Below, piece by piece: positions 1-64,000 of a DNA stretch of 64,000 bases. The translations under genes and the position numbers were made by a program. Source of the DNA: an uncultured Candidatus Saccharibacteria bacterium (GTDB taxonomy: Bacteria > Patescibacteriota > Minisyncoccia > Phycocordibacterales > WO2-35-19). Positions within the stretch are counted from its first letter, which is position 1. Every line of letters starts with the position of its first letter. The DNA lies in assembly GCA_964630525.1 (NCBI GenBank), contig CAZVUY010000001.1, positions 44,883 to 108,882 on the forward strand, in the 5' to 3' direction. The notes under the pieces were generated by a model that had not been told where the DNA came from, searched no databases, and saw nothing but the letters and a program-made list of their open reading frames with translations.

Positions 1-537
1 CAGTTTTGGTCACAATATCTTTGTATTGATTGATAATGTTGTTGTGTATAGCCACCAAAAGAATATCTAGTGTTTTTAGTTTATTGCCATTCTTGGTTGG
101 GATTATACTTTCTTCGTTCTCCCTGCGCGGTATTACCGACCAGTCAATCGTCACTTCCGATATTGGTACTGGGATATATTTCCTAGCTTCAATACTGATC
201 ATTGCTCCGAGCTCTTTTTCTGAAACGGCTGGCATCTGAATAACCGAAAGCAAACTGGCCTTGAAAGGAATGGCTAGGCCGCAAGTTTTGGTAGTGATCG
301 CCACCTCTTTTTCGTTCAACAAATCAGTGACAGCTTGAGCCAGCCTTTCACTGTCGAGATTGGTCGATTGGCCGATCGAGACTCCACCATAGGGACCAAG
401 GGATAGTTCGCCGTATGTTTCGAGAATGGCCTTGTCCCCTTTTTTCTTGAGTTGAACTACTTTGATCGAAGAGGATCCAATATCGATCCCGAGCGCACTC
501 GTCTGTTTACTTTTAAAAATGTCGGTTAAAAAACTCA
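1..537 (-). CDS. pilM: type IV pilus assembly protein PilM, N-terminal part (gene runs off the window start)
   Basis: minus-strand translation MSFLTDIFKSKQTSALGIDIGSSSIKVVQLKKKGDKAILETYGELSLGPYGG... matches the actin-like PilM N-terminus; ATG at 535-537. Confidence 0.7.
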
Positions 538-1239
538 TTGAATAAAAGACTTAGGAAAGATAAATTATATCATATGCAAATGTCCGGCTTGGTCAAAACC
601 TGGGTAAAAAAACTGTTGGGCACAATCCAAGATTTTTTGGTTCCAGAAGGAACCAAAGTAGCCGCCCTGCTACAGCTCCCTGAGCGATCGATGCGCCAAC
701 TCTTACCCCATTCGCCTGTTAAAATGCGGGATGTCTGGGTGCTTTTTGATTATAACAATCGAGCGGTCAGACTGATTGTTAAAAATATAAAATATAAAAA
801 CAATCAAGGTCTACGACACCGAATTGCTTCTTACTGCTATGAGGAGATTATGGAAATGATCTCTGATCTAACATTTTTTGGCGGCAGTGAACCTGTTTTG
901 GTGCCCATGCCGATGAGCAAGAAAGAAAAAAGAGAGCGCGGCTTCAACCAAACCGAAGAAATTTGCCGAGCAATCGAAAATTTTTCGGCCAAAGAAATCG
1001 AGGTCGCCTACAACCTGCTCCACAAAATACGAGAAACGAGCCGACAGACCACTCTCAGCCGGTCTGAACGTCTGCGAAATGTCGGCTTCAGTATGGCAGC
1101 AGACCCTAGATTGGCTCACAACAAAACAATCATCGTCCTTGACGATGTCTACACCACTGGCGCCTCCTTCTCCGAGGCTACCCGGGCACTCAAGTCCGCC
1201 GGCGCCAAAAGGGTGATCGGGCTCTTCATCGCCCACTAA
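538..1239 (+). CDS. comFC: ComF-family (ComFC) phosphoribosyltransferase-domain competence protein
   Basis: C-terminal PRTase motif IIVLDDVYTTGASFSEATRALKSAGAKRVIGLFIA; true start may be an internal Met. Confidence 0.75.
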   Translation: MNKRLRKDKLYHMQMSGLVKTWVKKLLGTIQDFLVPEGTKVAALLQLPERSMRQLLPHSPVKMRDVWVLFDYNNRAVRLIVKNIKYKNNQGLRHRIASYCYEEIMEMISDLTFFGGSEPVLVPMPMSKKEKRERGFNQTEEICRAIENFSAKEIEVAYNLLHKIRETSRQTTLSRSERLRNVGFSMAADPRLAHNKTIIVLDDVYTTGASFSEATRALKSAGAKRVIGLFIAH

Positions 1240-1247
1240 CACTAAAC

Positions 1248-2417
1248 TTACCTGTTACCTTTTGCTCGATTATGAGTCCTACACAACATTTCACAATTCT
1301 TCGCTGAAGTAACACCACCCTTGCTCCATGATGACACATGATCTGCTTCCATTTCGTTAAACTGCCAAATCTTTTCCTTATTCGCATCATGCCCAATGGC
1401 ACAGTGTGGGCAATTTGATTTCTTTTTGGTTTCTGCCTCTTTGGTTTGCTTAGCATAAATAGATCTTTTGGTTGCTTCGTCAAACACTCGAACATCTAGC
1501 AACTTTGTATCTTTAGAGCCACCGAGAATATATTCAAAAATGCCCCTACGATTTTTTATGTATGGATCACCATAAAGCTTATGTACTTCGGTCGATATTT
1601 TAGATGGATTAAACGATTTTTTGTGATATTCCTCATAAAGTCGCCCCCATTCGAGTCCACGCATTTCATTTTCAACGTCGATAAACACACTGGATACCCA
1701 ATCAATGACAGTGTTAAAATATTTCTTCAACTCGTCAATGTTTTTATCCTTACGATGCTTGCTCATGTAATCACCAATGTTTCCTTTGCTTACCCAATCA
1801 AGGGCACACTCCAAAAATTCCTGTCGGTTCGCACTACCAGAAACATACGCACTCCATTTTTGGATATTGGCGTTTTGGCTGTTACTAAATTCTTCTTTGG
1901 CCTTAGTTACAAATGGGCCAGAATACACAGCGTTGAGTAACTCCTGATTATTGAGCGGAACACCTGCAATATTTATTGTCCTAAACCACTCTTTTATTTG
2001 GCTTTCTGTTCCTTCACACTCGTAAATAAGTAGTTTTGTTTCTAAGATTTTGGTCTTTTTATCTCTGGCCATAGCACTAAAATATTGTGGATTCCCATTT
2101 TCATCCAATATGGCAAATTTGTCGGTAATAAATCTGCCCAAGCTTGTAACACGCTGCTGTCCATCAAGTACTTCAAATTCATCAGAACCAACTTTATTAA
2201 AATAGATCAATCCTATCGGATACCCTTTGAGAACTGATTCAATAACAGCCATTTCTCTTTTGCCACCATCAGATGCATAAATATAATTGCGCTGATACTC
2301 AGGTTGAATAGTGAGTTTACCAGATAGACCAAACAACCCCTTTCCTTCTAGTTCGTTGTATTCAAACCCTTCGCAAATATCTTTGACGGTTATGTTGGTT
2401 TTTAGGATTGTTTTCAT
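1248..2417 (-). CDS. DUF262 (ParB-like nuclease, DGQQR motif) fused to C-terminal HNH endonuclease; GmrSD/type IV restriction-like
   Basis: [10 protein letters not shown] motif in N-terminal half; C-terminal CPHC...[11 protein letters not shown]...[18 protein letters not shown] signature. Confidence 0.75.
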
Positions 2418-2418
2418 A

Positions 2419-3258
2419 TTATTTATTTTTTAATTTTAGTTGTTTGGCATTTTTACCTGTAATAACCTTTTTGCCAGTTTTACTTTCAATATCACGCCTG
2501 GCGTTACCTGCCACACCTCCACCTTCTCGTGCCACTTGTTTGCTTTCATTCAAATCTTTCGGCTCCCGCTTCTGCGAAATTTCAGTTGTAGCAGTTTCTG
2601 CCAACATATTCAGCACCAATTCTAGATTGGTCATATTATCGCGTAAATTTTCTTTTTTTAAATCTTTCAGTTTTTTATATTCCCGAGTTGTCAAACCTGT
2701 CCACGCTTTGGTAATTTCATCTGTAAGAATGGCGAACTCCAAACCTTCTTTTACTCCCCGAGTTTCCCATTCATCAGTCAAAGCTTTCCTGATCTCAATA
2801 CTTTTTAAGCGTTGATTTATCCATTCTTTGCTGTAACCTTTTTGTAAATAAGTTTTCAAAGCTCGATCTATGGCCAATTCCGGATCAGCAGTTTCTTCCA
2901 ACCTCTCATAACCTACTCTTGCCAGCCAAAGTTTGAACGGCTCGGCTTTTGGCGAAGGAACAGACTGGATAATACGTAACGCGGTCTCAGTATCAGCCAT
3001 ATCTGTTTCTCTATTTTTGCCGTCTTCTGCAACAATTTTCAACTGTACGATTTTTTCGTACACTTCGCTTCCTTCATTTTTTAGTTTACTTTTTAAATCT
3101 GACCAATAACGGCGTGGGATTGAGCTTCCTGTTAGGGCTTGGATAATATCAACTACTGAGAAATGCCAAAGCTCTTTTTTTTCATCCCAAACCCGTCGTA
3201 TTCTCTTCCCTTCAAAAACAGTTGGGTGTATATCGTTTTTTGTCTGTCGCTTTTTCAT
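2419..3258 (-). CDS. DinD-like DNA-damage-inducible protein (Bro-N domain)
   Basis: N-terminus [32 protein letters not shown]...[10 protein letters not shown] resembles DinD/Bro-N family; 1-nt gap to downstream DUF262-HNH gene. Confidence 0.6.
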
Positions 3259-3310
3259 ATTTTTTATATTTAGACGTTACGTTATTTAGAACTAAAAGTA
3301 TAATTAATGA

Positions 3311-4990
3311 TTATTCATTTTTAATAATATTCCTTATCACATTTAGAATGTCGTGTATTTCACTCAACCATTGTTTTTGTTCTTTTTTATTTAGTGCCAA
3401 AACATAATCTTTAATACCTTTTTTATTAGGAGATGATATGGTCTTATCTCCTTCCTTCTTTGTTATTTGATATTTAGAAATATCAAACGTATCAGGAACA
3501 GTTAGCAAGTGCTCAATGCCTGTATGGTATTTAGCATCATTAATTTTATTTGGGCAATATATAATGAGATTTTCAATAGTTTTTACCTTTTCACCGCAAT
3601 CGATGTCATAAAAAAGAATTACTTTATACCTTGGATTGTTTATCTTAAGAAATTGTTCCGCTTTTTTTAGCTGACCTTTGCCATTAAACTCAGATTGACC
3701 ATTTATATTTTGACCAATCGACTTAATTTCTGCTGGATAGTCTGTCACATCAAAAACTTCTAGTGTTTTCTTAAGATAAAACTCATCAAACCCACCTTCC
3801 ACAAAAATAACGGGTTTTTTTAATAGCGTTATTTCTTTGTATAATTTTTCTATTTGCTGTTCCTTTATTCTCCATTCTTCAATTAATTCTTTCTGAATTT
3901 CAAGAGCCCCAATTTCATCCGCAAGTCCAATTTTGCATTCATTTTTAAATAAACTCTGGAAGTTCTCAAATTTTGTTTCTCCAAGTATACTTTTATAACA
4001 ACGCAAGATTGAAATGTTGGTATTTTTATTAAAAATAAAAGCAAGAGAATGAGATGTTAGAAACAATTGAGAATTTTTTGCATATGTAGAAAAATACAGA
4101 TCTGCAACCTCTTGTGCTTTTTTAAATTCTAGAGAATTCTCCGGCTCATCAATCCCCCAAACATAAAACTTTTTGGGGTCGTGTTTTTGAATCCATTGTA
4201 ATAATGGTGGTATAAATTTGCTTTTTATTCCATCTCCTCTTAATAAAAGCGGTATTTGAAAAAACTCTTTTTTTAATACATCTCTCCTCCCCTTCTTTGA
4301 CGGATTTATTTGAGTATCTAGCTCAGAAAACTGATCATAAGCTGTATTAATATTAAGCTTTTCCCAAAAATCCCTAACTAAAACCGGCAATTCAAATCTT
4401 GTTTCATTTTTAATAGCTGACTCAGATAATATTTCAACCAAATCTTTTACATTATTATTTACTTGATCATTCAGATTTACAATATCCTGATCACTAATTA
4501 ACTGACTTCTACCTACTTCTCCCAGTATAAATCTCAACACCTCTAGCCCCTTAAGTGCTGGGATATAGTAATATTGAAAATTATTTATCAATCTTGTAAT
4601 TGACGCTTTCTTCTTGGCATCATCATGAGAATAATTTTCAGTAACTCTTCCATATCTATCAAAAACTCGCTCAACCCAGACTTCCTCACTATTTAAAGAT
4701 TTAAATGAGATAGGGGCAGTAAAATAAACCTTAATTTTTACTTGTTGTTTCTTCTTGTTTGACCTTTGAGCCGCCGCTAGAGATATTTTAGAGTAATCAT
4801 TTTCAAAATTATAATCAGTCTCAAAATCAGTTTGCCCCTTAAAAAATAAATTTAATGCCTTCAAAACGTTTGATTTGCCAACATCATTCAATCCTGAAAA
4901 AATATTTATATTCCCAGTATTAATTTGCTCATGTCGAATTGAGCGGAAACTATCAATCTCAATTTTAGTAATCAAATTATTCATACTCAT
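3311..4990 (-). CDS. OLD-family ATP-dependent endonuclease-like protein (ABC-type ATPase N-terminus + TOPRIM-like C-terminus)
   Basis: Walker A FSGLNDVGKSNVLKAL; LTSHSLAFIF Walker-B/D-loop-like; C-terminal VIFVEGGFDEFYL...ILFYDIDCGEK TOPRIM-like acidic motifs. Confidence 0.6.
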   Translation of the reverse strand: MSMNNLITKIEIDSFRSIRHEQINTGNINIFSGLNDVGKSNVLKALNLFFKGQTDFETDYNFENDYSKISLAAAQRSNKKKQQVKIKVYFTAPISFKSLNSEEVWVERVFDRYGRVTENYSHDDAKKKASITRLINNFQYYYIPALKGLEVLRFILGEVGRSQLISDQDIVNLNDQVNNNVKDLVEILSESAIKNETRFELPVLVRDFWEKLNINTAYDQFSELDTQINPSKKGRRDVLKKEFFQIPLLLRGDGIKSKFIPPLLQWIQKHDPKKFYVWGIDEPENSLEFKKAQEVADLYFSTYAKNSQLFLTSHSLAFIFNKNTNISILRCYKSILGETKFENFQSLFKNECKIGLADEIGALEIQKELIEEWRIKEQQIEKLYKEITLLKKPVIFVEGGFDEFYLKKTLEVFDVTDYPAEIKSIGQNINGQSEFNGKGQLKKAEQFLKINNPRYKVILFYDIDCGEKVKTIENLIIYCPNKINDAKYHTGIEHLLTVPDTFDISKYQITKKEGDKTISSPNKKGIKDYVLALNKKEQKQWLSEIHDILNVIRNIIKNE

Positions 4991-5015
4991 TTCCGAAAAT
5001 TAATTTCTCTAATTT

Positions 5016-6233
5016 TTATTCTTTCTTGTGCCTTATAAAAATTCTTTGGTAAGCAGACTGGATTATTCTTCCGTTTTTATTTATAAAATAATTCTTTTTT
5101 CCATCATTTCGAACTAAATTAGCATTTTCATTTGTCTTTCCACCAGATGATCCCGTCTTACTACCATCCTGTCTTACTTCCCAGTAATCATCATATTTTT
5201 TTGTATCTGGAACACCATCGTGACAACCTCTTTGGGTAGCTCCTAAAATTTCGAATTGATCAGGATTATATTTATCTAAGAAACTGATGGGGACACCCAT
5301 AACACCTTTATAATCACCAGGAATTGAGTCGGTAAAAGGGACTTCAATTGCGTCGTAATTATCATATTTTTCGTATGCTTTCTTACCTTTGATTTCTTTG
5401 TGTTTGCTGTATTTCAAATTTTCCTCCATCGTCATTTGTTTGAGCGGCTGATGACGACGACCATGGTCAAGATTGGTAAACCAACAAACGTTCCTAAATT
5501 TCACTAAGCCTGTTTTTTCATCATAAACCCCCGAGGCAAATTCGCGCGTATTTGGAGTGAAAAAATAGGCGTTGCCGGCATGAAAACCGTTCCCAAGCCA
5601 CATTTTATTTTCTTTTATTAGTGGAAAAATTTCTTTGTAGGTAATAGCATTCATATTGCCGATAATTACAAATTTTTTATTGTAATCAAAAAGCTGTTTA
5701 ACATATTCACGAAACAAAGAAAATGGCGGATTGGTTACTACGATATCGGATTGCTTTAGTAAAGCTATACATTCCTCACTCCGAAAATCCCCGTCGCCCT
5801 CAAGTGGTGCCCATTCGTTGTTTTTGTTTGTCTTCAACTGTTTAGCGATGTCTTGTAGGTTGAATTCCCCATTTTCATCTGTATCCCGAACCTCGTTGAT
5901 AATAAATTTGTTAGCGGTTACCTTTGGACGGCCTTTTGCTTTTTCAAGTGTTTTATCATCACCAAATAGCCCAAGTTGTGTATTAGCAACAGGCGAAGGT
6001 TTATAGCTTGTCGTGATGAGCTGTTTTAATCCAAGCTTGTTGAAATTGAGTACAAAATAGCGAAAAAAATTACTCTCAAACGGGTCGTCGCAATTACAAT
6101 AAATGATCTTGCCTCGAAATACATTTTTATCATAATCTAAGTATGCTCCGATCTCTTTCTGGATATCGCCATATTGAGTATAAAACTCGTCATTTTTGGC
6201 CCTCTTGGCGTTAGTAAGATTATTATTTGGCAT
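5016..6233 (-). CDS. adenine-specific DNA methyltransferase (EcoRI-methylase-like family)
   Basis: N-terminal KNDEFYTQYGDI and catalytic VVTNPPFS (NPPF) motif; 25 nt upstream of OLD-like gene on the same strand. Confidence 0.7.
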   Translation of the reverse strand: MPNNNLTNAKRAKNDEFYTQYGDIQKEIGAYLDYDKNVFRGKIIYCNCDDPFESNFFRYFVLNFNKLGLKQLITTSYKPSPVANTQLGLFGDDKTLEKAKGRPKVTANKFIINEVRDTDENGEFNLQDIAKQLKTNKNNEWAPLEGDGDFRSEECIALLKQSDIVVTNPPFSLFREYVKQLFDYNKKFVIIGNMNAITYKEIFPLIKENKMWLGNGFHAGNAYFFTPNTREFASGVYDEKTGLVKFRNVCWFTNLDHGRRHQPLKQMTMEENLKYSKHKEIKGKKAYEKYDNYDAIEVPFTDSIPGDYKGVMGVPISFLDKYNPDQFEILGATQRGCHDGVPDTKKYDDYWEVRQDGSKTGSSGGKTNENANLVRNDGKKNYFINKNGRIIQSAYQRIFIRHKKE

Positions 6234-6237
6234 AAAC

Positions 6238-6268
6238 TATACCAAAAACCCTACCACATTTAGGGCTA
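6238..6268 (-). terminator. rho-independent terminator after rplE
   Basis: minus strand CCCTAAATGTGGTAGGG hairpin followed by TTTTTGGT. Confidence 0.5.
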
Positions 6269-6333
6269 AAAATGAAGATAGATTTTGTCTTCCCTCTCAT
6301 TAAAAAAGAAAGGGATTGATGAGGTCTGAAAAA

Positions 6334-6870
6334 TTAGGATTTTTTGAACGGCAAATCGAGATGTTTGAGGAACTCGAGAGTGGCTTGCGGAGTCCTCTGG
6401 TTGGTGACGATGGTCACCGCGAAACCAAAAACATCTTTCAGATCTTCATCAGCAGTTTCTGGAAAAACTGTGTGTTCCTTGATGCCGAGAGTGTAGTTGC
6501 CCATCTCATCAACAGCCGAAAGCGAAATGCCTCGAAAGTCTTTGGTACGTGGCAGAGCAATATTGAAAAGTCGCTCGAGGAAAGACCACATCTTTTCGCC
6601 GCGCAATGTTATCTGGACACCCACCACATCCCCTTCTCTTGATTTAAAAGTAGCGATCGATTTCTTGGCGGCTCGTTTGATAGGACGCTGACCAGTGATC
6701 TTGGCCAGACGATCAACGACAATATCGATTTTCTTTTTATCATTAAAAGAACCAACTCCGGAGCTGACTACTACCTTCAAAATCTTTGGAGCCTGCATCA
6801 CGTTTTTCAAACTCAATTTGTCTTTGAGCTGCTTGAAAGATTCTTTTGTTTTTTCTTTGATCGATTTCAT
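6334..6870 (-). CDS. rplE: 50S ribosomal protein L5
   Basis: MKSIKEKTKESFKQLKDKLSLKNVMQAPKILKVVVSSGVG... typical uL5; ORF extends to 6888 but the second Met is the likely start. Confidence 0.9.
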   Translation of the reverse strand: MKSIKEKTKESFKQLKDKLSLKNVMQAPKILKVVVSSGVGSFNDKKKIDIVVDRLAKITGQRPIKRAAKKSIATFKSREGDVVGVQITLRGEKMWSFLERLFNIALPRTKDFRGISLSAVDEMGNYTLGIKEHTVFPETADEDLKDVFGFAVTIVTNQRTPQATLEFLKHLDLPFKKS

Positions 6871-6880
6871 ATTTTTATGC

Positions 6881-6971
6881 GACACCAATTTTACGAATTC
6901 ATGCGAATGATACGAATATTTTTCTGGTCTTAATTTGTGTCATTCGTGCACATTAGTGGATTAGTGTCACG
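6881..6971. repeat. family-1 TTCGTGT repeat, inverted pair (two ~40-bp copies tail to tail)
   Basis: left copy reverse, right copy forward, 15-bp spacer; between rplX and rplE. Confidence 0.65.
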
Positions 6972-7185
6972 TTACTTTTTTAACATTTGAAACATGGATC
7001 GGGGCGGCTTGCTCGACCACTTTTCCTTTCTCGTTCTGCTTCCTCGCTCGTCGGTGAACCTTCTTCATATTCACGCCGTCGATCAAAACTTTCTCAAGTT
7101 TTGGGAAAGCCTTCACCACCTGGCCTGATTTGCCTTTGTCCTTGCCGGTTAAAACTGTTACTTTGTCTCCTTTTTTGATTTTCAT
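6967..7185 (-). CDS. rplX: 50S ribosomal protein L24
   Basis: MKIKKGDKVTVLTGKDKGKSGQV KOW motif. Confidence 0.9.
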   Translation of the reverse strand: MKIKKGDKVTVLTGKDKGKSGQVVKAFPKLEKVLIDGVNMKKVHRRARKQNEKGKVVEQAAPIHVSNVKKVT

Positions 7186-7216
7186 TTTGGTATTTTAATC
7201 GTGTATTTGTGTCGCA

Positions 7217-7594
7217 CTAAATGACTTCTGGAGCCAAAGACACTATCGCCTGGTGCCCCAATTCAGCTATCTCTCTTGGGATCGGACCAAAAATACGTCC
7301 AGCCTTTGGGACTATCTCCCCTTTCTTCTGCTCGACCACCACCACGGCGTTTTCATCGAAACGGATATAAGAACCATCTTTGCGACGAAGTGGCGCCTTC
7401 TGGCGAACTACCAAACCAAGAAGTACCGCCTTCTTCTTGACGTCTTTTCTTGGTTCGGCCTTCTGAACAGAGAGAACTACCAATTCACCGATCCGAGCGT
7501 AACGCTTTTTTGAACTACCAAGCACCTTAAAAATACGGCCGATCTTGGCGCCTGAGTTGTCTGCTATTTTGACTATGCTTCGTGGCTGAATCAT
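7217..7594 (-). CDS. rplN: 50S ribosomal protein L14
   Basis: MIQPRSIVKIADNSGAKI... uL14 signature. Confidence 0.92.
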   Translation of the reverse strand: MIQPRSIVKIADNSGAKIGRIFKVLGSSKKRYARIGELVVLSVQKAEPRKDVKKKAVLLGLVVRQKAPLRRKDGSYIRFDENAVVVVEQKKGEIVPKAGRIFGPIPREIAELGHQAIVSLAPEVI

Positions 7595-7665
7595 GGTGGT
7601 TGATTGAAAGATTTAATGATTTAAAGATTGAAAGATTTTTTCATAATTTTTCAATTTTCAATTTT

Positions 7666-7929
7666 TTAATTTTGAATTAATATGAAATGCTTATCTTTTG
7701 AAATTGGTCGGCATTCTCTGATAATGACTTGCTCACCGATTTTTTTGGTATTGCCTAGATCGTGAGCCTTGTATTTCTTGCTCACCTTGTGATACTTCTT
7801 GTATTTGGTGTGCTTCACAAAACGGTTTACCAAAACCACAATTGTATCTTTCATCTTGTCGGAGAGAACTACTCCTTTGAGAGTCTTTCCTTTGATTTCG
7901 TTATTCGGTTTTGCTGTTTTTTTATTCAT
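7666..7929 (-). CDS. rpsQ: 30S ribosomal protein S17
   Basis: KTLKGVVLSDKMKDTIVVLV...uS17 fold; position between L29 and L14. Confidence 0.85.
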   Translation of the reverse strand: MNKKTAKPNNEIKGKTLKGVVLSDKMKDTIVVLVNRFVKHTKYKKYHKVSKKYKAHDLGNTKKIGEQVIIRECRPISKDKHFILIQN

Positions 7930-8113
7930 TGTTTAATTTCTGGTTTAAAACGGTCTTGAGCCTAGCGATCTCTCGCTTAAGATTGGCAGCTTGTTTGACG
8001 TTTTTGTTGGCACTGCCGGCTGACCCAAAGCGCAGATCACGAAGAGCGACTCGCTTTTCGGCAATCTCTTTTTCCAAGTCAGCTGGATTCTTTTTTAATA
8101 ATTCTTTGTTCAT
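7922..8113 (-). CDS. rpmC: 50S ribosomal protein L29
   Basis: 63 aa, LEKEIAEKRVALRDLRF pattern; operon position. Confidence 0.8.
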   Translation of the reverse strand: MNKELLKKNPADLEKEIAEKRVALRDLRFGSAGSANKNVKQAANLKREIARLKTVLNQKLNNE

Positions 8114-8124
8114 CGTTGGTTGTA

Positions 8125-8544
8125 TTAAATGCGAGCGACCACCTTAGCCTTCACTGGCATCTTGGTGCCTCCTTTGCGCAACGACTCTGCTGCTACCGCC
8201 GGTGTTACGCCGTCGACTTCAAACATGACCTGACCCGGCAATACTCGGGCGCAATAACCCTCGATATCACCCTTGCCTTTACCCATTTTTACCTCCGCCG
8301 GTTTTTTGGTGAAAGGCATGTCTGGGAAAATACGGATCCACATTCGACCCGTCTTGCCAAGAGCTTTGGTAATAGCTTTTCTGGCTGATTCGATCTGGTT
8401 GGAAGTGACTCTGCCCGGAGTAATAGCTTTCAAGCCAAAAGAACCGAAGGCTACCGAAACACCCCGAGTCGCCGGACTCACCCGTGCCGGGTTGCGACGC
8501 AGGGTTTGCCATTTTCGATATTTTACTTTTTTAGGAAATAGCAT
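8125..8544 (-). CDS. rplP: 50S ribosomal protein L16
   Basis: MLFPKKVKYRKWQ...GKGKGDIEGYCARV uL16 signature. Confidence 0.92.
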   Translation of the reverse strand: MLFPKKVKYRKWQTLRRNPARVSPATRGVSVAFGSFGLKAITPGRVTSNQIESARKAITKALGKTGRMWIRIFPDMPFTKKPAEVKMGKGKGDIEGYCARVLPGQVMFEVDGVTPAVAAESLRKGGTKMPVKAKVVARI

Positions 8545-8560
8545 GGTAGTAAGTTAAATA

Positions 8561-9223
8561 TTATTTGGCCTTGTTAAAAATATCACCCTTGTAGATCCAA
8601 ACCTTTATACCAATCTTACCAAGTGGCAAAATAGCCTCATAAAAAGCATAATCGATGTCAGCTCTCAAGGTCTGGAGTGGGATTCGGCCCAATTTCTTGG
8701 TCTCTACTCGCGCCATGTTTGAACCACCCATGATACCAGAGAGGGTGATTTTCACTCCTTTCACATCGCGGTTAGCGTAAGCCTTCTCGATCATTTGTTT
8801 GACCACCCTTCTGAAGGCTAGCCTTTTCTCCAAACCTTCAGCGATCATCTGAGCAATGATCATGGCACTAGATTCTGGTGACTTGACCTCTTTGATGTCG
8901 ATCTTGAGATCTTCTTTGACACTCAAACTATTTTTCTTCATAAACCGGACAATATCATCACGAAGCTTGGTCATACCTTCACCACTGCGGCCAATGATCA
9001 TGCCTGGTCGTGAGCTCTCAATCAAAATCCTGAAAGTTTTGGCGTTGCGCTCCATTTCAATCGAGTTAACGAAAGAACCCTTCAGTCTTTTCTTCAAATA
9101 TTCGTGAATCAAAACGTCTCCCTTCAAATTTTCTTTGTATTTATACTTCACACCAAACCAGCGCGATTTCCAATCGCGGATGATCCCTAGTCTATGTGCA
9201 TATGGATGAACGGTGTGAGTCAT
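8561..9223 (-). CDS. rpsC: 30S ribosomal protein S3
   Basis: MTHTVHPYAHRLGIIRDWKSRWF... KH domain GRSGEGM. Confidence 0.92.
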   Translation of the reverse strand: MTHTVHPYAHRLGIIRDWKSRWFGVKYKYKENLKGDVLIHEYLKKRLKGSFVNSIEMERNAKTFRILIESSRPGMIIGRSGEGMTKLRDDIVRFMKKNSLSVKEDLKIDIKEVKSPESSAMIIAQMIAEGLEKRLAFRRVVKQMIEKAYANRDVKGVKITLSGIMGGSNMARVETKKLGRIPLQTLRADIDYAFYEAILPLGKIGIKVWIYKGDIFNKAK

Positions 9224-9236
9224 GGTAATTTAAAAA

Positions 9237-9614
9237 TTATTGTTTGCTTTTGTTTTTAGTTTTTCGCTTTTCATTTTTCGCTTCTTGTTCCAGCAGGACA
9301 ATCTTGACGTGAGAAGTGCGCTTGCGGATTGGGTGAGCGGCTCCATGAGCGACCGGCATCCTTCGATACAAAATCTTGCCCGCATCGACAGTCAAAGATT
9401 TGACCAAAAGGTTATCGGTATCCAAACCAATATTTTTGGCATTAGCGATAGCTGAATTTAAAAGTTTGTGCAAAGGAGTCACCGCTCTCTTGGTAATAAA
9501 CTCAAGCCTATTTTTGGCCTCAGCGACTGATTTGCCCTTGATAGCCGTAGCCACCAAGCGCACCTTGCGCGGCGACTGACGATAATCATTGAGTTGTGCG
9601 GTTACTGTGTTCAT
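9237..9614 (-). CDS. rplV: 50S ribosomal protein L22
   Basis: SPRKVRLVATAIKGKSVAEA...uL22. Confidence 0.9.
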   Translation of the reverse strand: MNTVTAQLNDYRQSPRKVRLVATAIKGKSVAEAKNRLEFITKRAVTPLHKLLNSAIANAKNIGLDTDNLLVKSLTVDAGKILYRRMPVAHGAAHPIRKRTSHVKIVLLEQEAKNEKRKTKNKSKQ

Positions 9615-9617
9615 ATT

Positions 9618-9658
9618 TTATATTCGTGCCATTCGTACTAATTCGTGTATTGGTGTCG
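9618..9658. repeat. family-1 TTCGTGT repeat copy
   Basis: TATTCGTGCCATTCGTACTAATTCGTGTATTGGTGTCGGG; ends 4 nt before the rplV start codon. Confidence 0.65.
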
Positions 9659-9660
9659 GG

Positions 9661-10005
9661 TTATTTTTTGGCACCCTCTGCCGCTGATTTGGCACTCTTA
9701 GCGGCTGCGATTTCGGCCTCCTTCTTCTTAGCCTCAAGATCTTTCTGCATCTTACCACCGTGCTTGATAAATTTGCGAGTCAATGAAAATTCGCCGAGAC
9801 GATGACCGACCATATCCTCAGAAACCAGGACTTCTATGTGGTCTTTGCCGTTGTGGACACCAAAAGTGAAACCGACCATTTCTGGAGCGATCACACAAGC
9901 TCTCGACCACGTCTTAATAACCCCAGTCTCATGAGGTTTTTTGCCTTCTACTTTTTTGAGGACCCTTTCGTCAACGTAAGGGCCTTTTTTGAGTGACCTA
10001 GACAT
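9661..10005 (-). CDS. rpsS: 30S ribosomal protein S19
   Basis: [20 protein letters not shown]...HNGKDHIEV uS19. Confidence 0.92.
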
Positions 10006-10149
10006 GAATTATTGAAAATTTCTCCCCCACTAAGGACCATAAGGTTTAATGGAGCAAATTAAAAGCCCAAGAATCGAGCTTGGACTACATACTATCAGAT
10101 AACCTTCCATTGTCAAACCCCTATCCCAATGAGGGCGCTTCAAGCTTGA

Positions 10150-11049
10150 CTAGACGAGCAAATCCTTAAATTTGGCGACCAATTTGTCGATTTTGGGGGC
10201 GATCACCAGCTGGCAGTAGGCCGCTTCAGGGTGATTTTTGAAATAGTCTTTATGGTAGTCTTCCGCTTGGTAAAACTTGGGCAAGAGCTTGATTTCGGTC
10301 ACGATCGGTTTGTCGAAATAGTGCTCCGCTTCAAGCTTTTTTATAAAATTTTCAGCTACCTCCTTTTGGGTCTCATTCGTATAGAAGATAACGGAACGGT
10401 ACTGAGTGCCCACATCCGCCCCTTGGCGATTGAGAGTGGTCGGGTCATGCACCGCAAAGAAAACATGGAGTAAAATTTCAAAAGAAATTTGACTCGAATC
10501 ATATTCAATCTCAATCACTTCGGCGTGGCCGGTTTGGCTAGTCGACACTTCTTCATAAGTTGGGTTTTCTTTCTCGCCCCCAGCGTAGCCCGGCAACACT
10601 CGCAAAACTCCTCTTAAATTCTGAAAAGTGGCTTCCGTACACCAGAAACAGCCGCCACCAAAATACACTTTTTCTACAAAATTCCTGCTATCTTTGGCGA
10701 CAAACTCCATTGAAATAGAATTGACACAATGTCTCACGTTTTTCTGAGTCAATTGTTCACCCTCAAAGACATGGCCCAGATGGGCGCCACATCTTTCACA
10801 AGTGATTTCCGTCCTCACTCCATCTTTATCCAACACCCTTTTCACTGCCCCCGGCACCTCGGCATCAAAACTTGGCCAGCCACAATGCGCGTCAAACTTG
10901 TCCTCCGATCGATAGAGTGGCGCACTACATCTTCGACATAAATAAACTCCTTCTTCATTGAACTCATCATACTTGCCCGAAAACGGCGCCTCCGTCCCTT
11001 TCTCCTCGATCACCTTTTTCTCTTCCTCAGTTAATTGATTGATTTGCAT
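10150..11049 (-). CDS. msrAB: bifunctional methionine sulfoxide reductase MsrB-MsrA fusion
   Basis: N-terminal SelR/MsrB CGWPSF...RCGAHLGHVF; C-terminal MsrA GGGCFWC...TQYRSVIF. Confidence 0.85.
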   Translation of the reverse strand: MQINQLTEEEKKVIEEKGTEAPFSGKYDEFNEEGVYLCRRCSAPLYRSEDKFDAHCGWPSFDAEVPGAVKRVLDKDGVRTEITCERCGAHLGHVFEGEQLTQKNVRHCVNSISMEFVAKDSRNFVEKVYFGGGCFWCTEATFQNLRGVLRVLPGYAGGEKENPTYEEVSTSQTGHAEVIEIEYDSSQISFEILLHVFFAVHDPTTLNRQGADVGTQYRSVIFYTNETQKEVAENFIKKLEAEHYFDKPIVTEIKLLPKFYQAEDYHKDYFKNHPEAAYCQLVIAPKIDKLVAKFKDLLV

Positions 11050-11058
11050 GTGTATTAT

Positions 11059-11646
11059 TTATCTCGACTCCCCTTCGAAATCTTTGACCCATTCGCCGAG
11101 CTCCATATTTTTGGTGTCGAGATGAATCCAAACACTTTTGCCCACCGAAGGAGGGGTAGCGAAGCTTTCTCCCGGCTGGCGCTCTGCAAAGTTGGCCACT
11201 GCTCGGCCGTCTGTAATACTTATATTTTGAGGTGCTATCCGATCGCCCAGAAACATGGCACCAGTCCCTTTGTAACCCCGACCATCCCTAACCGCCGCCA
11301 CTACGTAAAAGAAGGTACCGCTCCCCGAAGATTGTTGGGTCAGAAACATCACTGCATCTTGGTCTCCATCTTTATCCAAATCAGCGTAGACCGGCTCACT
11401 AAAAACCATTACCACTTCTTTTGAAGCAGAACCGGGCGCTATTTCTTTTTCTATCTTGCCATTTACCAATTGGTAATCCTGCCCAGCGATTTTGTAAGTT
11501 AGGTTCAAGGGATCATTGACCTCCACCAGTTCCCCTTTTGACTCAAGTATAAAATTCACTAGCCGATCAACCCAAAACTTTTGAGTGAAAATGAGTCCGA
11601 GACCGATGACAATAAGAACCAGAAGAATAATTTGGATTTTTTTCAT
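11059..11646 (-). CDS. membrane-anchored hypothetical protein
   Basis: MKKIQIILLVLIVIGLGLIF signal-anchor; no recognised domain; ORF upstream extension overlaps a terminator, so the start is set at the internal Met. Confidence 0.55.
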   Translation of the reverse strand: MKKIQIILLVLIVIGLGLIFTQKFWVDRLVNFILESKGELVEVNDPLNLTYKIAGQDYQLVNGKIEKEIAPGSASKEVVMVFSEPVYADLDKDGDQDAVMFLTQQSSGSGTFFYVVAAVRDGRGYKGTGAMFLGDRIAPQNISITDGRAVANFAERQPGESFATPPSVGKSVWIHLDTKNMELGEWVKDFEGESR

Positions 11647-11659
11647 AGATTCATTATAT

Positions 11660-11698
11660 AACAAAAACTTGCCGTGGTTTCGCAAGCGAAACCACGGC
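11660..11698 (-). terminator. rho-independent terminator (minus strand)
   Basis: GCCGTGGTTTCGCTTGCGAAACCACGGC hairpin followed by AAGTTTTTGTT on minus strand. Confidence 0.6.
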
Positions 11699-11706
11699 AG
11701 TTGACA

Positions 11707-12018
11707 TCATTTCCTTGGGCGCCCTCGTCGAAGAAGCGAGGCACAGAGCCGGGACTCAATTCCCAGTATTTTTTCTCGAACGGTCACAAGGGGCGTATTC
11801 CTCTCTCGTTTGAGAACCTTTACCACCGAAAAAGGCCCAGCAGACCAAGCACTTAGACCAAATTCCGAGCCAATCATCCATCCACCGATCCCCTTCCGAG
11901 TCCAAACGGTTTCCCCGGGCCTCAGATTCCGGGGATAAGGAATCCGCTCGATCCTGGCTTCCCAAGCTTTTTTGCTGATTTTAGGCAAAACTTTCTCCTT
12001 CCGCCTGAGAATATACAA
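11707..12018 (-). other. GC-rich ~350-nt island with overlapping ORFs in several frames; either a TTG-initiated 103-aa basic ORF or an unidentified structured RNA
   Basis: GC content clearly above neighbours; ORFs in 3 frames overlap; ends at a terminator on the minus strand. Confidence 0.25.
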
Positions 12019-12062
12019 TCATGTAGAGCTTTAGTCAATAGGACTAAATCATAAGACATTTC

Positions 12063-12476
12063 CTACCACGCCCCGAGAATAAAACCGAAAATAATGAAAA
12101 GTACGAGGTTGTAACCAGCTTGAATCAAAAAGCGGGCCCAAGAAACTTTGGCCGAATCATTGTTCCACATACTTCCAGCAGCAATGGTCGGCATTATAAA
12201 TGCAGCCCATATCCAAAGAGCATTTTCAATACCACTCGCCCCTTGCCAACCTTTGATGTAATACGCGAGCACCCACGCCTGAAAAAGAGCGAGGACGAAT
12301 TGGGTCAAATAAAGTTTCCCCACCCCCTTCTGCATTTCTCTCCTCCTTTCCAAATCAAGCTCGGTTGCACCGATCACCTCCAGCCACTTTTTACCAAAAA
12401 GCGGTCCGTACCACACGTAGCCGAGCACCATAGCCAGCACCCCACACACCACCACCGCCAAATAATTTATCTCCAT
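12063..12476 (-). CDS. DUF1761-family membrane protein
   Basis: MEINYLAVVVCGVLAMVLGYVWYGPLFGKKW... typical DUF1761. Confidence 0.6.
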   Translation of the reverse strand: MEINYLAVVVCGVLAMVLGYVWYGPLFGKKWLEVIGATELDLERRREMQKGVGKLYLTQFVLALFQAWVLAYYIKGWQGASGIENALWIWAAFIMPTIAAGSMWNNDSAKVSWARFLIQAGYNLVLFIIFGFILGAW

Positions 12477-12623
12477 GTTTGATTTATTTAAAAATTATTA
12501 AAAACCCTAGTCTTAATCTTAACAAACAAATCATAGCAAGGTAATTAAGGATTAAATTTTTCGATCATCTTTTAACACCTTTTCCTTGACTATACTTAAA
12601 CAAATAGAATACCCTAAAGATAG

Positions 12624-13139
12624 GTGCTATTTATGACCAAACTAGTAATTTCCGTGGCACGACCGGCAACAGTGGTGTTCGTAGCCAAAATTCTGGAGGG
12701 GATTCTTGAGTCGAAACAGCATGCTGTAACTCGAGACATCTTCGGTCTACGGCGAGACATCCCCTACGTAGCAGGGGTACTTGCCGATTCAATGTTGCCA
12801 ATAACCAGGCATGATTTCTGGGAATTGCGCTCGCTTTTAGAGGCCAGACAATTTTTCGTTGACAAACTGAATGGCCCAAGAAGTGCATTTGAGGCCAAGC
12901 ACGAGGCAGATCAGTTGCTTCTACTTCTAAGTAGCCGACCAACAAGGATCAGATGGGGGGGAATCCCTGAATATGAAGTCAGGGAATTGCAACAAATCGG
13001 TAGTACCTTGTATGGTGTAGCCGCTGAACTTTCAGTGGAACCGGAAAAGGAGGATTTAACTGCAATGTCTCTCGATTTTGATCCTTGGATTGAAGTGCTC
13101 TCCGACCTCAACAGGTCTCGACCAATCATAACGATCTAA
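12624..13139 (+). CDS. hypothetical protein
   Basis: 171-aa ORF followed by a terminator; no recognisable motif. Confidence 0.45.
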   Translation: MLFMTKLVISVARPATVVFVAKILEGILESKQHAVTRDIFGLRRDIPYVAGVLADSMLPITRHDFWELRSLLEARQFFVDKLNGPRSAFEAKHEADQLLLLLSSRPTRIRWGGIPEYEVRELQQIGSTLYGVAAELSVEPEKEDLTAMSLDFDPWIEVLSDLNRSRPIITI

Positions 13140-13146
13140 GCCGAGG

Positions 13147-13182
13147 GCTCCGCACAACAGTGCGGAGCCAGTTTTTGTAACT
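13147..13182 (+). terminator. rho-independent terminator
   Basis: GGCTCCGCAC-AACAG-TGCGGAGCC then AGTTTTTGT. Confidence 0.6.
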
Positions 13183-13185
13183 TCA

Positions 13186-13704
13186 CTAAACCATTCTTCC
13201 ATCATACGCCCAGTGGAGGAGGGCTTGGCGTTGGGTGGGGCGACAGGAGAGGTCGCCTGCGCGGCAATTTTTGGCCACTTGAGCCAAATGTCGCCTGGTC
13301 GCCAGCCACCTCTTTATCTGCCTCTCATCATCCTCGCTTCGACGACCCAAGTAGTAGCGGCAGTACCACTCGAACCAGCCATGCGGGTCTTGTTTGTTTA
13401 TCCAACCCTTCTTCTGCCAAACAGAGAGCGGTTGGCTAGCTCCTACTTTGAAAAAATTGAGTTCGTCGTGCTTCTTCCCATCTTTAGAAAGCTTAGCTCC
13501 TTTAAACCAATCCTTTGGCAAATCTTTGGGGATCAACCCTTTGACCCCGATGAAGTAAGCTCCACCAAAGACCCCAATCTTGAGCATCTGTTTGGGCGAG
13601 AGGTCCGGCTTGAACCTTTTGTCAAAATTTTTGCCGATCGGTTCAGTCAAAAAGTATTTGTAATTTTTCTGGAAATTATCGCTATATGTAATCTGCTTTT
13701 TCAT
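13186..13704 (-). CDS. hypothetical protein
   Basis: 172-aa ORF, Trp/basic-rich; no confident family. Confidence 0.45.
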   Translation of the reverse strand: MKKQITYSDNFQKNYKYFLTEPIGKNFDKRFKPDLSPKQMLKIGVFGGAYFIGVKGLIPKDLPKDWFKGAKLSKDGKKHDELNFFKVGASQPLSVWQKKGWINKQDPHGWFEWYCRYYLGRRSEDDERQIKRWLATRRHLAQVAKNCRAGDLSCRPTQRQALLHWAYDGRMV

Positions 13705-13705
13705 T

Positions 13706-14149
13706 TTATTTTGCGATCAAATACCAAGCCAAGATTAAAAGTGCTGACCACCAACCCAAGAAGGAGACAATGAAGCTCAGGGTGATCTTGCGTTGCAAAG
13801 AGGTCAGCAATAGCTCAGTCGCCCTACCCTCCCGCTCCTGTTTCAGCAGAAATGGGCTGACCACAAAACTCAAAAAACAACCGTTGAGAATTAAAACCAC
13901 GGCGATAACTAGGTGCCAGAGCGGCGCGCCCGCCAGAACTTCATTACGATAAAAAATAACTCCACCGATCAAAGCGAGGGTGGTGCCGATCCAAATGAGC
14001 GGCTTCGTAACCTTATGGGTGCGTGTCGTTGCTTCGGTCCAATACGCAGATTTGCGCCCCAAAAATCCATGGATATCGATCACCGTCACTGCCCCAAGCC
14101 CAATCACAAACCCGGCGAGCATAATAAAGAGCCCGAAGAAATCTAACAT
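13706..14149 (-). CDS. hypothetical 4-TM membrane protein
   Basis: four hydrophobic segments. Confidence 0.5.
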   Translation of the reverse strand: MLDFFGLFIMLAGFVIGLGAVTVIDIHGFLGRKSAYWTEATTRTHKVTKPLIWIGTTLALIGGVIFYRNEVLAGAPLWHLVIAVVLILNGCFLSFVVSPFLLKQEREGRATELLLTSLQRKITLSFIVSFLGWWSALLILAWYLIAK

Positions 14150-14184
14150 GACCTTATTTTACACCCTTACAGAAACACAACAAC

Positions 14185-14228
14185 TTTTATTCGTGTCATT
14201 CGAGACTATTCGTGTATTGGTGTCGAGT
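14185..14228. repeat. family-1 TTCGTGT repeat copy
   Basis: TTTTATTCGTGTCATTCGAGACTATTCGTGTATTGGTGTCGAG. Confidence 0.7.
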
Positions 14229-14229
14229 A

Positions 14230-15975
14230 TTACATCCTTTCTGGTACCTTTATACCCAAAAGATGGAGGCCATTTTTGAGAATGTGATAGACCGACTCAG
14301 TGAGTGCCACCTTGTAAGAAGAAGTTGGGTCTTCTTCACTTATTATTTTGTTATTACCATAAAAACTATTGAAAGCTGAGGCGAGTTCGGTGAGATAAGT
14401 GACCAAATGGTGCGGTGCGTACTCCTGCCCAGCCCGCTCGACAATTTCCGGAAAACGATAGAGCATTCTTTCGACTTCAGTCGGTTCCCACTCCGCTAAA
14501 GCTTCGCGGGATAAATCCCAATTTTGAAGTACCTCTTCGCCCCCCTCTCCTAACCTAGGAGAGGGGCTGGGGGTGAGGTTGGCTTTTTCAAGCACAGATT
14601 TTGCCCTTACTGCCGTATATTGTAAGTATGGTCCACTGTCCCCTTCAAAAGAAATCGACTTTTCAAAATCAAAAACAATATCGCCCCCGATCGCTTGTCG
14701 CAGTATCGAATACTTGATCGCACCTATACCAACTTGCTCTGCTATTTTTACTGCCTCTTCTCCATCTATAACTTCTGGTATTCTGCCATTCTGATGCATT
14801 TTTTCTAAAACCCTGTCTTGGATCTGCTGAATCAAACTTCCTGCAGTGATCACGTCCCCTGTTCTTGAAGACATCTTGCCGGTCGGTAGCCGCAACATGC
14901 CGTGAGACAAATGCTTCAACTTACCCTTTAATTCTGCGAAAATCTCTCCAATAGCTACTTCAACAACTTTGAAAAAAGAGTCTTGCTCGTTTGCTGTTAC
15001 TGTTATTGATTGAACGTAGTTGCCAAAACTGCTTATCTTTAATTTAGCCAAACCGAGCTCCTTGGCTTCATAAGTTGGCAAACCATCTTTATTTAAGAAA
15101 ACTCTGGTGTGAGTCTTTGGCTCAAAATTTTCTCCCCGAAAAACAACCGCTCCTTCTGATTCTTCAAAAATTTTTCCTGTATTTTCCTTTACCAACTCCT
15201 GCCCTATCTCCCCCGATTCGCTTTCAAAAAAATGTTTGTCAAAATGACTATCTAATTTTTTATAGGTTGATTCGAAATATTCTAAAGAGGTCTCTCTGCC
15301 GAGGTCATATAGTTGATTTATGTCTTGATCTTCTTTCGTATAGATTTTTTTATTTATATCGGTAGCCACACGACGCATTTCATCACTACTTTCGTACATG
15401 TTAGATCCAGCAGCATAGGCTTTACCCCAAAAAGTAACTTTATCTGAAATCGGAGCTTCGCTAGGAGGTACAAATTTATCTTGGAATGAAGTGACTCCGA
15501 GAATGGCTTTTGCCACATGTAAACCAACATCTCCATGATAGCTACAAGTTTTAACATCAGCATTGTTTGCCTTCAAAATTCTAGCGACTGATTCACCGAC
15601 CGCATTGTTCATCAGGTGGCCAATATGAAATTCCTTGAAAGGGTTTGGTTGGGTATGCTCGATAACAATCTTTTGACCAGCTAGCAATTTTGTCTCTCCA
15701 AATTGTTCACCCTGATCATTGATCTCCTTTATCGATTCAGCAAAAAATTGTTTGGAAAGTAAAAGATTGATGAATCTTGGAGGAGCAAATTCTATAGCTT
15801 CAATTTCTGCAATCTTGGTGGCCTTCAATTTTTCAAAATTAGCCTCGGCGTCTGAACCATTTATGATCAAAGTATAGTCTCCATTTTCAAGCTCTTTTGG
15901 GTGCACCAAAACCAGACCCTCTAATTCCAGCGTCTCCTTCACCCACTTTTCAATTTTTCCTTTTATTCGTGTCAT
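14230..15975 (-). CDS. argS: arginine--tRNA ligase
   Basis: HTQPNPFKEFHIGHLMN HIGH region; C-terminal DALR-type end ...KVPERM; carries an in-frame GC-rich repeat insertion (TPSPSPRLGEGG). Confidence 0.88.
   Translation of the reverse strand: MTRIKGKIEKWVKETLELEGLVLVHPKELENGDYTLIINGSDAEANFEKLKATKIAEIEAIEFAPPRFINLLLSKQFFAESIKEINDQGEQFGETKLLAGQKIVIEHTQPNPFKEFHIGHLMNNAVGESVARILKANNADVKTCSYHGDVGLHVAKAILGVTSFQDKFVPPSEAPISDKVTFWGKAYAAGSNMYESSDEMRRVATDINKKIYTKEDQDINQLYDLGRETSLEYFESTYKKLDSHFDKHFFESESGEIGQELVKENTGKIFEESEGAVVFRGENFEPKTHTRVFLNKDGLPTYEAKELGLAKLKISSFGNYVQSITVTANEQDSFFKVVEVAIGEIFAELKGKLKHLSHGMLRLPTGKMSSRTGDVITAGSLIQQIQDRVLEKMHQNGRIPEVIDGEEAVKIAEQVGIGAIKYSILRQAIGGDIVFDFEKSISFEGDSGPYLQYTAVRAKSVLEKANLTPSPSPRLGEGGEEVLQNWDLSREALAEWEPTEVERMLYRFPEIVERAGQEYAPHHLVTYLTELASAFNSFYGNNKIISEEDPTSSYKVALTESVYHILKNGLHLLGIKVPERM
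14540..14583. repeat. family-2 GC-rich palindromic repeat inside the argS CDS (in frame)
   Basis: CCCCCTCTCCTAACCTAGGAGAGGGGCTGGGGGTGAGGTTGG. Confidence 0.65.
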
Positions 15976-16004
15976 TCGTTTCCAATTCGTGTATTAGTGT
16001 CGTG
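15962..16004. repeat. family-1 TTCGTGT repeat copy; supplies the argS start codon and first codons
   Basis: TTTTATTCGTGTCATTCGTTTCCAATTCGTGTATTAGTGTCGTG. Confidence 0.7.
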
Positions 16005-16054
16005 TACTATTTATACCACTTCCGGTATCAAAAAAGAAAGTTATATCTGAACCT

Positions 16055-16092
16055 CATCAAAAGTGGCCGCTCGGAAATACACGAGCGGCCAC
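16055..16092 (-). terminator. rho-independent terminator after the HEAT-repeat gene
   Basis: GTGGCCGCTCG-GAAATACAC-GAGCGGCCAC stem followed by a T-run on the minus strand. Confidence 0.45.
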
Positions 16093-16096
16093 AAGT

Positions 16097-16708
16097 CTAT
16101 TTTCCATAGAAACCCGCTAGCCCGTCTCTAGCCACTTTCCGGTTTGATTCAAGAGCATCACTTACAACGTCACCAAGCTCTTTGTTGCCCATGATTCCTT
16201 GCAGAAAATACAAGGCTTCTCTTCTGCCAGAAATACCGAGAGCTTGTACGGCCGCTCGAGCAACATAAAGCTGATGATTGCCCCCGACCATTGTTGGAGA
16301 GTTCCAAGAAAGAAAACCCGGCCGATCTCTTGATTCCACCAGTTTTTTGAGAAAATCCATCGGCTTATCACCGCCCTTGTTGGCCAAAAAGCCGAGAGCC
16401 TGCACGGCCGCGAATTTTGCGTCCCACTGGTGTTCAGTTATACGACCGTTACCTTGGGTAATAATACCAACGATCAAACCCGCCTGCTTTTCGTCACCGA
16501 TGATTCCAATCATTGACACCGCATTAGCCCAACACTTCTGCTTAGAAGCATCGTTCACAATAGCGATCAATTTTGCCATTGGATCTGGATTTTTAGGCAG
16601 AGCCGCAACCAAAGTATACGGCACGCCATGAATAAACGTTGCGCAAGCAATTTCTTCCACCGTACTGCCACCCAGTAAGGTTGGCAAAAGAGCTAGAGCT
16701 AGCTTCAT
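16097..16708 (-). CDS. secreted HEAT/PBS-lyase-like repeat protein
   Basis: signal peptide MKLALALLPTLLGG; repeated ...AAVQALG... helical repeats. Confidence 0.5.
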   Translation of the reverse strand: MKLALALLPTLLGGSTVEEIACATFIHGVPYTLVAALPKNPDPMAKLIAIVNDASKQKCWANAVSMIGIIGDEKQAGLIVGIITQGNGRITEHQWDAKFAAVQALGFLANKGGDKPMDFLKKLVESRDRPGFLSWNSPTMVGGNHQLYVARAAVQALGISGRREALYFLQGIMGNKELGDVVSDALESNRKVARDGLAGFYGK

Positions 16709-16741
16709 ACTAAGCCTCCTACTTTTTATAATACCATAAAC

Positions 16742-17299
16742 CTAAATTTTGCTTAACTTCCTGAAGAGTCTATACGCGGTCATGGCGCCATTCAGTGCAT
16801 TGTGTGGTTCGGGTTCGGGTGGGACGTCAAAGAGCCGACAAGCGGTTTTTAAACTAAAACTACTTTCATTTTTCAAACCTTTAGCCCAAGCGATCGAGAG
16901 TAGGTCCAGACGGTCGTGATTTTCAAAAGTATTCATCGGATTTGGAATTCCGGTTTTTAAGAAAGCATGATTAATAAAACCCCAATCGAAGGTGGCGTTG
17001 TAAGCACAAAACACTCCACCTCCGGCTCGTTCCTTATACTCCCGTACTGCTTCCTCCAAACTCACAGCCTCTTCCCAATCTTTTTCGTTATAACCGTTAT
17101 AATCTAGCGCGGCCTGTTTAGCATTTTCAATATTAGTGGGTTTTACTTTTCGATTGTAACTATCGATGATTTCAAAAGTTTCTGGGTCGAATAAAACAAG
17201 ACCAATTTCAAGTATTTCATGGACACCAAAAATATCACCGCTTGTCTCCAAATCCGTCATTGCAATTTTTCTTTTACCTTTGTTCATTTTATTTTCCAT
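16742..17299 (-). CDS. DEDDh 3'-5' exonuclease (DnaQ-like)
   Basis: Exo I MTDLETSG, Exo II YNATFDWGF, Exo III HNALNGAMTAYRLF. Confidence 0.75.
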   Translation of the reverse strand: MENKMNKGKRKIAMTDLETSGDIFGVHEILEIGLVLFDPETFEIIDSYNRKVKPTNIENAKQAALDYNGYNEKDWEEAVSLEEAVREYKERAGGGVFCAYNATFDWGFINHAFLKTGIPNPMNTFENHDRLDLLSIAWAKGLKNESSFSLKTACRLFDVPPEPEPHNALNGAMTAYRLFRKLSKI

Positions 17300-17546
17300 A
17301 AAGTTGGTGATGAGTACCTATATGTATAAATATTGCAATTTCTCCTTCCATATAATATATGGTTCTGTAATCTCCCGTAATATTTATACTCCTACACCCA
17401 TCATACTTACCACCCAATGTGTGGTTGTTTAAAATAGGATCAAATGGATTTTCAAGAAAAATATTCCTCTTGATTTTGAAAAGTTTTTTTACCTTCTGCG
17501 GTAATTTATTGTAGTCTTTATTAAAACTACTGTGCAGAATAATCAT
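17289..17546 (-). CDS. type II toxin, RelE/YafQ family
   Basis: HTLGGKYDGCRSINITGDYRTIYYMEGEIAIFIHIGTHHQLY. Confidence 0.75.
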   Translation of the reverse strand: MIILHSSFNKDYNKLPQKVKKLFKIKRNIFLENPFDPILNNHTLGGKYDGCRSINITGDYRTIYYMEGEIAIFIHIGTHHQLYGK

Positions 17547-17824
17547 AGACTATCGAGATATCGATCCATTTCTGTCGCAGTTTTAAAAAGCGGGGAGAGA
17601 TTTTTTCCTTGCTTAATATCTTTTAGGGCTTTATCTAAAATTTTTGCAGTTTTAGCGTTAGGTAGAAGAGGAGCATTTACGGTAATGGATCTTTCTGAAA
17701 CAAATTTCCTTAATGCACTATTTACCACCAAACTCAAAGGAATACCAGCTTCTTTGGCTGTTTTTTGAGCTTCTTTTTTGAGCTTTGCATCTGTTTTTAT
17801 ATTCAATACCGTTTTCATACCCAA
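17543..17824 (-). CDS. type II antitoxin, RelB/DinJ family
   Basis: MKTVLNIKTDAKLKKEAQKTAKEAGIPLSLVVNSALRKFV RHH motif; 4-nt overlap with toxin gene. Confidence 0.75.
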   Translation of the reverse strand: MGMKTVLNIKTDAKLKKEAQKTAKEAGIPLSLVVNSALRKFVSERSITVNAPLLPNAKTAKILDKALKDIKQGKNLSPLFKTATEMDRYLDSL

Positions 17825-17857
17825 AGTATATACAACGGTTAAGTAGTAGTCAATCGG

Positions 17858-18280
17858 TCATTTCCCCGTACTCCCAAACCCACCTTCCCCTCTCTCTGTT
17901 TCTGAAAGCTTGTCTGTTTCAACAATTTCCATATGTTCCACTTTTTGCACTAACATCTGCATCACTTTGTGGCCTTTTTCAAAAGTGTAAGTATCTTTGC
18001 CGAGGTTTATAACAGCCATCACCAGCTCTCCACGAAAACTTGAGTCGATCACTCCCGCCAAAACTTTGATACCATGCTTCATCGAGAGCCCGCTCTTGTC
18101 CCAACAGAGCCCAACATAACCTTCCGGTATTTCCATCGCCACTCCGCTTCTGATCCTCACCACTTCACCTGGCTTCACCTCAACCTCTTCGAGTGCAAAC
18201 AAGTCCATCCCCGCATCTCCCTCTGTCGCATATTTTGGAAGCTTGGCCTCCGGGTGTAATTTTTTAACCTTTAGCTGCAT
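17858..18280 (-). CDS. dut: dUTP diphosphatase
   Basis: RIRSGVAME...GVIDSSFRGEL motifs. Confidence 0.85.
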   Translation of the reverse strand: MQLKVKKLHPEAKLPKYATEGDAGMDLFALEEVEVKPGEVVRIRSGVAMEIPEGYVGLCWDKSGLSMKHGIKVLAGVIDSSFRGELVMAVINLGKDTYTFEKGHKVMQMLVQKVEHMEIVETDKLSETERGEGGFGSTGK

Positions 18281-18282
18281 CT

Positions 18283-19482
18283 TTATTTTTTACCGCGCAA
18301 CACTTTATCAATCTTCCTGGCAATCGCTACAAAATCTTTTTCTTTTTTGCCCCGAGTCGTCTCGGCTGCACTACCAAGTCTTATACCTGATGGATCCATC
18401 GGACTACGAGTTTCGTTTGGAATTGTATTTTTGTTGACTATAATCCCCGCCTTTTCGAGCTTATCGCTCGCCTCTTTCCCTGAAATCCCCTCCCCACCCA
18501 TCCATGTATCTACCAAAATCAAGTGAGTGTCGGTACCTCCTGAAATAACTCTCCACCCCAATTTTGAAAGTTCATCAGAAAGAGCTTTGGCGTTTTTGAT
18601 CACCTGCTTTGCATATTTTTGAAATGCAGGAGAAGCAGCTTCCTTGAGAGCCACCGCCACCGCCGCGATCTGGTTGAGGTGTGGGCCACCTTGGAGCCCA
18701 GGGAAAACGGCTTTGTCTATGAGCTCTGAAATATTTTTATCTTCTCCTTTGGCATTTTTAATCGTCACATCATTCCTCGAAAAAATCATGGCCGAACGTG
18801 GGCCCCTGAGCGTCTTGTGTACGGTAGTCGTCACCACATGAGCGCAAGCAAAAGGAGATGGGTAGGCCTTGCCCGCCACCAGCCCGGCAAAATGCGACAT
18901 GTCGACCATAAGTATCGCCCCCACTTTATCGGCAATTTCTCTAAACTTTTTAAAATCTACAATTCGCGGATAAGCAGTAAAGCCAGCGACAATAATGCTC
19001 GGTTTTTCTCTTCTGGCAATCTCTCTCACTTCTTCGTAGTCGATTTGCTCTGTCTCTTTATTTACTCCATATGCTACCTGCTCCCAAAATTTACCAGTAG
19101 CGGAAACTTTGTGTCCATGAGTGAGGTGACCACCATGATCGAGCGACATCCCCATGATCTTGCCGCCTTTTGGCACAAGGGCTAAGTACACAGCAAGATT
19201 TGCTGGACTCCCCGAAAGCGGCTGCACGTTGACAGACCATTTTGAAGTAAGCCCGAAAAGTTTGAGAGCTCTCTCTTTGGCCAAGTTTTCAATTTTGTCT
19301 ACAAACTCATTACCGCCGTAATACCGCAGTTTAGAATACCCTTCTGCGTATTTGTTGGTCAGCTCGCTCCCCAAGGCCGCGAGCACATCTTTAGAAACAT
19401 AGTTCTCAGAAGCAATCAGGTTTATAACGCTCTTCTGCCTCTTCTTCTCACTCTCAATTAATTTTTTTATTTGTATATCCAT
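18283..19482 (-). CDS. glyA: serine hydroxymethyltransferase
   Basis: LIASENYVS...; PLP-site pattern HVVTTTVHKTLRGPR. Confidence 0.92.
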   Translation of the reverse strand: MDIQIKKLIESEKKRQKSVINLIASENYVSKDVLAALGSELTNKYAEGYSKLRYYGGNEFVDKIENLAKERALKLFGLTSKWSVNVQPLSGSPANLAVYLALVPKGGKIMGMSLDHGGHLTHGHKVSATGKFWEQVAYGVNKETEQIDYEEVREIARREKPSIIVAGFTAYPRIVDFKKFREIADKVGAILMVDMSHFAGLVAGKAYPSPFACAHVVTTTVHKTLRGPRSAMIFSRNDVTIKNAKGEDKNISELIDKAVFPGLQGGPHLNQIAAVAVALKEAASPAFQKYAKQVIKNAKALSDELSKLGWRVISGGTDTHLILVDTWMGGEGISGKEASDKLEKAGIIVNKNTIPNETRSPMDPSGIRLGSAAETTRGKKEKDFVAIARKIDKVLRGKK

Positions 19483-19536
19483 AAGAAAATAGTTATTTGG
19501 TAATATTCGGTTCTGCTAAACTTATATCATCTGATT

Positions 19537-20175
19537 TTATTTACTTACTAATTTTTTGACGTGCATATAAACATCTGTGTAAACACTTTCTTTATCTTTA
19601 GAGGCGTCAACTTTGTAGCATTTTACTTTCTTAAAAAAAGACTCGTACCCATCAAAAACTCTTTGGTGATATTTTCGGGTTTGATTATCAAAATGATTAT
19701 TTCCGTCTCTATTCTTACTACGACTTCGAGCAATTTCTGGAGTTATTCGTAAATAAATATAATTGACACTTAATTCAGCTAGTATATTTTTTCTTAAAAA
19801 CCAAAAAATCTTTTCAAGATTTAAGTTTTGTTGTCCAAACAGTTGAAAAGAAAAAGTTGATGTATCAAACCTATCAGAAACAACATTTACTCCTTTTTTT
19901 AAACTCGGAATTATGAGCTCCTGCACATGAGACGCTCTTGAAGATACAAATCCAAGTAACATTGGTAGTGGTGGCACATTTTTTGACTTGGAATCAAGCA
20001 ACACATTTCTTACCATTTCACCAAACACTGTTCCTCCGGGTTCCCTAGTATATAAAAAACTGGAAAAATCTTTTTTTAAACGGTTTATAACTTCTGTTTT
20101 TCCAGATCCATCTAAACCCTCTATCACTATAAACCTGGCCTTTCCTTTACTCATATCCACTATGCTATCATACAA
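19537..20175 (-). CDS. tmk: thymidylate kinase
   Basis: IVIEGLDGSGKT P-loop and TREPGGT. Confidence 0.8.
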   Translation of the reverse strand: MYDSIVDMSKGKARFIVIEGLDGSGKTEVINRLKKDFSSFLYTREPGGTVFGEMVRNVLLDSKSKNVPPLPMLLGFVSSRASHVQELIIPSLKKGVNVVSDRFDTSTFSFQLFGQQNLNLEKIFWFLRKNILAELSVNYIYLRITPEIARSRSKNRDGNNHFDNQTRKYHQRVFDGYESFFKKVKCYKVDASKDKESVYTDVYMHVKKLVSK

Positions 20176-20201
20176 CTAAATTTATTTTTAACCCAAGACC
20201 A

Positions 20202-21557
20202 ATGGACTTAACTTCACTAAAACACACAAAAAAGGGCCTTTCAAATGGTGGGATGATTCTAGCCCTGGATACTGGTGCAATCATAAATCCGGAAGCAGAA
20301 GCAATGCTTCAAGCTCTACATTCCCGTTCTATAGGTGGCATAAACAGTCACCTTGAGGTGCTAGCCAAAAAAGGAGCCGAAAACTTCATGGCCAACTTCT
20401 ATGTCGGCTACGGCCACAAGTCTATAGGAGATTGTGGAACCATCACTCTTTTCATCGAGGGAGTATCGATGCTTGCAGCCAAAGCGATCCAAGATTGGCC
20501 ACTCTATTCAGGACAAGAAGCCTCGACCAGATATATAGATTTTGCCAACCAACCGTTTGTAGATCCAAAAGGCACAAAACAGTCAAAAGGAGTCCTCGAA
20601 AATTGGCGCTCATTTTACATGAAGGGTTTGAGTAAACTTGGAGAAGAACTACCAAAAAGATTTCCTCGGGGCGAAAATGAGGATGAAAAAATCTATACCA
20701 AAGCAATCAAAGCTAGAGCTTTCGATATTATGAGAAGTTTCTTGCCTTCAGGAGCGACTACCAACCTAGCTTGGCACACCAATCTTCGACAAGCGGCCGA
20801 CCACGTGATGAGACTTCGCCATCATCCACTCAAAGAGGTTCGGGATATTGCGGAAAAGCTTGAAGAACTACTTTTAGAAACTTTCCCGAGTTCTTTTGGG
20901 CACAAGAGGTACGACAATACAGAGAATTTCAATAAAGAATGGATGCAAAAAGAATATTATTACACCAATAAAAAATCTCCAGAATTTGCTCTTTCCAGAA
21001 ATTCGATAAACAAAAAAACTCTCTCTAAATACAAGAGGATACTTTCAAAAAGACCGGTTAAAACAGAGGTTCCAAAAGAGATAGCAGAGGCCGGACAAGT
21101 CCAATTTGAATTTTTGCTCGACTTTGGCTCATTCCGAGATATTCAAAGACATAGAGCTGTATTGCAGAGAATGCCACTGGTCACCATGGACCATGGCTTC
21201 GGCGAATGGTACTTGGGTGAACTACCAAAAGATTTAGCAAAAGAAGCTTTGGCCCTCCTTAAAAAACAGAAGCAAGAAATAAAAAAGTTAAAACTCGACA
21301 AAACAGAAGAACAATATTACATACCAATGGGTTATAAACTACCCAATAAACTCACAGGGTCAATACCTCATATTGTTTATCTTTCAGAGCTACGTTGTAC
21401 TCGCTTTGTACATCCAACTTTAAGATCAATCGCTATAAAAATGGCAGAGGCTTTGAGAAAAAAATTTAAAAATGAAGGTCTCACCGTCCATACCGATAAA
21501 GATCCTGATAGATTTGATGTAAACAGAGGCAAACACGACATAGTTGCAAAAAATTAA
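20202..21557 (+). CDS. divergent, possibly tandem-duplicated ThyX-like flavin-dependent thymidylate synthase (tentative)
   Basis: two halves with ThyX-like motifs (LHSRS...SHLE; TNLAWHTNLRQAADHVMRLRHHP similar to NARSLMNFLNLRADSHAQ; RHR near C-terminus); embedded in a dut-glyA-tmk-dcd cluster. Confidence 0.35.
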   Translation: MDLTSLKHTKKGLSNGGMILALDTGAIINPEAEAMLQALHSRSIGGINSHLEVLAKKGAENFMANFYVGYGHKSIGDCGTITLFIEGVSMLAAKAIQDWPLYSGQEASTRYIDFANQPFVDPKGTKQSKGVLENWRSFYMKGLSKLGEELPKRFPRGENEDEKIYTKAIKARAFDIMRSFLPSGATTNLAWHTNLRQAADHVMRLRHHPLKEVRDIAEKLEELLLETFPSSFGHKRYDNTENFNKEWMQKEYYYTNKKSPEFALSRNSINKKTLSKYKRILSKRPVKTEVPKEIAEAGQVQFEFLLDFGSFRDIQRHRAVLQRMPLVTMDHGFGEWYLGELPKDLAKEALALLKKQKQEIKKLKLDKTEEQYYIPMGYKLPNKLTGSIPHIVYLSELRCTRFVHPTLRSIAIKMAEALRKKFKNEGLTVHTDKDPDRFDVNRGKHDIVAKN

Positions 21558-21580
21558 CATTCTTTTATACTGCAAATTCT

Positions 21581-22252
21581 ATGGCACTGAGCAATAAAAA
21601 AATTCTGGAAGAAATAAAAAAGGGCGACATAATCATCACCCCTTTCAAAAAAGAAAATTTGGCCACCTCCAGTTATGACGTTACCCTTGGTGAATATTTT
21701 TTCGCTGAAAAACCATCAAAACACTTCCAAAACATTTTCAATATTTACGAAAAAAACCACGTCGATAGTGTTTGGGGCACTACCCCACTTAGAGCAAAGA
21801 CTGCGAGTGAAGTATTCAAAGATTATAAATTTGAATTTGGCAACATATCACCTAAAGATAAAGTGATTCTGCTTGCTCCCGGAGAAACCATTTTGGCTCA
21901 TACCAACGAGTTTATCGGCGGTCGCAAACATATCACCACCATGATGAAAGCTAGGTCTTCTTTGGGTAGAAGCTTCATCGAGGTTTGCAAATGCGCCGGT
22001 TGGGGAGATGTGGGATATATAAATCGTTGGACAATGGAGATCACAAACAATTCGAATCATTACTATATTCCACTGGTGGTCGGGAGAAGAATTGCTCAAA
22101 TTGTATTTTTTGAGACAGGTGAAATAACTGACCACGATTATACTAAAAGCGGCAAATACAACAACACGACTGATATAAAACAAACTATTAAAAACTGGAG
22201 TCCGATGAGCATGCTCCCGAGACTGTATCAGGATAAAGAAATTAAAAAATGA
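21581..22252 (+). CDS. dcd: dCTP deaminase
   Basis: ILEEIKKGDIIITPF...NLATSSYDVTLGEYF typical Dcd N-terminus. Confidence 0.85.
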   Translation: MALSNKKILEEIKKGDIIITPFKKENLATSSYDVTLGEYFFAEKPSKHFQNIFNIYEKNHVDSVWGTTPLRAKTASEVFKDYKFEFGNISPKDKVILLAPGETILAHTNEFIGGRKHITTMMKARSSLGRSFIEVCKCAGWGDVGYINRWTMEITNNSNHYYIPLVVGRRIAQIVFFETGEITDHDYTKSGKYNNTTDIKQTIKNWSPMSMLPRLYQDKEIKK

Positions 22253-22290
22253 AAGAGGTTCCGAGCAAAAGCTGAAACCTCTAAATATTC

Positions 22291-22512
22291 CTACACCAAC
22301 CGAATTACCGCGCTTCTCCTCCAAACGTCAATAATCTTCTCATCACCAAATTGATCTCTAATTAATTGACATTCTTCTTCACTACCCAATTTAGCTACTA
22401 TAGCCAACTTCTCTCCTCTGGCTGGAACGTGCTCAGATGAAAGAATCTTGACCGTAACTCGTTTATTTTTAGGCATTTTTGAAACACAAATAACCCAGAA
22501 TACTTTTTCCAT
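22291..22512 (-). CDS. small hypothetical protein (73 aa)
   Basis: AAGGAG 7 nt upstream of ATG; MEKVFWVICVSKMPKNKRVTVKILSSEHVPARGEKL... Confidence 0.4.
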   Translation of the reverse strand: MEKVFWVICVSKMPKNKRVTVKILSSEHVPARGEKLAIVAKLGSEEECQLIRDQFGDEKIIDVWRRSAVIRLV

Positions 22513-22534
22513 AATAATCTCCTTGTGCTTAGGA

Positions 22535-22569
22535 TTTAAAAAAACAAAAAAACTGCCCCAGCGGGGCAA
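22535..22569 (-). terminator. rho-independent terminator after rplK
   Basis: TGCCCC-GCT-GGGGCA then GTTTTTTTGTTTTTTT on minus strand. Confidence 0.65.
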
Positions 22570-22672
22570 GTTTCAAAAGGTTTTGAATTCAAAACCTGCC
22601 CCCTAAGTCAGTTTAGAAAAAGGAGTAGTAAATCCAGACCAAGTTTTTGTAAATTTATTATGTAACATTAGA

Positions 22673-23095
22673 TTATCCCTTCACCTCGACGCCCATAGAC
22701 CTGCACTGCCCAGCGATAATCTTGATCGCTGCTTCTAGGTCGTTGGCGTTTAGGTCTACCATCTTCTTTTCGGCGATTTCTTCGAGTTGTTTTCGGGTAA
22801 TAGTACCCACTTTTTGAACTGGTGGCTTGCCGGCACCCTTCTCGATACCTAGAGCCTTCATGATCAAACTTGAGGCTGGTGGGGTCTTTAGGACAAAGTC
22901 GAAAGTCCTGTCTTCATAGATAGAAATCTCGGCTGGCACCAAGCCGTCCATTTCTCGAGTAGCGTCGTTGAACTGTTTGACGAATTCACCAATATTAATA
23001 CCAGCGGGACCGAGTGCAGTACCTACCGGAGGCGCCGGGGTTGCCTTACCCGCCGCAATCACTAGTTTTATTTTTTTGCTTACTTTTTTTGCCAT
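22673..23095 (-). CDS. rplK: 50S ribosomal protein L11
   Basis: [30 protein letters not shown]... uL11. Confidence 0.93.
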
Positions 23096-23097
23096 TA

Positions 23098-23138
23098 CAT
23101 GACACTAATTACGAATTGGCACGAATAACACGAATGGG
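23098..23138. repeat. family-1 repeat, reverse orientation (left flank of GxxExxY gene)
   Basis: reverse complement CATTCGTGTTATTCGTGCCAATTCGTAATTAGTGTCATG. Confidence 0.65.
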
Positions 23139-23507
23139 TTTCAAGTATTTATTTCTAAAATTTACTATCAGACCCAGATCCAGACCGCTCGCGTTCAAAT
23201 ACCTATTCATTTGATAATAATCTTCCTTAGTGACCAAGTCTTTGGCCTTTAGGTCGATTAGAAGCATATTGTTTATAACAAAATCTACCCTATTTGTAAA
23301 CTGGTTCTCAATTTTATCTATAGACAGCTCCTTTTCCCTTTCAAATTTTATGTTATTTTCCTTTAAAATAGTTTCGAAGTAATCAGCGTACTGTTTTTCT
23401 CGACAATAGCGACCCAGTTGATTGTGCACCTTAAAAAGTAGGCCGTTTATTAGATATGATAGCTCCTTGTGAATGATCCCTCTTTTATTCGTGTCATTCG
23501 AGTTCAT
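23109..23507 (-). CDS. GxxExxY-family protein (PD-(D/E)XK-like), inserted between nusG and rplK
   Basis: ~130 aa, LINGLLFKVHNQLG...E..Y pattern typical of the GxxExxY family; flanked by inverted copies of the TTCGTGT repeat. Confidence 0.6.
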   Translation of the reverse strand: MNSNDTNKRGIIHKELSYLINGLLFKVHNQLGRYCREKQYADYFETILKENNIKFEREKELSIDKIENQFTNRVDFVINNMLLIDLKAKDLVTKEDYYQMNRYLNASGLDLGLIVNFRNKYLKPIRVIRANS

Positions 23508-23526
23508 TCGTGTATTGGTGTCGAGT
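23483..23526. repeat. family-1 repeat, forward orientation (right flank of GxxExxY gene; encodes its first codons)
   Basis: TTTTATTCGTGTCATTCGAGTTCATTCGTGTATTGGTGTCGAG. Confidence 0.7.
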
Positions 23527-24071
23527 TAGATTTTCTTTACTTGCAAGAAGTCCAGCTCTACCGGGGTCTCTCGACCAAACATTGGCACCATCACCTTCAC
23601 CTTACCCCTATTTTCATCGACTTCACCCACCTTCCCTTCCAAATCTTTGAACGGACCGTCAACAATCTTGACCGCATCATCTACCGACAAATCAATATTG
23701 TGTTTGACTTGTTCCGAGCTCATTCGCTTAAAGAGCTCGTCGACTTCGTTTTTGTCGAGTGGTACCGGGAAAACGCCGGAGCCTACAAACCCAGTCACTC
23801 TTGGGGTGTTACGGACGACATACCAAGAATCATCGGTCACGATCATATCTACCAAAATATAGCCGGGGTAAATTTTCTCTTCCTCTTCTACCCTCTTGTT
23901 ACCTTTGATCTTGATTTTCTTTTCGGTCGGCACGATCACATTGAAAATCTTGTCTTCCATGCCCAAAGACTCGATACGCTGCTTCAAGTTGCGCATCACT
24001 GTATTTTCATAGCCGGAATAGGTATGGATAGCATACCAGTTTCGACCTTCTTTGATCTGTTGTTTAGACAT
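23526..24071 (-). CDS. nusG: transcription termination/antitermination factor NusG
   Basis: NWYAIHTYSGYENTV NGN domain; C-terminal KOW. Confidence 0.9.
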   Translation of the reverse strand: MSKQQIKEGRNWYAIHTYSGYENTVMRNLKQRIESLGMEDKIFNVIVPTEKKIKIKGNKRVEEEEKIYPGYILVDMIVTDDSWYVVRNTPRVTGFVGSGVFPVPLDKNEVDELFKRMSSEQVKHNIDLSVDDAVKIVDGPFKDLEGKVGEVDENRGKVKVMVPMFGRETPVELDFLQVKKI

Positions 24072-24084
24072 AATTTAGAAAGAT

Positions 24085-24336
24085 TTAGCTGATAAATAAA
24101 TTCAAGGCTCGGGAAAAGATAAGATCAAAGACTCCCAAGAAGGCCGCTACGACAACAGAAATCAAGATCACCACGACAGAGAAGATAACCGACTGTCGCT
24201 TGCTTGGCCAATTGACATGAGCCAATTCACCTTGAGTCTCGCGAAAATAACTTAAGATTGACATGAATTTTATATTATTGGTAACCCCTATTAAAAAACC
24301 CCTCGCGGGGTTTCTTAATTTAATTGTTGCCTCCAT
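24085..24336 (-). CDS. secE: preprotein translocase subunit SecE
   Basis: 83 aa, single C-terminal TM, position upstream of nusG. Confidence 0.75.
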   Translation of the reverse strand: MEATIKLRNPARGFLIGVTNNIKFMSILSYFRETQGELAHVNWPSKRQSVIFSVVVILISVVVAAFLGVFDLIFSRALNLFIS

Positions 24337-24371
24337 TATACTCTCCCTCCAAATAAAGTCAAGTTCACAAC

Positions 24372-24413
24372 TTTATTCGTGTCATTCGAGTTCATTTGTG
24401 GATTGGTGTCGAG
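24372..24413. repeat. family-1 TTCGTGT repeat copy
   Basis: TTTATTCGTGTCATTCGAGTTCATTTGTGGATTGGTGTCGAG. Confidence 0.7.
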
Positions 24414-25220
24414 TTACCTTATCTCGTAGACGATATTGACGCGAGAAGTGATCTTGGTCTCGCCGGTTGGAAGCTCGGCTCTAGCGGGAGCAGCTGATGA
24501 TTTGACCATATCAGCCCCGCCCATCCCTTCCGCGTAATACATCGGATAAGAACCCTCTTCGTTGAAAGAGATCATTTTTACTAAACGAACACCAAGCTGT
24601 TTGGCGAGGAGTTTGGCTTCGGCCTTGGCTTTGACGATCGCCTCTTCTCTGGCCTGTGCTTCATATTTCTCTCGATCATCAACAGTAAATTCGAGACCGC
24701 TGATATTGGAAACATTGACGGCACCCACCTTGGTGACAAGATCAGCCGCTTTCTCAGTCTCTCGTACCTTCACCGTCACGGTCTGGCTCACTTCATAACC
24801 CTTCAAAACATTTTTGCCGGCAGGACAAGGAGTGGTGATGCAGTAGATTTGTTCCCATTCGTATTTTGGATAGACATTGTAACCAGTAGTCTTGATGTCT
24901 TTATCCTCAACCCCAGACTCTCTCACAGCCGCGAGAGCTTTGTTTATTTTCTCATCCAACTTGCCCTGAGCCTCTTTCACTGTATCGGCTAGCTCGGTCA
25001 CTGAAAAATTGAAAGTGGCAATATCAGGGATAGCATATGCCTCCCCTTCACCGCTCACCATGATGGTCGACTGAGGATAGATCTCATTGCCAACCTTTGG
25101 CAACTTTTTCACGTCAGCAATGATTTTGACTAAGAGAAAAACCGAGAAAAGCATGAGAGAAACCCCAATCCACTTGGTCACCCTCCTTGATCCTTCCTCA
25201 CCCAAAAATTGATTGAACAT
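24414..25220 (-). CDS. SIMPL-domain (DUF541/BP26-like) protein
   Basis: signal anchor then the characteristic two-lobed SIMPL sequence pattern. Confidence 0.6.
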   Translation of the reverse strand: MFNQFLGEEGSRRVTKWIGVSLMLFSVFLLVKIIADVKKLPKVGNEIYPQSTIMVSGEGEAYAIPDIATFNFSVTELADTVKEAQGKLDEKINKALAAVRESGVEDKDIKTTGYNVYPKYEWEQIYCITTPCPAGKNVLKGYEVSQTVTVKVRETEKAADLVTKVGAVNVSNISGLEFTVDDREKYEAQAREEAIVKAKAEAKLLAKQLGVRLVKMISFNEEGSYPMYYAEGMGGADMVKSSAAPARAELPTGETKITSRVNIVYEIR

Positions 25221-25305
25221 TTTTTATTAAATTAAAGATAACAATGTGCAGCGCGCCGCTTCACCGGCGTATTATAGCATATTGAAGCCTTTGATCCTAA
25301 ACTGA

Positions 25306-26223
25306 TTATTTAGCAACTAAGTCCAATAGGTTTTCGAAAAGGCAGGCGACCGTGAGGGGGCCGACGCCGCCGGGGACGGGGGTGATGGCGGCCACTAGGG
25401 GCTCGACTTCAGCAAAGGCAACGTCACCAACGATTTTAGGTAATGAAGAGTTTGTATGTCTTTCCCTCTCCTTCACAAGGAGAGGGTCTACACGAAGTGA
25501 GGGGTGAGGTTGGTTGATCCCCACATCCACCACCACCTGCTTTTCATTCACGAAATCTTTGGTCACTAGCCCAGCCTCTCCGGCGGCCGAAACCAGAATA
25601 TCTGACTTCTTGCAGATATCCATTATCTCCGATTTTTCCATCCCTCGATGGCAGACTGTCACCTCACCACCTCTTTCCCTCAAAACTTGAGCGATCGGCC
25701 CTCCAGCGAGCTTAGAGCGGCCGATCACCGCCACCCTTTTGCCACTTACCATTACCTCATAATGATCGAGTAGAGCGAGTACCGCTCGGGCAGTCGCCGG
25801 AGTCACAACAAGGCTATCCTCAGTGTCCAGGACAGTTCTTGATACCAGACCATCCGCATCTTTGCTTTTGGGAATTGAATTTACTATTTCCTCCACATCA
25901 ACATTCTGAGGCAAAGGGAGCTGGACAATAATCCCATCTACTTCTTTATCTTCACTAAATCTTTCTATCGATCTTATTATTTTTTCTTTCGTTTCTAAAT
26001 CTTTTAATCCTCCCGTTTCCAATTTTTCTAAAATTACTTTCACCCCTATTTCTTGGCCAAAATTTGCTTTATTCCTTATATAAATATTAGAGTCCGGCCG
26101 ATCGCCAACCTGAACAATAGCCAAAGTGGGTTGGCGCCCAGCCATTTTCACTCTTGCTATTAAGTTTTGTTTCAACTGCTCCCTGACAGGAGCACCGTAA
26201 AGAATTTTTGCCATTTTGACCAA
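25306..26223 (-). CDS. folD: bifunctional methylenetetrahydrofolate dehydrogenase/cyclohydrolase
   Basis: AIVQVGDRPDSNIYIRNK...ITPVPGGVGPLTVA; contains an in-frame GC-rich repeat insertion. Confidence 0.88.
   Translation of the reverse strand: MVKMAKILYGAPVREQLKQNLIARVKMAGRQPTLAIVQVGDRPDSNIYIRNKANFGQEIGVKVILEKLETGGLKDLETKEKIIRSIERFSEDKEVDGIIVQLPLPQNVDVEEIVNSIPKSKDADGLVSRTVLDTEDSLVVTPATARAVLALLDHYEVMVSGKRVAVIGRSKLAGGPIAQVLRERGGEVTVCHRGMEKSEIMDICKKSDILVSAAGEAGLVTKDFVNEKQVVVDVGINQPHPSLRVDPLLVKERERHTNSSLPKIVGDVAFAEVEPLVAAITPVPGGVGPLTVACLFENLLDLVAK
25463..25513. repeat. family-2 GC-rich palindromic repeat inside the folD CDS (in frame)
   Basis: TTCCCTCTCCTTCACAAGGAGAGGGTCTACACGAAGTGAGGGGTGAGGTTGG. 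Confidence 0.65.
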
Positions 26224-26260
26224 CTATAACATAAAAAACAGCTAATTTTATGCTAAAATC

Positions 26261-26839
26261 ATGGTCATGGGTCGATGGCAGCGATTTCGCAAAATAGCCT
26301 TTATAGTATTTCTGGTTTTAATAATCGGATCATTTTTTGTTTATGAAATAGCTAGGGACAATACTGATTTTGAAGAAGTGAGACAATATCTCTCAGAGAT
26401 GGGTATTTGGGCACCAGTTATTTTTATCGCTTTTTATACTATTGGCACGATCTTCCTCCCCTCCACTCCGTTTATGGCGTTGGCTGGCATATTTTTCGGT
26501 TTTAAATACGGTCTTCTCTATACAATCATTGGGGGATTAGTCAGCTCTCTTTTGGTCTTCGCCATTTCTCGAACACTTGGTAAAAACTGGGCCGAGAGCA
26601 TTCTGGAACATCGCTACATGAGTAAGCTCGATAACTACAATCGCAAACTTGAATCAGCCGCCATCTTCGATCTGATCATTTTCCGTCTCATCCCAATCAT
26701 GCCTTTCAACGTTCTAAATATCCTGATGGGTGTCTCACGCATCAAACCCAGGGATTACCTCATCGGCACCCTGATAGGTCTTATCCCGAGTAATCTTGTA
26801 GCTGTCTATTTCGGCGATATTTTGGGCAAAATATTTTAG
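26261..26839 (+). CDS. DedA/TVP38-family membrane protein
   Basis: multi-TM SNARE-associated domain pattern. Confidence 0.65.
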   Translation: MVMGRWQRFRKIAFIVFLVLIIGSFFVYEIARDNTDFEEVRQYLSEMGIWAPVIFIAFYTIGTIFLPSTPFMALAGIFFGFKYGLLYTIIGGLVSSLLVFAISRTLGKNWAESILEHRYMSKLDNYNRKLESAAIFDLIIFRLIPIMPFNVLNILMGVSRIKPRDYLIGTLIGLIPSNLVAVYFGDILGKIF

Positions 26840-27210
26840 TGATTTTCGCCAAGCACTCTTTCGATATCTTGGACAATAGATTCCAAACTTTCTTCAGATT
26901 TGATCACATAGCCGATCGCCCCCATCGCCATCACATCACTGATCTTTTTAACACTAGAGAGATTGGAAGAGACCAAAACCGGCACTTTAGGTAAATCTTT
27001 CGATTCTTGCATTTTTTTCAAAAACGAAGCCCCATCTAACTTGGGCATCATCAGGTCTAAAACAATAAGATCTGGTTTTTCATTTTGGAGTTTACTCAAA
27101 CCAGCCTCACCATCCTCTGCTTGCACCAACTGGTACTTTTCTTTTGGCAAAGCCGCCTCTAGAGTCTTGGCAAAAAACTGATCGTCATCTATCACTAAAA
27201 TTTTTTTCAT
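26836..27210 (-). CDS. stand-alone response regulator receiver domain
   Basis: MKKILVIDDD...LIVLDLMMPKLDG... CheY-like. Confidence 0.8.
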   Translation of the reverse strand: MKKILVIDDDQFFAKTLEAALPKEKYQLVQAEDGEAGLSKLQNEKPDLIVLDLMMPKLDGASFLKKMQESKDLPKVPVLVSSNLSSVKKISDVMAMGAIGYVIKSEESLESIVQDIERVLGENH

Positions 27211-27248
27211 ATGCTTGAAAGATTAATATATCTCAAATCATATCACGC

Positions 27249-28658
27249 CTAGAGCGGAAGAGTAAAGAAGAAGGTTGATCCCATACCCTCTTTCGAAACC
27301 ACTCCGACTGTACCTTCATGAGCCTCGGCAATACCCTTGGCAATAACCAACCCCAGGCCAGTACCCTTCTCATCTTTGGCGACCGGTGATATTTTGGCCT
27401 GTTTGTAGGTCTGGAAGAGTTTGTCCAGGTCGCTCGCCGGAATACCAATACCGGTATCAGAGACGGTAATACAGATTGAATCTTGTTTAGTTTTGAGGTC
27501 AGTAATAGTTGGAAATATCTTGTATTTACCGAAATCAATCGAAAGGGCTGGTAGTGAACCCTCGCGCACCACAAAAGCAGAAACCAAAATCGAGCCCCCT
27601 TTGGGGGTAAATTTGATGGCATTTGAAAGAAAATTATTCAAAATCTGCTTCAAAGCTTGCGGGTCAAACAAGGCTGCTGCCGGCAAATCCGGACTTAAAT
27701 AATTCTCCAGGGCAACCTCTCTCGTGCTGGCCGACACTTTGTAAAACATGATCCTGTTCTCTACCAAATCTTTGATACTAGACTCTTCTTTATTAACTTC
27801 AAATTTGCCAGCTTGCAGCTTGGAAAGATCGAGGATATCACTCACCAGTTCCAACATCGAAGCTGAGCTTTGGTGGATCATACCAAGGTACTGCTTGAAT
27901 TCGGGAGAATCGGGTGCGATATGCCCAGAAACGACAAGCTCCACTATTTTCTTAATACCATCAAGCGGAGATCGGAGTTCGTGGACAATCATCGAGGTGA
28001 ATTCTTCTCGAACCTTCATAAGCTTCTGCTCTTCGGTGGTGACCACTTCCTGCAAACGCGTCACTGCCGTTGAAGCCTGGCTGACTATTTTGTACAAAAT
28101 AGTCATATCGGCTTCTTTGTATAAACCTTTTTGGGTATTGGCGATACTCAAAACCCCTACTACCGAGCCGCTAATCACCAAAGGAATGTTGAAGATGGAG
28201 CCAACAGCCTGGTTGAGCTCTTCTATCAGGATGGCTCCTGATATTTTTTCCTCTACAGCATACGAACCCGGTGTTTTGTCAGTCAAAGCCTCTAGAGAAG
28301 CGAGCATCCGCCTTTTCATATCATCCAAAAACGCTCTGTTGACTGAGACTTCAATGTGAGTATTGAGGTTTACTTTTTGTTCTGTAATAACCGCGTAGCT
28401 GACGACGCTATAATTGATGAATTGATGGAGGGATCCGGTAATCAGACTCATTATCTCTTCCACATTCAAGGAATAGCCGATGCGTTCACCTAGTTCTTTG
28501 AGAATGGCGAGTTCATAGATTCGTCGGCTCGCCTCTTCCCTCTCCTTTTTTATTTCTCTCTCCCTTTTTTGGATAGCTGCCAAAAAGTAAAACAGCAGCA
28601 ATACAAAGGCTGTTACAAAAAATATGAGGATGGCGCCCAGGATCAGCGCTTGGTTCAT
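27249..28658 (-). CDS. sensor histidine kinase (TM + GAF-like + HisKA + HATPase)
   Basis: H-box FTSMIVHELRSPL; G-box VSDTGIGIP...GTGLGL. Confidence 0.85.
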   Translation of the reverse strand: MNQALILGAILIFFVTAFVLLLFYFLAAIQKREREIKKEREEASRRIYELAILKELGERIGYSLNVEEIMSLITGSLHQFINYSVVSYAVITEQKVNLNTHIEVSVNRAFLDDMKRRMLASLEALTDKTPGSYAVEEKISGAILIEELNQAVGSIFNIPLVISGSVVGVLSIANTQKGLYKEADMTILYKIVSQASTAVTRLQEVVTTEEQKLMKVREEFTSMIVHELRSPLDGIKKIVELVVSGHIAPDSPEFKQYLGMIHQSSASMLELVSDILDLSKLQAGKFEVNKEESSIKDLVENRIMFYKVSASTREVALENYLSPDLPAAALFDPQALKQILNNFLSNAIKFTPKGGSILVSAFVVREGSLPALSIDFGKYKIFPTITDLKTKQDSICITVSDTGIGIPASDLDKLFQTYKQAKISPVAKDEKGTGLGLVIAKGIAEAHEGTVGVVSKEGMGSTFFFTLPL

Positions 28659-28659
28659 C

Positions 28660-29055
28660 TTAATTATTCATTATGCCCTTAAGAAGCTTGTTGGCACCGA
28701 TAACCATGAAAATATACCCGGTAGCAAAACAGACAGTATTGATAACATTAAACCAAACCACACTCAGCCAAGCATCAACGAAGCTCGCCATTGTACCAAG
28801 CACCACTAGAAACATACCTGCCGCGATATAGTTGAGTACCGAACCGAAAAGCCCACCACCCATCTTCTTGGCGGCACGCAACACAAACATCATTGCGATC
28901 ACACCGATCACAATAGACAAAAGTAACGAGAAATTGCCAGCAAAAATGGAGGCATAGGCAACTTCGTCATTTGCCAATAAAACATCTCGACTTTGTGCAA
29001 AAATACTGGTTGGCCACAAAAGGAACAGGCTCAAAAAATATTTCACCTTGCTCAT
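28660..29055 (-). CDS. small membrane protein
   Basis: signal peptide plus 3 TM; overlaps the HK start codon. Confidence 0.5.
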   Translation of the reverse strand: MSKVKYFLSLFLLWPTSIFAQSRDVLLANDEVAYASIFAGNFSLLLSIVIGVIAMMFVLRAAKKMGGGLFGSVLNYIAAGMFLVVLGTMASFVDAWLSVVWFNVINTVCFATGYIFMVIGANKLLKGIMNN

Positions 29056-29330
29056 GGTTGGATATTAGTTTTAATAGAAGGGTATTTCTTGAAAATAGAG
29101 TCGACAGCGTTCCTGACTATTTCGCCAGACAGAGAGACGTATTCGTCGATTAGTTTCTGCAAAACCACCTGCTCTGGACCGGTAACTTCGGTCACTACAC
29201 CCTCATCGGAGACACTCATACCAGCCACGTTGCGAGCTTTCAGCACTGCGATCTGGGGACCGAGAATAACCACTTGCTTTTGAATAATTTCGGTCAACAT
29301 CGATTTGTAGTCCTCTTTTGTTGGTTCCAT
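29052..29330 (-). CDS. hypothetical protein (92 aa)
   Basis: ORF co-oriented and overlapping the downstream membrane gene. Confidence 0.45.
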   Translation of the reverse strand: MEPTKEDYKSMLTEIIQKQVVILGPQIAVLKARNVAGMSVSDEGVVTEVTGPEQVVLQKLIDEYVSLSGEIVRNAVDSIFKKYPSIKTNIQP

Positions 29331-29412
29331 AATGAATGATCGTTAATACTGATAGTTGACTAAATTCTATAATACAACTAAAAACCGCGCACCCCTATCT
29401 TGGGGATATAAT

Positions 29413-29814
29413 TTAACTTTGAAAATCGATTTCGAAAGGATACATACCCATACTACAACCACCCTTCATCACCCCAGCTATCGGCGTACCAATATCAATA
29501 TCGGTCGACCCAGAAAAGTCGAGGCTCTGTCTGATTTTCTTCTCTGGGATACTGACTGAGGCTGAACAATCAAAAGTACCTTTGGAATCAAATCTTAGAG
29601 TAGTGGGAATACCGGCTTTGGCCACACTCCGTCTTGGCTGATAACCGGCTTTCGCCCGAATTTCGATGATTTGTCGGCCGTCCACCACCTTGACATTAGC
29701 GCCCGGTGCTATCGTTTCTCCCAAATTTTGCTCGACTTCACGATCTCTGGTTAGCCAGAAAGCGCCTCCAATGAGTAAAAGAGCGATCAGAATTGAAGTA
29801 GCGGTCTCTTTCAT
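29413..29814 (-). CDS. exported hypothetical protein
   Basis: N-terminal signal-anchor; two Cys; last gene of the csoR-copA operon. Confidence 0.5.
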   Translation of the reverse strand: MKETATSILIALLLIGGAFWLTRDREVEQNLGETIAPGANVKVVDGRQIIEIRAKAGYQPRRSVAKAGIPTTLRFDSKGTFDCSASVSIPEKKIRQSLDFSGSTDIDIGTPIAGVMKGGCSMGMYPFEIDFQS

Positions 29815-29827
29815 GGCTATATTTTAC

Positions 29828-30898
29828 TTAAAAACCAAATAAAGGCGAAATCACCCCTGCTGCCGCCAAACTATTGACCAAGTTGAATAGCGCAAAAAGA
29901 ATGACGATCAGACCAGCCGTTTTAAAGAAAATCCCTTTCTTTGAGCTATGGCGCACACTAAATGAACTAAAGCTGACCAAGGCTAGTATAGGCAACGTAC
30001 CAAGGGCAAAAACCAACATAGTGAGACCGCCAACCAAAAAACTACCAGTAGAAAGAGTGTAGATCTGCATTGATTGAGTAAAACCACAGGGCAAGAAAAA
30101 AGTGAGTGCTCCCACTAAAACTGGCGTCAAAACATGGTTGATCTTGGACAGACCAATAGTATGCCTAGATAAAAATTTTGGCATACTTGGTTGTAGTTTT
30201 TTAGTGAAGTGAAAAAGATCAAGCAGGTTGATACCCAACAAAAGCATCACCCCCACTATCAGTATGTTGAGAATAAGATTCGTGGTTTGACTGAGAGCAA
30301 ACACCGAGCCCAAAACCCCAATCAATCCACCAAGGACGAAAAAGAAAACGAGGCGACTCAAATGAAACAGGGTGATCGACTGGCTAGCGCTTCGCCATTT
30401 TTGCGAATTGGCCGCAAAAGAAGCCGACATTGACAAGACCAGACCACCAACTACAGCCATGCAAGTCGAGAGAGAAGCGATAACACCAATCAAAAAAATG
30501 GTCGGGTAATTAAGTTTGGTAACGTTGACCAAATTGACTAATCCGATTTTTTGTAAAAAGACGAAAAGGGCCACAAAAGCCAGAGCAAGTAGCGCCGCCA
30601 CCCTTAATTCTGACCAATTATATTTTGGTCTTTTCAATCCCGAATCTGCCAGTGGGAAAAGAGTGTAGCCATATTGTTCAATAAATTCGGTCAGCGCTTT
30701 AGCCGCCTCGCTCTCTGACATTTCACCAAAATAACCCGAGACTTCTAGCGTCTGATTTTTGAGACTTGCCTTGACCGCCGTTACATAAGGAACCGCTCTA
30801 ATTTCACTTTCAGTCAAAAGCTCGCAAGAATGGCAATGCATACCCTTTGCTTGAAAAGAAAATGTCTTCAAAAGATTCGTGTCTTGTTGTTTATCCAT
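29828..30898 (-). CDS. heavy-metal-associated (HMA) domain fused to DsbD/CcdA-like membrane domain
   Basis: GMHCHSCE metal-binding motif then a multi-TM domain. Confidence 0.65.
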   Translation of the reverse strand: MDKQQDTNLLKTFSFQAKGMHCHSCELLTESEIRAVPYVTAVKASLKNQTLEVSGYFGEMSESEAAKALTEFIEQYGYTLFPLADSGLKRPKYNWSELRVAALLALAFVALFVFLQKIGLVNLVNVTKLNYPTIFLIGVIASLSTCMAVVGGLVLSMSASFAANSQKWRSASQSITLFHLSRLVFFFVLGGLIGVLGSVFALSQTTNLILNILIVGVMLLLGINLLDLFHFTKKLQPSMPKFLSRHTIGLSKINHVLTPVLVGALTFFLPCGFTQSMQIYTLSTGSFLVGGLTMLVFALGTLPILALVSFSSFSVRHSSKKGIFFKTAGLIVILFALFNLVNSLAAAGVISPLFGF

Positions 30899-30902
30899 AA
30901 AT

Positions 30903-33230
30903 TTATAGTCGTTTTGCCTTTAATCGTAATGAGTTGCCGACCACCGAAACACTCGACATCGCCATAGCAAACCCGGCAAATATTGGCGAGAGTAGCCAAC
31001 CAAAAATAGGATAAAACAAGCCACCTGCGAGCGGAATACCGACAATGTTGTATACAAAAGCCCAGAAAAGATTTTGCTTGATACCTGTCATGGTAATTTT
31101 AGAAAGCCTAACTGCCTGAACAAGTTTCGAAATATCACCATGAAGCAATGTTATCCCTGAAGATTCGATAGCCACATCTGTACCAGTCGCCATAGCAATA
31201 CCAACATCAGCTTCAGCAAGTGCCGGTGCATCGTTTACACCATCACCAACCATAGCCACTATTTTACCGTTTGATTTTAGATCTTTTATTTTTACAAGTT
31301 TTCCTTCTGGTAAGACTTCCGCCACCACTTCATCAATACCCACTTCACGGGCAATATATTCTGCTGCGTTTTTGTCATCACCCGTAAGCATCACTGTCTT
31401 TATCTTCATTTTGTGAAGATTTTTGATCGCCTCTACTGCTTCAGGTTTTATTTTGTCACCAACAGCAACAAAACCTAAAACTTTTTCTTTGGTTGCTACA
31501 AAAACAGGTGTTCTTCCATTTCTGGTTTCTTTCTCCATCTTTGACAGTTCAAAATCAAGACCTAACTCTGTCATTAATTTAGCGTTACCGGCGTAGTATT
31601 CAACCCCGCCAATTTCCCCCTTTACACCTTTGCCTTTTATAGCTTCAAAGTTTTCAACTTCTTTTTTAATTTCGATACCATTGTTTTTGATATAAGACAC
31701 AATGGCGTGTGCAATTGGGTGTTCTGATTTTTGTTCAAGAGCAGCTAAAACTTGGAGAACTTGTTCTTCTCCCATACCAGAATAATCTTGGATTGAAGTT
31801 ATTTCAGGTCTACCAACAGTGATGGTGCCCGTTTTGTCCATCACTAAAGTATCGACTTTATGAAGTTTTTCTAGAGTAGCAGCATCTTTGACCAAGATAC
31901 CCTCTCTTGCCCCCTTGCCGACACCCACAATAATCGCCGTCGGAGTCGCCAGACCCAGAGCACAAGGGCAAGCAATAACAAGAATACTAACAAAAGAAAC
32001 TAGCCCCAATGAAAAGGCTTCTCTAAACCCCAAATAGCTACTACCAACAGCAAGCCACAGCCCGAGAGAGACGACGGCGAGCACCAACACCACCGGCACA
32101 AAGACTGCAGAAATTTTATCGGCCAAAGCTTGTATTGGGGCTTTGCTACCCTGCGCCTCTTCAACCATTTTTATTATTCTAGAAAGCATTGTTTCCGACC
32201 CAACTTTGGTCGCTCGAAAAACAAAAGAACCAGTTGTATTGATGGTGCCACCAGTTACGATATCACCACTTTTTTTCTCGACTGGCATCGGCTCCCCACT
32301 AATCATAGACTCATCAACATATGACAAACCTTCTACCACCACCCCATCTACTGGTATAGAGCTTCCGGGACGAACAATGATCAGATCGTTATGAGCAACT
32401 TCATGTATCGATATCTCTTCTTCTTTTCCGTTGCGTTTTACAAGAGCTGTTTTGGCTTGGAGATTGAGAAGTTTCTCAATGGCATCGCCAGTTTTAAGTT
32501 TAGATTTTGCCTCAAGATATTTACCAAGAGTAATGAAGGCGATGACTACGATGGTCACTTCATAATAATTTTGCTTGGTGTTAATAAGAGACGAAAGACT
32601 CAGCTCAAAAGCTGAGACAGTAAAACTATATAAAAACGCCACCAAAGTACCGATACCGATCAATGTATCCATGTTGGCCTTGCCATAACGCAAGAAACGA
32701 TAGACACCCATCAGATAAGGTTGGCCAGCCACAAAAAGAGCGTAGGTAGCAAAAACCGGCATCAAATGATGAAAGAAATCCATCCAAATTTCCGGTATTT
32801 CTACAAAAAAACCAAGTTTAACACCAAATTCCCAAATCATTACCAAGATACTAATGAACGCGATCGGGATAAGCGCTGTCACCTTACTTTTGAGATCGGA
32901 GATTTCAGAAAGTTTCTCTTTTTTTGATTGGTTGAGACCAAGATGGGCTGCATGTTCTTCTTCGGACATACCCATTTCCTTGGCACCATGCATAAATTCA
33001 GCGCTAGAAATATCTTGGCTTTGGATAAACGTATAACCTAAGGGTTCAATTTTTGAAGAAAGCTTATTTATATTGGTTTTTGAAGTATCAAAATCAAGTT
33101 TGGCAGCTTCAGTACCATAATTCACTTCTGCAAAGTTTACCCCCTCTTCTTTTTTCAAAGTCTTCTCAATGATGGCGGCACAAGAAGCGCAATGCATCCC
33201 TTTTATTCTATAAGTCTTCGTGTTTTTCAT
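30903..33230 (-). CDS. copA: copper-translocating P-type ATPase
   Basis: GMHCASC HMA; [10 protein letters not shown]; DKTGTIT; GDGVNDAP. Confidence 0.92.
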
Positions 33231-33234
33231 ATTG

Positions 33235-33540
33235 TTAGCTTATCTTTTTAAGACGGTAAACTTCTAAAATTTCTTTGGTCGCCTTGCCACCTTCGCCTTT
33301 TTTGATTTGAGGCACCAAGCAAGAGCTCAGATGGTTTTCCATAATAACGTCTTCAATACTAGAAAGAGCTCTTTTGACAGCGGAAGTCTGGGTAATAATA
33401 TCAATACAATAAACACCCTTCTCCACCATTTCTTGTAGCCCTCGAAGCTGCCCCTCAACAATCTTGAGTCGGCGCACAATCCTTGATTTTGGTGTGATCA
33501 TGCCTGTATGGTATACCCCCTGGGGGTATTTGTCAAACAA
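33235..33540 (-). CDS. csoR: CsoR/RcnR-family metal-sensing repressor
   Basis: YCIDIITQ...H..C pattern. Confidence 0.8.
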
Positions 33541-33579
33541 AAAAATAAAGAAGTGGGGATAGTAAAACTATTTATAAAT

Positions 33580-33689
33580 TACCCAAAATAGCTTCTTTCG
33601 CTTTGCACGGATATTTTTCTGCTGAAAAATTCCTGCGTAGCAGGCTTCAGTCAAGCCTCGCAAGGCACGCTCAAGAACTATTTTGGGTA
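33580..33689. mobile_element. ~110-bp MITE-like element with 12-bp terminal inverted repeats (TACCCAAAATAG)
   Basis: TIRs at 33580-33591 and 33678-33689; interior shares ~75% identity with the element at 57704-57804. Confidence 0.55.
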
Positions 33690-34136
33690 AGTCGTATTAT
33701 TTTTAAACGGAGTGAGGTGAGCGGCGACGCCGATCGCGGCAGCGACAATGAGCACATTTTTGATGATGTACTGACCCTCGAGAGTTGGGACCATGACCCC
33801 TGTCCAAGTCTCGCCCGGCAAAAGCACCAAGGGGCCCAACGTGGTGATCAGGTGAACCAAAAGAAGTGGGATCACTACCCTCTCCGCTCCCCTGATCAGG
33901 AACAAAATACCAATCAAACATTCATACAAACCAAAAAGGACGATGAAGGTCGAAAATTCCATGATCGGCATCGTCTCGTTGAAAAGGTTTTGGACCACTT
34001 GGCTCGCTGGACTCAAACCAATCACTTTGAGCGCCCCAAACCAAAAGAAGACAACAAAAAGCGCCAATCTAGATACCGGTATCGATATCTTCCGACAAAA
34101 ATTTATGATCTTGAGGTCAATCTCCGAAATTTCCAT
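33678..34136 (-). CDS. DoxX/DUF417-like membrane protein
   Basis: 4 TM segments; start taken at MEISEID. Confidence 0.5.
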   Translation of the reverse strand: MEISEIDLKIINFCRKISIPVSRLALFVVFFWFGALKVIGLSPASQVVQNLFNETMPIMEFSTFIVLFGLYECLIGILFLIRGAERVVIPLLLVHLITTLGPLVLLPGETWTGVMVPTLEGQYIIKNVLIVAAAIGVAAHLTPFKNNTTYPK

Positions 34137-34232
34137 GGTTTTATTATAACCTAAAAATAAAGCGTGAACATCGTGGGTGCACCCATGCGGGCACACTCCA
34201 AAAATATAGTCGACTTCGTCTCGTTATTATTG

Positions 34233-34305
34233 GGTGGCTACCCGGTGTCGATCCGGGACTTAGAGTTCCACAAACTCCCGTGCAGGCCGCTACACTATAG
34301 CCACC
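34233..34305 (-). tRNA. tRNA-His (GTG)
   Basis: G-1 extra 5' base, acceptor GTGGCTA/TAGCCAC, C73 discriminator, anticodon loop TTGTGGA, T-arm CCCGGATCGACACCGGG. Confidence 0.8.
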
Positions 34306-34396
34306 ATCATTCAAAAGCTTAGAGCCAGTAATTTAAAAGTTTATAGCTTTAAGCAAAACACATTCTTACACAAAAATTAGACTTTTTCCAGTTTAA

Positions 34397-34466
34397 CCAG
34401 CAAATAGTTACTCAGCCTCGTTAGGTCATAAGGGTTTAGGCTCTCGGCTCGAGTACTATTTGCTGG
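34397..34466. repeat. 16-17-bp inverted repeat (CCAGCAAATAGTTACTC / GAGTACTATTTGCTGG) enclosing a 37-nt loop
   Basis: seen directly in sequence. Confidence 0.6.
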
Positions 34467-34469
34467 TTT

Positions 34470-34515
34470 TCCCTCCCCTGCTAATGGAAGGGCCTCACGA
34501 AGTGGAGGGTGGGGT
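34470..34515. repeat. GC-rich palindromic miniature repeat (family 2)
   Basis: CCCTCCCC...GGAGGGTGGGGTT; related to copies at 14540, 25463, 35548. Confidence 0.6.
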
Positions 34516-35162
34516 TATCTATAATCCGGCGCTTCTTCAGAAATACCGGAGGCATGAGTAACATAGCGAGCCAAAGCGTAGAGTATGCTAGAAAGGCGAT
34601 TCATGTAAGCGCGGGTATGGCTGCCGATAAGGTGACGACTGTTACCACTTTCCTCTTTTTGAGACGGGAAATCCCTTTCAAACAAAGTCTGGTTCATCTG
34701 CTCCTCGGCTACCTGGACCACTCTCCTCTCCGCCCGCCTCGCGATCGTCCGAGCAACGTCAAAGATAGAAGCGAGCCCGGCGCCAGCCAATTGATCTTGA
34801 TCAAGATAAGGTGAGCCACCCGAAATGAAGAAGGTTTTGATCGGGGGTAGCGACCTCTCGATCGTACCGATGATCTCTTCCACTTCTTTCACTTTCCTCT
34901 CCTCAATAGTTTTCTCCGCACCAGCCAGTTCGGCTTGGATGATAAAAAGATTTTTTTGAATATCATGCACTATTTCTGCTATCTTCTCTTGGCCAAGCTT
35001 CAAGCCCAAATAGGCCGACTGCACTTTGCAAAGTCCTAAAAATGAGTTTATTTCGTCCAAACTACCCAGAGCTTCAGCGATCGCCGAACTTTTTGAAATC
35101 CTCTGGTCGCAGCCAAATGTCTTGGTTGTGCCATTGTCCCCTTTGCCGGTAAATAGTGCCAT
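34515..35162 (-). CDS. ATP:cob(I)alamin adenosyltransferase (PduO/MMAB type)
   Basis: N-terminal FTGKGDNGTT motif; ~190-aa helical bundle. Confidence 0.75.
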   Translation of the reverse strand: MALFTGKGDNGTTKTFGCDQRISKSSAIAEALGSLDEINSFLGLCKVQSAYLGLKLGQEKIAEIVHDIQKNLFIIQAELAGAEKTIEERKVKEVEEIIGTIERSLPPIKTFFISGGSPYLDQDQLAGAGLASIFDVARTIARRAERRVVQVAEEQMNQTLFERDFPSQKEESGNSRHLIGSHTRAYMNRLSSILYALARYVTHASGISEEAPDYR

Positions 35163-35233
35163 AGTTTTTAAAGCTAGCCCCTAATGCCGCCAATATAGCA
35201 CGTCTGGCTTTTTATTCCATAACTAATGTTGTG

Positions 35234-35401
35234 TGCCCAGAAGAGGAGTCTCGGTCATTACATGACCAGTACACCTTTCGTATCTCCTTATCCTTCGCGC
35301 TGCTCAGGAGTGGAGATTTACTCAAGGTTTTCTCGTCCTCTCACGCAAGCAAAGCAGTTTGCTTGCTCTGGGCACCAAAAAACTGCCATTCCGCAGTTTT
35401 T
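35234..35401 (-). other. tRNA-Leu-adjacent element A: conserved 9-bp hairpin GCAAGCAAA-CTGC-TTTGCTTGC, spacer, then ~18-nt duplicate of the tRNA-Leu 3' end
   Basis: direct comparison with elements at 52560-52680 and 53738-53891. Confidence 0.65.
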
Positions 35402-35486
35402 TGGTGCCCAGGAGAGGACTCGAACCTCCACGCCTTGCGGCTTACCCACCTCAAGGGTAAATGTCTACCAATTTCAACACCTGGGC
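35402..35486 (-). tRNA. tRNA-Leu (GAG)
   Basis: GCCCAGG acceptor, long variable arm, anticodon loop TTGAGGT, GGTTCGAGTCC T-arm, CCA encoded. Confidence 0.85.
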
Positions 35487-35547
35487 ATTACAGGATAAGT
35501 ATATTCAAATTCGAACTTTTTACAATCAAAAACTTTTTGGTTTTAGT

Positions 35548-35582
35548 TCCCCTCCCCCTTGGGGAGGGGTTAGGGGTGGGGC
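35548..35582. repeat. GC-rich palindromic miniature repeat (family 2)
   Basis: CCCCTCCCCCTTGGGGAGGGGTTAGGGGTGGGGC. Confidence 0.6.
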
Positions 35583-35585
35583 TTT

Positions 35586-36071
35586 TTAGACTTCTGTTTT
35601 TTCAGCTTCTTTTTCTGGATTTTCAACAATAGTTTCTTCCACCTCCTTTGGCTCGACGGAGTCTTCTATGTAGTCGGCTGGTACTTCCCTTACATTTCTC
35701 ATTTGGCGACGGATTTCTTTGGCGGCCTTTTTGCGGATATGGTAGAGCTTGGCTCGACGGACTTTGGAGCGCTTAGTCACCTCGATTTTTTCAATCATTG
35801 GAGAATAGATAGGGAAAATTCTTTCTACTCCGACTCCACTCGCCACTTTGCGGATAGTGAAAGTGCCCCCAGCCTGCTTGCCATGCTTAACAGAAAGGCA
35901 AAGACCTTCAAAAGCTTGAAGACGGGTTTTAGGCTTGCCAGTTTTTTTGTCCTTCTCTACGATTTTCTGAGTAACTTTAATAGTATCCCCGGATCGTATA
36001 TCGAGAGCTTGTCTTTCTTTTATGTTTACTGGTGAAATTTTTATGGTATTCATGTGATTTTGCGAAATCAT
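35586..36071 (-). CDS. rplS: 50S ribosomal protein L19
   Basis: RSGDTIKV...KTRLQAFEGLCLSV...FTIRKVASGVGVERIFPIYSPMIEKIEV bL19. Confidence 0.88.
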   Translation of the reverse strand: MISQNHMNTIKISPVNIKERQALDIRSGDTIKVTQKIVEKDKKTGKPKTRLQAFEGLCLSVKHGKQAGGTFTIRKVASGVGVERIFPIYSPMIEKIEVTKRSKVRRAKLYHIRKKAAKEIRRQMRNVREVPADYIEDSVEPKEVEETIVENPEKEAEKTEV

Positions 36072-36110
36072 TTCGACCCAACGTCCATTAGAGGCCGAAA
36101 ATTTACTTTA

Positions 36111-36959
36111 TTATCTTTGTTTTCCTACCTTTCTTCTAGAAACAATAAATTTATTAGAATATTTCTTAGAGCGGCGTGATTTTTGGCCTTTGCCGGTTGG
36201 TTTGCCCCAAAGAGAAATAGCTCGGCGGCGACCTCTGCCTTGCCTACCCTCACCTCCTCCGTGTGGGTGATCAACTGGGTTCATAGCAGTACCTCGCACG
36301 GTCGGTCTAATACCTTTCCATCTAGAACGGCCCGCTTTACCAAAGTTTTCCAACCTCTTCTCTTCATTCGACACTTCACCGATGCTAGCAAAACAGGTCT
36401 CTCTCACCTTCCTAACTTCAGAAGAAGGCATCTTGAGGTCAACATAACCGGCATCCTTGGCGATCACCTGGACAAAATTGCCCGCCGATCGGCCGATCTT
36501 GCTACCACCGTTTGGTTTTAGTTCTACATTGTAAACAAAAGTGCCGACTGGTATCTCCTTGAGAGGCAGACGGTTACCTTGTTTTATTTCAGCTTTGAGG
36601 TCAGTGACGAATTTATCGCCAACCTTGATATTTCTTGGCATCAAGACGTATCTCTTTTCACCATCACGATAGACAGCGAGCCCGATGAGTCCAGTGCGGT
36701 TTGGATCATATTCCACTGAAACTATTTTATAAGGCACCCCAATTTTGTCGTATCTAAAGTCAACATCTCGGAAAAGTCTCTTGTGGCCACCCCCTTTGTG
36801 TCTCACTGTGATCCGGCCAGCGTTGTTGCGACCAACCGATCGCTTCTTGCCAAAAGTAAGTGCTTTGAGTGGACCATCTTTGCTTAAGATGTCTTTGTAA
36901 TTTACCACCGTCATGTGTCGGCGGGATTTAGTGGTTGGTTTGTAAGTCTTGATGCTCAT
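36111..36959 (-). CDS. rplB: 50S ribosomal protein L2
   Basis: 282 aa; GRNNAGRITVRHKGGGHKR... uL2. Confidence 0.93.
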   Translation of the reverse strand: MSIKTYKPTTKSRRHMTVVNYKDILSKDGPLKALTFGKKRSVGRNNAGRITVRHKGGGHKRLFRDVDFRYDKIGVPYKIVSVEYDPNRTGLIGLAVYRDGEKRYVLMPRNIKVGDKFVTDLKAEIKQGNRLPLKEIPVGTFVYNVELKPNGGSKIGRSAGNFVQVIAKDAGYVDLKMPSSEVRKVRETCFASIGEVSNEEKRLENFGKAGRSRWKGIRPTVRGTAMNPVDHPHGGGEGRQGRGRRRAISLWGKPTGKGQKSRRSKKYSNKFIVSRRKVGKQR

Positions 36960-36999
36960 ATCTTTGATTTAAGATGAAAGATTTAAATTTAAAATCCAC

Positions 37000-37287
37000 T
37001 TATTCGATCTTGTCACCTTTTTTTAAATAAACATAGGCTTTCTTCACTCCAGATTTCGTACCCTTTTTACCTCTCACAAACACGGCCTTGGCTGGATTGC
37101 GGACGATATTGATCTTGATCGGAGTCACCTTATAAAAAGCCTTGACTGCTTCATTGACTTCTTTTTTGTTGGCCTTATCAGAAATCTCAAAAGCGTAGAC
37201 CCCTTTCTCGACAGCGGTGTTGGCTTTCTCGGTGATTCTCGGTCGGAGGAGAACGTTTGCGTATTTTGCTTTTAGATCAGTAGCCAT
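37000..37287 (-). CDS. rplW: 50S ribosomal protein L23
   Basis: 95 aa; LLRPRITEKA...FEISDKANKKEV uL23. Confidence 0.88.
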   Translation of the reverse strand: MATDLKAKYANVLLRPRITEKANTAVEKGVYAFEISDKANKKEVNEAVKAFYKVTPIKINIVRNPAKAVFVRGKKGTKSGVKKAYVYLKKGDKIE

Positions 37288-37326
37288 TTTAGTGAATTTA
37301 AGATTGAAAAAGTAAAGATTAAAAGA

Positions 37327-37995
37327 TTATTTTAAACGGGCAGCAAGAGTGGCAATCGCCTTTTCCGGCTCGGTGACAACGCAATATCGATACCTAAGCA
37401 AATCAACCGCATTTAAATCCTTTACTTCACCAATTTCCAGGTTGCCAAAATTCCTGAAACTTTTGGAAAGGTTATCATTTTTACCAACGGTAGTAATAAA
37501 GGCAGCATTCTTTTTCCTGTTTATGTTGGCTTTGTTGTCAATCTTGGCAATTGAACTCAGAATTTCTTTTGCTTCTTTTGTTTTTGGGGCTTTCAAGGAA
37601 ATCTCATTGAGAAAGAGCACCTCTCCATCTTTAAACTTTTTCGAAAGTACCACAAAAAGAGCCTTGGTTTTCATTTTTTTATTGATTTTCACCGAGTAGT
37701 CACGCTCGTTGCGTGGACCATGAGCAATACCGCCACCAACCCAGATCGGACTACGACGAGAACCGTGCCTAGCTCGACCAGTACCTTTTTGTTTCCAAGG
37801 CTTGATACCAGTACCAGAGACTTCCCCTCGGGTCTTGGTGTGAGCGATTGGTGTTCGCTCATTGTTCAACATAGACTTCACCACCTGATCAACCAACTTT
37901 TCAGCCTTAGTATCCCAAGACAAGCCAAAAACATTCTCTGGTAGAGAGATCTTCCCTGTTTCCTTGCCTGTTTGGTTGTAAATTTTTGCTTCCAT
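37327..37995 (-). CDS. rplD: 50S ribosomal protein L4
   Basis: 222 aa; [25 protein letters not shown] uL4. Confidence 0.9.
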
Positions 37996-38033
37996 TTTGG
38001 ATTGAAAGGTTGAAAATTTTAAATTGAAATATC

Positions 38034-38648
38034 CTAATTGCCTTTAATTTCTACCAAAGTGCCTCGCCTACCCGGTATTGCTCCAGCGACAAGCATTGTA
38101 TTAGTTGAAGAGTCGATCTGCAACACTTCCAGATTTTTGACTGTCACCCTCTCTCCGCCGGTTCGGCCAGCCATCCTTTTACCCTTGGCCACTCGGCCCC
38201 CATCACGACCGCCACCGCCGATCGAACCTGGCTCCCTTTCAGAATGTTTCTGACCATGCGAGCGTGGACCACCATGAAAACCGTGCCTTTTGACCACCCC
38301 TTGGAAACCTTTGGCCTTGGAAATAGCGGAAACTGTCACCTTATCGCCAACACCGAAGATTTCGGCTGATATTTTGTCACCCAAATTTACATTGACCTGG
38401 TCTGGTCTATATTCTCGCAAAACAGCGAAATGACCTCGATCTTTTAGGTGACCCTTCAGAGATTTGGATAGTCGCTGTTCTTTAGTAGCAAAAGAGGCTA
38501 CCTGGACAGCTTCATAACCATCCTTTTCCTTGGTTTTTAGTTGGGTTACCACTGCTGGCTCTACATTCAAAATAGTAGCTGGCTTGACTACACCATCTTC
38601 CCCAAAAACCTGGGTCATATTCACTTTTTTGGCCAAAATAAACTTCAT
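38034..38648 (-). CDS. rplC: 50S ribosomal protein L3
   Basis: 204 aa; KGFQGVVKRHGFHGG uL3. Confidence 0.92.
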   Translation of the reverse strand: MKFILAKKVNMTQVFGEDGVVKPATILNVEPAVVTQLKTKEKDGYEAVQVASFATKEQRLSKSLKGHLKDRGHFAVLREYRPDQVNVNLGDKISAEIFGVGDKVTVSAISKAKGFQGVVKRHGFHGGPRSHGQKHSEREPGSIGGGGRDGGRVAKGKRMAGRTGGERVTVKNLEVLQIDSSTNTMLVAGAIPGRRGTLVEIKGN

Positions 38649-38737
38649 ATAAAAATGCCCGAGATACGATACAGGGCTTTAATAAGCTAACAAATATAGA
38701 ATTAAAATGCAAGCTCACCTCAATGTAACACAAAAAC

Positions 38738-38805
38738 TAAAAACAAAAATTCCGATCTGCGTGGGAACCCTTTAGGGAGGAGCAGTCGGAATTTTTGTTT
38801 TTAGT
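38738..38805 (-). terminator. perfect 19-bp hairpin (CTAAAAACAAAAATTCCGA / TCGGAATTTTTGTTTTTAG, 30-nt loop) immediately after rpsJ, followed by a T-run
   Basis: seen in sequence; located between the S10 stop and the L3 start. Confidence 0.5.
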
Positions 38806-38820
38806 TTTTGTATTTGAGCC

Positions 38821-39189
38821 CTATACGATCTTAACCTCAATATTCACCCCAGAAGGCAAAGAAAGGTTGGTCAGAGCATCCATGATCTTTGGAGAAGGGT
38901 TTACGATATCGATCATTCGGCGATGAACCCGCATCTCAAACTGCTCTCGAGCATTCTTGTAGACAAAGGGTGCGCGGTTCACTGTGTATTTCTTGATCTC
39001 AGTCGGCAGAGGCACTGGCCCGACGACTTTGGCATCATAACGCAGCGCGGTATCAATGATCTGCTTGATCGAAAGATCAAGGATCTTGTACTCATAAGCC
39101 ATCACTCGGATACGCAATTTCGAAACATGCTCATCCTTTTTTTGATGTTTTTTGCCGCTGTTTTTTTCTTTTGTTAACGTACTCGACAT
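38821..39189 (-). CDS. rpsJ: 30S ribosomal protein S10
   Basis: RIRVMAYEYKILDLSIKQIIDTALRYDAKVVGPVPLPT uS10; ORF extends upstream into the tuf 3' end, start uncertain. Confidence 0.88.
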   Translation of the reverse strand: MSSTLTKEKNSGKKHQKKDEHVSKLRIRVMAYEYKILDLSIKQIIDTALRYDAKVVGPVPLPTEIKKYTVNRAPFVYKNAREQFEMRVHRRMIDIVNPSPKIMDALTNLSLPSGVNIEVKIV

Positions 39190-39220
39190 AATTTTAACCC
39201 TCTTTGGCGTGATCGGTAGT

Positions 39221-40423
39221 TTAAGCAATAATCTTGGTTACCACTCCGGCACCCACAGTCTTGCCGCCCTCACGGATAGCAAACTTCTGCTTTTCCTCGA
39301 GAGCGATCGGAGCCACCAATTTTACTTTAAATTGAGCAGTATCTCCCGGCATAACCATCTCTACCCCCTCTTTCAAAGAAACTTCACCTGTTACGTCAGT
39401 AGTTCTGATGTAAAACTGAGGTTTGTAACCAGTGAAAAATGGAGTATGTCGGCCGCCTTCTTCTTTCTTGAGAATGTACACTTCTGATTCGAATTCGGTA
39501 TGAGGAGTCACGCTCTTTGGTTTAGCGATAACCTGACCTCGGTGAACATCTTCTTTGCCGAGACCTCGGAGCAAGATACCGGCGTTGTCGCCAGCCTGAC
39601 CTTCATTGAGTTGCTTATTAAACATTTCAATACCAGTCACGGTGGTCTTCTGAGCTTCCTTAAGACCGATCACTTCTACTTCCTCACCAACCTTGATAGA
39701 ACCTCTTTCGATCTTACCTGTCACCACAGTACCTCTTCCTTCGATCGAGAAAATATCTTCGATCGGCATAAGGAATGGTTTCTCGAGGTCACGTACTGGA
39801 TTTGGAATGTAAGTATCAACTGTTTTGATAAGTTCAAGTACTTTTTGAGCCCATTCATCAGAAGCATCCTTGGCTTCAAGAGCTTTGAGACCGGAGCCTC
39901 GGATGATCGGAGTATTGGCACCATCATAATGATTCTTGGTCAACAATTCGCGGATTTCTTCTTCCACCAAGTCGATCAAATCTTTGTCAGGCACCATATC
40001 GCACTTGTTCAAGAAAACAACAATCTTTGGCACACCCACTTGGTAAGCAAGGAGAATATGCTCTCTAGTCTGAGGCATGACCCCATCAGTAGCAGCTACC
40101 ACCAAGATAGCACCATCCATTTGAGCGGCACCAGTAATCATGTTTTTGATGTAGTCAGCGTGACCCGGAGCGTCAATGTGCGCATAGTGTCTAGCTGGAG
40201 TCCAGTATTCAGAGTGGTGAAGGGCGATCGTAATACCTCGAGCTTTTTCTTCTGGGGCATTATCAATATTGCCTATTTCCTCAACACGAGCACCAAATCC
40301 ATCAGCCTTATTCATATCAAGTACCCTTAAGATAGAGGCGGTCAGGGTAGTTTTGCCGTGGTCAACGTGGCCGATGGTACCAACATTGACATGGGGCTTA
40401 GAACGATCAAAAGATTCTGCCAT
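39221..40423 (-). CDS. tuf: elongation factor Tu
   Basis: [21 protein letters not shown] motifs; 400 aa. Confidence 0.97.
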
Positions 40424-40521
40424 ATTTTTAAATATTATCGATTACTAATTTCTAATTAAAAAAGGTGTAAACAAAACAACACCCACACATGAGTCAACAC
40501 ATGATAACAAAAAGATTAATT

Positions 40522-40821
40522 TTATGCAAATATACCGCTTACCGCCCTTTTGAGCCGAGCCATTTCCTCGGTCACGATCTTTTCAAAACCAGAAACATTG
40601 CCCTTCAGAAAAGAAAGGACTTGTTCATAGTCACTGCCAGCATTGGAGATGGCTTGGTCAAAATTGTTGATCGTTTCTTCATCCATCAAATCTACCGAGC
40701 GCTCAACTACCGATTCGAAAAGAAGGTTGCCGATCTTTTCGATCATCCGCTCCTGCTCTTCATTTGCCATTCCGGAGAGACCGAAATCTTGAGCTATTTT
40801 TTTCTTAAAATTTTCATCCAT
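40522..40821 (-). CDS. hypothetical small acidic protein
   Basis: 99-aa ORF. Confidence 0.4.
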   Translation of the reverse strand: MDENFKKKIAQDFGLSGMANEEQERMIEKIGNLLFESVVERSVDLMDEETINNFDQAISNAGSDYEQVLSFLKGNVSGFEKIVTEEMARLKRAVSGIFA

Positions 40822-40825
40822 TGTT

Positions 40826-43800
40826 TTAAGCTAACTTTTTATCCAAAACTGGCGGCTGGCTCTGTTGCCTCATCAAGAAACCGCCTATTCTCTTGATATA
40901 GCTCTCCATGTTTTCTCCATTATCATACGGCTTGAAATCGGCATTCGAATGTTTATGGGCCTCCTCTACCAAATCAGCTACCCATTCCACCAACTTACGA
41001 TGTTTTTCGGAAGTTTGGAGTTCTTGCAAAATTGTTTGCGGCAAATCAGAAGTCTCTGGACTCTTAAAATATTCTAACACCCTTCGGGCCGGAAGTCCTG
41101 AGATAGTTTTCCACTCTTTGGTCGCCACTCCAGCTATTTTCTGCAAACCCAGAAGATGGCTCTCACCATAAATATTATCTATTTCGTTATTGAAAACCTG
41201 ATTGACCGCTTCATTTATCTCAGCCGTTTTGGCGACCACCGAAGTATCGCTCGACATGGTACGCAACCTTTCTCGACCGTCTTCTAATATTCCAAGCTCT
41301 CTCTTGGCTCTTATCACCTCCTCATTCGCCGCAAGTTTGGCCTGCGGATCAACGACCTCGTTTTGGGCCAGCCTCAACCTCACCCTCTCGGGCTCCGGTT
41401 GAGATTTCGGTGTCTCAATATCTTGAAAAGGTGCTTCTGGAGAAACTGGCTTTAACTTTTCAAGCTCTTCTGATACAGAAATAGGTGACGGCTCCATCTC
41501 CGGGGCATCTGGTAGTTCTGGAACAGCTGGTTCGGTCTTTGGCATTTCAAAAACTTTTGGTTTCTGGTTCACTATTTCATCGAGATCAAGTTGTTTGCCA
41601 GGATTTTCAGAAAGCCAAGTTTCAATCTTATGATTACTGTCAATAATCGAGGTTATTTGAGCTGGTTTCAGATTCTCCGCCTCATTTAAAAGAGCTTCTA
41701 ATTTCTTCGAATCAGCAAAAAGGTTTGAAAAATCTACTTTTTGACCTACCGATATTTCCCCATTCGAACCAATACCGTATTTTTCATTGTTTTTTAGCAC
41801 CTCATCAACCAAACTTTGCAAAACCCTAGTCTGCTTGGCCTCAATCTGATCAGCGATTTCTTGTAGAGATCCGGCTCCACTCAAATTTTTAAACTTATCG
41901 TTATTCTCCAGAGTTTCCTTGAGCATTTTCCAAACCGAATCTCCAGCTTTAACCTGGTGAATAAGAGTTTCTGGTTTTAGAGGGGGTATGGATTCGGGTG
42001 CTGATGTTTTTGGTGTTGATGCTATTTCTGTTTCTGGTACTGGTGATACTTCTGGTTTTTCTGAAGCTTTTGGTGTAACAGACTCTGACACTTCTGCCCC
42101 CTCTCCTACCGGAGTTTCGGCGACTTCAGGTTTTGTTGGTTCGGATTGGCCAACTTGAGACTCATTTAATTCTTGTATCTGAGCTTTGACTTTCGGCTCA
42201 ACGGCTGCCAAATCTTGGCTATTTGGAGATTTCAACGATTGATCCATTGTCGAAGCGGCATCAGATTTTGGACCAACTGGCTCTTGGCTGAATTTAGGAG
42301 CGTTTCTATACAACCTATTTTGATCAAGACGACCCCTTTGTTCGGTTTCCAAGGTAGGTGATCCACCAGTTCCCTCAATAGTGCTAGTGGCAAAATTTTC
42401 AGCAAAATTAGCCAGAAGCCCTGTACCGGCACCAGCAAGAGCAGTAACTCCGACCCTTTTCGCGGCCATTTTTATTCTTTCTTTCTTGTATTTTTGCTGT
42501 ATACTTAAAAATCTTTTTGATTTTTCCTCCAAAGAAAGGTTAGAATTTTTTAAATCTTCAATATCCCTTCTCTCGTCTTCATTAAGTTTTTCAATAGACC
42601 ACCGTTTACCAGTCCATTCTCCAGCAGCCACACCCGCAGCACCAGAGGCAACCCTTTTACCAACAAAACCGAGCGCTCCAAATGCCCCTGCTCCAGCACC
42701 AAAAGTAAGTCCCGCTACCGTACCCACTCCAAAGTTGAGAGCAAACCTCTGTTTTCGAGAAAGTCCCAAATACCATTTAACTGTTTTGGTGGCTAAAAGG
42801 TTTTTTACCATTTCAGCAGCCTTATCTGTAAGGTTTTCTTCTCTTGCTTGTCTTTTGGCGTTTATCCGCTCATCATGCTCTCTCCTTACCAACTCCTCAA
42901 ACAAGGCGTCGTTTATTTTCTTTTCTAGTTCTTCTTGTGTAAGATTGCCATTTTCTTCATTTATAACTTTTTCTCTAATTTGCTGTTTTACACGATCTCT
43001 TGCGATAAAATAATTTTCTTGTACTTGCTTTAAATATTCTAAAGTTACCTTTCCTTTATTGTAATCATCGGTTATACCAACAACCGCGACTCTCAACCTA
43101 TCAAGAAGTATTTTTGGGTCTTCGTTGTTTGGATCATAATCAATTCGTTCTGGCTCTTCATTCCTATATTGGTCAGGACGAGCACCAACATCTTCCTCCT
43201 CTATTCTTTGTAGATGGCCTAAATCAGAAAGTTTTTGTTCTGCAGTTTTTTCTTTAAAATCATGGAAGCCAACGTTTCTTTTTAGAGGCTCTTTATCAAG
43301 TTGTTCCATGGCAAAAGGTATAAATTCAACAAGCTCTTCTGGTTCTATAGATGGCGAAACAAAAAGGTCTCTAATTGATTCATTAACCAAGTTACGTCCC
43401 AAAAAAGTGTTTGAGGCCCCAATTATAATTCTATTTATGTGTATATGGTCTACAGAAGAAATATTTAAAATTTTTAGAGCTTCTAAAACCTTTTCTGCGG
43501 TAGCGAGATCAATGGGTTTTTCTTCATACTTTGATGTCTTTTCATTAAATACTGGTTGGGAAGATACTTTAAAGCCCATCTTTTCTAATTCACCTACTGC
43601 ATTGGTTTCTTGTGAACTCATACCCGGTTCTGGTCCTACTTGTTTTTTCTCCTCTTCTTCTTCGTCTTCCAGTTTTATAAAGTCACTTCTGTCTTCATTT
43701 GGGTCCAATTGGTCTACACCATCTTGCTCGGATAAAACAGCGTTTTTGATATATTCATTTACAAACTCAACATTTGCATCACGTCTAACCTTGAGAATCT

Positions 43801-44545
43801 TTTCTCCCTCGTCGTATATCGCAAGACTTGGAAGAGCTTCTACTTTTTCCACCCTAACACCCAAACTACTGAGTTTTTCTAGCAGCTCACCGTCAATAGA
43901 AGTAAGATCAAAATCTTCTTGGTCTTCTGGTTCCGTTATCTCCTCTTGTGATGGTAGGTCTGGTTCTGCGTCAGGGTTAGGTTGTGCGCCACCGTTTTGC
44001 TCCTCTTCTTCTATGCTTTTCTGTTTAACAAAATTGATAATTTCTTCTTTAGAAACTCCTGGACCTATCTTTAATTGGCCATTTTCAAAAAAGATTCCTG
44101 GATTTGCTGCCAGACGCAGCTTCCCTTTTAGTTGTTTCAGTGCTTCCTGGTCATTGACAGATTGCAAATCATCAATAGCAGAACTTACAGATTCGTAGAC
44201 ACCAGCCCTAACCTCCTTCGTTAAATTGTGGAAATCGTCAGTAATGGCCCCCTTTTCAGGGACCAAATAAAAAGAAACTTTATTTACGGGAGAATTAAAC
44301 TTTCCGGTCACCCCTGTTTTTCCAAAATCAGCTAGAGAATTTCCTCCTGTGTTTTTATGATTCGGATCCAATTGTTCTAATTTTTGAGAAAATGATAAAT
44401 TTTCAAAACCAGGATCAAGCGCTGGTATTTCTTGAGTATTTTGAGGTTGGCCGCTGTTGGCAATTTCTTCATTCAAATCCGCTAGCGCCTCGGCGGTTGA
44501 AACACTACCGCTATTTTGTGGAGAATTATTCAAATCAGGATCCAT
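40826..44545 (-). CDS. very large hypothetical protein (~1240 aa) with acidic low-complexity tracts, Gly/Ala-rich TM segments and one LysM-like motif
   Basis: continuous ORF; HQVKAGDSVWKMLK LysM-like; start set at MDPDL (ORF extends to 44629). Confidence 0.55.
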   Translation of the reverse strand: MDPDLNNSPQNSGSVSTAEALADLNEEIANSGQPQNTQEIPALDPGFENLSFSQKLEQLDPNHKNTGGNSLADFGKTGVTGKFNSPVNKVSFYLVPEKGAITDDFHNLTKEVRAGVYESVSSAIDDLQSVNDQEALKQLKGKLRLAANPGIFFENGQLKIGPGVSKEEIINFVKQKSIEEEEQNGGAQPNPDAEPDLPSQEEITEPEDQEDFDLTSIDGELLEKLSSLGVRVEKVEALPSLAIYDEGEKILKVRRDANVEFVNEYIKNAVLSEQDGVDQLDPNEDRSDFIKLEDEEEEEKKQVGPEPGMSSQETNAVGELEKMGFKVSSQPVFNEKTSKYEEKPIDLATAEKVLEALKILNISSVDHIHINRIIIGASNTFLGRNLVNESIRDLFVSPSIEPEELVEFIPFAMEQLDKEPLKRNVGFHDFKEKTAEQKLSDLGHLQRIEEEDVGARPDQYRNEEPERIDYDPNNEDPKILLDRLRVAVVGITDDYNKGKVTLEYLKQVQENYFIARDRVKQQIREKVINEENGNLTQEELEKKINDALFEELVRREHDERINAKRQAREENLTDKAAEMVKNLLATKTVKWYLGLSRKQRFALNFGVGTVAGLTFGAGAGAFGALGFVGKRVASGAAGVAAGEWTGKRWSIEKLNEDERRDIEDLKNSNLSLEEKSKRFLSIQQKYKKERIKMAAKRVGVTALAGAGTGLLANFAENFATSTIEGTGGSPTLETEQRGRLDQNRLYRNAPKFSQEPVGPKSDAASTMDQSLKSPNSQDLAAVEPKVKAQIQELNESQVGQSEPTKPEVAETPVGEGAEVSESVTPKASEKPEVSPVPETEIASTPKTSAPESIPPLKPETLIHQVKAGDSVWKMLKETLENNDKFKNLSGAGSLQEIADQIEAKQTRVLQSLVDEVLKNNEKYGIGSNGEISVGQKVDFSNLFADSKKLEALLNEAENLKPAQITSIIDSNHKIETWLSENPGKQLDLDEIVNQKPKVFEMPKTEPAVPELPDAPEMEPSPISVSEELEKLKPVSPEAPFQDIETPKSQPEPERVRLRLAQNEVVDPQAKLAANEEVIRAKRELGILEDGRERLRTMSSDTSVVAKTAEINEAVNQVFNNEIDNIYGESHLLGLQKIAGVATKEWKTISGLPARRVLEYFKSPETSDLPQTILQELQTSEKHRKLVEWVADLVEEAHKHSNADFKPYDNGENMESYIKRIGGFLMRQQSQPPVLDKKLA

Positions 44546-44596
44546 AACAAAATTATACTTGAGCCACACCAAAAACAGAAGTGGAAAGAGGGTTGG

Positions 44597-44678
44597 GGTT
44601 GACCCCGTAGTAGAAAACCCCATTGGCATTTGCCTGCTTTTTTCAAAGCTATGGGATTTTTCACTACGGGGTTGACTT
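44597..44678. repeat. ~24-nt imperfect inverted repeat (GTTGACCCCGTAGT...ACTACGGGGTTGAC) in the divergent region upstream of nusA
   Basis: seen in sequence. Confidence 0.55.
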
Positions 44679-44701
44679 TTTCTGACCTTTGGGTGTATAA
44701 T
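44672..44701 (+). promoter_or_regulatory. sigma70-like promoter TTGACT-18-TATAAT for nusA
   Basis: consensus hexamers with 18-nt spacer, ~105 nt upstream of nusA. Confidence 0.5.
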
Positions 44702-44725
44702 GCGGGCAATACTGAAATCAGCGTC

Positions 44726-44754
44726 ATCCGCCTCCCAGCGGATTTTGTTTTTTC
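44726..44754 (+). terminator. leader hairpin ATCCGC-CTCCCA-GCGGAT plus T-run (candidate attenuator in nusA leader)
   Basis: hairpin followed by TTTTGTTTTTT within the 5' leader. Confidence 0.45.
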
Positions 44755-44807
44755 TGGTTCGGTGTGATTTACAAATTTTTAACTTTACAGTTTAAAAAAT
44801 TAAAAAC

Positions 44808-46016
44808 ATGTTTGATCTAAAAATCATCAATTCAGTCCTTGATCAGCTCAAGGAGGAGCGTGGTATACCAAAAGAAAGGGTAATCGAGGCCATCGAAATG
44901 GCTCTTGCCACTGCTTATAAAAAAGAGTATGGCAAACGAGGCCAGATCGTCCGCGCCAAGTTTGACCTAAAAAGCGGTAGTGTCGAGATGAGTCAAGTCA
45001 AGATCGTTGTCGACGACTCCAAAGTGTTCATGGACAGAGAGTCACTAGAGGAAGCTTTGGCTACCGCCGAAGAAAAAGATGATGACAGAGTACTCTTCAA
45101 CCCAGAACACCACATCCTGCTCGCTGACGCCCAAAAAATCAAAAAAGGGGTCGAGGTAGGCGATGAAATCGTCTTTCCACTAGAAACCAAGGGTGACTAT
45201 GGCCGGATCGCCAGTCAAACTGCTAAACAGGTGATCATGCAGAAAATCAGAGAGGCTGAACGAGATTCGGTCCTCAAAGAATTTGGGGCTCGAGAAGGAG
45301 AGATCATCACCGGCAATGTCCAGCGTATCGAGCGCGGCAACATCTTCGTCGATGTTGGTCGAGCGGTTGGTATTTTACCTTACGAAGAACAGATTCCGGG
45401 CGAAAGATTCAGCCAAGGCGAGAGAGTGCGTGCTTACCTTTACCGAGTAGAAGACGGTATGAAAGGGGTCGCCTTGCGCCTCTCCCGTTCTCACCCACGA
45501 TTTTTGATCAAACTTTTTGAAAACGAGGTGCCAGAACTCGCAAACAACACCATCGAAATCAAGAGTGTCGCCCGAGAAGCCGGCTCTCGCTCCAAAGTAG
45601 CGGTAGCGACCAACGACAATTACATCGACCCAGTCGGCTCTTTGGTCGGCCAAAGAGGAGTCCGCGTAGCTACCGTCACCAGCGAACTTGGTGGTGAAAA
45701 AATCGATGTCATAGAGTGGTCCGAAAACCCAGCCGAATTTATCGAAGACGCTCTCTCCCCTGCTAAAATAGTATCCGTCGAAATCGACGAAGAAAATCAT
45801 CAAGCCAACGTAGTCGTTTCCGAAGATCAGCAGTCTCTGGCTATCGGTAAAGGTGGTCAAAACGTCCGCCTAGCGGCCAAACTCACTGGCTGGCGCATTG
45901 ATATCAAGTCAGTCAGAGGTGATGAACTTGGTGGAGCTGAAAGCGAAGCGGAAGAGACCGAATCAGCACCTCACCCCACCCCATCCCCTGATAAAATGGA
46001 AGAAGAATCCGAATAA
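44808..46016 (+). CDS. nusA: transcription termination/antitermination factor NusA
   Basis: N-terminal domain MFDLKIINSVLDQLKEERGIP; S1 and KH domains. Confidence 0.92.
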   Translation: MFDLKIINSVLDQLKEERGIPKERVIEAIEMALATAYKKEYGKRGQIVRAKFDLKSGSVEMSQVKIVVDDSKVFMDRESLEEALATAEEKDDDRVLFNPEHHILLADAQKIKKGVEVGDEIVFPLETKGDYGRIASQTAKQVIMQKIREAERDSVLKEFGAREGEIITGNVQRIERGNIFVDVGRAVGILPYEEQIPGERFSQGERVRAYLYRVEDGMKGVALRLSRSHPRFLIKLFENEVPELANNTIEIKSVAREAGSRSKVAVATNDNYIDPVGSLVGQRGVRVATVTSELGGEKIDVIEWSENPAEFIEDALSPAKIVSVEIDEENHQANVVVSEDQQSLAIGKGGQNVRLAAKLTGWRIDIKSVRGDELGGAESEAEETESAPHPTPSPDKMEEESE

Positions 46017-46033
46017 GAAAAACTAAATCAGCA

Positions 46034-46062
46034 AAAAATCCCGCTTTAGCGGGATTTTTTGC
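46034..46062 (+). terminator. rho-independent terminator after nusA
   Basis: AAAAAATCCCGC-TTTA-GCGGGATTTTTT. Confidence 0.7.
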
Positions 46063-46177
46063 TGTCATCCCCGAATATAGCCTCCTCCTCCTCCTTGCAT
46101 TTTTTGGTAGATGTGATATAATCTAAGAAGGTAGTTAGTTTGATAGTTAGTAAGGTAGGTAGAAAGGAAAAGAAAGT

Positions 46178-47171
46178 GAGAACAATCGCTTTCCTGCTCT
46201 CCGTATTCGCGGCACTGGTAAACCCAGTGTCCGCGCAACCCATTATCAAAGGTGCCTTCGCGGAACCAATTGGGGCGGAGCTCGACAAGTTCCCCCTCAA
46301 GACCAAGAGGCTTTCAGCCAAGGAGGAGACTGAGCTCGGACTCTCACTGAGGTTGCTCTATAAACCGACAGTGGTGCAAAACCACTTTCGGAATATCCGG
46401 CCCGACGATCGCGGCCGGTTTGCACTTGAGGTCTTGCCGCCGGCCACTCCGGTTCTTGTAGACAGGAGTGGTAAGCTCCGCTATAAAGCGGACTGCGGCA
46501 ATCGCATTGTCGAGGTCGAATCTTATCCACCACTGAGTAAAGGAGGTCTGGAGGGTGTTCATTACCCACAAGAACCTCACAGTGGTACGGAGAGCAGGGA
46601 GGGTAAGCCTAAGAACACCCTCGGCGGCAAAGAAACCAGCAAAAAAGGTTTCTTTCAGTCGATAATCGACAACACCAAAGAGGCAGCTGCAGGAGTCTGG
46701 AACTTCCTCTGGGACTTTCTCAGATGGTTGTTCTGGGCACTGGTGTATTTTCTTGGTGTTGGTTTGATTGTAGCGATCCTGTGTGGTCTATACTGGTTGG
46801 TTCGAGACACCATCAACCAGTGGAATCGAGGCGGACAAAGCCCGCCACCGACCACAAACCCTCCGGCGACATCCCAGCAAGCAACTCCTGTACCTGATTC
46901 AGAAACTCAGAAAGCGTCTGTTGCCACTCCGGTGGCAACACCACGACCTGATTCATCTGAGTCAACTGGGACCTTGCGAGCTGTACCAGCCAGAGGAAGC
47001 TTTGGCCCAGCTCGAGAAGGATCAACGGAAAAACCCAAAGCCGCGAGCCGGCGCCTGCGAGTAGAAATTTCTGAAGACGGAGATGTCTACACCAAATCCA
47101 AGGGTTATACCTCCTTCCTGGTAGAACAGGACGAGGAGGGAAACACGGTCGTACGAACCAACTCCAACTAA
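46178..47171 (+). CDS. hypothetical secreted/membrane protein in a GC-rich segment
   Basis: GTG start after AAGGAAAAG; signal peptide, internal TM, Pro/Thr-rich linker; TTGCAT-17-TATAAT promoter at ~46094-46123. Confidence 0.45.
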
Positions 47172-47183
47172 CTTCTGTTCCAA

Positions 47184-47221
47184 TCCCCGCCGATGACGAG
47201 TCGGCGGGGATTTTGCTTTTT
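47184..47221 (+). terminator. rho-independent terminator
   Basis: TCCCCGCCGA-TGACGAG-TCGGCGGGGA then TTTTGCTTTTT. Confidence 0.65.
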
Positions 47222-47295
47222 ATCCAAAAATTTTCTATGCTTAATTTTGATTGTTTGTTAATCTTTCAATCTTTTAATTTTTAATCTTTAAATTT

Positions 47296-47820
47296 ATGAA
47301 CCTATGGCACGAGATAGATCCTGGTACCAAAGAGCAGATGAACGTAATCGTTGAAATCAACAAAGGTTCCAAAAACAAATACGAAATAGACAAAAAGACT
47401 GGCCTGATCGCACTTGACCGCGCCATGCACACAGCTCAGGACTTCCCTTTTGATTATGGTTTCGTTCCCCAGAGCCTTTGGCACGACAATGACCCACTAG
47501 ATGTGATTGTGCTTACTACTCACCCACTACTACCCGGAGTGTTGGTTAAAGCGCGACCGGTCGCTATCATGAACATGGTTGATGGGGGCGAGGGTGATGA
47601 CAAGCTGATCGCCGTACCGGTAGACGATCCCCGTTGGGACCACGTCACCGACCTTGGTGATATCAACAAGCATACCCTCAAGGAAATCGAGCATTTCTAC
47701 TCCACTTACAAGAAGCTCCAGAACAAGCACGTGGAGGTTACTGGTTTCAAAAACAAAGCTGACGCTGAAGCCGCTTTCGAGGAAGGCCGGAAAATATACA
47801 AAGAAAAATACCCTGGATAG
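47296..47820 (+). CDS. ppa: inorganic pyrophosphatase
   Basis: family I PPase length and motifs (DYGF, DNDPLD). Confidence 0.88.
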   Translation: MNLWHEIDPGTKEQMNVIVEINKGSKNKYEIDKKTGLIALDRAMHTAQDFPFDYGFVPQSLWHDNDPLDVIVLTTHPLLPGVLVKARPVAIMNMVDGGEGDDKLIAVPVDDPRWDHVTDLGDINKHTLKEIEHFYSTYKKLQNKHVEVTGFKNKADAEAAFEEGRKIYKEKYPG

Positions 47821-47900
47821 TTTTCCACTTCAAATCAATCCCCTTTCGTACTATGCTATAAGTGGATTATCAGAATTCACTTATTAGTTTAAATTTGATT

Positions 47901-48656
47901 ATGAAAAAAATATTATTGGGTGTTGCTTTGTCGGTTTTGTTGCTACCCGGCATCACAACCGCTGAAGTTGAAACTAGAATTTCCACCGAAGTTAAGGTTA
48001 GGGCCCGATCAGACGACAATAGTACTAGCACCGAAGCTAGACTGAGAGCCAAAACAGAACTCGAGCTACGTAAAAAAGAGATAGAAGAAAGAAGAGAGGA
48101 GCTTAAGGATGAAATGGAAGAAAGGCGAGAAGCCATAAAACAAGAGACCGAACAGAGACGGGAGGAATTAAAAAATGAGATTGAAGAAAGAAAAGAGAAC
48201 GCTCTCTCCAAAATCCAAGAAAGACTGGTAAAGTTTACTGAAAACGTGATGGAAAGGTTCGAAGCGGCTGTTGAAAGATTGGAAAAGCTGGCCCAAAGGA
48301 TCGACTCGAGGATCGCTAAGATGGAATCCCAAAACATTAACGTGAAGGAGGCTAAGGACTTGATGGTAGTCGCTAAGTTGAAGATTGAGACAGCCAAAAC
48401 CAGTATCACCGGTATTAGTCTTGAGTCAGAAGTGGTCGCCTCAAGCACCGCCACCTCAACTGCCGCCTTCAAAGAAGATTTTGCGTCCTTAAAATCCCAG
48501 GTCGAAAAAGCTAAAGCTGATGTCAAAGCTGCTCATGCCGCATTGGTCGACGTGATCAACAGCCTGAAACCGGGCTTGAACAAAAAAGCTACCACTACCC
48601 CGAGCAGCACCGCCACCACCACCGCAACTTCAACTGCTACTACCACCACCAACTAA
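47901..48656 (+). CDS. secreted coiled-coil protein with C-terminal Thr/Ala-rich tail
   Basis: signal peptide MKKILLGVALSVLLLPGITTA; repeated EERREELK heptads. Confidence 0.5.
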   Translation: MKKILLGVALSVLLLPGITTAEVETRISTEVKVRARSDDNSTSTEARLRAKTELELRKKEIEERREELKDEMEERREAIKQETEQRREELKNEIEERKENALSKIQERLVKFTENVMERFEAAVERLEKLAQRIDSRIAKMESQNINVKEAKDLMVVAKLKIETAKTSITGISLESEVVASSTATSTAAFKEDFASLKSQVEKAKADVKAAHAALVDVINSLKPGLNKKATTTPSSTATTTATSTATTTTN

Positions 48657-48686
48657 GTAAAAAATTATAAGATTAAAAATATAAAA

Positions 48687-48995
48687 ATGGACACTTTCAA
48701 CCCAAGCCAAATGCCAGGCATCCAAGCCACTCCAGAGAAGAAGCCTGTCGGACCACTTATCGCCGTCATAATCATCCTCGCTCTTATCATAATTGGTGGC
48801 CTATACTTCCTAAAAGAGCGCTCAAATAATGCATACATTCCACCAGCCGAAACTAGTGACAGTGTCACAGCCTCATTAAAGCAACAAGGTGCATCTGATG
48901 ATTTGAACGCCATAGAGGCCGACCTCAATGCCACTAACCTGGACAACCTTGACCAGGGTGCCGCCGCTATCCAAGCAGAGTTAAACGCCCAATAA
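48687..48995 (+). CDS. small single-TM protein
   Basis: TM IAVIIILALIIIGGLYF. Confidence 0.45.
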   Translation: MDTFNPSQMPGIQATPEKKPVGPLIAVIIILALIIIGGLYFLKERSNNAYIPPAETSDSVTASLKQQGASDDLNAIEADLNATNLDNLDQGAAAIQAELNAQ

Positions 48996-49010
48996 TCTTG
49001 GATTTATCAA

Positions 49011-49046
49011 AAAACCACCTCTTCGATTGAAAGAGGTGGTTTTTTG
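49011..49046 (+). terminator. rho-independent terminator
   Basis: AAAACCACCTCTTC-GATTGAA-AGAGGTGGTTTTTT. Confidence 0.7.
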
Positions 49047-49078
49047 CTAGCCCAAATAATAGCTGCTAAGATACTGTC

Positions 49079-49879
49079 ATGAAAATAGTAAGTTGGAACG
49101 TAAATGGACTGCGAGCGGTGCACAGGAAAGGCCTTTTTGTTCCTTTCATTGAGAAATATAAACCAGACATTTTGTGCTTACAAGAAACAAAAGCCGAAAA
49201 AGAGCAGGCGGTCATAGATCTTCCAGATTATGAAGAGTATTGGAACTCCGCCACTACTCGCAAAGGTTATAGCGGCACCGCCACCTTCACCAAAATAAAG
49301 CCTCTTTCAGTAACCTCCGGTTTACCAGAAAATATCGCGGATAAATACGATTTGCAAAACGACGGTTACGGAGATTTGAACAAAGAAGGTCGGGTTGTAA
49401 CGGCTGAATTTAAAGATTTTTTTGTTGTAAACGTATATACACCAAATTCAAAAGGTGATCTCTCTCGCCTACCCCTGCGCCACAAACAATGGGACCCGGC
49501 ATTCCTAGAATATGTGAATGCTCTCGAGACTAAAAAGAATGTCATTTTCTGCGGAGACCTCAACGTCGCCCATACCGAAAACGACTTAGCCAACCCAAAG
49601 CAAAACGAGGGAGAGCACGGCTTTACCAAAGAAGAACGCGAGGGTTTGGACAGAGTTATCAAAGCTGGTTTTGTAGACACTTTTAGATACTTTACACCCG
49701 AAGGCAATGGTCATTACACCTGGTGGACTCCGTGGCGCAACGCAAGAGCCAGAAATATCGGCTGGCGAATTGACTACTTTTTTGTTAACCAGAAACTCAT
49801 GCCCAAAATCAAAAACTCGACCATACTGGCCGAAGTTCTTGGTTCTGATCACTGCCCTATTTTACTGGAACTGGAGTAA
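49079..49879 (+). CDS. xth: exodeoxyribonuclease III (AP endonuclease)
   Basis: MKIVSWNVNGLRA...CLQETK...; C-terminal SDHCP. Confidence 0.9.
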   Translation: MKIVSWNVNGLRAVHRKGLFVPFIEKYKPDILCLQETKAEKEQAVIDLPDYEEYWNSATTRKGYSGTATFTKIKPLSVTSGLPENIADKYDLQNDGYGDLNKEGRVVTAEFKDFFVVNVYTPNSKGDLSRLPLRHKQWDPAFLEYVNALETKKNVIFCGDLNVAHTENDLANPKQNEGEHGFTKEEREGLDRVIKAGFVDTFRYFTPEGNGHYTWWTPWRNARARNIGWRIDYFFVNQKLMPKIKNSTILAEVLGSDHCPILLELE

Positions 49880-49898
49880 TTTGCTTTAACGAGACTAC

Positions 49899-50334
49899 CT
49901 ATAAAGTACAGCCGAGGTTATTAGAAACCTTGTTAGCTGCCCTATTGTAAGATTTCTCGGCAGACTCCACAGCTTTTGCCGCATTTTTGAGCACCCTAGC
50001 CTCATCTTTGGTGCGTTTCTGCAACGCTTTTTCTTTTTGTTTGGTTAGCTCTTGAATTATTTTTGGTCTGACCGACGAAGTATAAGAGGAGGCCCCAGAT
50101 ATTGCGGTATCGTATTTTTCTCTAACAGCACTAGTCAATGCTTGCTGCCTTGTTATTTCTAATTGTTGATTGGCTCTAGCAATAGTTAGGCTAGCAAAAT
50201 AATTGTCCCGATTTGCCAAGGACTTGGCGGTTGAATCTTTTACCCTCTGACTACACTCGGCAGCGTAGACAGAAGACGCCAAGAATAAAGTAAGGGCAAA
50301 CGTACCTGCTTTTATAAAATAATCTACTCTCATA
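49899..50334 (-). CDS. secreted hypothetical protein
   Basis: signal peptide; start set at MRVDYF to avoid overlap with the DUF378 gene. Confidence 0.4.
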
Positions 50335-50352
50335 AATTTATAGAACTCAATA

Positions 50353-50574
50353 TTACATTTGGCCAGTCGATTGACCGACTTTTGGCTCACAATGCTTGCA
50401 AGTATCACGATGGGTAAATACTTCAACCAAAGCCGCTAGGGCCACCAACAAATAAACCACTTTGGCTAGTCCCATCGGAAGAAACGAGCCAATCCCCCAC
50501 CCTAGTACTTCGAGTCCCCAATTGAGACCGCCGACGATAAGAAGAATAAAGGTGAGCGTATGCAAACTTTTCAT
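50353..50574 (-). CDS. DUF378-family small membrane protein
   Basis: 73 aa, two TM, GLNWGL motif. Confidence 0.6.
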   Translation of the reverse strand: MKSLHTLTFILLIVGGLNWGLEVLGWGIGSFLPMGLAKVVYLLVALAALVEVFTHRDTCKHCEPKVGQSTGQM

Positions 50575-50651
50575 ATTTGTTAAAAATTAAACAATCTTAC
50601 TAATACGAAGATTATATATTTGTTTTCAATTTTAATTAAGCAAAATTGTGT

Positions 50652-50677
50652 ACAAAAAAGCCACCAAGATGCGGTGG
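50652..50677 (-). terminator. rho-independent terminator (minus strand) ending a ~170-nt structured GC-rich region
   Basis: CCACCGCATCTTGGTGG followed by CTTTTTTGT on minus strand. Confidence 0.6.
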
Positions 50678-50850
50678 AGGGTTTTCGCACAACATGGTGG
50701 CTTTCGCAAAGAACATTCTCCAGCACCATTTTCGTCAAACAATTCGGCGAAATTACTTAACCAAAGTGGTGCTGGACAAAAGAAAGATCTCGTTGAACGC
50801 GATTTCGTAAGCCTTTGGTCTAATATCTCAAAAAAAATTATATGAGCGAA
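50678..50850 (-). ncRNA. candidate structured RNA / cis-regulatory leader upstream of the DUF378 gene (identity unknown)
   Basis: nested hairpins (12-bp stem CAGCACCAnTTT..AAAGTGGTGCTG; 10-bp stem AAAGCCACCA..TGGTGGCTTT), GC-rich island in a 455-nt AT-rich intergenic region, terminated by a canonical terminator. Confidence 0.35.
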
Positions 50851-51030
50851 GATATTTATATACCTTTACTTACTTATCAACCAAACCTTCTTTTTGCAAT
50901 CAATCATGATTGACAAAGAACTAATTGCTGAACTAATTGCTGATGATAACTTAAAAAATATCAGCGTCTGAAGATATTCTATGTCTTTTATAAAAGATGT
51001 AAAGGACAATCTGTGGAAAACTTCTGTCTT

Positions 51031-52530
51031 TTACTCTACATGATGCTTGTCTCTTATTTCCTTGACCTTCTTTTCTTCTTCCAATTCCCTCTTTTCCTTG
51101 CCTTTATCTCCCAACTTTTTGAGTTCTTCTTCTGGCAATTTGGAAAGTTCGACTACCCTACTTGTCAAATACTCCTCGATATTCAAGTCGGGCTTGTCCA
51201 ATACCTCTTCAAGCAAAGCATTCAATATTTGGCCGATTTTGGGCCCAGGAGGAATAGAAAGAAGATTCATGATCCCCTGCCCATCAATTTTGAGCATTCC
51301 TACGGAAATCGGGTCGGCCATGACCTCTTCAATCATTGATTGGTATTTTCTCAGCCTGTAGGGCTTTTCTTTGGGCCTACCAGTGCCTATCCGGTCACAC
51401 AACCTAACATTTACAAGATCCCATATTTTGTCCTTGCCAACATTTGCAATAAGCCTCCTAACAGCTGAATGAGTGATTGTTTCTGTGTCAGAGAAAAACA
51501 TATGCCATCTGACCAGACTAACAACATTGTCTATAGTTTCACGTGAAAACTTTAGATTTTCCAATATCTTCCTAGTTACACGTGAACCAACCACCTCATG
51601 GCCATAAAAAGTCCATTGCTTAGCCTCTTTATCCCACCGACGGGTAGCTGGTTTTGCAATATCATGCAACAAAGCCGCCAATCTGACGTGGAGGGGATAT
51701 TCTTTATCTGCTGAATGCTGGAGAGTTTTCAACAGGTGAGTCCAAACATCGTAAGAATGGGCTTTATTTTGCTCCACACCCACACTTTCTATCAATTCCG
51801 GCACTACATACTGCAGAATCCCCAATTTGTGCAATATCTGTAGACCAAGCATGGGGGCAGGGGACATAATTATCTTTATAAACTCATCCTTAATCCTTTC
51901 CTTTGAAATATGTTGCAAAATATGGCTATTTTCAAAAATGGCTTTTTCTGTTTCTGGATCGATAGCAAACCCCAGTTCCACATGAAACCGGACCGCTCTC
52001 AACATTCGGAGACCGTCTTCTGTAAATCGGTCCTTTGGAATACCTACTGTTTTTATTGTATTTTGAGCTAAATCCAGCACTCCACCGAATAGGTCGATTA
52101 TTTCACCAGTCTCCGGATCGTATGCAATAGCGTTTATAGTAAAATCGCGCCTTTTTAGATCGTCCTCTAGATTTTGACTGAAAACAACCTCATCTGGACG
52201 ACGATGGTCAGAATAAGCACCTTCCAGCCTATAAGGGGTGACTTCTATCACTTTTAAAGTTTCATCAGAAACAAATTCATCTACTATCGCCACAGTACCA
52301 AATTTATTTTCATAAAAAGTTTTTGGGAATAGGGGAATGATCTGTTCAGGGGTAGCATTGGTTGTCAGATCCCAGTCTTTAGGTTTTCTACCCATAAACA
52401 AGTCTCTCACACACCCTCCAACCAAATACGCCTCAAAACCGCCCCCTTTTAGGGTTCTGGTTACACGAGAAACACTCTCGGGAATATCGAATTTTGTTAT
52501 TTTAGCCTTATTTTGCATGGGTTTTACCAA
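51031..52530 (-). CDS. cca: CCA-adding tRNA nucleotidyltransferase with HD domain
   Basis: GGCVRD...DWD polymerase-beta motif; HD domain LLHDIAKP. Confidence 0.85.
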   Translation of the reverse strand: MVKPMQNKAKITKFDIPESVSRVTRTLKGGGFEAYLVGGCVRDLFMGRKPKDWDLTTNATPEQIIPLFPKTFYENKFGTVAIVDEFVSDETLKVIEVTPYRLEGAYSDHRRPDEVVFSQNLEDDLKRRDFTINAIAYDPETGEIIDLFGGVLDLAQNTIKTVGIPKDRFTEDGLRMLRAVRFHVELGFAIDPETEKAIFENSHILQHISKERIKDEFIKIIMSPAPMLGLQILHKLGILQYVVPELIESVGVEQNKAHSYDVWTHLLKTLQHSADKEYPLHVRLAALLHDIAKPATRRWDKEAKQWTFYGHEVVGSRVTRKILENLKFSRETIDNVVSLVRWHMFFSDTETITHSAVRRLIANVGKDKIWDLVNVRLCDRIGTGRPKEKPYRLRKYQSMIEEVMADPISVGMLKIDGQGIMNLLSIPPGPKIGQILNALLEEVLDKPDLNIEEYLTSRVVELSKLPEEELKKLGDKGKEKRELEEEKKVKEIRDKHHVE

Positions 52531-52559
52531 ATCTAAAGCAGTTTAGATTTTTTGCTTTG

Positions 52560-52680
52560 TGCTCCCGGAGGGACTCTTTCCTTACAGGAACGGTACACCT
52601 TTCGTATCTCACTTCGCTCGATATACTCAAAGTTTTCTCGTCCCTCTCGCAAGTAAAGCAGTTTACTTGCTTGGTCGCTG
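52560..52680 (-). other. tRNA-Arg-adjacent element B (conserved hairpin GCAAGTAAA-CTGC-TTTACTTGC with compensatory change; ends in a perfect 17-nt duplicate of the tRNA-Arg 3' end)
   Basis: GAGTCCCTCCGGGAGCA duplicated at 52560-52576 and in tRNA 52681-52697. Confidence 0.65.
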
Positions 52681-52752
52681 TGCTCCCGGAGGGACTCGAA
52701 CCCCCAACAACGGTTCCGAAGACCGTTGTGATATCCATTTCACCACGGGAGC
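52681..52752 (-). tRNA. tRNA-Arg (TCG)
   Basis: GCTCCCG acceptor, anticodon loop CTTCGGA, GGGGGTTCGAGTCCCTC T-arm. Confidence 0.8.
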
Positions 52753-52834
52753 AATAGGGGAATAATACCACGAAAAATACAAAAAAGAATTAGTGCTTAC
52801 ACCGCGTAGTGCCGAAAACAGGTGAAGTACGAAG

Positions 52835-52908
52835 TGGTGCGGCTAGGGAGAATCGAACTCCCGTCTCATCCTTGGCAAGGACGTGTCCTACCACTAAACT
52901 ATAGCCGC
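52835..52908 (-). tRNA. tRNA-Gly (GCC)
   Basis: GCGGCTA acceptor, anticodon loop TTGCCAA, GGGAGTTCGATTCTCCC T-arm, CCA encoded. Confidence 0.85.
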
Positions 52909-52964
52909 TTACTTATTAATCTATCATAGCAGTTATTTTTTTACAAAATTATTGAGAGATTGTT

Positions 52965-53072
52965 AGGCGCCAGATCATTCCTTCTCTCGCTACGGAAATT
53001 TTTTGCTAAAAATTTCCTTGTCCTCAGCTTTCCAGCAGCTTCCGGAAGCTCGTTCAGGAACAATCTGGCGCC
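52965..53072. repeat. ~108-bp imperfect hairpin element with 11-bp terminal inverted repeats (AGGCGCCAGAT) and internal palindromes
   Basis: seen in sequence; in the divergent region between the tRNA genes and yraN. Confidence 0.5.
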
Positions 53073-53212
53073 TTCCAAAACCGTAAAAATGTCCGAAAAG
53101 TGTTAAAATGACTTTGTGGTCTAGTTCCCCTTATTTTTCAATAAAATTACCGATCTGACAGACAAACTGGGGATAACTATGGGGACATTGTGTAAAAGTC
53201 AAAGCCAGAATT

Positions 53213-53614
53213 ATGGCAAAACATAACGAAATTGGTCAAATAGGGGAGAGTCTAGCCTCAAAATATGTTGAAAACAAAGGGTTTTTTGTTATAGACAGAA
53301 ATTATCGGAAAAAGTGGGGGGAATTGGACATAATTGCGGAAAAGGACGGGGTTATTCACTTTATTGAAGTAAAAACAGTGAGCCGGAGAAGTTATGGGGA
53401 GAAGGGTAGGTTTGAGCAGGAGATCAATAACTACCGTCCAGAGGACAATATGCACCCTTGGAAGCTGCAGCGACTCCGTCGAGCGATCCAAACCTACTTA
53501 TTGGAAAAATACCGGAGTAAAGAGCCGCCTTGGCAATTTGACCTCGCTTGTGTCTTTTTGGATCAAGAAAAGCGAGTGGCAAAAATAAGATTTATGGAAA
53601 ATCTGATTTTATGA
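53213..53614 (+). CDS. YraN-family (UPF0102) predicted endonuclease
   Basis: GESLASKYVENKGFFVIDRNYRKKWGELDIIA pattern. Confidence 0.7.
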   Translation: MAKHNEIGQIGESLASKYVENKGFFVIDRNYRKKWGELDIIAEKDGVIHFIEVKTVSRRSYGEKGRFEQEINNYRPEDNMHPWKLQRLRRAIQTYLLEKYRSKEPPWQFDLACVFLDQEKRVAKIRFMENLIL

Positions 53615-53666
53615 TAGGCTTATCTGGTAAAGTCCGCCTACGGTAAAGCCAAGGGCGCGACAAAGA

Positions 53667-53737
53667 CGGGGTGTAGTACAGTGGTAGTATACACGCTTTG
53701 GGAGCGTGAGATCCGAGTTCGATTCTCGGCACCCCGA
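53667..53737 (+). tRNA. tRNA-Pro (TGG)
   Basis: C1-G72 acceptor CGGGGTG, anticodon loop TTTGGGA, CCGAGTTCGATTCTCGG T-arm, A73. Confidence 0.8.
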
Positions 53738-53891
53738 ACGCAGTGAGGAGAGCAAGCAAACTGTTTTGCTTGCGTCCGGAATCGAAAGCCGGAGTATGTT
53801 TTTTGTAGCAACAAAAAACTACGAGGCGGGGTCGCAGAAATTTGCGAGTGACGACGAGCAAATTATCTGTGACCGATTCTCGGTACCCCGA
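53738..53891 (+). other. tRNA-Pro-adjacent element C (conserved hairpin GCAAGCAAA-CTGT-TTTGCTTGC; ends in a 19/20 duplicate of the tRNA-Pro 3' end)
   Basis: CGATTCTCGGTACCCCGA at 53874-53891 vs tRNA 3' end CGATTCTCGGCACCCCGA. Confidence 0.65.
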
Positions 53892-53919
53892 CCAAAAAAT
53901 ATGCTAATTTAAGGAGTAG

Positions 53920-53990
53920 CAGGCTATCGGATAGTGGTAGTCCACGCCCATGGGGTGGGTGAAGCGGCAGTTCGATTCTGCCTAGCCTGA
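53920..53990 (+). tRNA. tRNA-Pro (GGG)
   Basis: C1-G72 acceptor CAGGCTA/TAGCCTG, anticodon loop ATGGGGT, GGCAGTTCGATTCTGCC T-arm. Confidence 0.65.
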
Positions 53991-54001
53991 CAAAGATATA
54001 T

Positions 54002-55753
54002 TTGCAATATGCTATCATCTCTCTTATGCCAAAAAAGTATGCTCTTAGAGAGAAGTTAGACAAGAAGGCGGCAAAAGAGCTGTCAGAATACGATGGTTTG
54101 ACAGCCCAACTCTTGTTTAATAGGGGAGTCCGGACAAAAAAAGAGGCAGATCACTTTTTGAACCCAAATTTCACCGAGCATCTCCATGACCCTTTTTTGC
54201 TTAAAGATTTGAACAAAGCAGCAGATCGCGTTCTAGAGGCAATAAAAAACAATGAGAAGATCGCCATTTGGAGCGACTATGATGCTGATGGTATCCCAGG
54301 CGGCGCCCTGCTCCATGACTTTTTTAAGTTAATCGGCTACCAAAATTTCACCAACCATATCCCAAACCGCCAAACTGAAGGTTATGGTTTAAACACTGAA
54401 GGAATTGAAAGATTGAAAGAAGAAAAGATTGAAATATTAATCACCGTAGATTGCGGGATCCGGGATCATAAGCAGATTGAGCTCGCTAACAAATTGGGAA
54501 TGGAGGTGATCGTGACCGATCATCACGAACCAGCAGAAGAGTTGCCGACGGCATACGCAATCGTCAACCCAAAAAGAAATGATTCAGGCTACCCAGAACA
54601 AGTCTTGTGCGGTACGGGAGTGATCTGGAAATTGATTGAAGGGATTTTAAAAACTAAAAGGACTTTTATTAAAGATGGTCAGCCCTTCGACCTTGCTCAG
54701 GGTAAAGAGAAGTGGTTGCTGGATTTGGTTGGCATCGCCACACTTTCCGACATGGTACCGCTCACTGGGGAGAACCGTGCACTTGCTCACTTTGGTCTTT
54801 CAGTTTTGAGAAAAAGTCGCCGACCGGGACTGAAAAAACTTTTTGAAATGTTAAAAATAAATAAAGATCAGGTGACCGAAGATGATATCGGCTTCCTGAT
54901 CACTCCACGTATCAATGCCGCTTCACGGATGGGTCAGCCGATCGATGCTTTCAGATTACTCACCGCAAGCAACGAATCGGAAGCAGAACTTTACGCCAAA
55001 CATCTCGACGGCATAAACAACGAAAGAAAAGGGATGGTTGCAAGTATCGTCAAAGAAGCTAAAAAAATAATCAGAGAAAAATTCGAGAACAGTGGCGAAC
55101 AAAAAATAATCGTTCTGGGCAATCCAAACTGGCGACCAGCTCTACTTGGGTTAGTCGCCAACTCAATCGCCGAGGAATACAACCGACCAGTTTTTCTTTG
55201 GGGTAGGGAGGGCGGCGAACTTATCAAAGGTTCTTGTCGGTCGGACGGCTCGACCAATCTGGTCACTATCATGGAAAACACTCGAGAAATTTTTATCGAA
55301 TTTGGTGGTCACAAACTCTCTGGTGGTTTTTCGATCGATTACGAAAAAATTCACGTTCTTGAAGAATCCCTGATCGCCGCTTCTTCGCACACGGTCAATG
55401 AAGAAAGTGAGGTGCTAGTTGATACAGAAATAAATTTGAGAGATGTTTCGGAAGAGACAGTCAAAAAAATTTCACGGCTCGCCCCTTTTGGAGTCGGCAA
55501 TGAAAAACCAGTTTTCGTTTTTAGAGATGTGATAGCAGAGAAAATAAATCGCTTTGGCAAAAACAGAGAGCACCTCTCCATCAACTTGGTTGATGGCTTG
55601 ACCAAAGCTAAAGCAATCTCTTTTTTTACTTCACCTGATCAGTTTGGAGAAAAATTAAAGGAGGGTATGAAAACCAATCTGGTAGCCAATGTCGAAAAAT
55701 CCTACTACAACGGTTCATCCGAAATCCGGCTGCGCATTGTAGATTTTTTCTAA
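54002..55753 (+). CDS. recJ: single-stranded-DNA-specific exonuclease RecJ
   Basis: DHH motifs ITVDCGI, VTDHHEP; DHHA1 region. Confidence 0.88.
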   Translation: MQYAIISLMPKKYALREKLDKKAAKELSEYDGLTAQLLFNRGVRTKKEADHFLNPNFTEHLHDPFLLKDLNKAADRVLEAIKNNEKIAIWSDYDADGIPGGALLHDFFKLIGYQNFTNHIPNRQTEGYGLNTEGIERLKEEKIEILITVDCGIRDHKQIELANKLGMEVIVTDHHEPAEELPTAYAIVNPKRNDSGYPEQVLCGTGVIWKLIEGILKTKRTFIKDGQPFDLAQGKEKWLLDLVGIATLSDMVPLTGENRALAHFGLSVLRKSRRPGLKKLFEMLKINKDQVTEDDIGFLITPRINAASRMGQPIDAFRLLTASNESEAELYAKHLDGINNERKGMVASIVKEAKKIIREKFENSGEQKIIVLGNPNWRPALLGLVANSIAEEYNRPVFLWGREGGELIKGSCRSDGSTNLVTIMENTREIFIEFGGHKLSGGFSIDYEKIHVLEESLIAASSHTVNEESEVLVDTEINLRDVSEETVKKISRLAPFGVGNEKPVFVFRDVIAEKINRFGKNREHLSINLVDGLTKAKAISFFTSPDQFGEKLKEGMKTNLVANVEKSYYNGSSEIRLRIVDFF

Positions 55754-55764
55754 ATAGTTAAAAT

Positions 55765-56250
55765 TTGAATATGGACAAAAAAATCATTTACACCGACGGA
55801 TCTTCCAAAGGCAACCCAGGGTCCGGCGGCTATGCAGTAATAATTGTTGATGAAAAAAATGTTGTTGAGATTGGCGGCCATGAACCACTGACCACCAACA
55901 ACCGAATGGAAATGACAGCGGCGATCGAAGCACTCAAGAAAACTCCGGAGGGTACCGAGATCGAAATCCATACCGACTCAGAATACTTAATGAAAGGAGC
56001 AACTATCTGGATTAAAAATTGGCAAAAAAATAATTGGCGCACTAAAGACAGGAAAGATGTTTTGAATAGAGATTTGTGGGAAATAATTTTTGAAGAGACC
56101 GAAAAAAGAAATGTGACTTGGCAAAAGGTACTTGGTCACTCTGGTCATGTTTTCAACGAACGCTGCGACGAGATCGCTCAGGATTTGGCTGATGGCAAAA
56201 ATGTTTCGCTATATAATGGCTTAAAACAAGGCTATAAATTGTTTCATTGA
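55765..56250 (+). CDS. rnhA: ribonuclease HI
   Basis: YTDGSSKGNPGSGGYAVI...NNRMEMTAAIEAL...IHTDSEY. Confidence 0.88.
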   Translation: MNMDKKIIYTDGSSKGNPGSGGYAVIIVDEKNVVEIGGHEPLTTNNRMEMTAAIEALKKTPEGTEIEIHTDSEYLMKGATIWIKNWQKNNWRTKDRKDVLNRDLWEIIFEETEKRNVTWQKVLGHSGHVFNERCDEIAQDLADGKNVSLYNGLKQGYKLFH

Positions 56251-57740
56251 TGATTTACCTTTCCGTAGTTTCATTCTCACTCGGCTTAATCTTAGAAAAA
56301 TATCTGCTGTTCGGCCCAAGTTTCGCTTTACTTGTCCTGACCGTCTCAGCAATTTCCGGTTTGATCCTTTTCAAAAATCGCGAGCAAGCATTTTTAGTTT
56401 TGCTGATCGGCCTCTCATTTGGTTTTGGAATTTTGAGAATGAGTTTTGCTCACCCAAATCCTGATCCGATCTTACTCCAATCAGTCGGCCAAAAAATTTC
56501 TTTCGAGGCCACTATCGCCGACGAGCCAGACAAGCGCGACACCTCGACCCGTTACACAGTCAGCTCTCAAAAATCTAATTCTAAAATATTATTGGTTGCT
56601 GATCGATTTCCTGAGTTTCAATATGGCGACCAAGTTTTGATTGCTGGAAAACTGGAAGAGCCGAAAAATTTCACACCAGAAACAACCAATATCGAGTTTG
56701 ATTATGTTTCTTATCTCGCTAAAGATAAAATTCATTTTTTGGTTTACCAGCCAGAAATAACAAAACTGAAAGAGGGGCAAGGGAACAGAATGATCGCCAC
56801 ACTTTATTTGCTCAAAAATAAATTCATCGAAAACATAAACGCAGCCATCCCCGAACCAAACAGCTCACTTTTAAACGGCGTCATTTTGGGCGCCAAACAA
56901 TCTTTGGGTGAAAAACTTTTGACCGATTTCAAAAATGTTGGGCTCATCCACATCGTTGTTCTCTCTGGTTACAATCTCACTTTGATCATTGTCGGAGTGC
57001 TGTCTGTCGCTGCTTATTTTGGTAAAAGAAAATTGGGTTTTGTAGTTTCTATTTTTCTCCTAATTATTTTTTCCTTGATGGTGGGTCTGGGGGCGACTGT
57101 GATCCGCGCTGCGATCATGGCGCTGATCGCTATCTTGGCCAAACATCTTGGTCGACCAAACGATGCTCTCCGAGCTCTTTTTGTCGCTGGAATTTTGATG
57201 CTGCTTTGGAACCCACTTCTTTTGACTCACGATCCTTCTTTTCAACTTTCTTTCATGGCCACCTTGGGTCTGATTTTGTTTTCGCCTTTTTTGGAAACCT
57301 GGATCAGTCGACAAAAATGGTCTAGGTTCATCCCAATCAAAGGTGGGGTGCGAGAAATATTGGCTTCCACTTTTGCTGTCCAACTTTTCTTGCTGCCGTT
57401 TCTCATCAAAATGTCTGGCACTTTTTCTTTGATTTCTTTTTTGGTAAACCTGATCGTATTGCCGCTAGTGCCAACCTTAATGTTTTTGGGTTTTGCGACC
57501 GGTCTTTCAGGATTCCTGCCCTTTATCGGTAAATTTGTGGCTTGGCTGTTTAGTATACCTTCTTATGTTTTGTCTCAAACAATAATTTTGGTTACCGAAT
57601 TTTCTGTTCAATTGCCTTTCTCTTTTATTCAAATCAGCAGCTTACCAACTTGGTTAGTTTTATTTTGGTACAGTGGTTATGCTCTCCTTTTCTGGAAATT
57701 AAAGCAAAATAATTCTGCGAGCGTGCCTTGCGCAGGCTGA
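56247..57740 (+). CDS. comEC: ComEC/Rec2 competence protein, membrane channel part (DUF4131 + competence domain)
   Basis: multi-TM; GLIHIVVLSGYNLTLI motif; last 12 codons are supplied by a MITE-like element. Confidence 0.8.
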   Translation: MMIYLSVVSFSLGLILEKYLLFGPSFALLVLTVSAISGLILFKNREQAFLVLLIGLSFGFGILRMSFAHPNPDPILLQSVGQKISFEATIADEPDKRDTSTRYTVSSQKSNSKILLVADRFPEFQYGDQVLIAGKLEEPKNFTPETTNIEFDYVSYLAKDKIHFLVYQPEITKLKEGQGNRMIATLYLLKNKFIENINAAIPEPNSSLLNGVILGAKQSLGEKLLTDFKNVGLIHIVVLSGYNLTLIIVGVLSVAAYFGKRKLGFVVSIFLLIIFSLMVGLGATVIRAAIMALIAILAKHLGRPNDALRALFVAGILMLLWNPLLLTHDPSFQLSFMATLGLILFSPFLETWISRQKWSRFIPIKGGVREILASTFAVQLFLLPFLIKMSGTFSLISFLVNLIVLPLVPTLMFLGFATGLSGFLPFIGKFVAWLFSIPSYVLSQTIILVTEFSVQLPFSFIQISSLPTWLVLFWYSGYALLFWKLKQNNSASVPCAG

Positions 57741-57804
57741 CGAGCCGAGCAGAGCAAATTTTCAGCAGAAAATTATGCGTGCTAAGCGAGTAGAATTATT
57801 TTGC
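57704..57804. mobile_element. ~101-bp MITE-like element with 13-bp terminal inverted repeats (GCAAAATAATTCT), homologous to 33580-33689
   Basis: TIRs at 57704-57716 and 57792-57804; shared internal TTTTCTGCTGAAAA and GCAAGGCACGCTC blocks. Confidence 0.55.
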
Positions 57805-57825
57805 TTAAACTCTAATAAATGAAAA

Positions 57826-58419
57826 TTATTTCGCGACCACAAAATTTCTTTCAATATTTTGCCAGTTGAGATTGGCAAAAAAATCTTCGACATACTGTTT
57901 CTTGCCCGAAGGCTGGTAGTCGGCTACATAAGAATGTTCCCACATATCAAGCGCCAAAATCAGGGTGCAGTCTTGTAGTTGGCCCAAGTGTTGTTCATCG
58001 ATCCAAGCATTTAGCAAACGTTTATCTTTGCGATCATAATAGAGCATCGCCCAACCAATGCCGCGCGTTAGAGCTGTTGCTTTAAATTGTTCGAGCCAAC
58101 CTTCGAAAGACCCGAAATCAATTTCAATTTGAGATTTCAATTCGCTTTCACCAGGAAGATCAGTGGCACCTTCGGAAAGGGAGTCGAAATAAACTTCATG
58201 ATTGCGCATACCGTTGTATTCGAAACCAAACCTTCTTTGGACTTCGCCTAGCGCATAAGCATTGGCCTCAGCATCCACTTTGAGTGATTCGATCTTTTCC
58301 AAAATCAAATTGCTGTGCTTCACATAACCTTCGTAAAGTTTTAGATGTTCTTCAATATTTTTTTGGGAAATACCTTTTAAGCCCGGGATATTAAATTTTT
58401 TAGATTCAAATTTTTTCAT
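57826..58419 (-). CDS. sodA: Fe/Mn superoxide dismutase
   Basis: DMWEHSYV motif. Confidence 0.88.
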   Translation of the reverse strand: MKKFESKKFNIPGLKGISQKNIEEHLKLYEGYVKHSNLILEKIESLKVDAEANAYALGEVQRRFGFEYNGMRNHEVYFDSLSEGATDLPGESELKSQIEIDFGSFEGWLEQFKATALTRGIGWAMLYYDRKDKRLLNAWIDEQHLGQLQDCTLILALDMWEHSYVADYQPSGKKQYVEDFFANLNWQNIERNFVVAK

Positions 58420-58440
58420 ACTATAATAATAGCATATTCG

Positions 58441-59304
58441 ATGAATACGAGGCTCAAAATAAAACTCGGGATCTTGCTCCTCCTGGTCATCACTCTTGTT
58501 TTTGCAATCTACCTTTCTTTTAAGGAAAATGGGGGCAAACTTACGGTTGCTTTCCTAAATATTGGTCAAGGAGATGCGATTTTTATCGAAGCCCCATCTG
58601 GCAACCAGCTCCTGATAGATGGCGGGCCTGGCAAACCGGTTCTCAGAGAACTCTCTCAGGTGATGCCGTTTTATGATCATTCGATCGACATTGTCATGGC
58701 CACCCACCCGGACGCCGATCATATCGGCGGCCTACCCGACGTTCTCGAGCGATACAAAACAGATCTTTTTTTGGAGCCAGGAGTGGAAGGGGGCACAAAT
58801 GTTTATAAAGAGTTGGAGTCAAAAGTAAAAAGTCTAAAAATTAAAAGGTTGGAAGTAAGGAGGGGAATGGTGGTCGATCTGGGAGAGGGGGCTCTTTTGC
58901 AAATCCTCTTTCCAGTCACTGATCCGGAGGGAATGGAGACCAACACTGCTTCCATTGTCGCCCGACTGGTCTACGGTGAACATGAATTTTTGCTCACCGG
59001 CGACTCTCCAAAAAATATTGAGGAATACCTGACCAAAGAATCATGCAAAGGGTGCCCCTTTGCACTTGAAGCTGATGTTTTGAAAGCCGGGCACCATGGA
59101 TCCAAAACTTCCACTTCTGATTTGTTTGTAAAAGCAGTAGCCCCCAAATACGCGGTCATCTCCGCTGGTCGCGACAACCGCTACGGCCATCCGCACCAAG
59201 AAGTACTCGACACTCTCACCCAACATAAGATTCAAATCCTCCGCACTGACCAGGAGGGGAGGATCATTTTCGAGAGCGATGGGGTGAACTTAAGGATTAG
59301 ATAA
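58441..59304 (+). CDS. ComEC C-terminal metallo-beta-lactamase domain protein (split from the channel domain)
   Basis: signal-anchor; HPDADHIGG and AGHHGS motifs. Confidence 0.8.
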   Translation: MNTRLKIKLGILLLLVITLVFAIYLSFKENGGKLTVAFLNIGQGDAIFIEAPSGNQLLIDGGPGKPVLRELSQVMPFYDHSIDIVMATHPDADHIGGLPDVLERYKTDLFLEPGVEGGTNVYKELESKVKSLKIKRLEVRRGMVVDLGEGALLQILFPVTDPEGMETNTASIVARLVYGEHEFLLTGDSPKNIEEYLTKESCKGCPFALEADVLKAGHHGSKTSTSDLFVKAVAPKYAVISAGRDNRYGHPHQEVLDTLTQHKIQILRTDQEGRIIFESDGVNLRIR

Positions 59305-59536
59305 CCCCGGCGTCTTTGAGGGCAGAGTAGGCACCTTTCTTTTGGATAGTCTTGATACCCTTGGCAGAGAGGGTGAGATTGAAGCTCTTGTTCAATTCAG
59401 GCACAAAAATCTTCTTTTTCTGCAAATTAGCAAATCTCCGTGTGTTTCCACATGGATTGAATTGAGTGGCGCGGGTGCGGTTTGAATATTTGCCGCCCAC
59501 TTGAGATGATTTTCCTGTAATAACACAAACCTTCAT
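59297..59536 (-). CDS. rpmB: 50S ribosomal protein L28
   Basis: MKVCVITGKSSQVGGKYSNR bL28 pattern. Confidence 0.8.
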   Translation of the reverse strand: MKVCVITGKSSQVGGKYSNRTRATQFNPCGNTRRFANLQKKKIFVPELNKSFNLTLSAKGIKTIQKKGAYSALKDAGVI

Positions 59537-59567
59537 AGTGCAAAGTATGCTAACATAGGGATACTCA

Positions 59568-60203
59568 TTGAGTCAAATAGGTTCAGTAATAGAAAATATC
59601 ATGGAATTTCTTTTCGTTATCATCATCCTTATAATGTCGGTCGTTATCCACGAGGTTTCTCATGGCTATGCGGCTCTCGCTCTCGGCGACCCGACAGCCA
59701 AATATGAAGGTCGGCTGACCTTAAACCCGATCTCGCACCTTGATCCAGTGGGTTCGGTCTTGGTACCCCTCATGGGATATTTCTTGGGCGGTTTCATTAT
59801 CGGTTGGGCCAAACCAGTACCATTTAATCCTTATAATCTGAAAAATACGCGGTGGGGAGAAGCTTTGGTAGCAGTGGCTGGACCAATATCTAATATATTG
59901 ATTGCTTTGATTTTTGGATTGATTATCAGATCAGAGATCATCATCAGTATACCGTTTCTAAATCTGGCCAGTTTTGTGGTACTCATCAATATTACTCTCG
60001 CTGTTTTCAACCTGATGCCCATACCTCCGCTCGACGGATCTAAGATTTTGTTTGCTCTTTTACCTTATAAATGGCACCAGCTAAGGGTTTCTATGGAGCA
60101 GTACGGCCTCATCTTGGTTTTGGTTTTCGTCTTTTTTATCTGGCAAATCTTGAGTCCTATTATCGGTATCCTGTTTTCGACAATCACCGGTCTAGCCCTG
60201 TAG
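59568..60203 (+). CDS. site-2 protease (M50) family membrane metalloprotease
   Basis: HEVSHG HExxH in a TM helix. Confidence 0.8.
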   Translation: MSQIGSVIENIMEFLFVIIILIMSVVIHEVSHGYAALALGDPTAKYEGRLTLNPISHLDPVGSVLVPLMGYFLGGFIIGWAKPVPFNPYNLKNTRWGEALVAVAGPISNILIALIFGLIIRSEIIISIPFLNLASFVVLINITLAVFNLMPIPPLDGSKILFALLPYKWHQLRVSMEQYGLILVLVFVFFIWQILSPIIGILFSTITGLAL

Positions 60204-60299
60204 CTTGCATATTTTGAAGCTTTGTATTAAATTATCCCCATTGCTTTTTGTTTGTCCTCAAGCGTTTCAGCTTAGGCTACAAGCTCTAAGCTTTTTGAG

Positions 60300-60716
60300 A
60301 TGTCGACCATCAATCAATTGGTAAAAAAGAAAAGGAAGTCCACCCGCTCCAAATCAAAAGCGGTGGCTTTGATGCGCGGCTTCAATACCCTGAAAAACAG
60401 ACCTGTTTACTACCCATCTCCTTTCAAAAGAGGAGTCTGTACTAAGGTCACCACCAAAACCCCAAGGAAGCCTAACTCGGCTATCAGGAAGATCGCCAGG
60501 GTACGATTGACCAACGGTATGGAAGTGACCGCCTATATCCCAGGTATCGGCCATAATTTGCAAGAGCACTCAGTAGTCACCCTCCGAGGTGGTAGGGTAA
60601 AGGATATTGGAGTTAGGTACACCATTGTACGAGGCAGACTCGATGCTGCCGGAGTCGACAAGCGACGCACCTCAAGGTCAAGCTACGGTGTCAAGAAGCC
60701 TAAAGATGCTAAATAA
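60300..60716 (+). CDS. rpsL: 30S ribosomal protein S12
   Basis: [13 protein letters not shown]...PNSAIRK uS12. Confidence 0.93.
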
Positions 60717-60725
60717 AAACAGATT

Positions 60726-61196
60726 ATGCGAGGAAAAGTAAAAAACCGAAATATTGTCTCTCCAGACGTCGTTTACAACTCAGAAAAAGTGGAGAAATTT
60801 ATAAATTACACTATGGAGCGCGGCAAGAAGAACGCAGCTCGTAAGATTGTTTACACTGCTTTCGATTTGATTAAAGAAAAAGCCAAAGTCGCTGATCCGA
60901 TGGAAGTTTTTGATACCGCTTTAAAAAATACTGGTCCAACCATGGAAGTCAGGTCTCGCCGAGTCGGTGGCGCCAACTACCAGGTCCCGAGAGAGGTCCG
61001 TCCAGAGAGGAGATCATACCTTTCGATGAAATGGATCATCGAGGCCGCTCGAAACAAAAAAGGCAAACCAATGGCTGAAAAGCTCTCCGAAGAAATAATT
61101 TTGGCTAGCAAAAACGAAGGAGAAGCTATCAAGAAGCGTGAGAACGTCCACAAGATGGCCGAAGCCAACAAAGCCTTCGCCCACTTCGCGTGGTAG
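60726..61196 (+). CDS. rpsG: 30S ribosomal protein S7
   Basis: 156 aa uS7. Confidence 0.92.
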
Positions 61197-61221
61197 GAGT
61201 TTGAATATTAGGCAAAACATG

Positions 61222-61245
61222 ACCGCGATAAGCGGTTTTTGTTTG
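61222..61245 (+). terminator. rho-independent terminator after rpsG
   Basis: ACCGC-GATAA-GCGGT then TTTTTGTTT. Confidence 0.6.
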
Positions 61246-61254
61246 CTTAGCGAT

Positions 61255-61293
61255 ATACACAATATTCAGACGACCGTCTAAAAATAGTGTAGT
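61255..61293. promoter_or_regulatory. ~36-bp imperfect palindrome (TACACAATATTCAGACGACCGTCTAAAAATAGTGTA), candidate operator; repeated at 61883-61921
   Basis: direct comparison of the two copies flanking the regulator gene. Confidence 0.45.
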
Positions 61294-61308
61294 AAAATCA
61301 AAGAAACT

Positions 61309-61875
61309 ATGAGCAAGAAAGTGGATGTAGAAAAAAGAGCTAAAAAAGCCAAAATACAACAAATAATATTGGAGTCAGTAAAGCTGGCTGGTTACATTGG
61401 TCTAACTGCATTTGCTCCAAAAGTATTGGCACAAATGAAAAGACTGGGGTTGGTTACACACCCAAGACAAATTGAATCGGTTAAAAGATCCAAAGATAAA
61501 CTTATCAAAAAGGGTTTATTGGAGTTAAAAAATGATCAATTAATCATCACCCAACATGGAAGAAGGTACCTTTTGAAGTGTTTGTCCTTGGGAGAAAAGG
61601 AAAGATTGGATAATAAAAAATGGGACAAAAAGTGGAGAGTGATTATTTTCGATGTTCCAGAAACAAAGAGATTTGATCGAAATAATATTAGACAAGCTTT
61701 GGTTTCAATAGGTTTTTTGCGGCTACAAAACAGTGTTTGGGTTTATCCATACAATTGCGAAGATTTAATAAATTTACTAAAAACAGATACCGAAACAGAG
61801 AAGGATGTGATTTACATGATTGTTGATCAAATCGAAAATGACGAAGAAATAAAAAAATATTTCGGTCTGAAGTAA
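61309..61875 (+). CDS. winged-helix transcriptional regulator, PaaX-like (wHTH + PaaX-middle/Cas2-like-fold domain), inserted between rpsG and fusA
   Basis: N-terminal wHTH; WDKKWRVIIFDVPETKRFDRNNIRQALVSIGFLRLQNSVWVY similar to the PaaX WDGKWLLL...LIWQGFGAL segment. Confidence 0.45.
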   Translation: MSKKVDVEKRAKKAKIQQIILESVKLAGYIGLTAFAPKVLAQMKRLGLVTHPRQIESVKRSKDKLIKKGLLELKNDQLIITQHGRRYLLKCLSLGEKERLDNKKWDKKWRVIIFDVPETKRFDRNNIRQALVSIGFLRLQNSVWVYPYNCEDLINLLKTDTETEKDVIYMIVDQIENDEEIKKYFGLK

Positions 61876-61882
61876 AACTGCA

Positions 61883-61921
61883 TACACTAAAATAAGACGA
61901 TCGTTCTAAAATAGTGTATTT
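61883..61921. promoter_or_regulatory. second copy of the palindromic operator-like repeat
   Basis: TACACTAAAATAAGACGATCGTTCTAAAATAGTGTA. Confidence 0.45.
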
Positions 61922-61951
61922 ATTTAGATCATAAAATCCTATAAAAAGGAG

Positions 61952-61975
61952 ATCGCCGGATAAGAATCCGGCGAT
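61952..61975. terminator. bidirectional rho-independent terminator
   Basis: ATCGCCGGA-TAAGAA-TCCGGCGAT with T-runs on both strands. Confidence 0.55.
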
Positions 61976-61980
61976 TAGTT

Positions 61981-62250
61981 TTATACCTTCCGCGTCCTAG
62001 CCATTTTGATGTCCCTGATACAGATCTCTCGAATTTTAGTCTGAGCTTCTCGCAAGATAGCTCCTCTCAGTGGATAGAGGTTGCATGCTCTTTTTAAGAA
62101 AACTTCTTTATATTGAGCCACAGAAAGTCCAGATGCTGGCTTCCTAACCCCTCGAAAAAGGATAGGTTCTAGTAGTTTCAAGTCATTACGGCCTAAGTCT
62201 CGAATGCTTTCGCAGACAAAACCAAGCACCTGTATTAATAACTGTTGCAT
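61981..62250 (-). CDS. hypothetical protein (89 aa)
   Basis: ORF only. Confidence 0.3.
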   Translation of the reverse strand: MQQLLIQVLGFVCESIRDLGRNDLKLLEPILFRGVRKPASGLSVAQYKEVFLKRACNLYPLRGAILREAQTKIREICIRDIKMARTRKV

Positions 62251-62304
62251 TCAGATTCCTCCCAAATCAATCTAACACGGGTTTAAGTTTTTGCAATTTA
62301 AAAC

Positions 62305-62328
62305 AAAGCCCCGGATAAGCGGGGCTTT
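62305..62328 (-). terminator. hairpin terminator after the 104-aa gene
   Basis: AAAGCCCCG-GATAA-GCGGGGCTTT. Confidence 0.45.
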
Positions 62329-62338
62329 GGTGTCAGTG

Positions 62339-62653
62339 TTACTTCGAGATTTTTTTATTTCGGTACCATACTCGCCATATTTGCCAGCGAGGTCCTGAGA
62401 GATCGGTAAGATTGGGTCCCGTAGTTTCTGAAATAGAAACCACTTCATAGAATTGTTCCACCTCCCCTTCAAGAGTTTGGACTATTTCTGTCACTACTTC
62501 GAGGGCAGATTCATCGGACCTGAGAGAATACCCAGTAGGGTTATCAGCTTCGAAGCCATTTACGAATATCCTACTCTCCTCATCAAATCCTTCCACACGA
62601 ATTCTATTCCTACCAGAGTCGTAGGAAATATCTAGTACATGTAGCGTGGGCAT
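62339..62653 (-). CDS. hypothetical protein (104 aa)
   Basis: ORF followed by a terminator hairpin. Confidence 0.35.
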   Translation of the reverse strand: MPTLHVLDISYDSGRNRIRVEGFDEESRIFVNGFEADNPTGYSLRSDESALEVVTEIVQTLEGEVEQFYEVVSISETTGPNLTDLSGPRWQIWRVWYRNKKISK

Positions 62654-62775
62654 AAAACCTCCAGAGGAAATCTACCACGAACCCTAAATTTTGCAATTTG
62701 AGGAGGAGTAGTGTATATTTTCAGCGTTTCCTTCGGGACTTTTTTGTATCTAATTTTTAATCATTAATTAAAATT

Positions 62776-64000
62776 ATGAATCGTGATTATCCGCTAGAGA
62801 AAGTTAGAAATTTTGGGATCATTGCCCATATTGATGCTGGGAAAACCACCACTTCCGAGCGTATTTTGTACTACACCGGTAGCCAACATAAGATTGGTGA
62901 GGTGCATGAGGGCGAGACCACTACCGACTGGATGGAGCAGGAGCGAGAGCGAGGTATCACGATCACCGCGGCCGCCATCACTTGTTTTTGGGCGCCTACC
63001 TATCTCTCACAGGAAGATCGAAACAAAAAAGAAAATAAGTGCCGTTTCAATATTATCGACACCCCCGGTCACATCGACTTCACGGTAGAGGTGAAGCGCT
63101 CCATGCGCGTACTTGACGGTGCGGTTTGTGTTTTCGATGGGGTAGCAGGGGTTGAACCACAGTCCGAAACCAACTGGCGCTACGCCGAGGAAGCTTCGGT
63201 GCCTCGACTTTGCTTTATAAACAAGCTCGACCGTACTGGTGCCAACTTTGAAAAGTCTTACAAATCGATCCTTGATCGACTTTCTAAAAAAGCGGTTCGA
63301 ATGCAGATCCCAATCGGCGAAGAAGACAAGCACGAAGGAGTGATCGATCTTTTAACAATGAAAGCTTTCGATTTCGAAGGCAAGCTTGGTGACAACGTAG
63401 TTGAGGTACCAATGCCAGAAAACCTAAAAGCTGAAGCTCTGCAATACCGTTCAGAACTAATAGAAAGAATTGTTGAAAATGATGATGAGATGATGAACAA
63501 ATACCTCGCTGGGGAAGAAATAGCAGTCTCTGACCTGAAAAAAATTCTCAGAAAAGCAGTCGTCCAAAACAAAATATTCCCAGTTTTTTGCGGCTCCGCC
63601 CTCAAAAACAAGGGGGTTCAATTGGTACTAGATGCCGTAGTCGACTACCTGCCTTCACCGCTCGACATTCCCCCAGTCAAAGGTACCGACCCAAGAACAG
63701 GCAATGAAATCGAGCGCCATTCTTCTGATAGCGAGCCTTTTGCAGCATTGGCCTTCAAACTGCAAGCTGATCCGTTTGTCGGACAACTGACTTTCTTTCG
63801 AGTTTATTCTGGTACCATCGAATCAGGATCTTATATCTACAACGCCTCAACCGGTGAAAAGGAGAGGTTGGGCCGTATTGTCCGACTACAAGCTGACCAA
63901 AGAGAGGAAGTAAAGAAAGTTTATGCTGGAGAGATCGCTGCTGCCGTGGGTCTGAAGAACGCCAAAACTTCTCACACTTTTGCCGATGAAAACAACCCGA
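62776..64000 (+). CDS. fusA: elongation factor G (N-terminal part; continues beyond the window end)
   Basis: [35 protein letters not shown]...DTPGHIDF; not in the ORF track because there is no stop before the window end. Confidence 0.9.

Follow-up and report, generated by a model that had tools for sequence, protein, structure and literature searches.

Elements adjoining three tRNA genes

The window, that is, the whole stretch of 64,000 nt from a candidate-phyla-radiation bacterium that was analysed and to which all coordinates refer, contains six tRNA genes located with ARAGORN, namely Leu(GAG), Arg(TCG), Pro(TGG), His, Gly and Pro(GGG). An initial annotation had placed a short element with a conserved hairpin 3' of the first three only, and this was borne out: the hairpin GCAAGYAAACTGYTTTRCTTGC occurs exactly three times, each time on the strand of its tRNA, so that 3/6 window tRNAs carry an element (Table 1). 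In 100 shuffles the motif occurred 0 times, with a chance expectation of 0. The elements measure 122, 154 and 170 nt, in agreement with the predicted 120-170 nt. The hairpin begins 9 nt from tRNA-Arg and 14 nt from tRNA-Pro, as proposed (5-20 nt), but this range fails for tRNA-Leu because the spacer there is 35 nt long.

Read from the tRNA, an element consists of a spacer, the hairpin (HP), a right guide a' that can pair with tRNA positions 56-65 in the T-loop/T-stem, a three-way-junction core with helices P2 and P3, and X2, which forms the 3' end and repeats the tRNA sequence starting at C56. The spacer sometimes comprises a terminator-like palindrome and a left guide b' whose sequence is complementary to the 3' strand of the acceptor; the Leu copy has both (palindrome AAAAAACTGC-GGAAT-GGCAGTTTTTT and left guide GGTGCCCAG), and the Pro spacer ACGCAGTGAGGAGA is a degenerate left guide, complementary at 7/9 positions to TCTCGGCAC. 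The segment right after the hairpin, overlooked in the initial annotation, is complementary to the T-loop/T-stem 3' strand of the same tRNA; in the Leu copy GAGAGGACGAG pairs with the T-loop end and the T-stem 3' strand. The type A core of Leu runs from J12 (AAAAC) through P2 with a tandem-GA loop and J23 (GGTGTAC) to a P3 hairpin with a GTA loop. The type B core of Pro has J12 AAAG, a GCC/GGC helix P2 with a GGAG/CGAG tandem-GA loop and an apical hairpin, and as P3 the long hairpin GGTCGCAG...CTGTGACC; its MFE fold equals the model.

The compensatory C:G to T:A change described for the Arg hairpin is indeed present in the sequence, and each element ends in a repeat of its own tRNA 3' end, which in Leu matches at ~20/22 positions with one small indel. 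The Arg copy is followed by a partial second unit, 10 nt ahead of the cca start codon, whose hairpin HP' (AAATCTAAACTGCTTTAGATTT) has the same loop as HP and a perfect stem with four compensatory pair changes. This second-unit pattern recurs in loci L025, L048, L058, L076 and L077.

Table 1. tRNA genes and element parts in the window.
Feature	Position	Strand	Description
tRNA-Leu(GAG)	35402..35486	-	ARAGORN and sequence; 3' part (C56 to CCA) is target copy X1
Leu spacer	35367..35401	-	A-tract/T-tract palindrome 35377-35401, left guide b' GGTGCCCAG 35368-35376, then A
Leu HP	35345..35366	-	9-bp stem, loop CTGC
Leu guide and core (type A)	35254..35344	-	GT, right guide a' GAGAGGACGAG 35332-35342; z = -4.5
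Leu X2	35232..35253	-	CGAGACTCCTCTTCTGGGCACA, tRNA-Leu 3'-end copy from C56; ~10 nt at its start form the P1 3' strand
tRNA-Arg(TCG)	52680..52752	-	ARAGORN
Arg spacer and HP variant	52649..52679	-	Spacer AGCGACCAA, without left guide; HP GCAAGTAAACTGCTTTACTTGC 52649-52670
Arg guide and core (type A)	52577..52648	-	a' GAGAGGGACGAG 52637-52648; P2, J23 GGTGTAC, P3 loop TGTAA
Arg X2	52558..52576	-	GAGTCCCTCCGGGAGCACA, 19/19 identical to tRNA-Arg 3' end
Arg second spacer and HP'	52529..52557	-	HP' AAATCTAAACTGCTTTAGATTT 52529-52550
tRNA-Pro(TGG)	53667..53737	+	ARAGORN
Pro spacer and HP	53738..53773	+	Spacer ACGCAGTGAGGAGA; HP GCAAGCAAACTGTTTTGCTTGC 53752-53773
Pro guide and core (type B)	53774..53873	+	GT, right guide a' CCGGAATCG 53776-53784; z = -7.2
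Pro X2	53874..53891	+	CGATTCTCGGTACCCCGA, 17/18 identical to tRNA-Pro 3' end from C56

A widespread family linked to tRNA and tmRNA genes

A scan with the hairpin pattern, performed on one genome per species, matched at least 120 loci. The same architecture occurs in more than 100 species, mostly Patescibacteria, with about 12 Elusimicrobia and one Omnitrophota among the matches listed, and the 22-nt hairpin sequence is conserved across these phyla. A same-strand tRNA, of 32 anticodon types in all, ends 8-59 nt upstream of 76/117 hairpins among the matches listed, where tmRNA precedes four hairpins and many further ones come after an earlier unit of a tandem array; thus, the motif is linked to tRNAs and is not a general repeat. 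This family is described in no database or paper that we searched, with no match to the elements in Rfam, phages, plasmids or the literature.

The same core subtype is found at different tRNAs and different subtypes at the same tRNA, and in long-lived lineages, for example those at tRNA-Pro of L069, L070 and L088, the structure has been kept but not the sequence. Partial or truncated second units occur besides tandem ones, and a second hairpin, sometimes cut near its loop (L020, L082), often closes the unit. Among the 77 tRNA-adjacent copies, 39 have a terminator-like hairpin with a T-run between tRNA and element, and b' is present in 46 and absent in 31. In some members, for example L012, the end of the tRNA lies within a perfect palindrome of 20-30 bp. 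The element of L009 does not adjoin a tRNA: its site (GTTT|CGATGCC), which resembles a T-arm, lies upstream of tsaD, and a 22-nt direct repeat duplicates the first tsaD codons there.

Conserved structure of a single strand

The type A model left 90% of cells paired, against 75% in shuffled and 32-50% in slid controls, with a covariation score of 0.455 versus 0.163 (0/500 shuffles). Double changes were found in 7/7 pairs of P2 and 5/5 of P3. In type B, 18/34 pairs showed compensatory changes and one G.U pair was invariant. G.U pairs outnumbered A.C pairs 28:5 between a' and the tRNA and 22:4 between b' and the tRNA. As the helices covary and G.U far exceeds A.C, selection acts on a single strand with the sense of the tRNA. 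This supports the initial proposals of mini-elements and/or a tRNA-linked structured RNA.

This strand could be DNA. A non-autonomous element of the IS200/IS605-PATE or REPIN kind, served by an HUH or Xer-type enzyme encoded elsewhere, would be recognised by its hairpin in single-stranded DNA, the flanks of the hairpin foot would pair with the cleavage/target site, and HP' would correspond to the opposite end or to a rolling-circle terminus. Such elements are likewise small, non-coding, hairpin-centred and strand-specific, with short guides at the hairpin foot and the enzyme in trans, and the target-complementary segments on both sides of our phylum-crossing hairpin resemble this layout. Single-stranded DNA tolerates G.T wobble, and the loops are rich in C-GAA-G, C-GTA-G and T-GTA-A, which are very stable DNA mini-hairpins; GNA-type triloops and long perfect palindromes over the tRNA end suit it as well as RNA. 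The second hairpins that close units are also compatible, and the elements lie between terminators, so that in a DNA pathway transcription would not be needed. We nevertheless consider a DNA element of this kind improbable. IS200/IS605 guides have 4-5 nt and leave no repeat, whereas here guides of 10-25 nt match the whole tRNA 3' half and are accompanied by a 12-25-nt target copy; conservation is lacking in the right-end sequences, and no end tetranucleotide is conserved. The tandem-GA loops and the invariant G.U pair are more RNA-like, and neither a Y1/HUH transposase nor a Rep gene was found in the window or at any locus among the matches listed.

Pairing with the adjoining tRNA

Guide and copy are specific for the neighbouring gene. 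Right guides form a median of 11 bp with their own tRNA, compared with 6 for the tRNA of another locus, and the 3' copy spans a median of 15 nt against 8 nt (67 family members), so the duplicates exceed chance. The repeats vary widely in length (median 18.5 nt, interquartile range 12-23). The copy starts within 1 nt of the T-loop C56 in 33/63 cases, where X2 begins exactly after GGTT, and the hairpin (the b' junction) always lies opposite tRNA position ~65/66. At positions where a' and X2 mismatch, a' is Watson-Crick to the tRNA at 8/9, while X2 has drifted from C to T with a G.U pair kept; a' follows the tRNA rather than the a2 copy.

A guide RNA of the TnpB omega-RNA, type V crRNA or IS110 bridge-RNA kind, serving a protein whose gene lies elsewhere, would use the core as scaffold, X2 as 3' guide and the GGTT before the tRNA-gene target as a PAM/TAM-like motif. 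The sharp start of X2 at C56 and the order of scaffold and 3' guide agree with such a role. Bridge RNAs have binding loops, which a hairpin between two guide segments resembles, and homing guides of CRISPR-associated transposons lie next to their own target, as the elements do. These RNAs too are non-coding, specify their target by pairing and use tRNA genes as homing sites. Several observations make this role decidedly improbable. Within the element, P1 ties up the first 10 nt of the putative guide, an orthologue (L125) retains only 10 nt of it, and secondary units pair with sites without GGTT. In addition, no Rfam omega-RNA or crRNA family and no other sequence or structure matched, and no TnpB, Cas12 or IS110-type effector gene was present in the window or in the loci among the matches listed, the element being the sole cargo.

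Orthologous sites and search for a linked enzyme

Insertion next to tRNA 3' ends is supported by empty orthologous sites: relatives L122-L124 lack the element at both tRNA-Arg and tRNA-Pro, and L127 also lacks it at tRNA-Arg. A filled tRNA-Arg site was found in L125. Outside the P2 apical loop the two Arg elements are ~95% identical, the conservation of a tRNA gene, and their flanks are unalignable (saturated). The L125 hairpin has the C:G form, GCAAGCAAA...TTTGCTTGC, so the double change separates these orthologues. Of the Arg X2, only GAGTCCCTCC (a2) is conserved in L125; as the acceptor part is absent there, the target duplication is not uniform.

None of the 46 window ORFs encodes a reverse transcriptase, transposase or integrase, and none of these lies nearby. 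Among the matches listed, no protein family is found in more than 9/120 loci, the commonest with a Pfam match being housekeeping, and neither integrases nor any other family are enriched.

The initial annotation had also suggested scars of tRNA-targeting islands, in which a tyrosine integrase acts at the T-loop and an internal deletion leaves attL and attR ~100 nt apart. Its core, insertion adjoining a tRNA 3' end with a copy of that end, stands. A direct repeat from the T-loop to or past the tRNA 3' end together with tmRNA targeting is the classical signature of such islands and prophages, which likewise leave the tRNA intact and form tandem arrays, and Xer-like integrase genes lie 3-4 kb away in relatives, though beside empty sites. 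The scar itself is very unlikely and largely refuted. The same small size of 100-170 nt and a covarying, strand-specific interior with compensatory changes recur at more than 100 independent loci. Unlike decaying DNA, this interior has been maintained between orthologues whose flanks are unalignable. No integrase lies inside the elements, and among the matches listed none is enriched nearby. Att scars further fail to explain the inverted target copy (the guide) and the use of a2, part of the repeat, as a helix strand.

The main competing explanation, which we regard as possible though on balance unlikely, is a host RNA, either cis-acting or small and structured, with a link to tRNA expression; it would be made in one transcript with the tRNA and fold as a tRNA-like minihelix. 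In this fold b'/b2 would mimic the acceptor stem and a'/a2 an extended T-stem, HP would take the place of the D arm and the anticodon arm, and the T loop would be represented by the three-way junction. It might serve as a processing, insulating or quality-control module, for instance by capturing a misfolded tRNA 3' half or through excision by RNase P and RNase Z. On this reading the structure itself would demand the repeats, and recombination would account for the spread of the family. The strong covariation, tandem-GA loops and invariant G.U pair are typical of functional RNA, the guide junctions fall exactly at the tRNA boundaries C56 and 65/66, a' tracks the tRNA, and no mobility gene lies nearby in the window or at loci among the matches listed. 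Conservation between orthologues, whose hairpins differ by a compensatory change, and retention of structure rather than sequence fit a host function equally well. Like the tRNA-like domain of tmRNA, the 3' tags of retroplasmids and plant viruses and SINEs, the b'-bearing element can stack its two helices into an acceptor/T-stem-like helix ending in the discriminator base of its neighbour. It differs in lacking a T loop, D arm and anticodon arm and in copying whichever tRNA adjoins, and since 40% of copies have no b', only part of the family could mimic an acceptor stem. A host role is further opposed by the patchy occurrence, by tandem and truncated units, by the non-tRNA site of L009 with its target duplication and by the terminators upstream of 39/77 copies.

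A proposed mobile element guided by base pairing

We favour, with about even confidence, a non-autonomous, protein-less mobile element of ~100-170 nt that targets tRNA and tmRNA 3' ends by base pairing. Coordinated changes of a', b' and a2, which retargeting to a new tRNA would need, count against it. Group I intron-type elements, which are common as introners in Patescibacteria tRNA genes (PMC13011429), offer a partial parallel. They too are structured RNAs with short segments complementary to insertion-adjacent sequence, and in their guide the downstream-pairing segment lies 5' of the upstream-pairing one, as b' precedes a'. Our elements lie outside the tRNA, follow no splice-site logic, have a far smaller core without an Rfam intron match, and duplicate rather than split the target. 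The target duplication resembles that of retroposons; we know of no reverse transcriptase for these elements.

The active form of the mobile element would be one folded strand with the sense of the tRNA, most likely an RNA made in the same transcript as the tRNA, although the terminator-like hairpins speak against simple co-transcription. A catalyst supplied in trans, such as a reverse transcriptase plus nuclease, a recombinase, or host replication and repair enzymes, would carry out insertion. In the free element, the target copy a2 would keep a' paired in helix P1, so that P1 would be a duplex replica of the target site. It could exchange partners with the gene: a' would bind the sense strand at tRNA positions 56-65 and a2 the template strand, and the optional guide b' on the other side of the conserved hairpin would pair with the acceptor 3' strand. 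Insertion just downstream would leave the tRNA intact and duplicate the target from C56 to the insertion point.

Hairpin elements downstream of three tRNA genes

Six tRNA genes were identified in the window by ARAGORN. The 22-nt hairpin GCAAGYAAACTGYTTTRCTTGC (HP) occurs exactly three times, each time 3' of a tRNA gene and on the same strand, and it was not found in any of 100 dinucleotide-preserving shuffles of the window. The link to tRNA-Leu, tRNA-Arg and tRNA-Pro proposed in the initial annotation is thereby borne out, while the distance of about 5–20 nt given there holds for the Arg and Pro copies and is exceeded by the Leu copy. The elements are 170 nt (Leu), 122 nt (Arg) and 154 nt (Pro) long, and each closes with the predicted duplicate of the 3' end of its tRNA, which is identical at 19/19 positions for Arg, 17/18 for Pro and about 20/22 for Leu, the last with one indel. 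No element was found at tRNA-His, tRNA-Gly and tRNA-Pro(GGG) of the window, as had been noted before.

Positions of the hairpins and of further features in the window
Feature	Position	Strand	Remark
HP, Leu copy	35345-35366	-	3' of tRNA-Leu(GAG), same strand; spacer 35 nt
HP, Arg copy	52649-52670	-	3' of tRNA-Arg(TCG), same strand; spacer 9 nt
HP, Pro copy	53752-53773	+	3' of tRNA-Pro(TGG), same strand; spacer 14 nt
Second hairpin AAATCTAAACTGCTTTAGATTT	52529-52550	-	CTGC loop as in the main HP; perfect stem
CCA-adding enzyme gene (cca)	51031-52518	-	ATG at 52518
G/C-only hairpin CCCCTCCCC-AA-GGGGGAGGGG	35547-35568	-	overlaps 3' end of the listed rplS ORF
Motif GAGCGAAGCGAG or variant, example	52608-52619		
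Motif GAGCGAAGCGAG	34209-34223	-	just downstream of the element-less tRNA-His
1,267-aa ORF	40826-44629	-	
Low-GC stretch	~1250-6230		beside rplE
Change of gene orientation	~44630-44810		between the 1,267-aa ORF and nusA

Read in the sense of the tRNA, the order is the 3' part of the tRNA gene itself (X1), a spacer, a single A, HP, GT, the right guide a', AAAG, helix P2, a short junction, helix P3 and the second copy X2. X1 consists of segment a, which runs from C56 of the T-loop through the 3' strand of the T-stem, and segment b, the 3' strand of the acceptor. The guide a' is complementary to tRNA positions 56–65, and its pairing with a2, the start of X2, forms P1, which closes a three-way junction. 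An optional left guide b' is complementary to b; the Leu spacer contains an A-tract/T-tract palindrome followed by b'. P2 carries a tandem-GA internal loop and a variable apical hairpin. Two types of core (P2 and P3) were distinguished: type A, with the junction GGTGTAC and a short P3 with a GTA loop, in the Leu and Arg elements, and type B, with GGAG/CGAG in P2 and a long P3 (GGUCG...UGACC), in the Pro element. RNAfold reproduced this model with z = -7.2 for Pro, -4.5 for Leu and, with P1 incomplete in the folded sequence, -2.4 for Arg.

Beyond a2 of the Arg element follow b2, a second spacer and the hairpin AAATCTAAACTGCTTTAGATTT, which differs from the main HP by four compensatory stem-pair changes and lies 10 nt ahead of the start codon of cca. 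This hairpin represents a partial second unit, and a like pattern is present in five loci from other genomes (L025, L048, L058, L076 and L077). The motif GAGCGAAGCGAG and its variants GAGCGAAGTGAG, GAGTGACGACGAG and CGAGACGAAGTCGA recur in terminal loops and spacers of the elements. The G/C-only hairpin listed in the table lies about 60 nt upstream of tRNA-Leu and is unusual for a genome of 43% GC.

Distribution of the family

A scan with the exact hairpin pattern in a collection with one genome per species gave at least 120 matching loci; a regular expression for the type B core was too unspecific to serve. The matches listed belong overwhelmingly to Patescibacteria (Paceibacteria/Parcubacteria lineages, Saccharibacteria and Kaiserbacteria), together with about 12 Elusimicrobia, one Omnitrophota and a few other metagenome-assembled genomes, which may be mis-binned. 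By the relatives of its CCA-adding enzyme, the source of the window itself is a Zambryskibacteria-like Paceibacterion. Among the matches listed with enough upstream sequence, 76 of 117 hairpins are preceded by a tRNA gene on the same strand that ends 8–59 nt upstream, with 32 anticodon types represented. Four hairpins among the matches listed follow tmRNA, and most others follow an earlier unit of a tandem array or a tRNA overlooked by the finder. The hairpin is thus tRNA-linked rather than a general repeat, which the initial annotation had named as a refuting outcome. In one tandem array (L004) the tRNA preceding the two elements had been overlooked because it is interrupted by a group I intron (Rfam RF00028, 54.6 bits; 2360-2602, minus strand). 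In L002/L103, L008, L011, L037 and L089, some tandem units have another hairpin in place of HP or no hairpin there at all, so the family is larger than the hairpin search shows.

Guides and copies match the neighbouring tRNA

In a set of 67 elements, the segment following HP pairs with the tRNA of its own locus over a median of 11 bp, compared with 6 bp for the tRNA of another locus. For the 3' copy, the median match is 15 nt with the tRNA of the same locus and 8 nt with that of another locus, which places such duplicates above chance. The copy starts sharply at C56, directly after GGTT (33/63 within 1 nt of C56), and its ungapped length from this base has a median of 18.5 nt with an interquartile range of 12–23 nt. 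Its 3' end is variable: it lies inside the tRNA in 7 cases, at the tRNA end in 18, in the spacer in 24, and in 10 the repeat extends through the spacer and a second hairpin. The left guide b' (at least 8/9 pairs) was detected in 46/77 copies, and the pairing partner of its last base always lies 9–10 nt before the annotated tRNA end, so that HP faces exactly the point where the T stem meets the acceptor stem.

At positions where X1 and X2 differ, a' forms Watson-Crick pairs with the tRNA in 8/9 cases, and in 5/9 X2 carries a C-to-T change that keeps a G.U pair. The guide a' follows the tRNA and not its partner a2 within the element. Three elements at tRNA-Pro(TGG) (L069, L070 and L088) have in common an odd second copy, GAAATTCCCGG, where the tRNA reads CGAATCCCGG; their P2 and P3 sequences are wholly different with pairing kept. 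They represent an old lineage in which structure, and not sequence, was retained.

The sharp GGTT|C56 boundary is what might be expected if X2 were the free guide, at least 16 nt long, of a guide RNA for an unseen effector, as it follows GGTT in the target. This explanation is highly improbable; the putative guide is paired inside the element, its first 10 nt being engaged in P1, and is conserved for only 10 nt, the length kept in the orthologue L125. Of the effectors expected with TnpB omega-RNA, type V crRNA or IS110 bridge RNA, no TnpB, Cas12 or IS110 recombinase is adjacent in the window or the loci.

Selection on the tRNA-sense strand

Covariation was counted from two MAFFT alignments, A2 and A4, the structure of A2 being set by hand. 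For type A (23 sequences), 90.3% of cells are standard pairs, compared with 75.4% in shuffled alignments and 32–50% with slid partners, and the covariation score of 0.455 (0.163 after shuffling) was reached in 0/500 shuffles. Double changes affect 7/7 pairs of P2 and 5/5 pairs of P3. For type B (14 sequences), RNAalifold recovered HP, P1, P2 and P3, with compensatory changes in 18/34 pairs and one invariant G.U pair.

G.U pairs outnumber A.C mismatches by 28:5 in pairs between a' and the tRNA (one-sided binomial ~3e-5) and by 22:4 in those between b' and the tRNA (~3e-4). This excess indicates that the selected structure is that of the tRNA-sense strand. A reverse-strand RNA with a 5' guide, as in IscB or Cas9 systems, is thereby excluded, since G.U pairs of the sense strand are A.C mismatches on the opposite strand.

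The selected single strand could be DNA, handled by an HUH-type mechanism. Terminator-like hairpins with T-runs lie between tRNA and element in 39/77 copies, and GNA-type triloops and long perfect palindromes are present as well; these features count against a simple co-transcribed RNA and keep the single-stranded DNA mechanism alive, to which we assign a low probability. No Y1 HUH transposase (TnpA/RAYT) was seen in the 64-kb window or in the 8-kb pieces of other genomes.

Empty and filled sites in related genomes

In three related loci (L122-L124), whose neighbour protein is 74–76% identical, the next gene begins 3–11 nt after tRNA-Arg, and nothing resembling the element was found downstream of tRNA-Pro; the tRNA-Arg site of L127 (79% identical) is also empty. 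By contrast, the site is filled in L125 (79% identical as well), where the tRNA-Arg is identical to that of the window and precedes an orthologous element. The two sequences align with about 95% identity from the end of the tRNA to the end of a2 (GAGTCCCTCC), whereas no alignment was possible for the Gly-Arg spacer and for everything beyond a2. The conserved unit therefore comprises spacer, HP, a', core and a2; its conservation is close to that of the adjacent tRNA-Gly gene, and the apical loop of P2 is the only part replaced. The compensatory C:G to T:A change recognised earlier in the Arg hairpin was confirmed, and it separates the window from its L125 orthologue. The cca gene comes immediately after tRNA-Gly, tRNA-Arg and the element. 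As cca starts 3–11 nt after tRNA-Arg in the relatives, tRNA and cca mRNA are probably co-transcribed, with the element at their junction.

Such strong conservation, together with a placement aware of tRNA structure, is consistent with a host function, for example as a tRNA-like or processing RNA. We regard this explanation as rather unlikely, because it fits poorly with the patchy distribution among relatives, with truncated units and with an insertion at tsaD. Models of tRNA (ARAGORN and Rfam) matched true tRNAs only, and an acceptor/T-stem-like stack is possible only with b', so that the elements do not fit a tRNA-like structure or tRNA pseudogene as such models define it.

Further observations point to mobility. 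One core subtype (GAAGCCCGATTGAGC...GCCAATTGGGGTACTG) is found after tRNA-Pro (L093), after a tRNA-Pro-like 3' end (L007) and after tRNA-Asp (L118), different subtypes occupy one and the same tRNA, and genomes contain several copies. The clearest case is L009, a contig of only 2 kb from a Leptospira metagenome-assembled genome whose taxonomic assignment is uncertain. Here the element (~1340-1520, minus strand) lies upstream of an oppositely oriented tsaD at a T-arm-like site, GTTT|CGATGCC, and the first codons of tsaD are present twice, in the 22-nt direct repeat TCGATGCCTAARATTTTCATAA. This repeat is a target-site duplication starting at the base equivalent to C56.

Comparison with known elements

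In the window, Rfam at gathering scores returned tRNA only; at E<=10 no credible match was obtained for the window elements, nor was there any at E<=1 for the elements of 12 loci. The detection of a true group I intron in L004 shows that the search works. Known self-cleaving ribozymes and riboswitches (hammerhead, twister, pistol, hatchet, HDV-like, T-box, Drum and others) gave no covariance-model match; inspection by eye revealed no CUGANGA of a hammerhead or other ribozyme core, and the A and GU linkers around HP are too short for catalysis. The exact hairpin pattern had no match in viral contigs, and blastn of one type B copy had none in phage and plasmid records. The hairpin sequence was not found in the literature, where a keyword search returned only work on tRNA group I introns of Patescibacteria, concerned with anticodon-loop introns.

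Pfam analysis of the 46 window ORFs identified no reverse transcriptase, transposase, integrase, HUH or TnpB-like gene; the neighbours encode ribosomal proteins, EF-Tu, NusA, RecJ, RNase H, ComEC and the CCA-adding enzyme. When 1,043 ORFs were clustered all against all, no candidate partner protein emerged, as no family is present in more than 9/120 loci, and eight of the ten commonest neighbour families are housekeeping and two lack a Pfam match. Elsewhere in the window, the low-GC stretch (0.33–0.34 compared with ~0.43) encodes a GmrSD-N/HNH nuclease, a Bro-N protein, an AAA_15/AbiEii-like ATPase and an EcoRI-type adenine methylase and looks like an acquired defence island. At the change of gene orientation, from mostly minus to plus, the fall of the cumulative GC skew levels off, with the lowest table value at ~52 kb, and this site may be a replication origin; the adjoining 1,267-aa ORF matched no Pfam family and no relative among PDB structures.

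The initial annotation had named scars of a tRNA-targeting integrative element as one of several possible origins. A repeat of the tRNA 3' end is indeed present, as expected for attL/attR, but the insert comprises only 100–170 nt and no integrase or cargo is found beside the loci or in the window. More than 100 loci have one small covarying interior in common, none has an integrase, and each contains an inverted copy of the target, so that this origin is very unlikely and the possibility was not upheld. With IS200/IS605-derived PATEs and REPINs the elements have in common a hairpin and flanking complementary segments; the elements differ from these families, which have short guides and no target duplication, in that here guides of 10–25 nt and a copy of the target are present. 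Classical MITEs produce short target duplications of fixed length (2–14 bp); here the repeats are variable and 12–25 nt or longer, terminal inverted repeats are missing, and the left part complements the flank and not the right end.

A group I intron was excluded since RF00028 did not match the elements, which lie 3' of intact tRNAs, and a T-loop intron with the second copy as 3' exon since a canonical tRNA is already complete with the first copy and L125, L045 and L005 lack the acceptor part of the second copy. The adjacent reverse transcriptase expected of a retron ncRNA or other retroelement is encoded neither in the window nor by the neighbour families, and a CRISPR array does not fit, as there is one hairpin per locus, rarely two or three at a spacing of 140–200 nt with a conserved core between them. 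A diversity-generating retroelement was rejected because differences between template and variable repeat should then be adenine-specific; those observed are C/T, and mutagenesis of tRNA ends would be lethal. Altogether, T-loop-class integrative elements, PATEs/REPINs, intron internal guides, bridge/omega/homing RNAs and tRNA-like tags each have one or two features in common with the elements, and each fails at least one defining test.

Proposed mechanism and implications

The explanation that we prefer, with confidence that is about evenly balanced, is a non-autonomous mobile element which recognises 3' ends of tRNA and tmRNA genes by its guides a' and b'. As P1 is a duplex copy of the target, an exchange of partners, a' pairing with the sense strand and a2 with the template strand, could couple recognition to priming or strand transfer. 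Such a swap would account for a' tracking the tRNA, for a2 having to stay target-like and for the start of the repeat at C56; units would stack in tandem because each X2 provides a new target. The partner swap, the enzyme and the chemical identity of the intermediate are points that we infer.

A bolder form of this proposal, which we put forward only tentatively and consider doubtful, is a 'guide-only' transposon, a new protein-less class of mobile elements in which a structured RNA (or single-stranded DNA) of about 100 nt programs its own insertion. Its closing helix would replicate, as a duplex, the target in the tRNA or tmRNA gene (the 3' half of the T-arm), and by the swap with both DNA strands it would guide enzymes of the host, or enzymes acting in trans, in nicking and copying.

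Under either a mobile or a host reading, the elements are relevant to annotation: in hundreds of metagenome-assembled genomes they give rise to fragments of tRNA 3' ends and to intergenic structures, which could be confused with island scars. If they are host RNAs, they would form a new and widespread class of tRNA-linked RNA in bacteria whose RNA biology is almost unknown. If they are mobile, they would be transposable elements cut down to guide and scaffold, with a target choice readable from sequence; one could then test by what means small non-autonomous elements reach safe sites that are conserved, and whose enzyme they use, and the elements could lead to an insertion system that is programmable. 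The genomes of Patescibacteria (CPR) are tiny and streamlined and yet carry many copies beside tRNA and tmRNA genes, and the guide-only proposal, if true, would mean that an RNA-guided, self-homing element is abundant in the smallest bacterial genomes.
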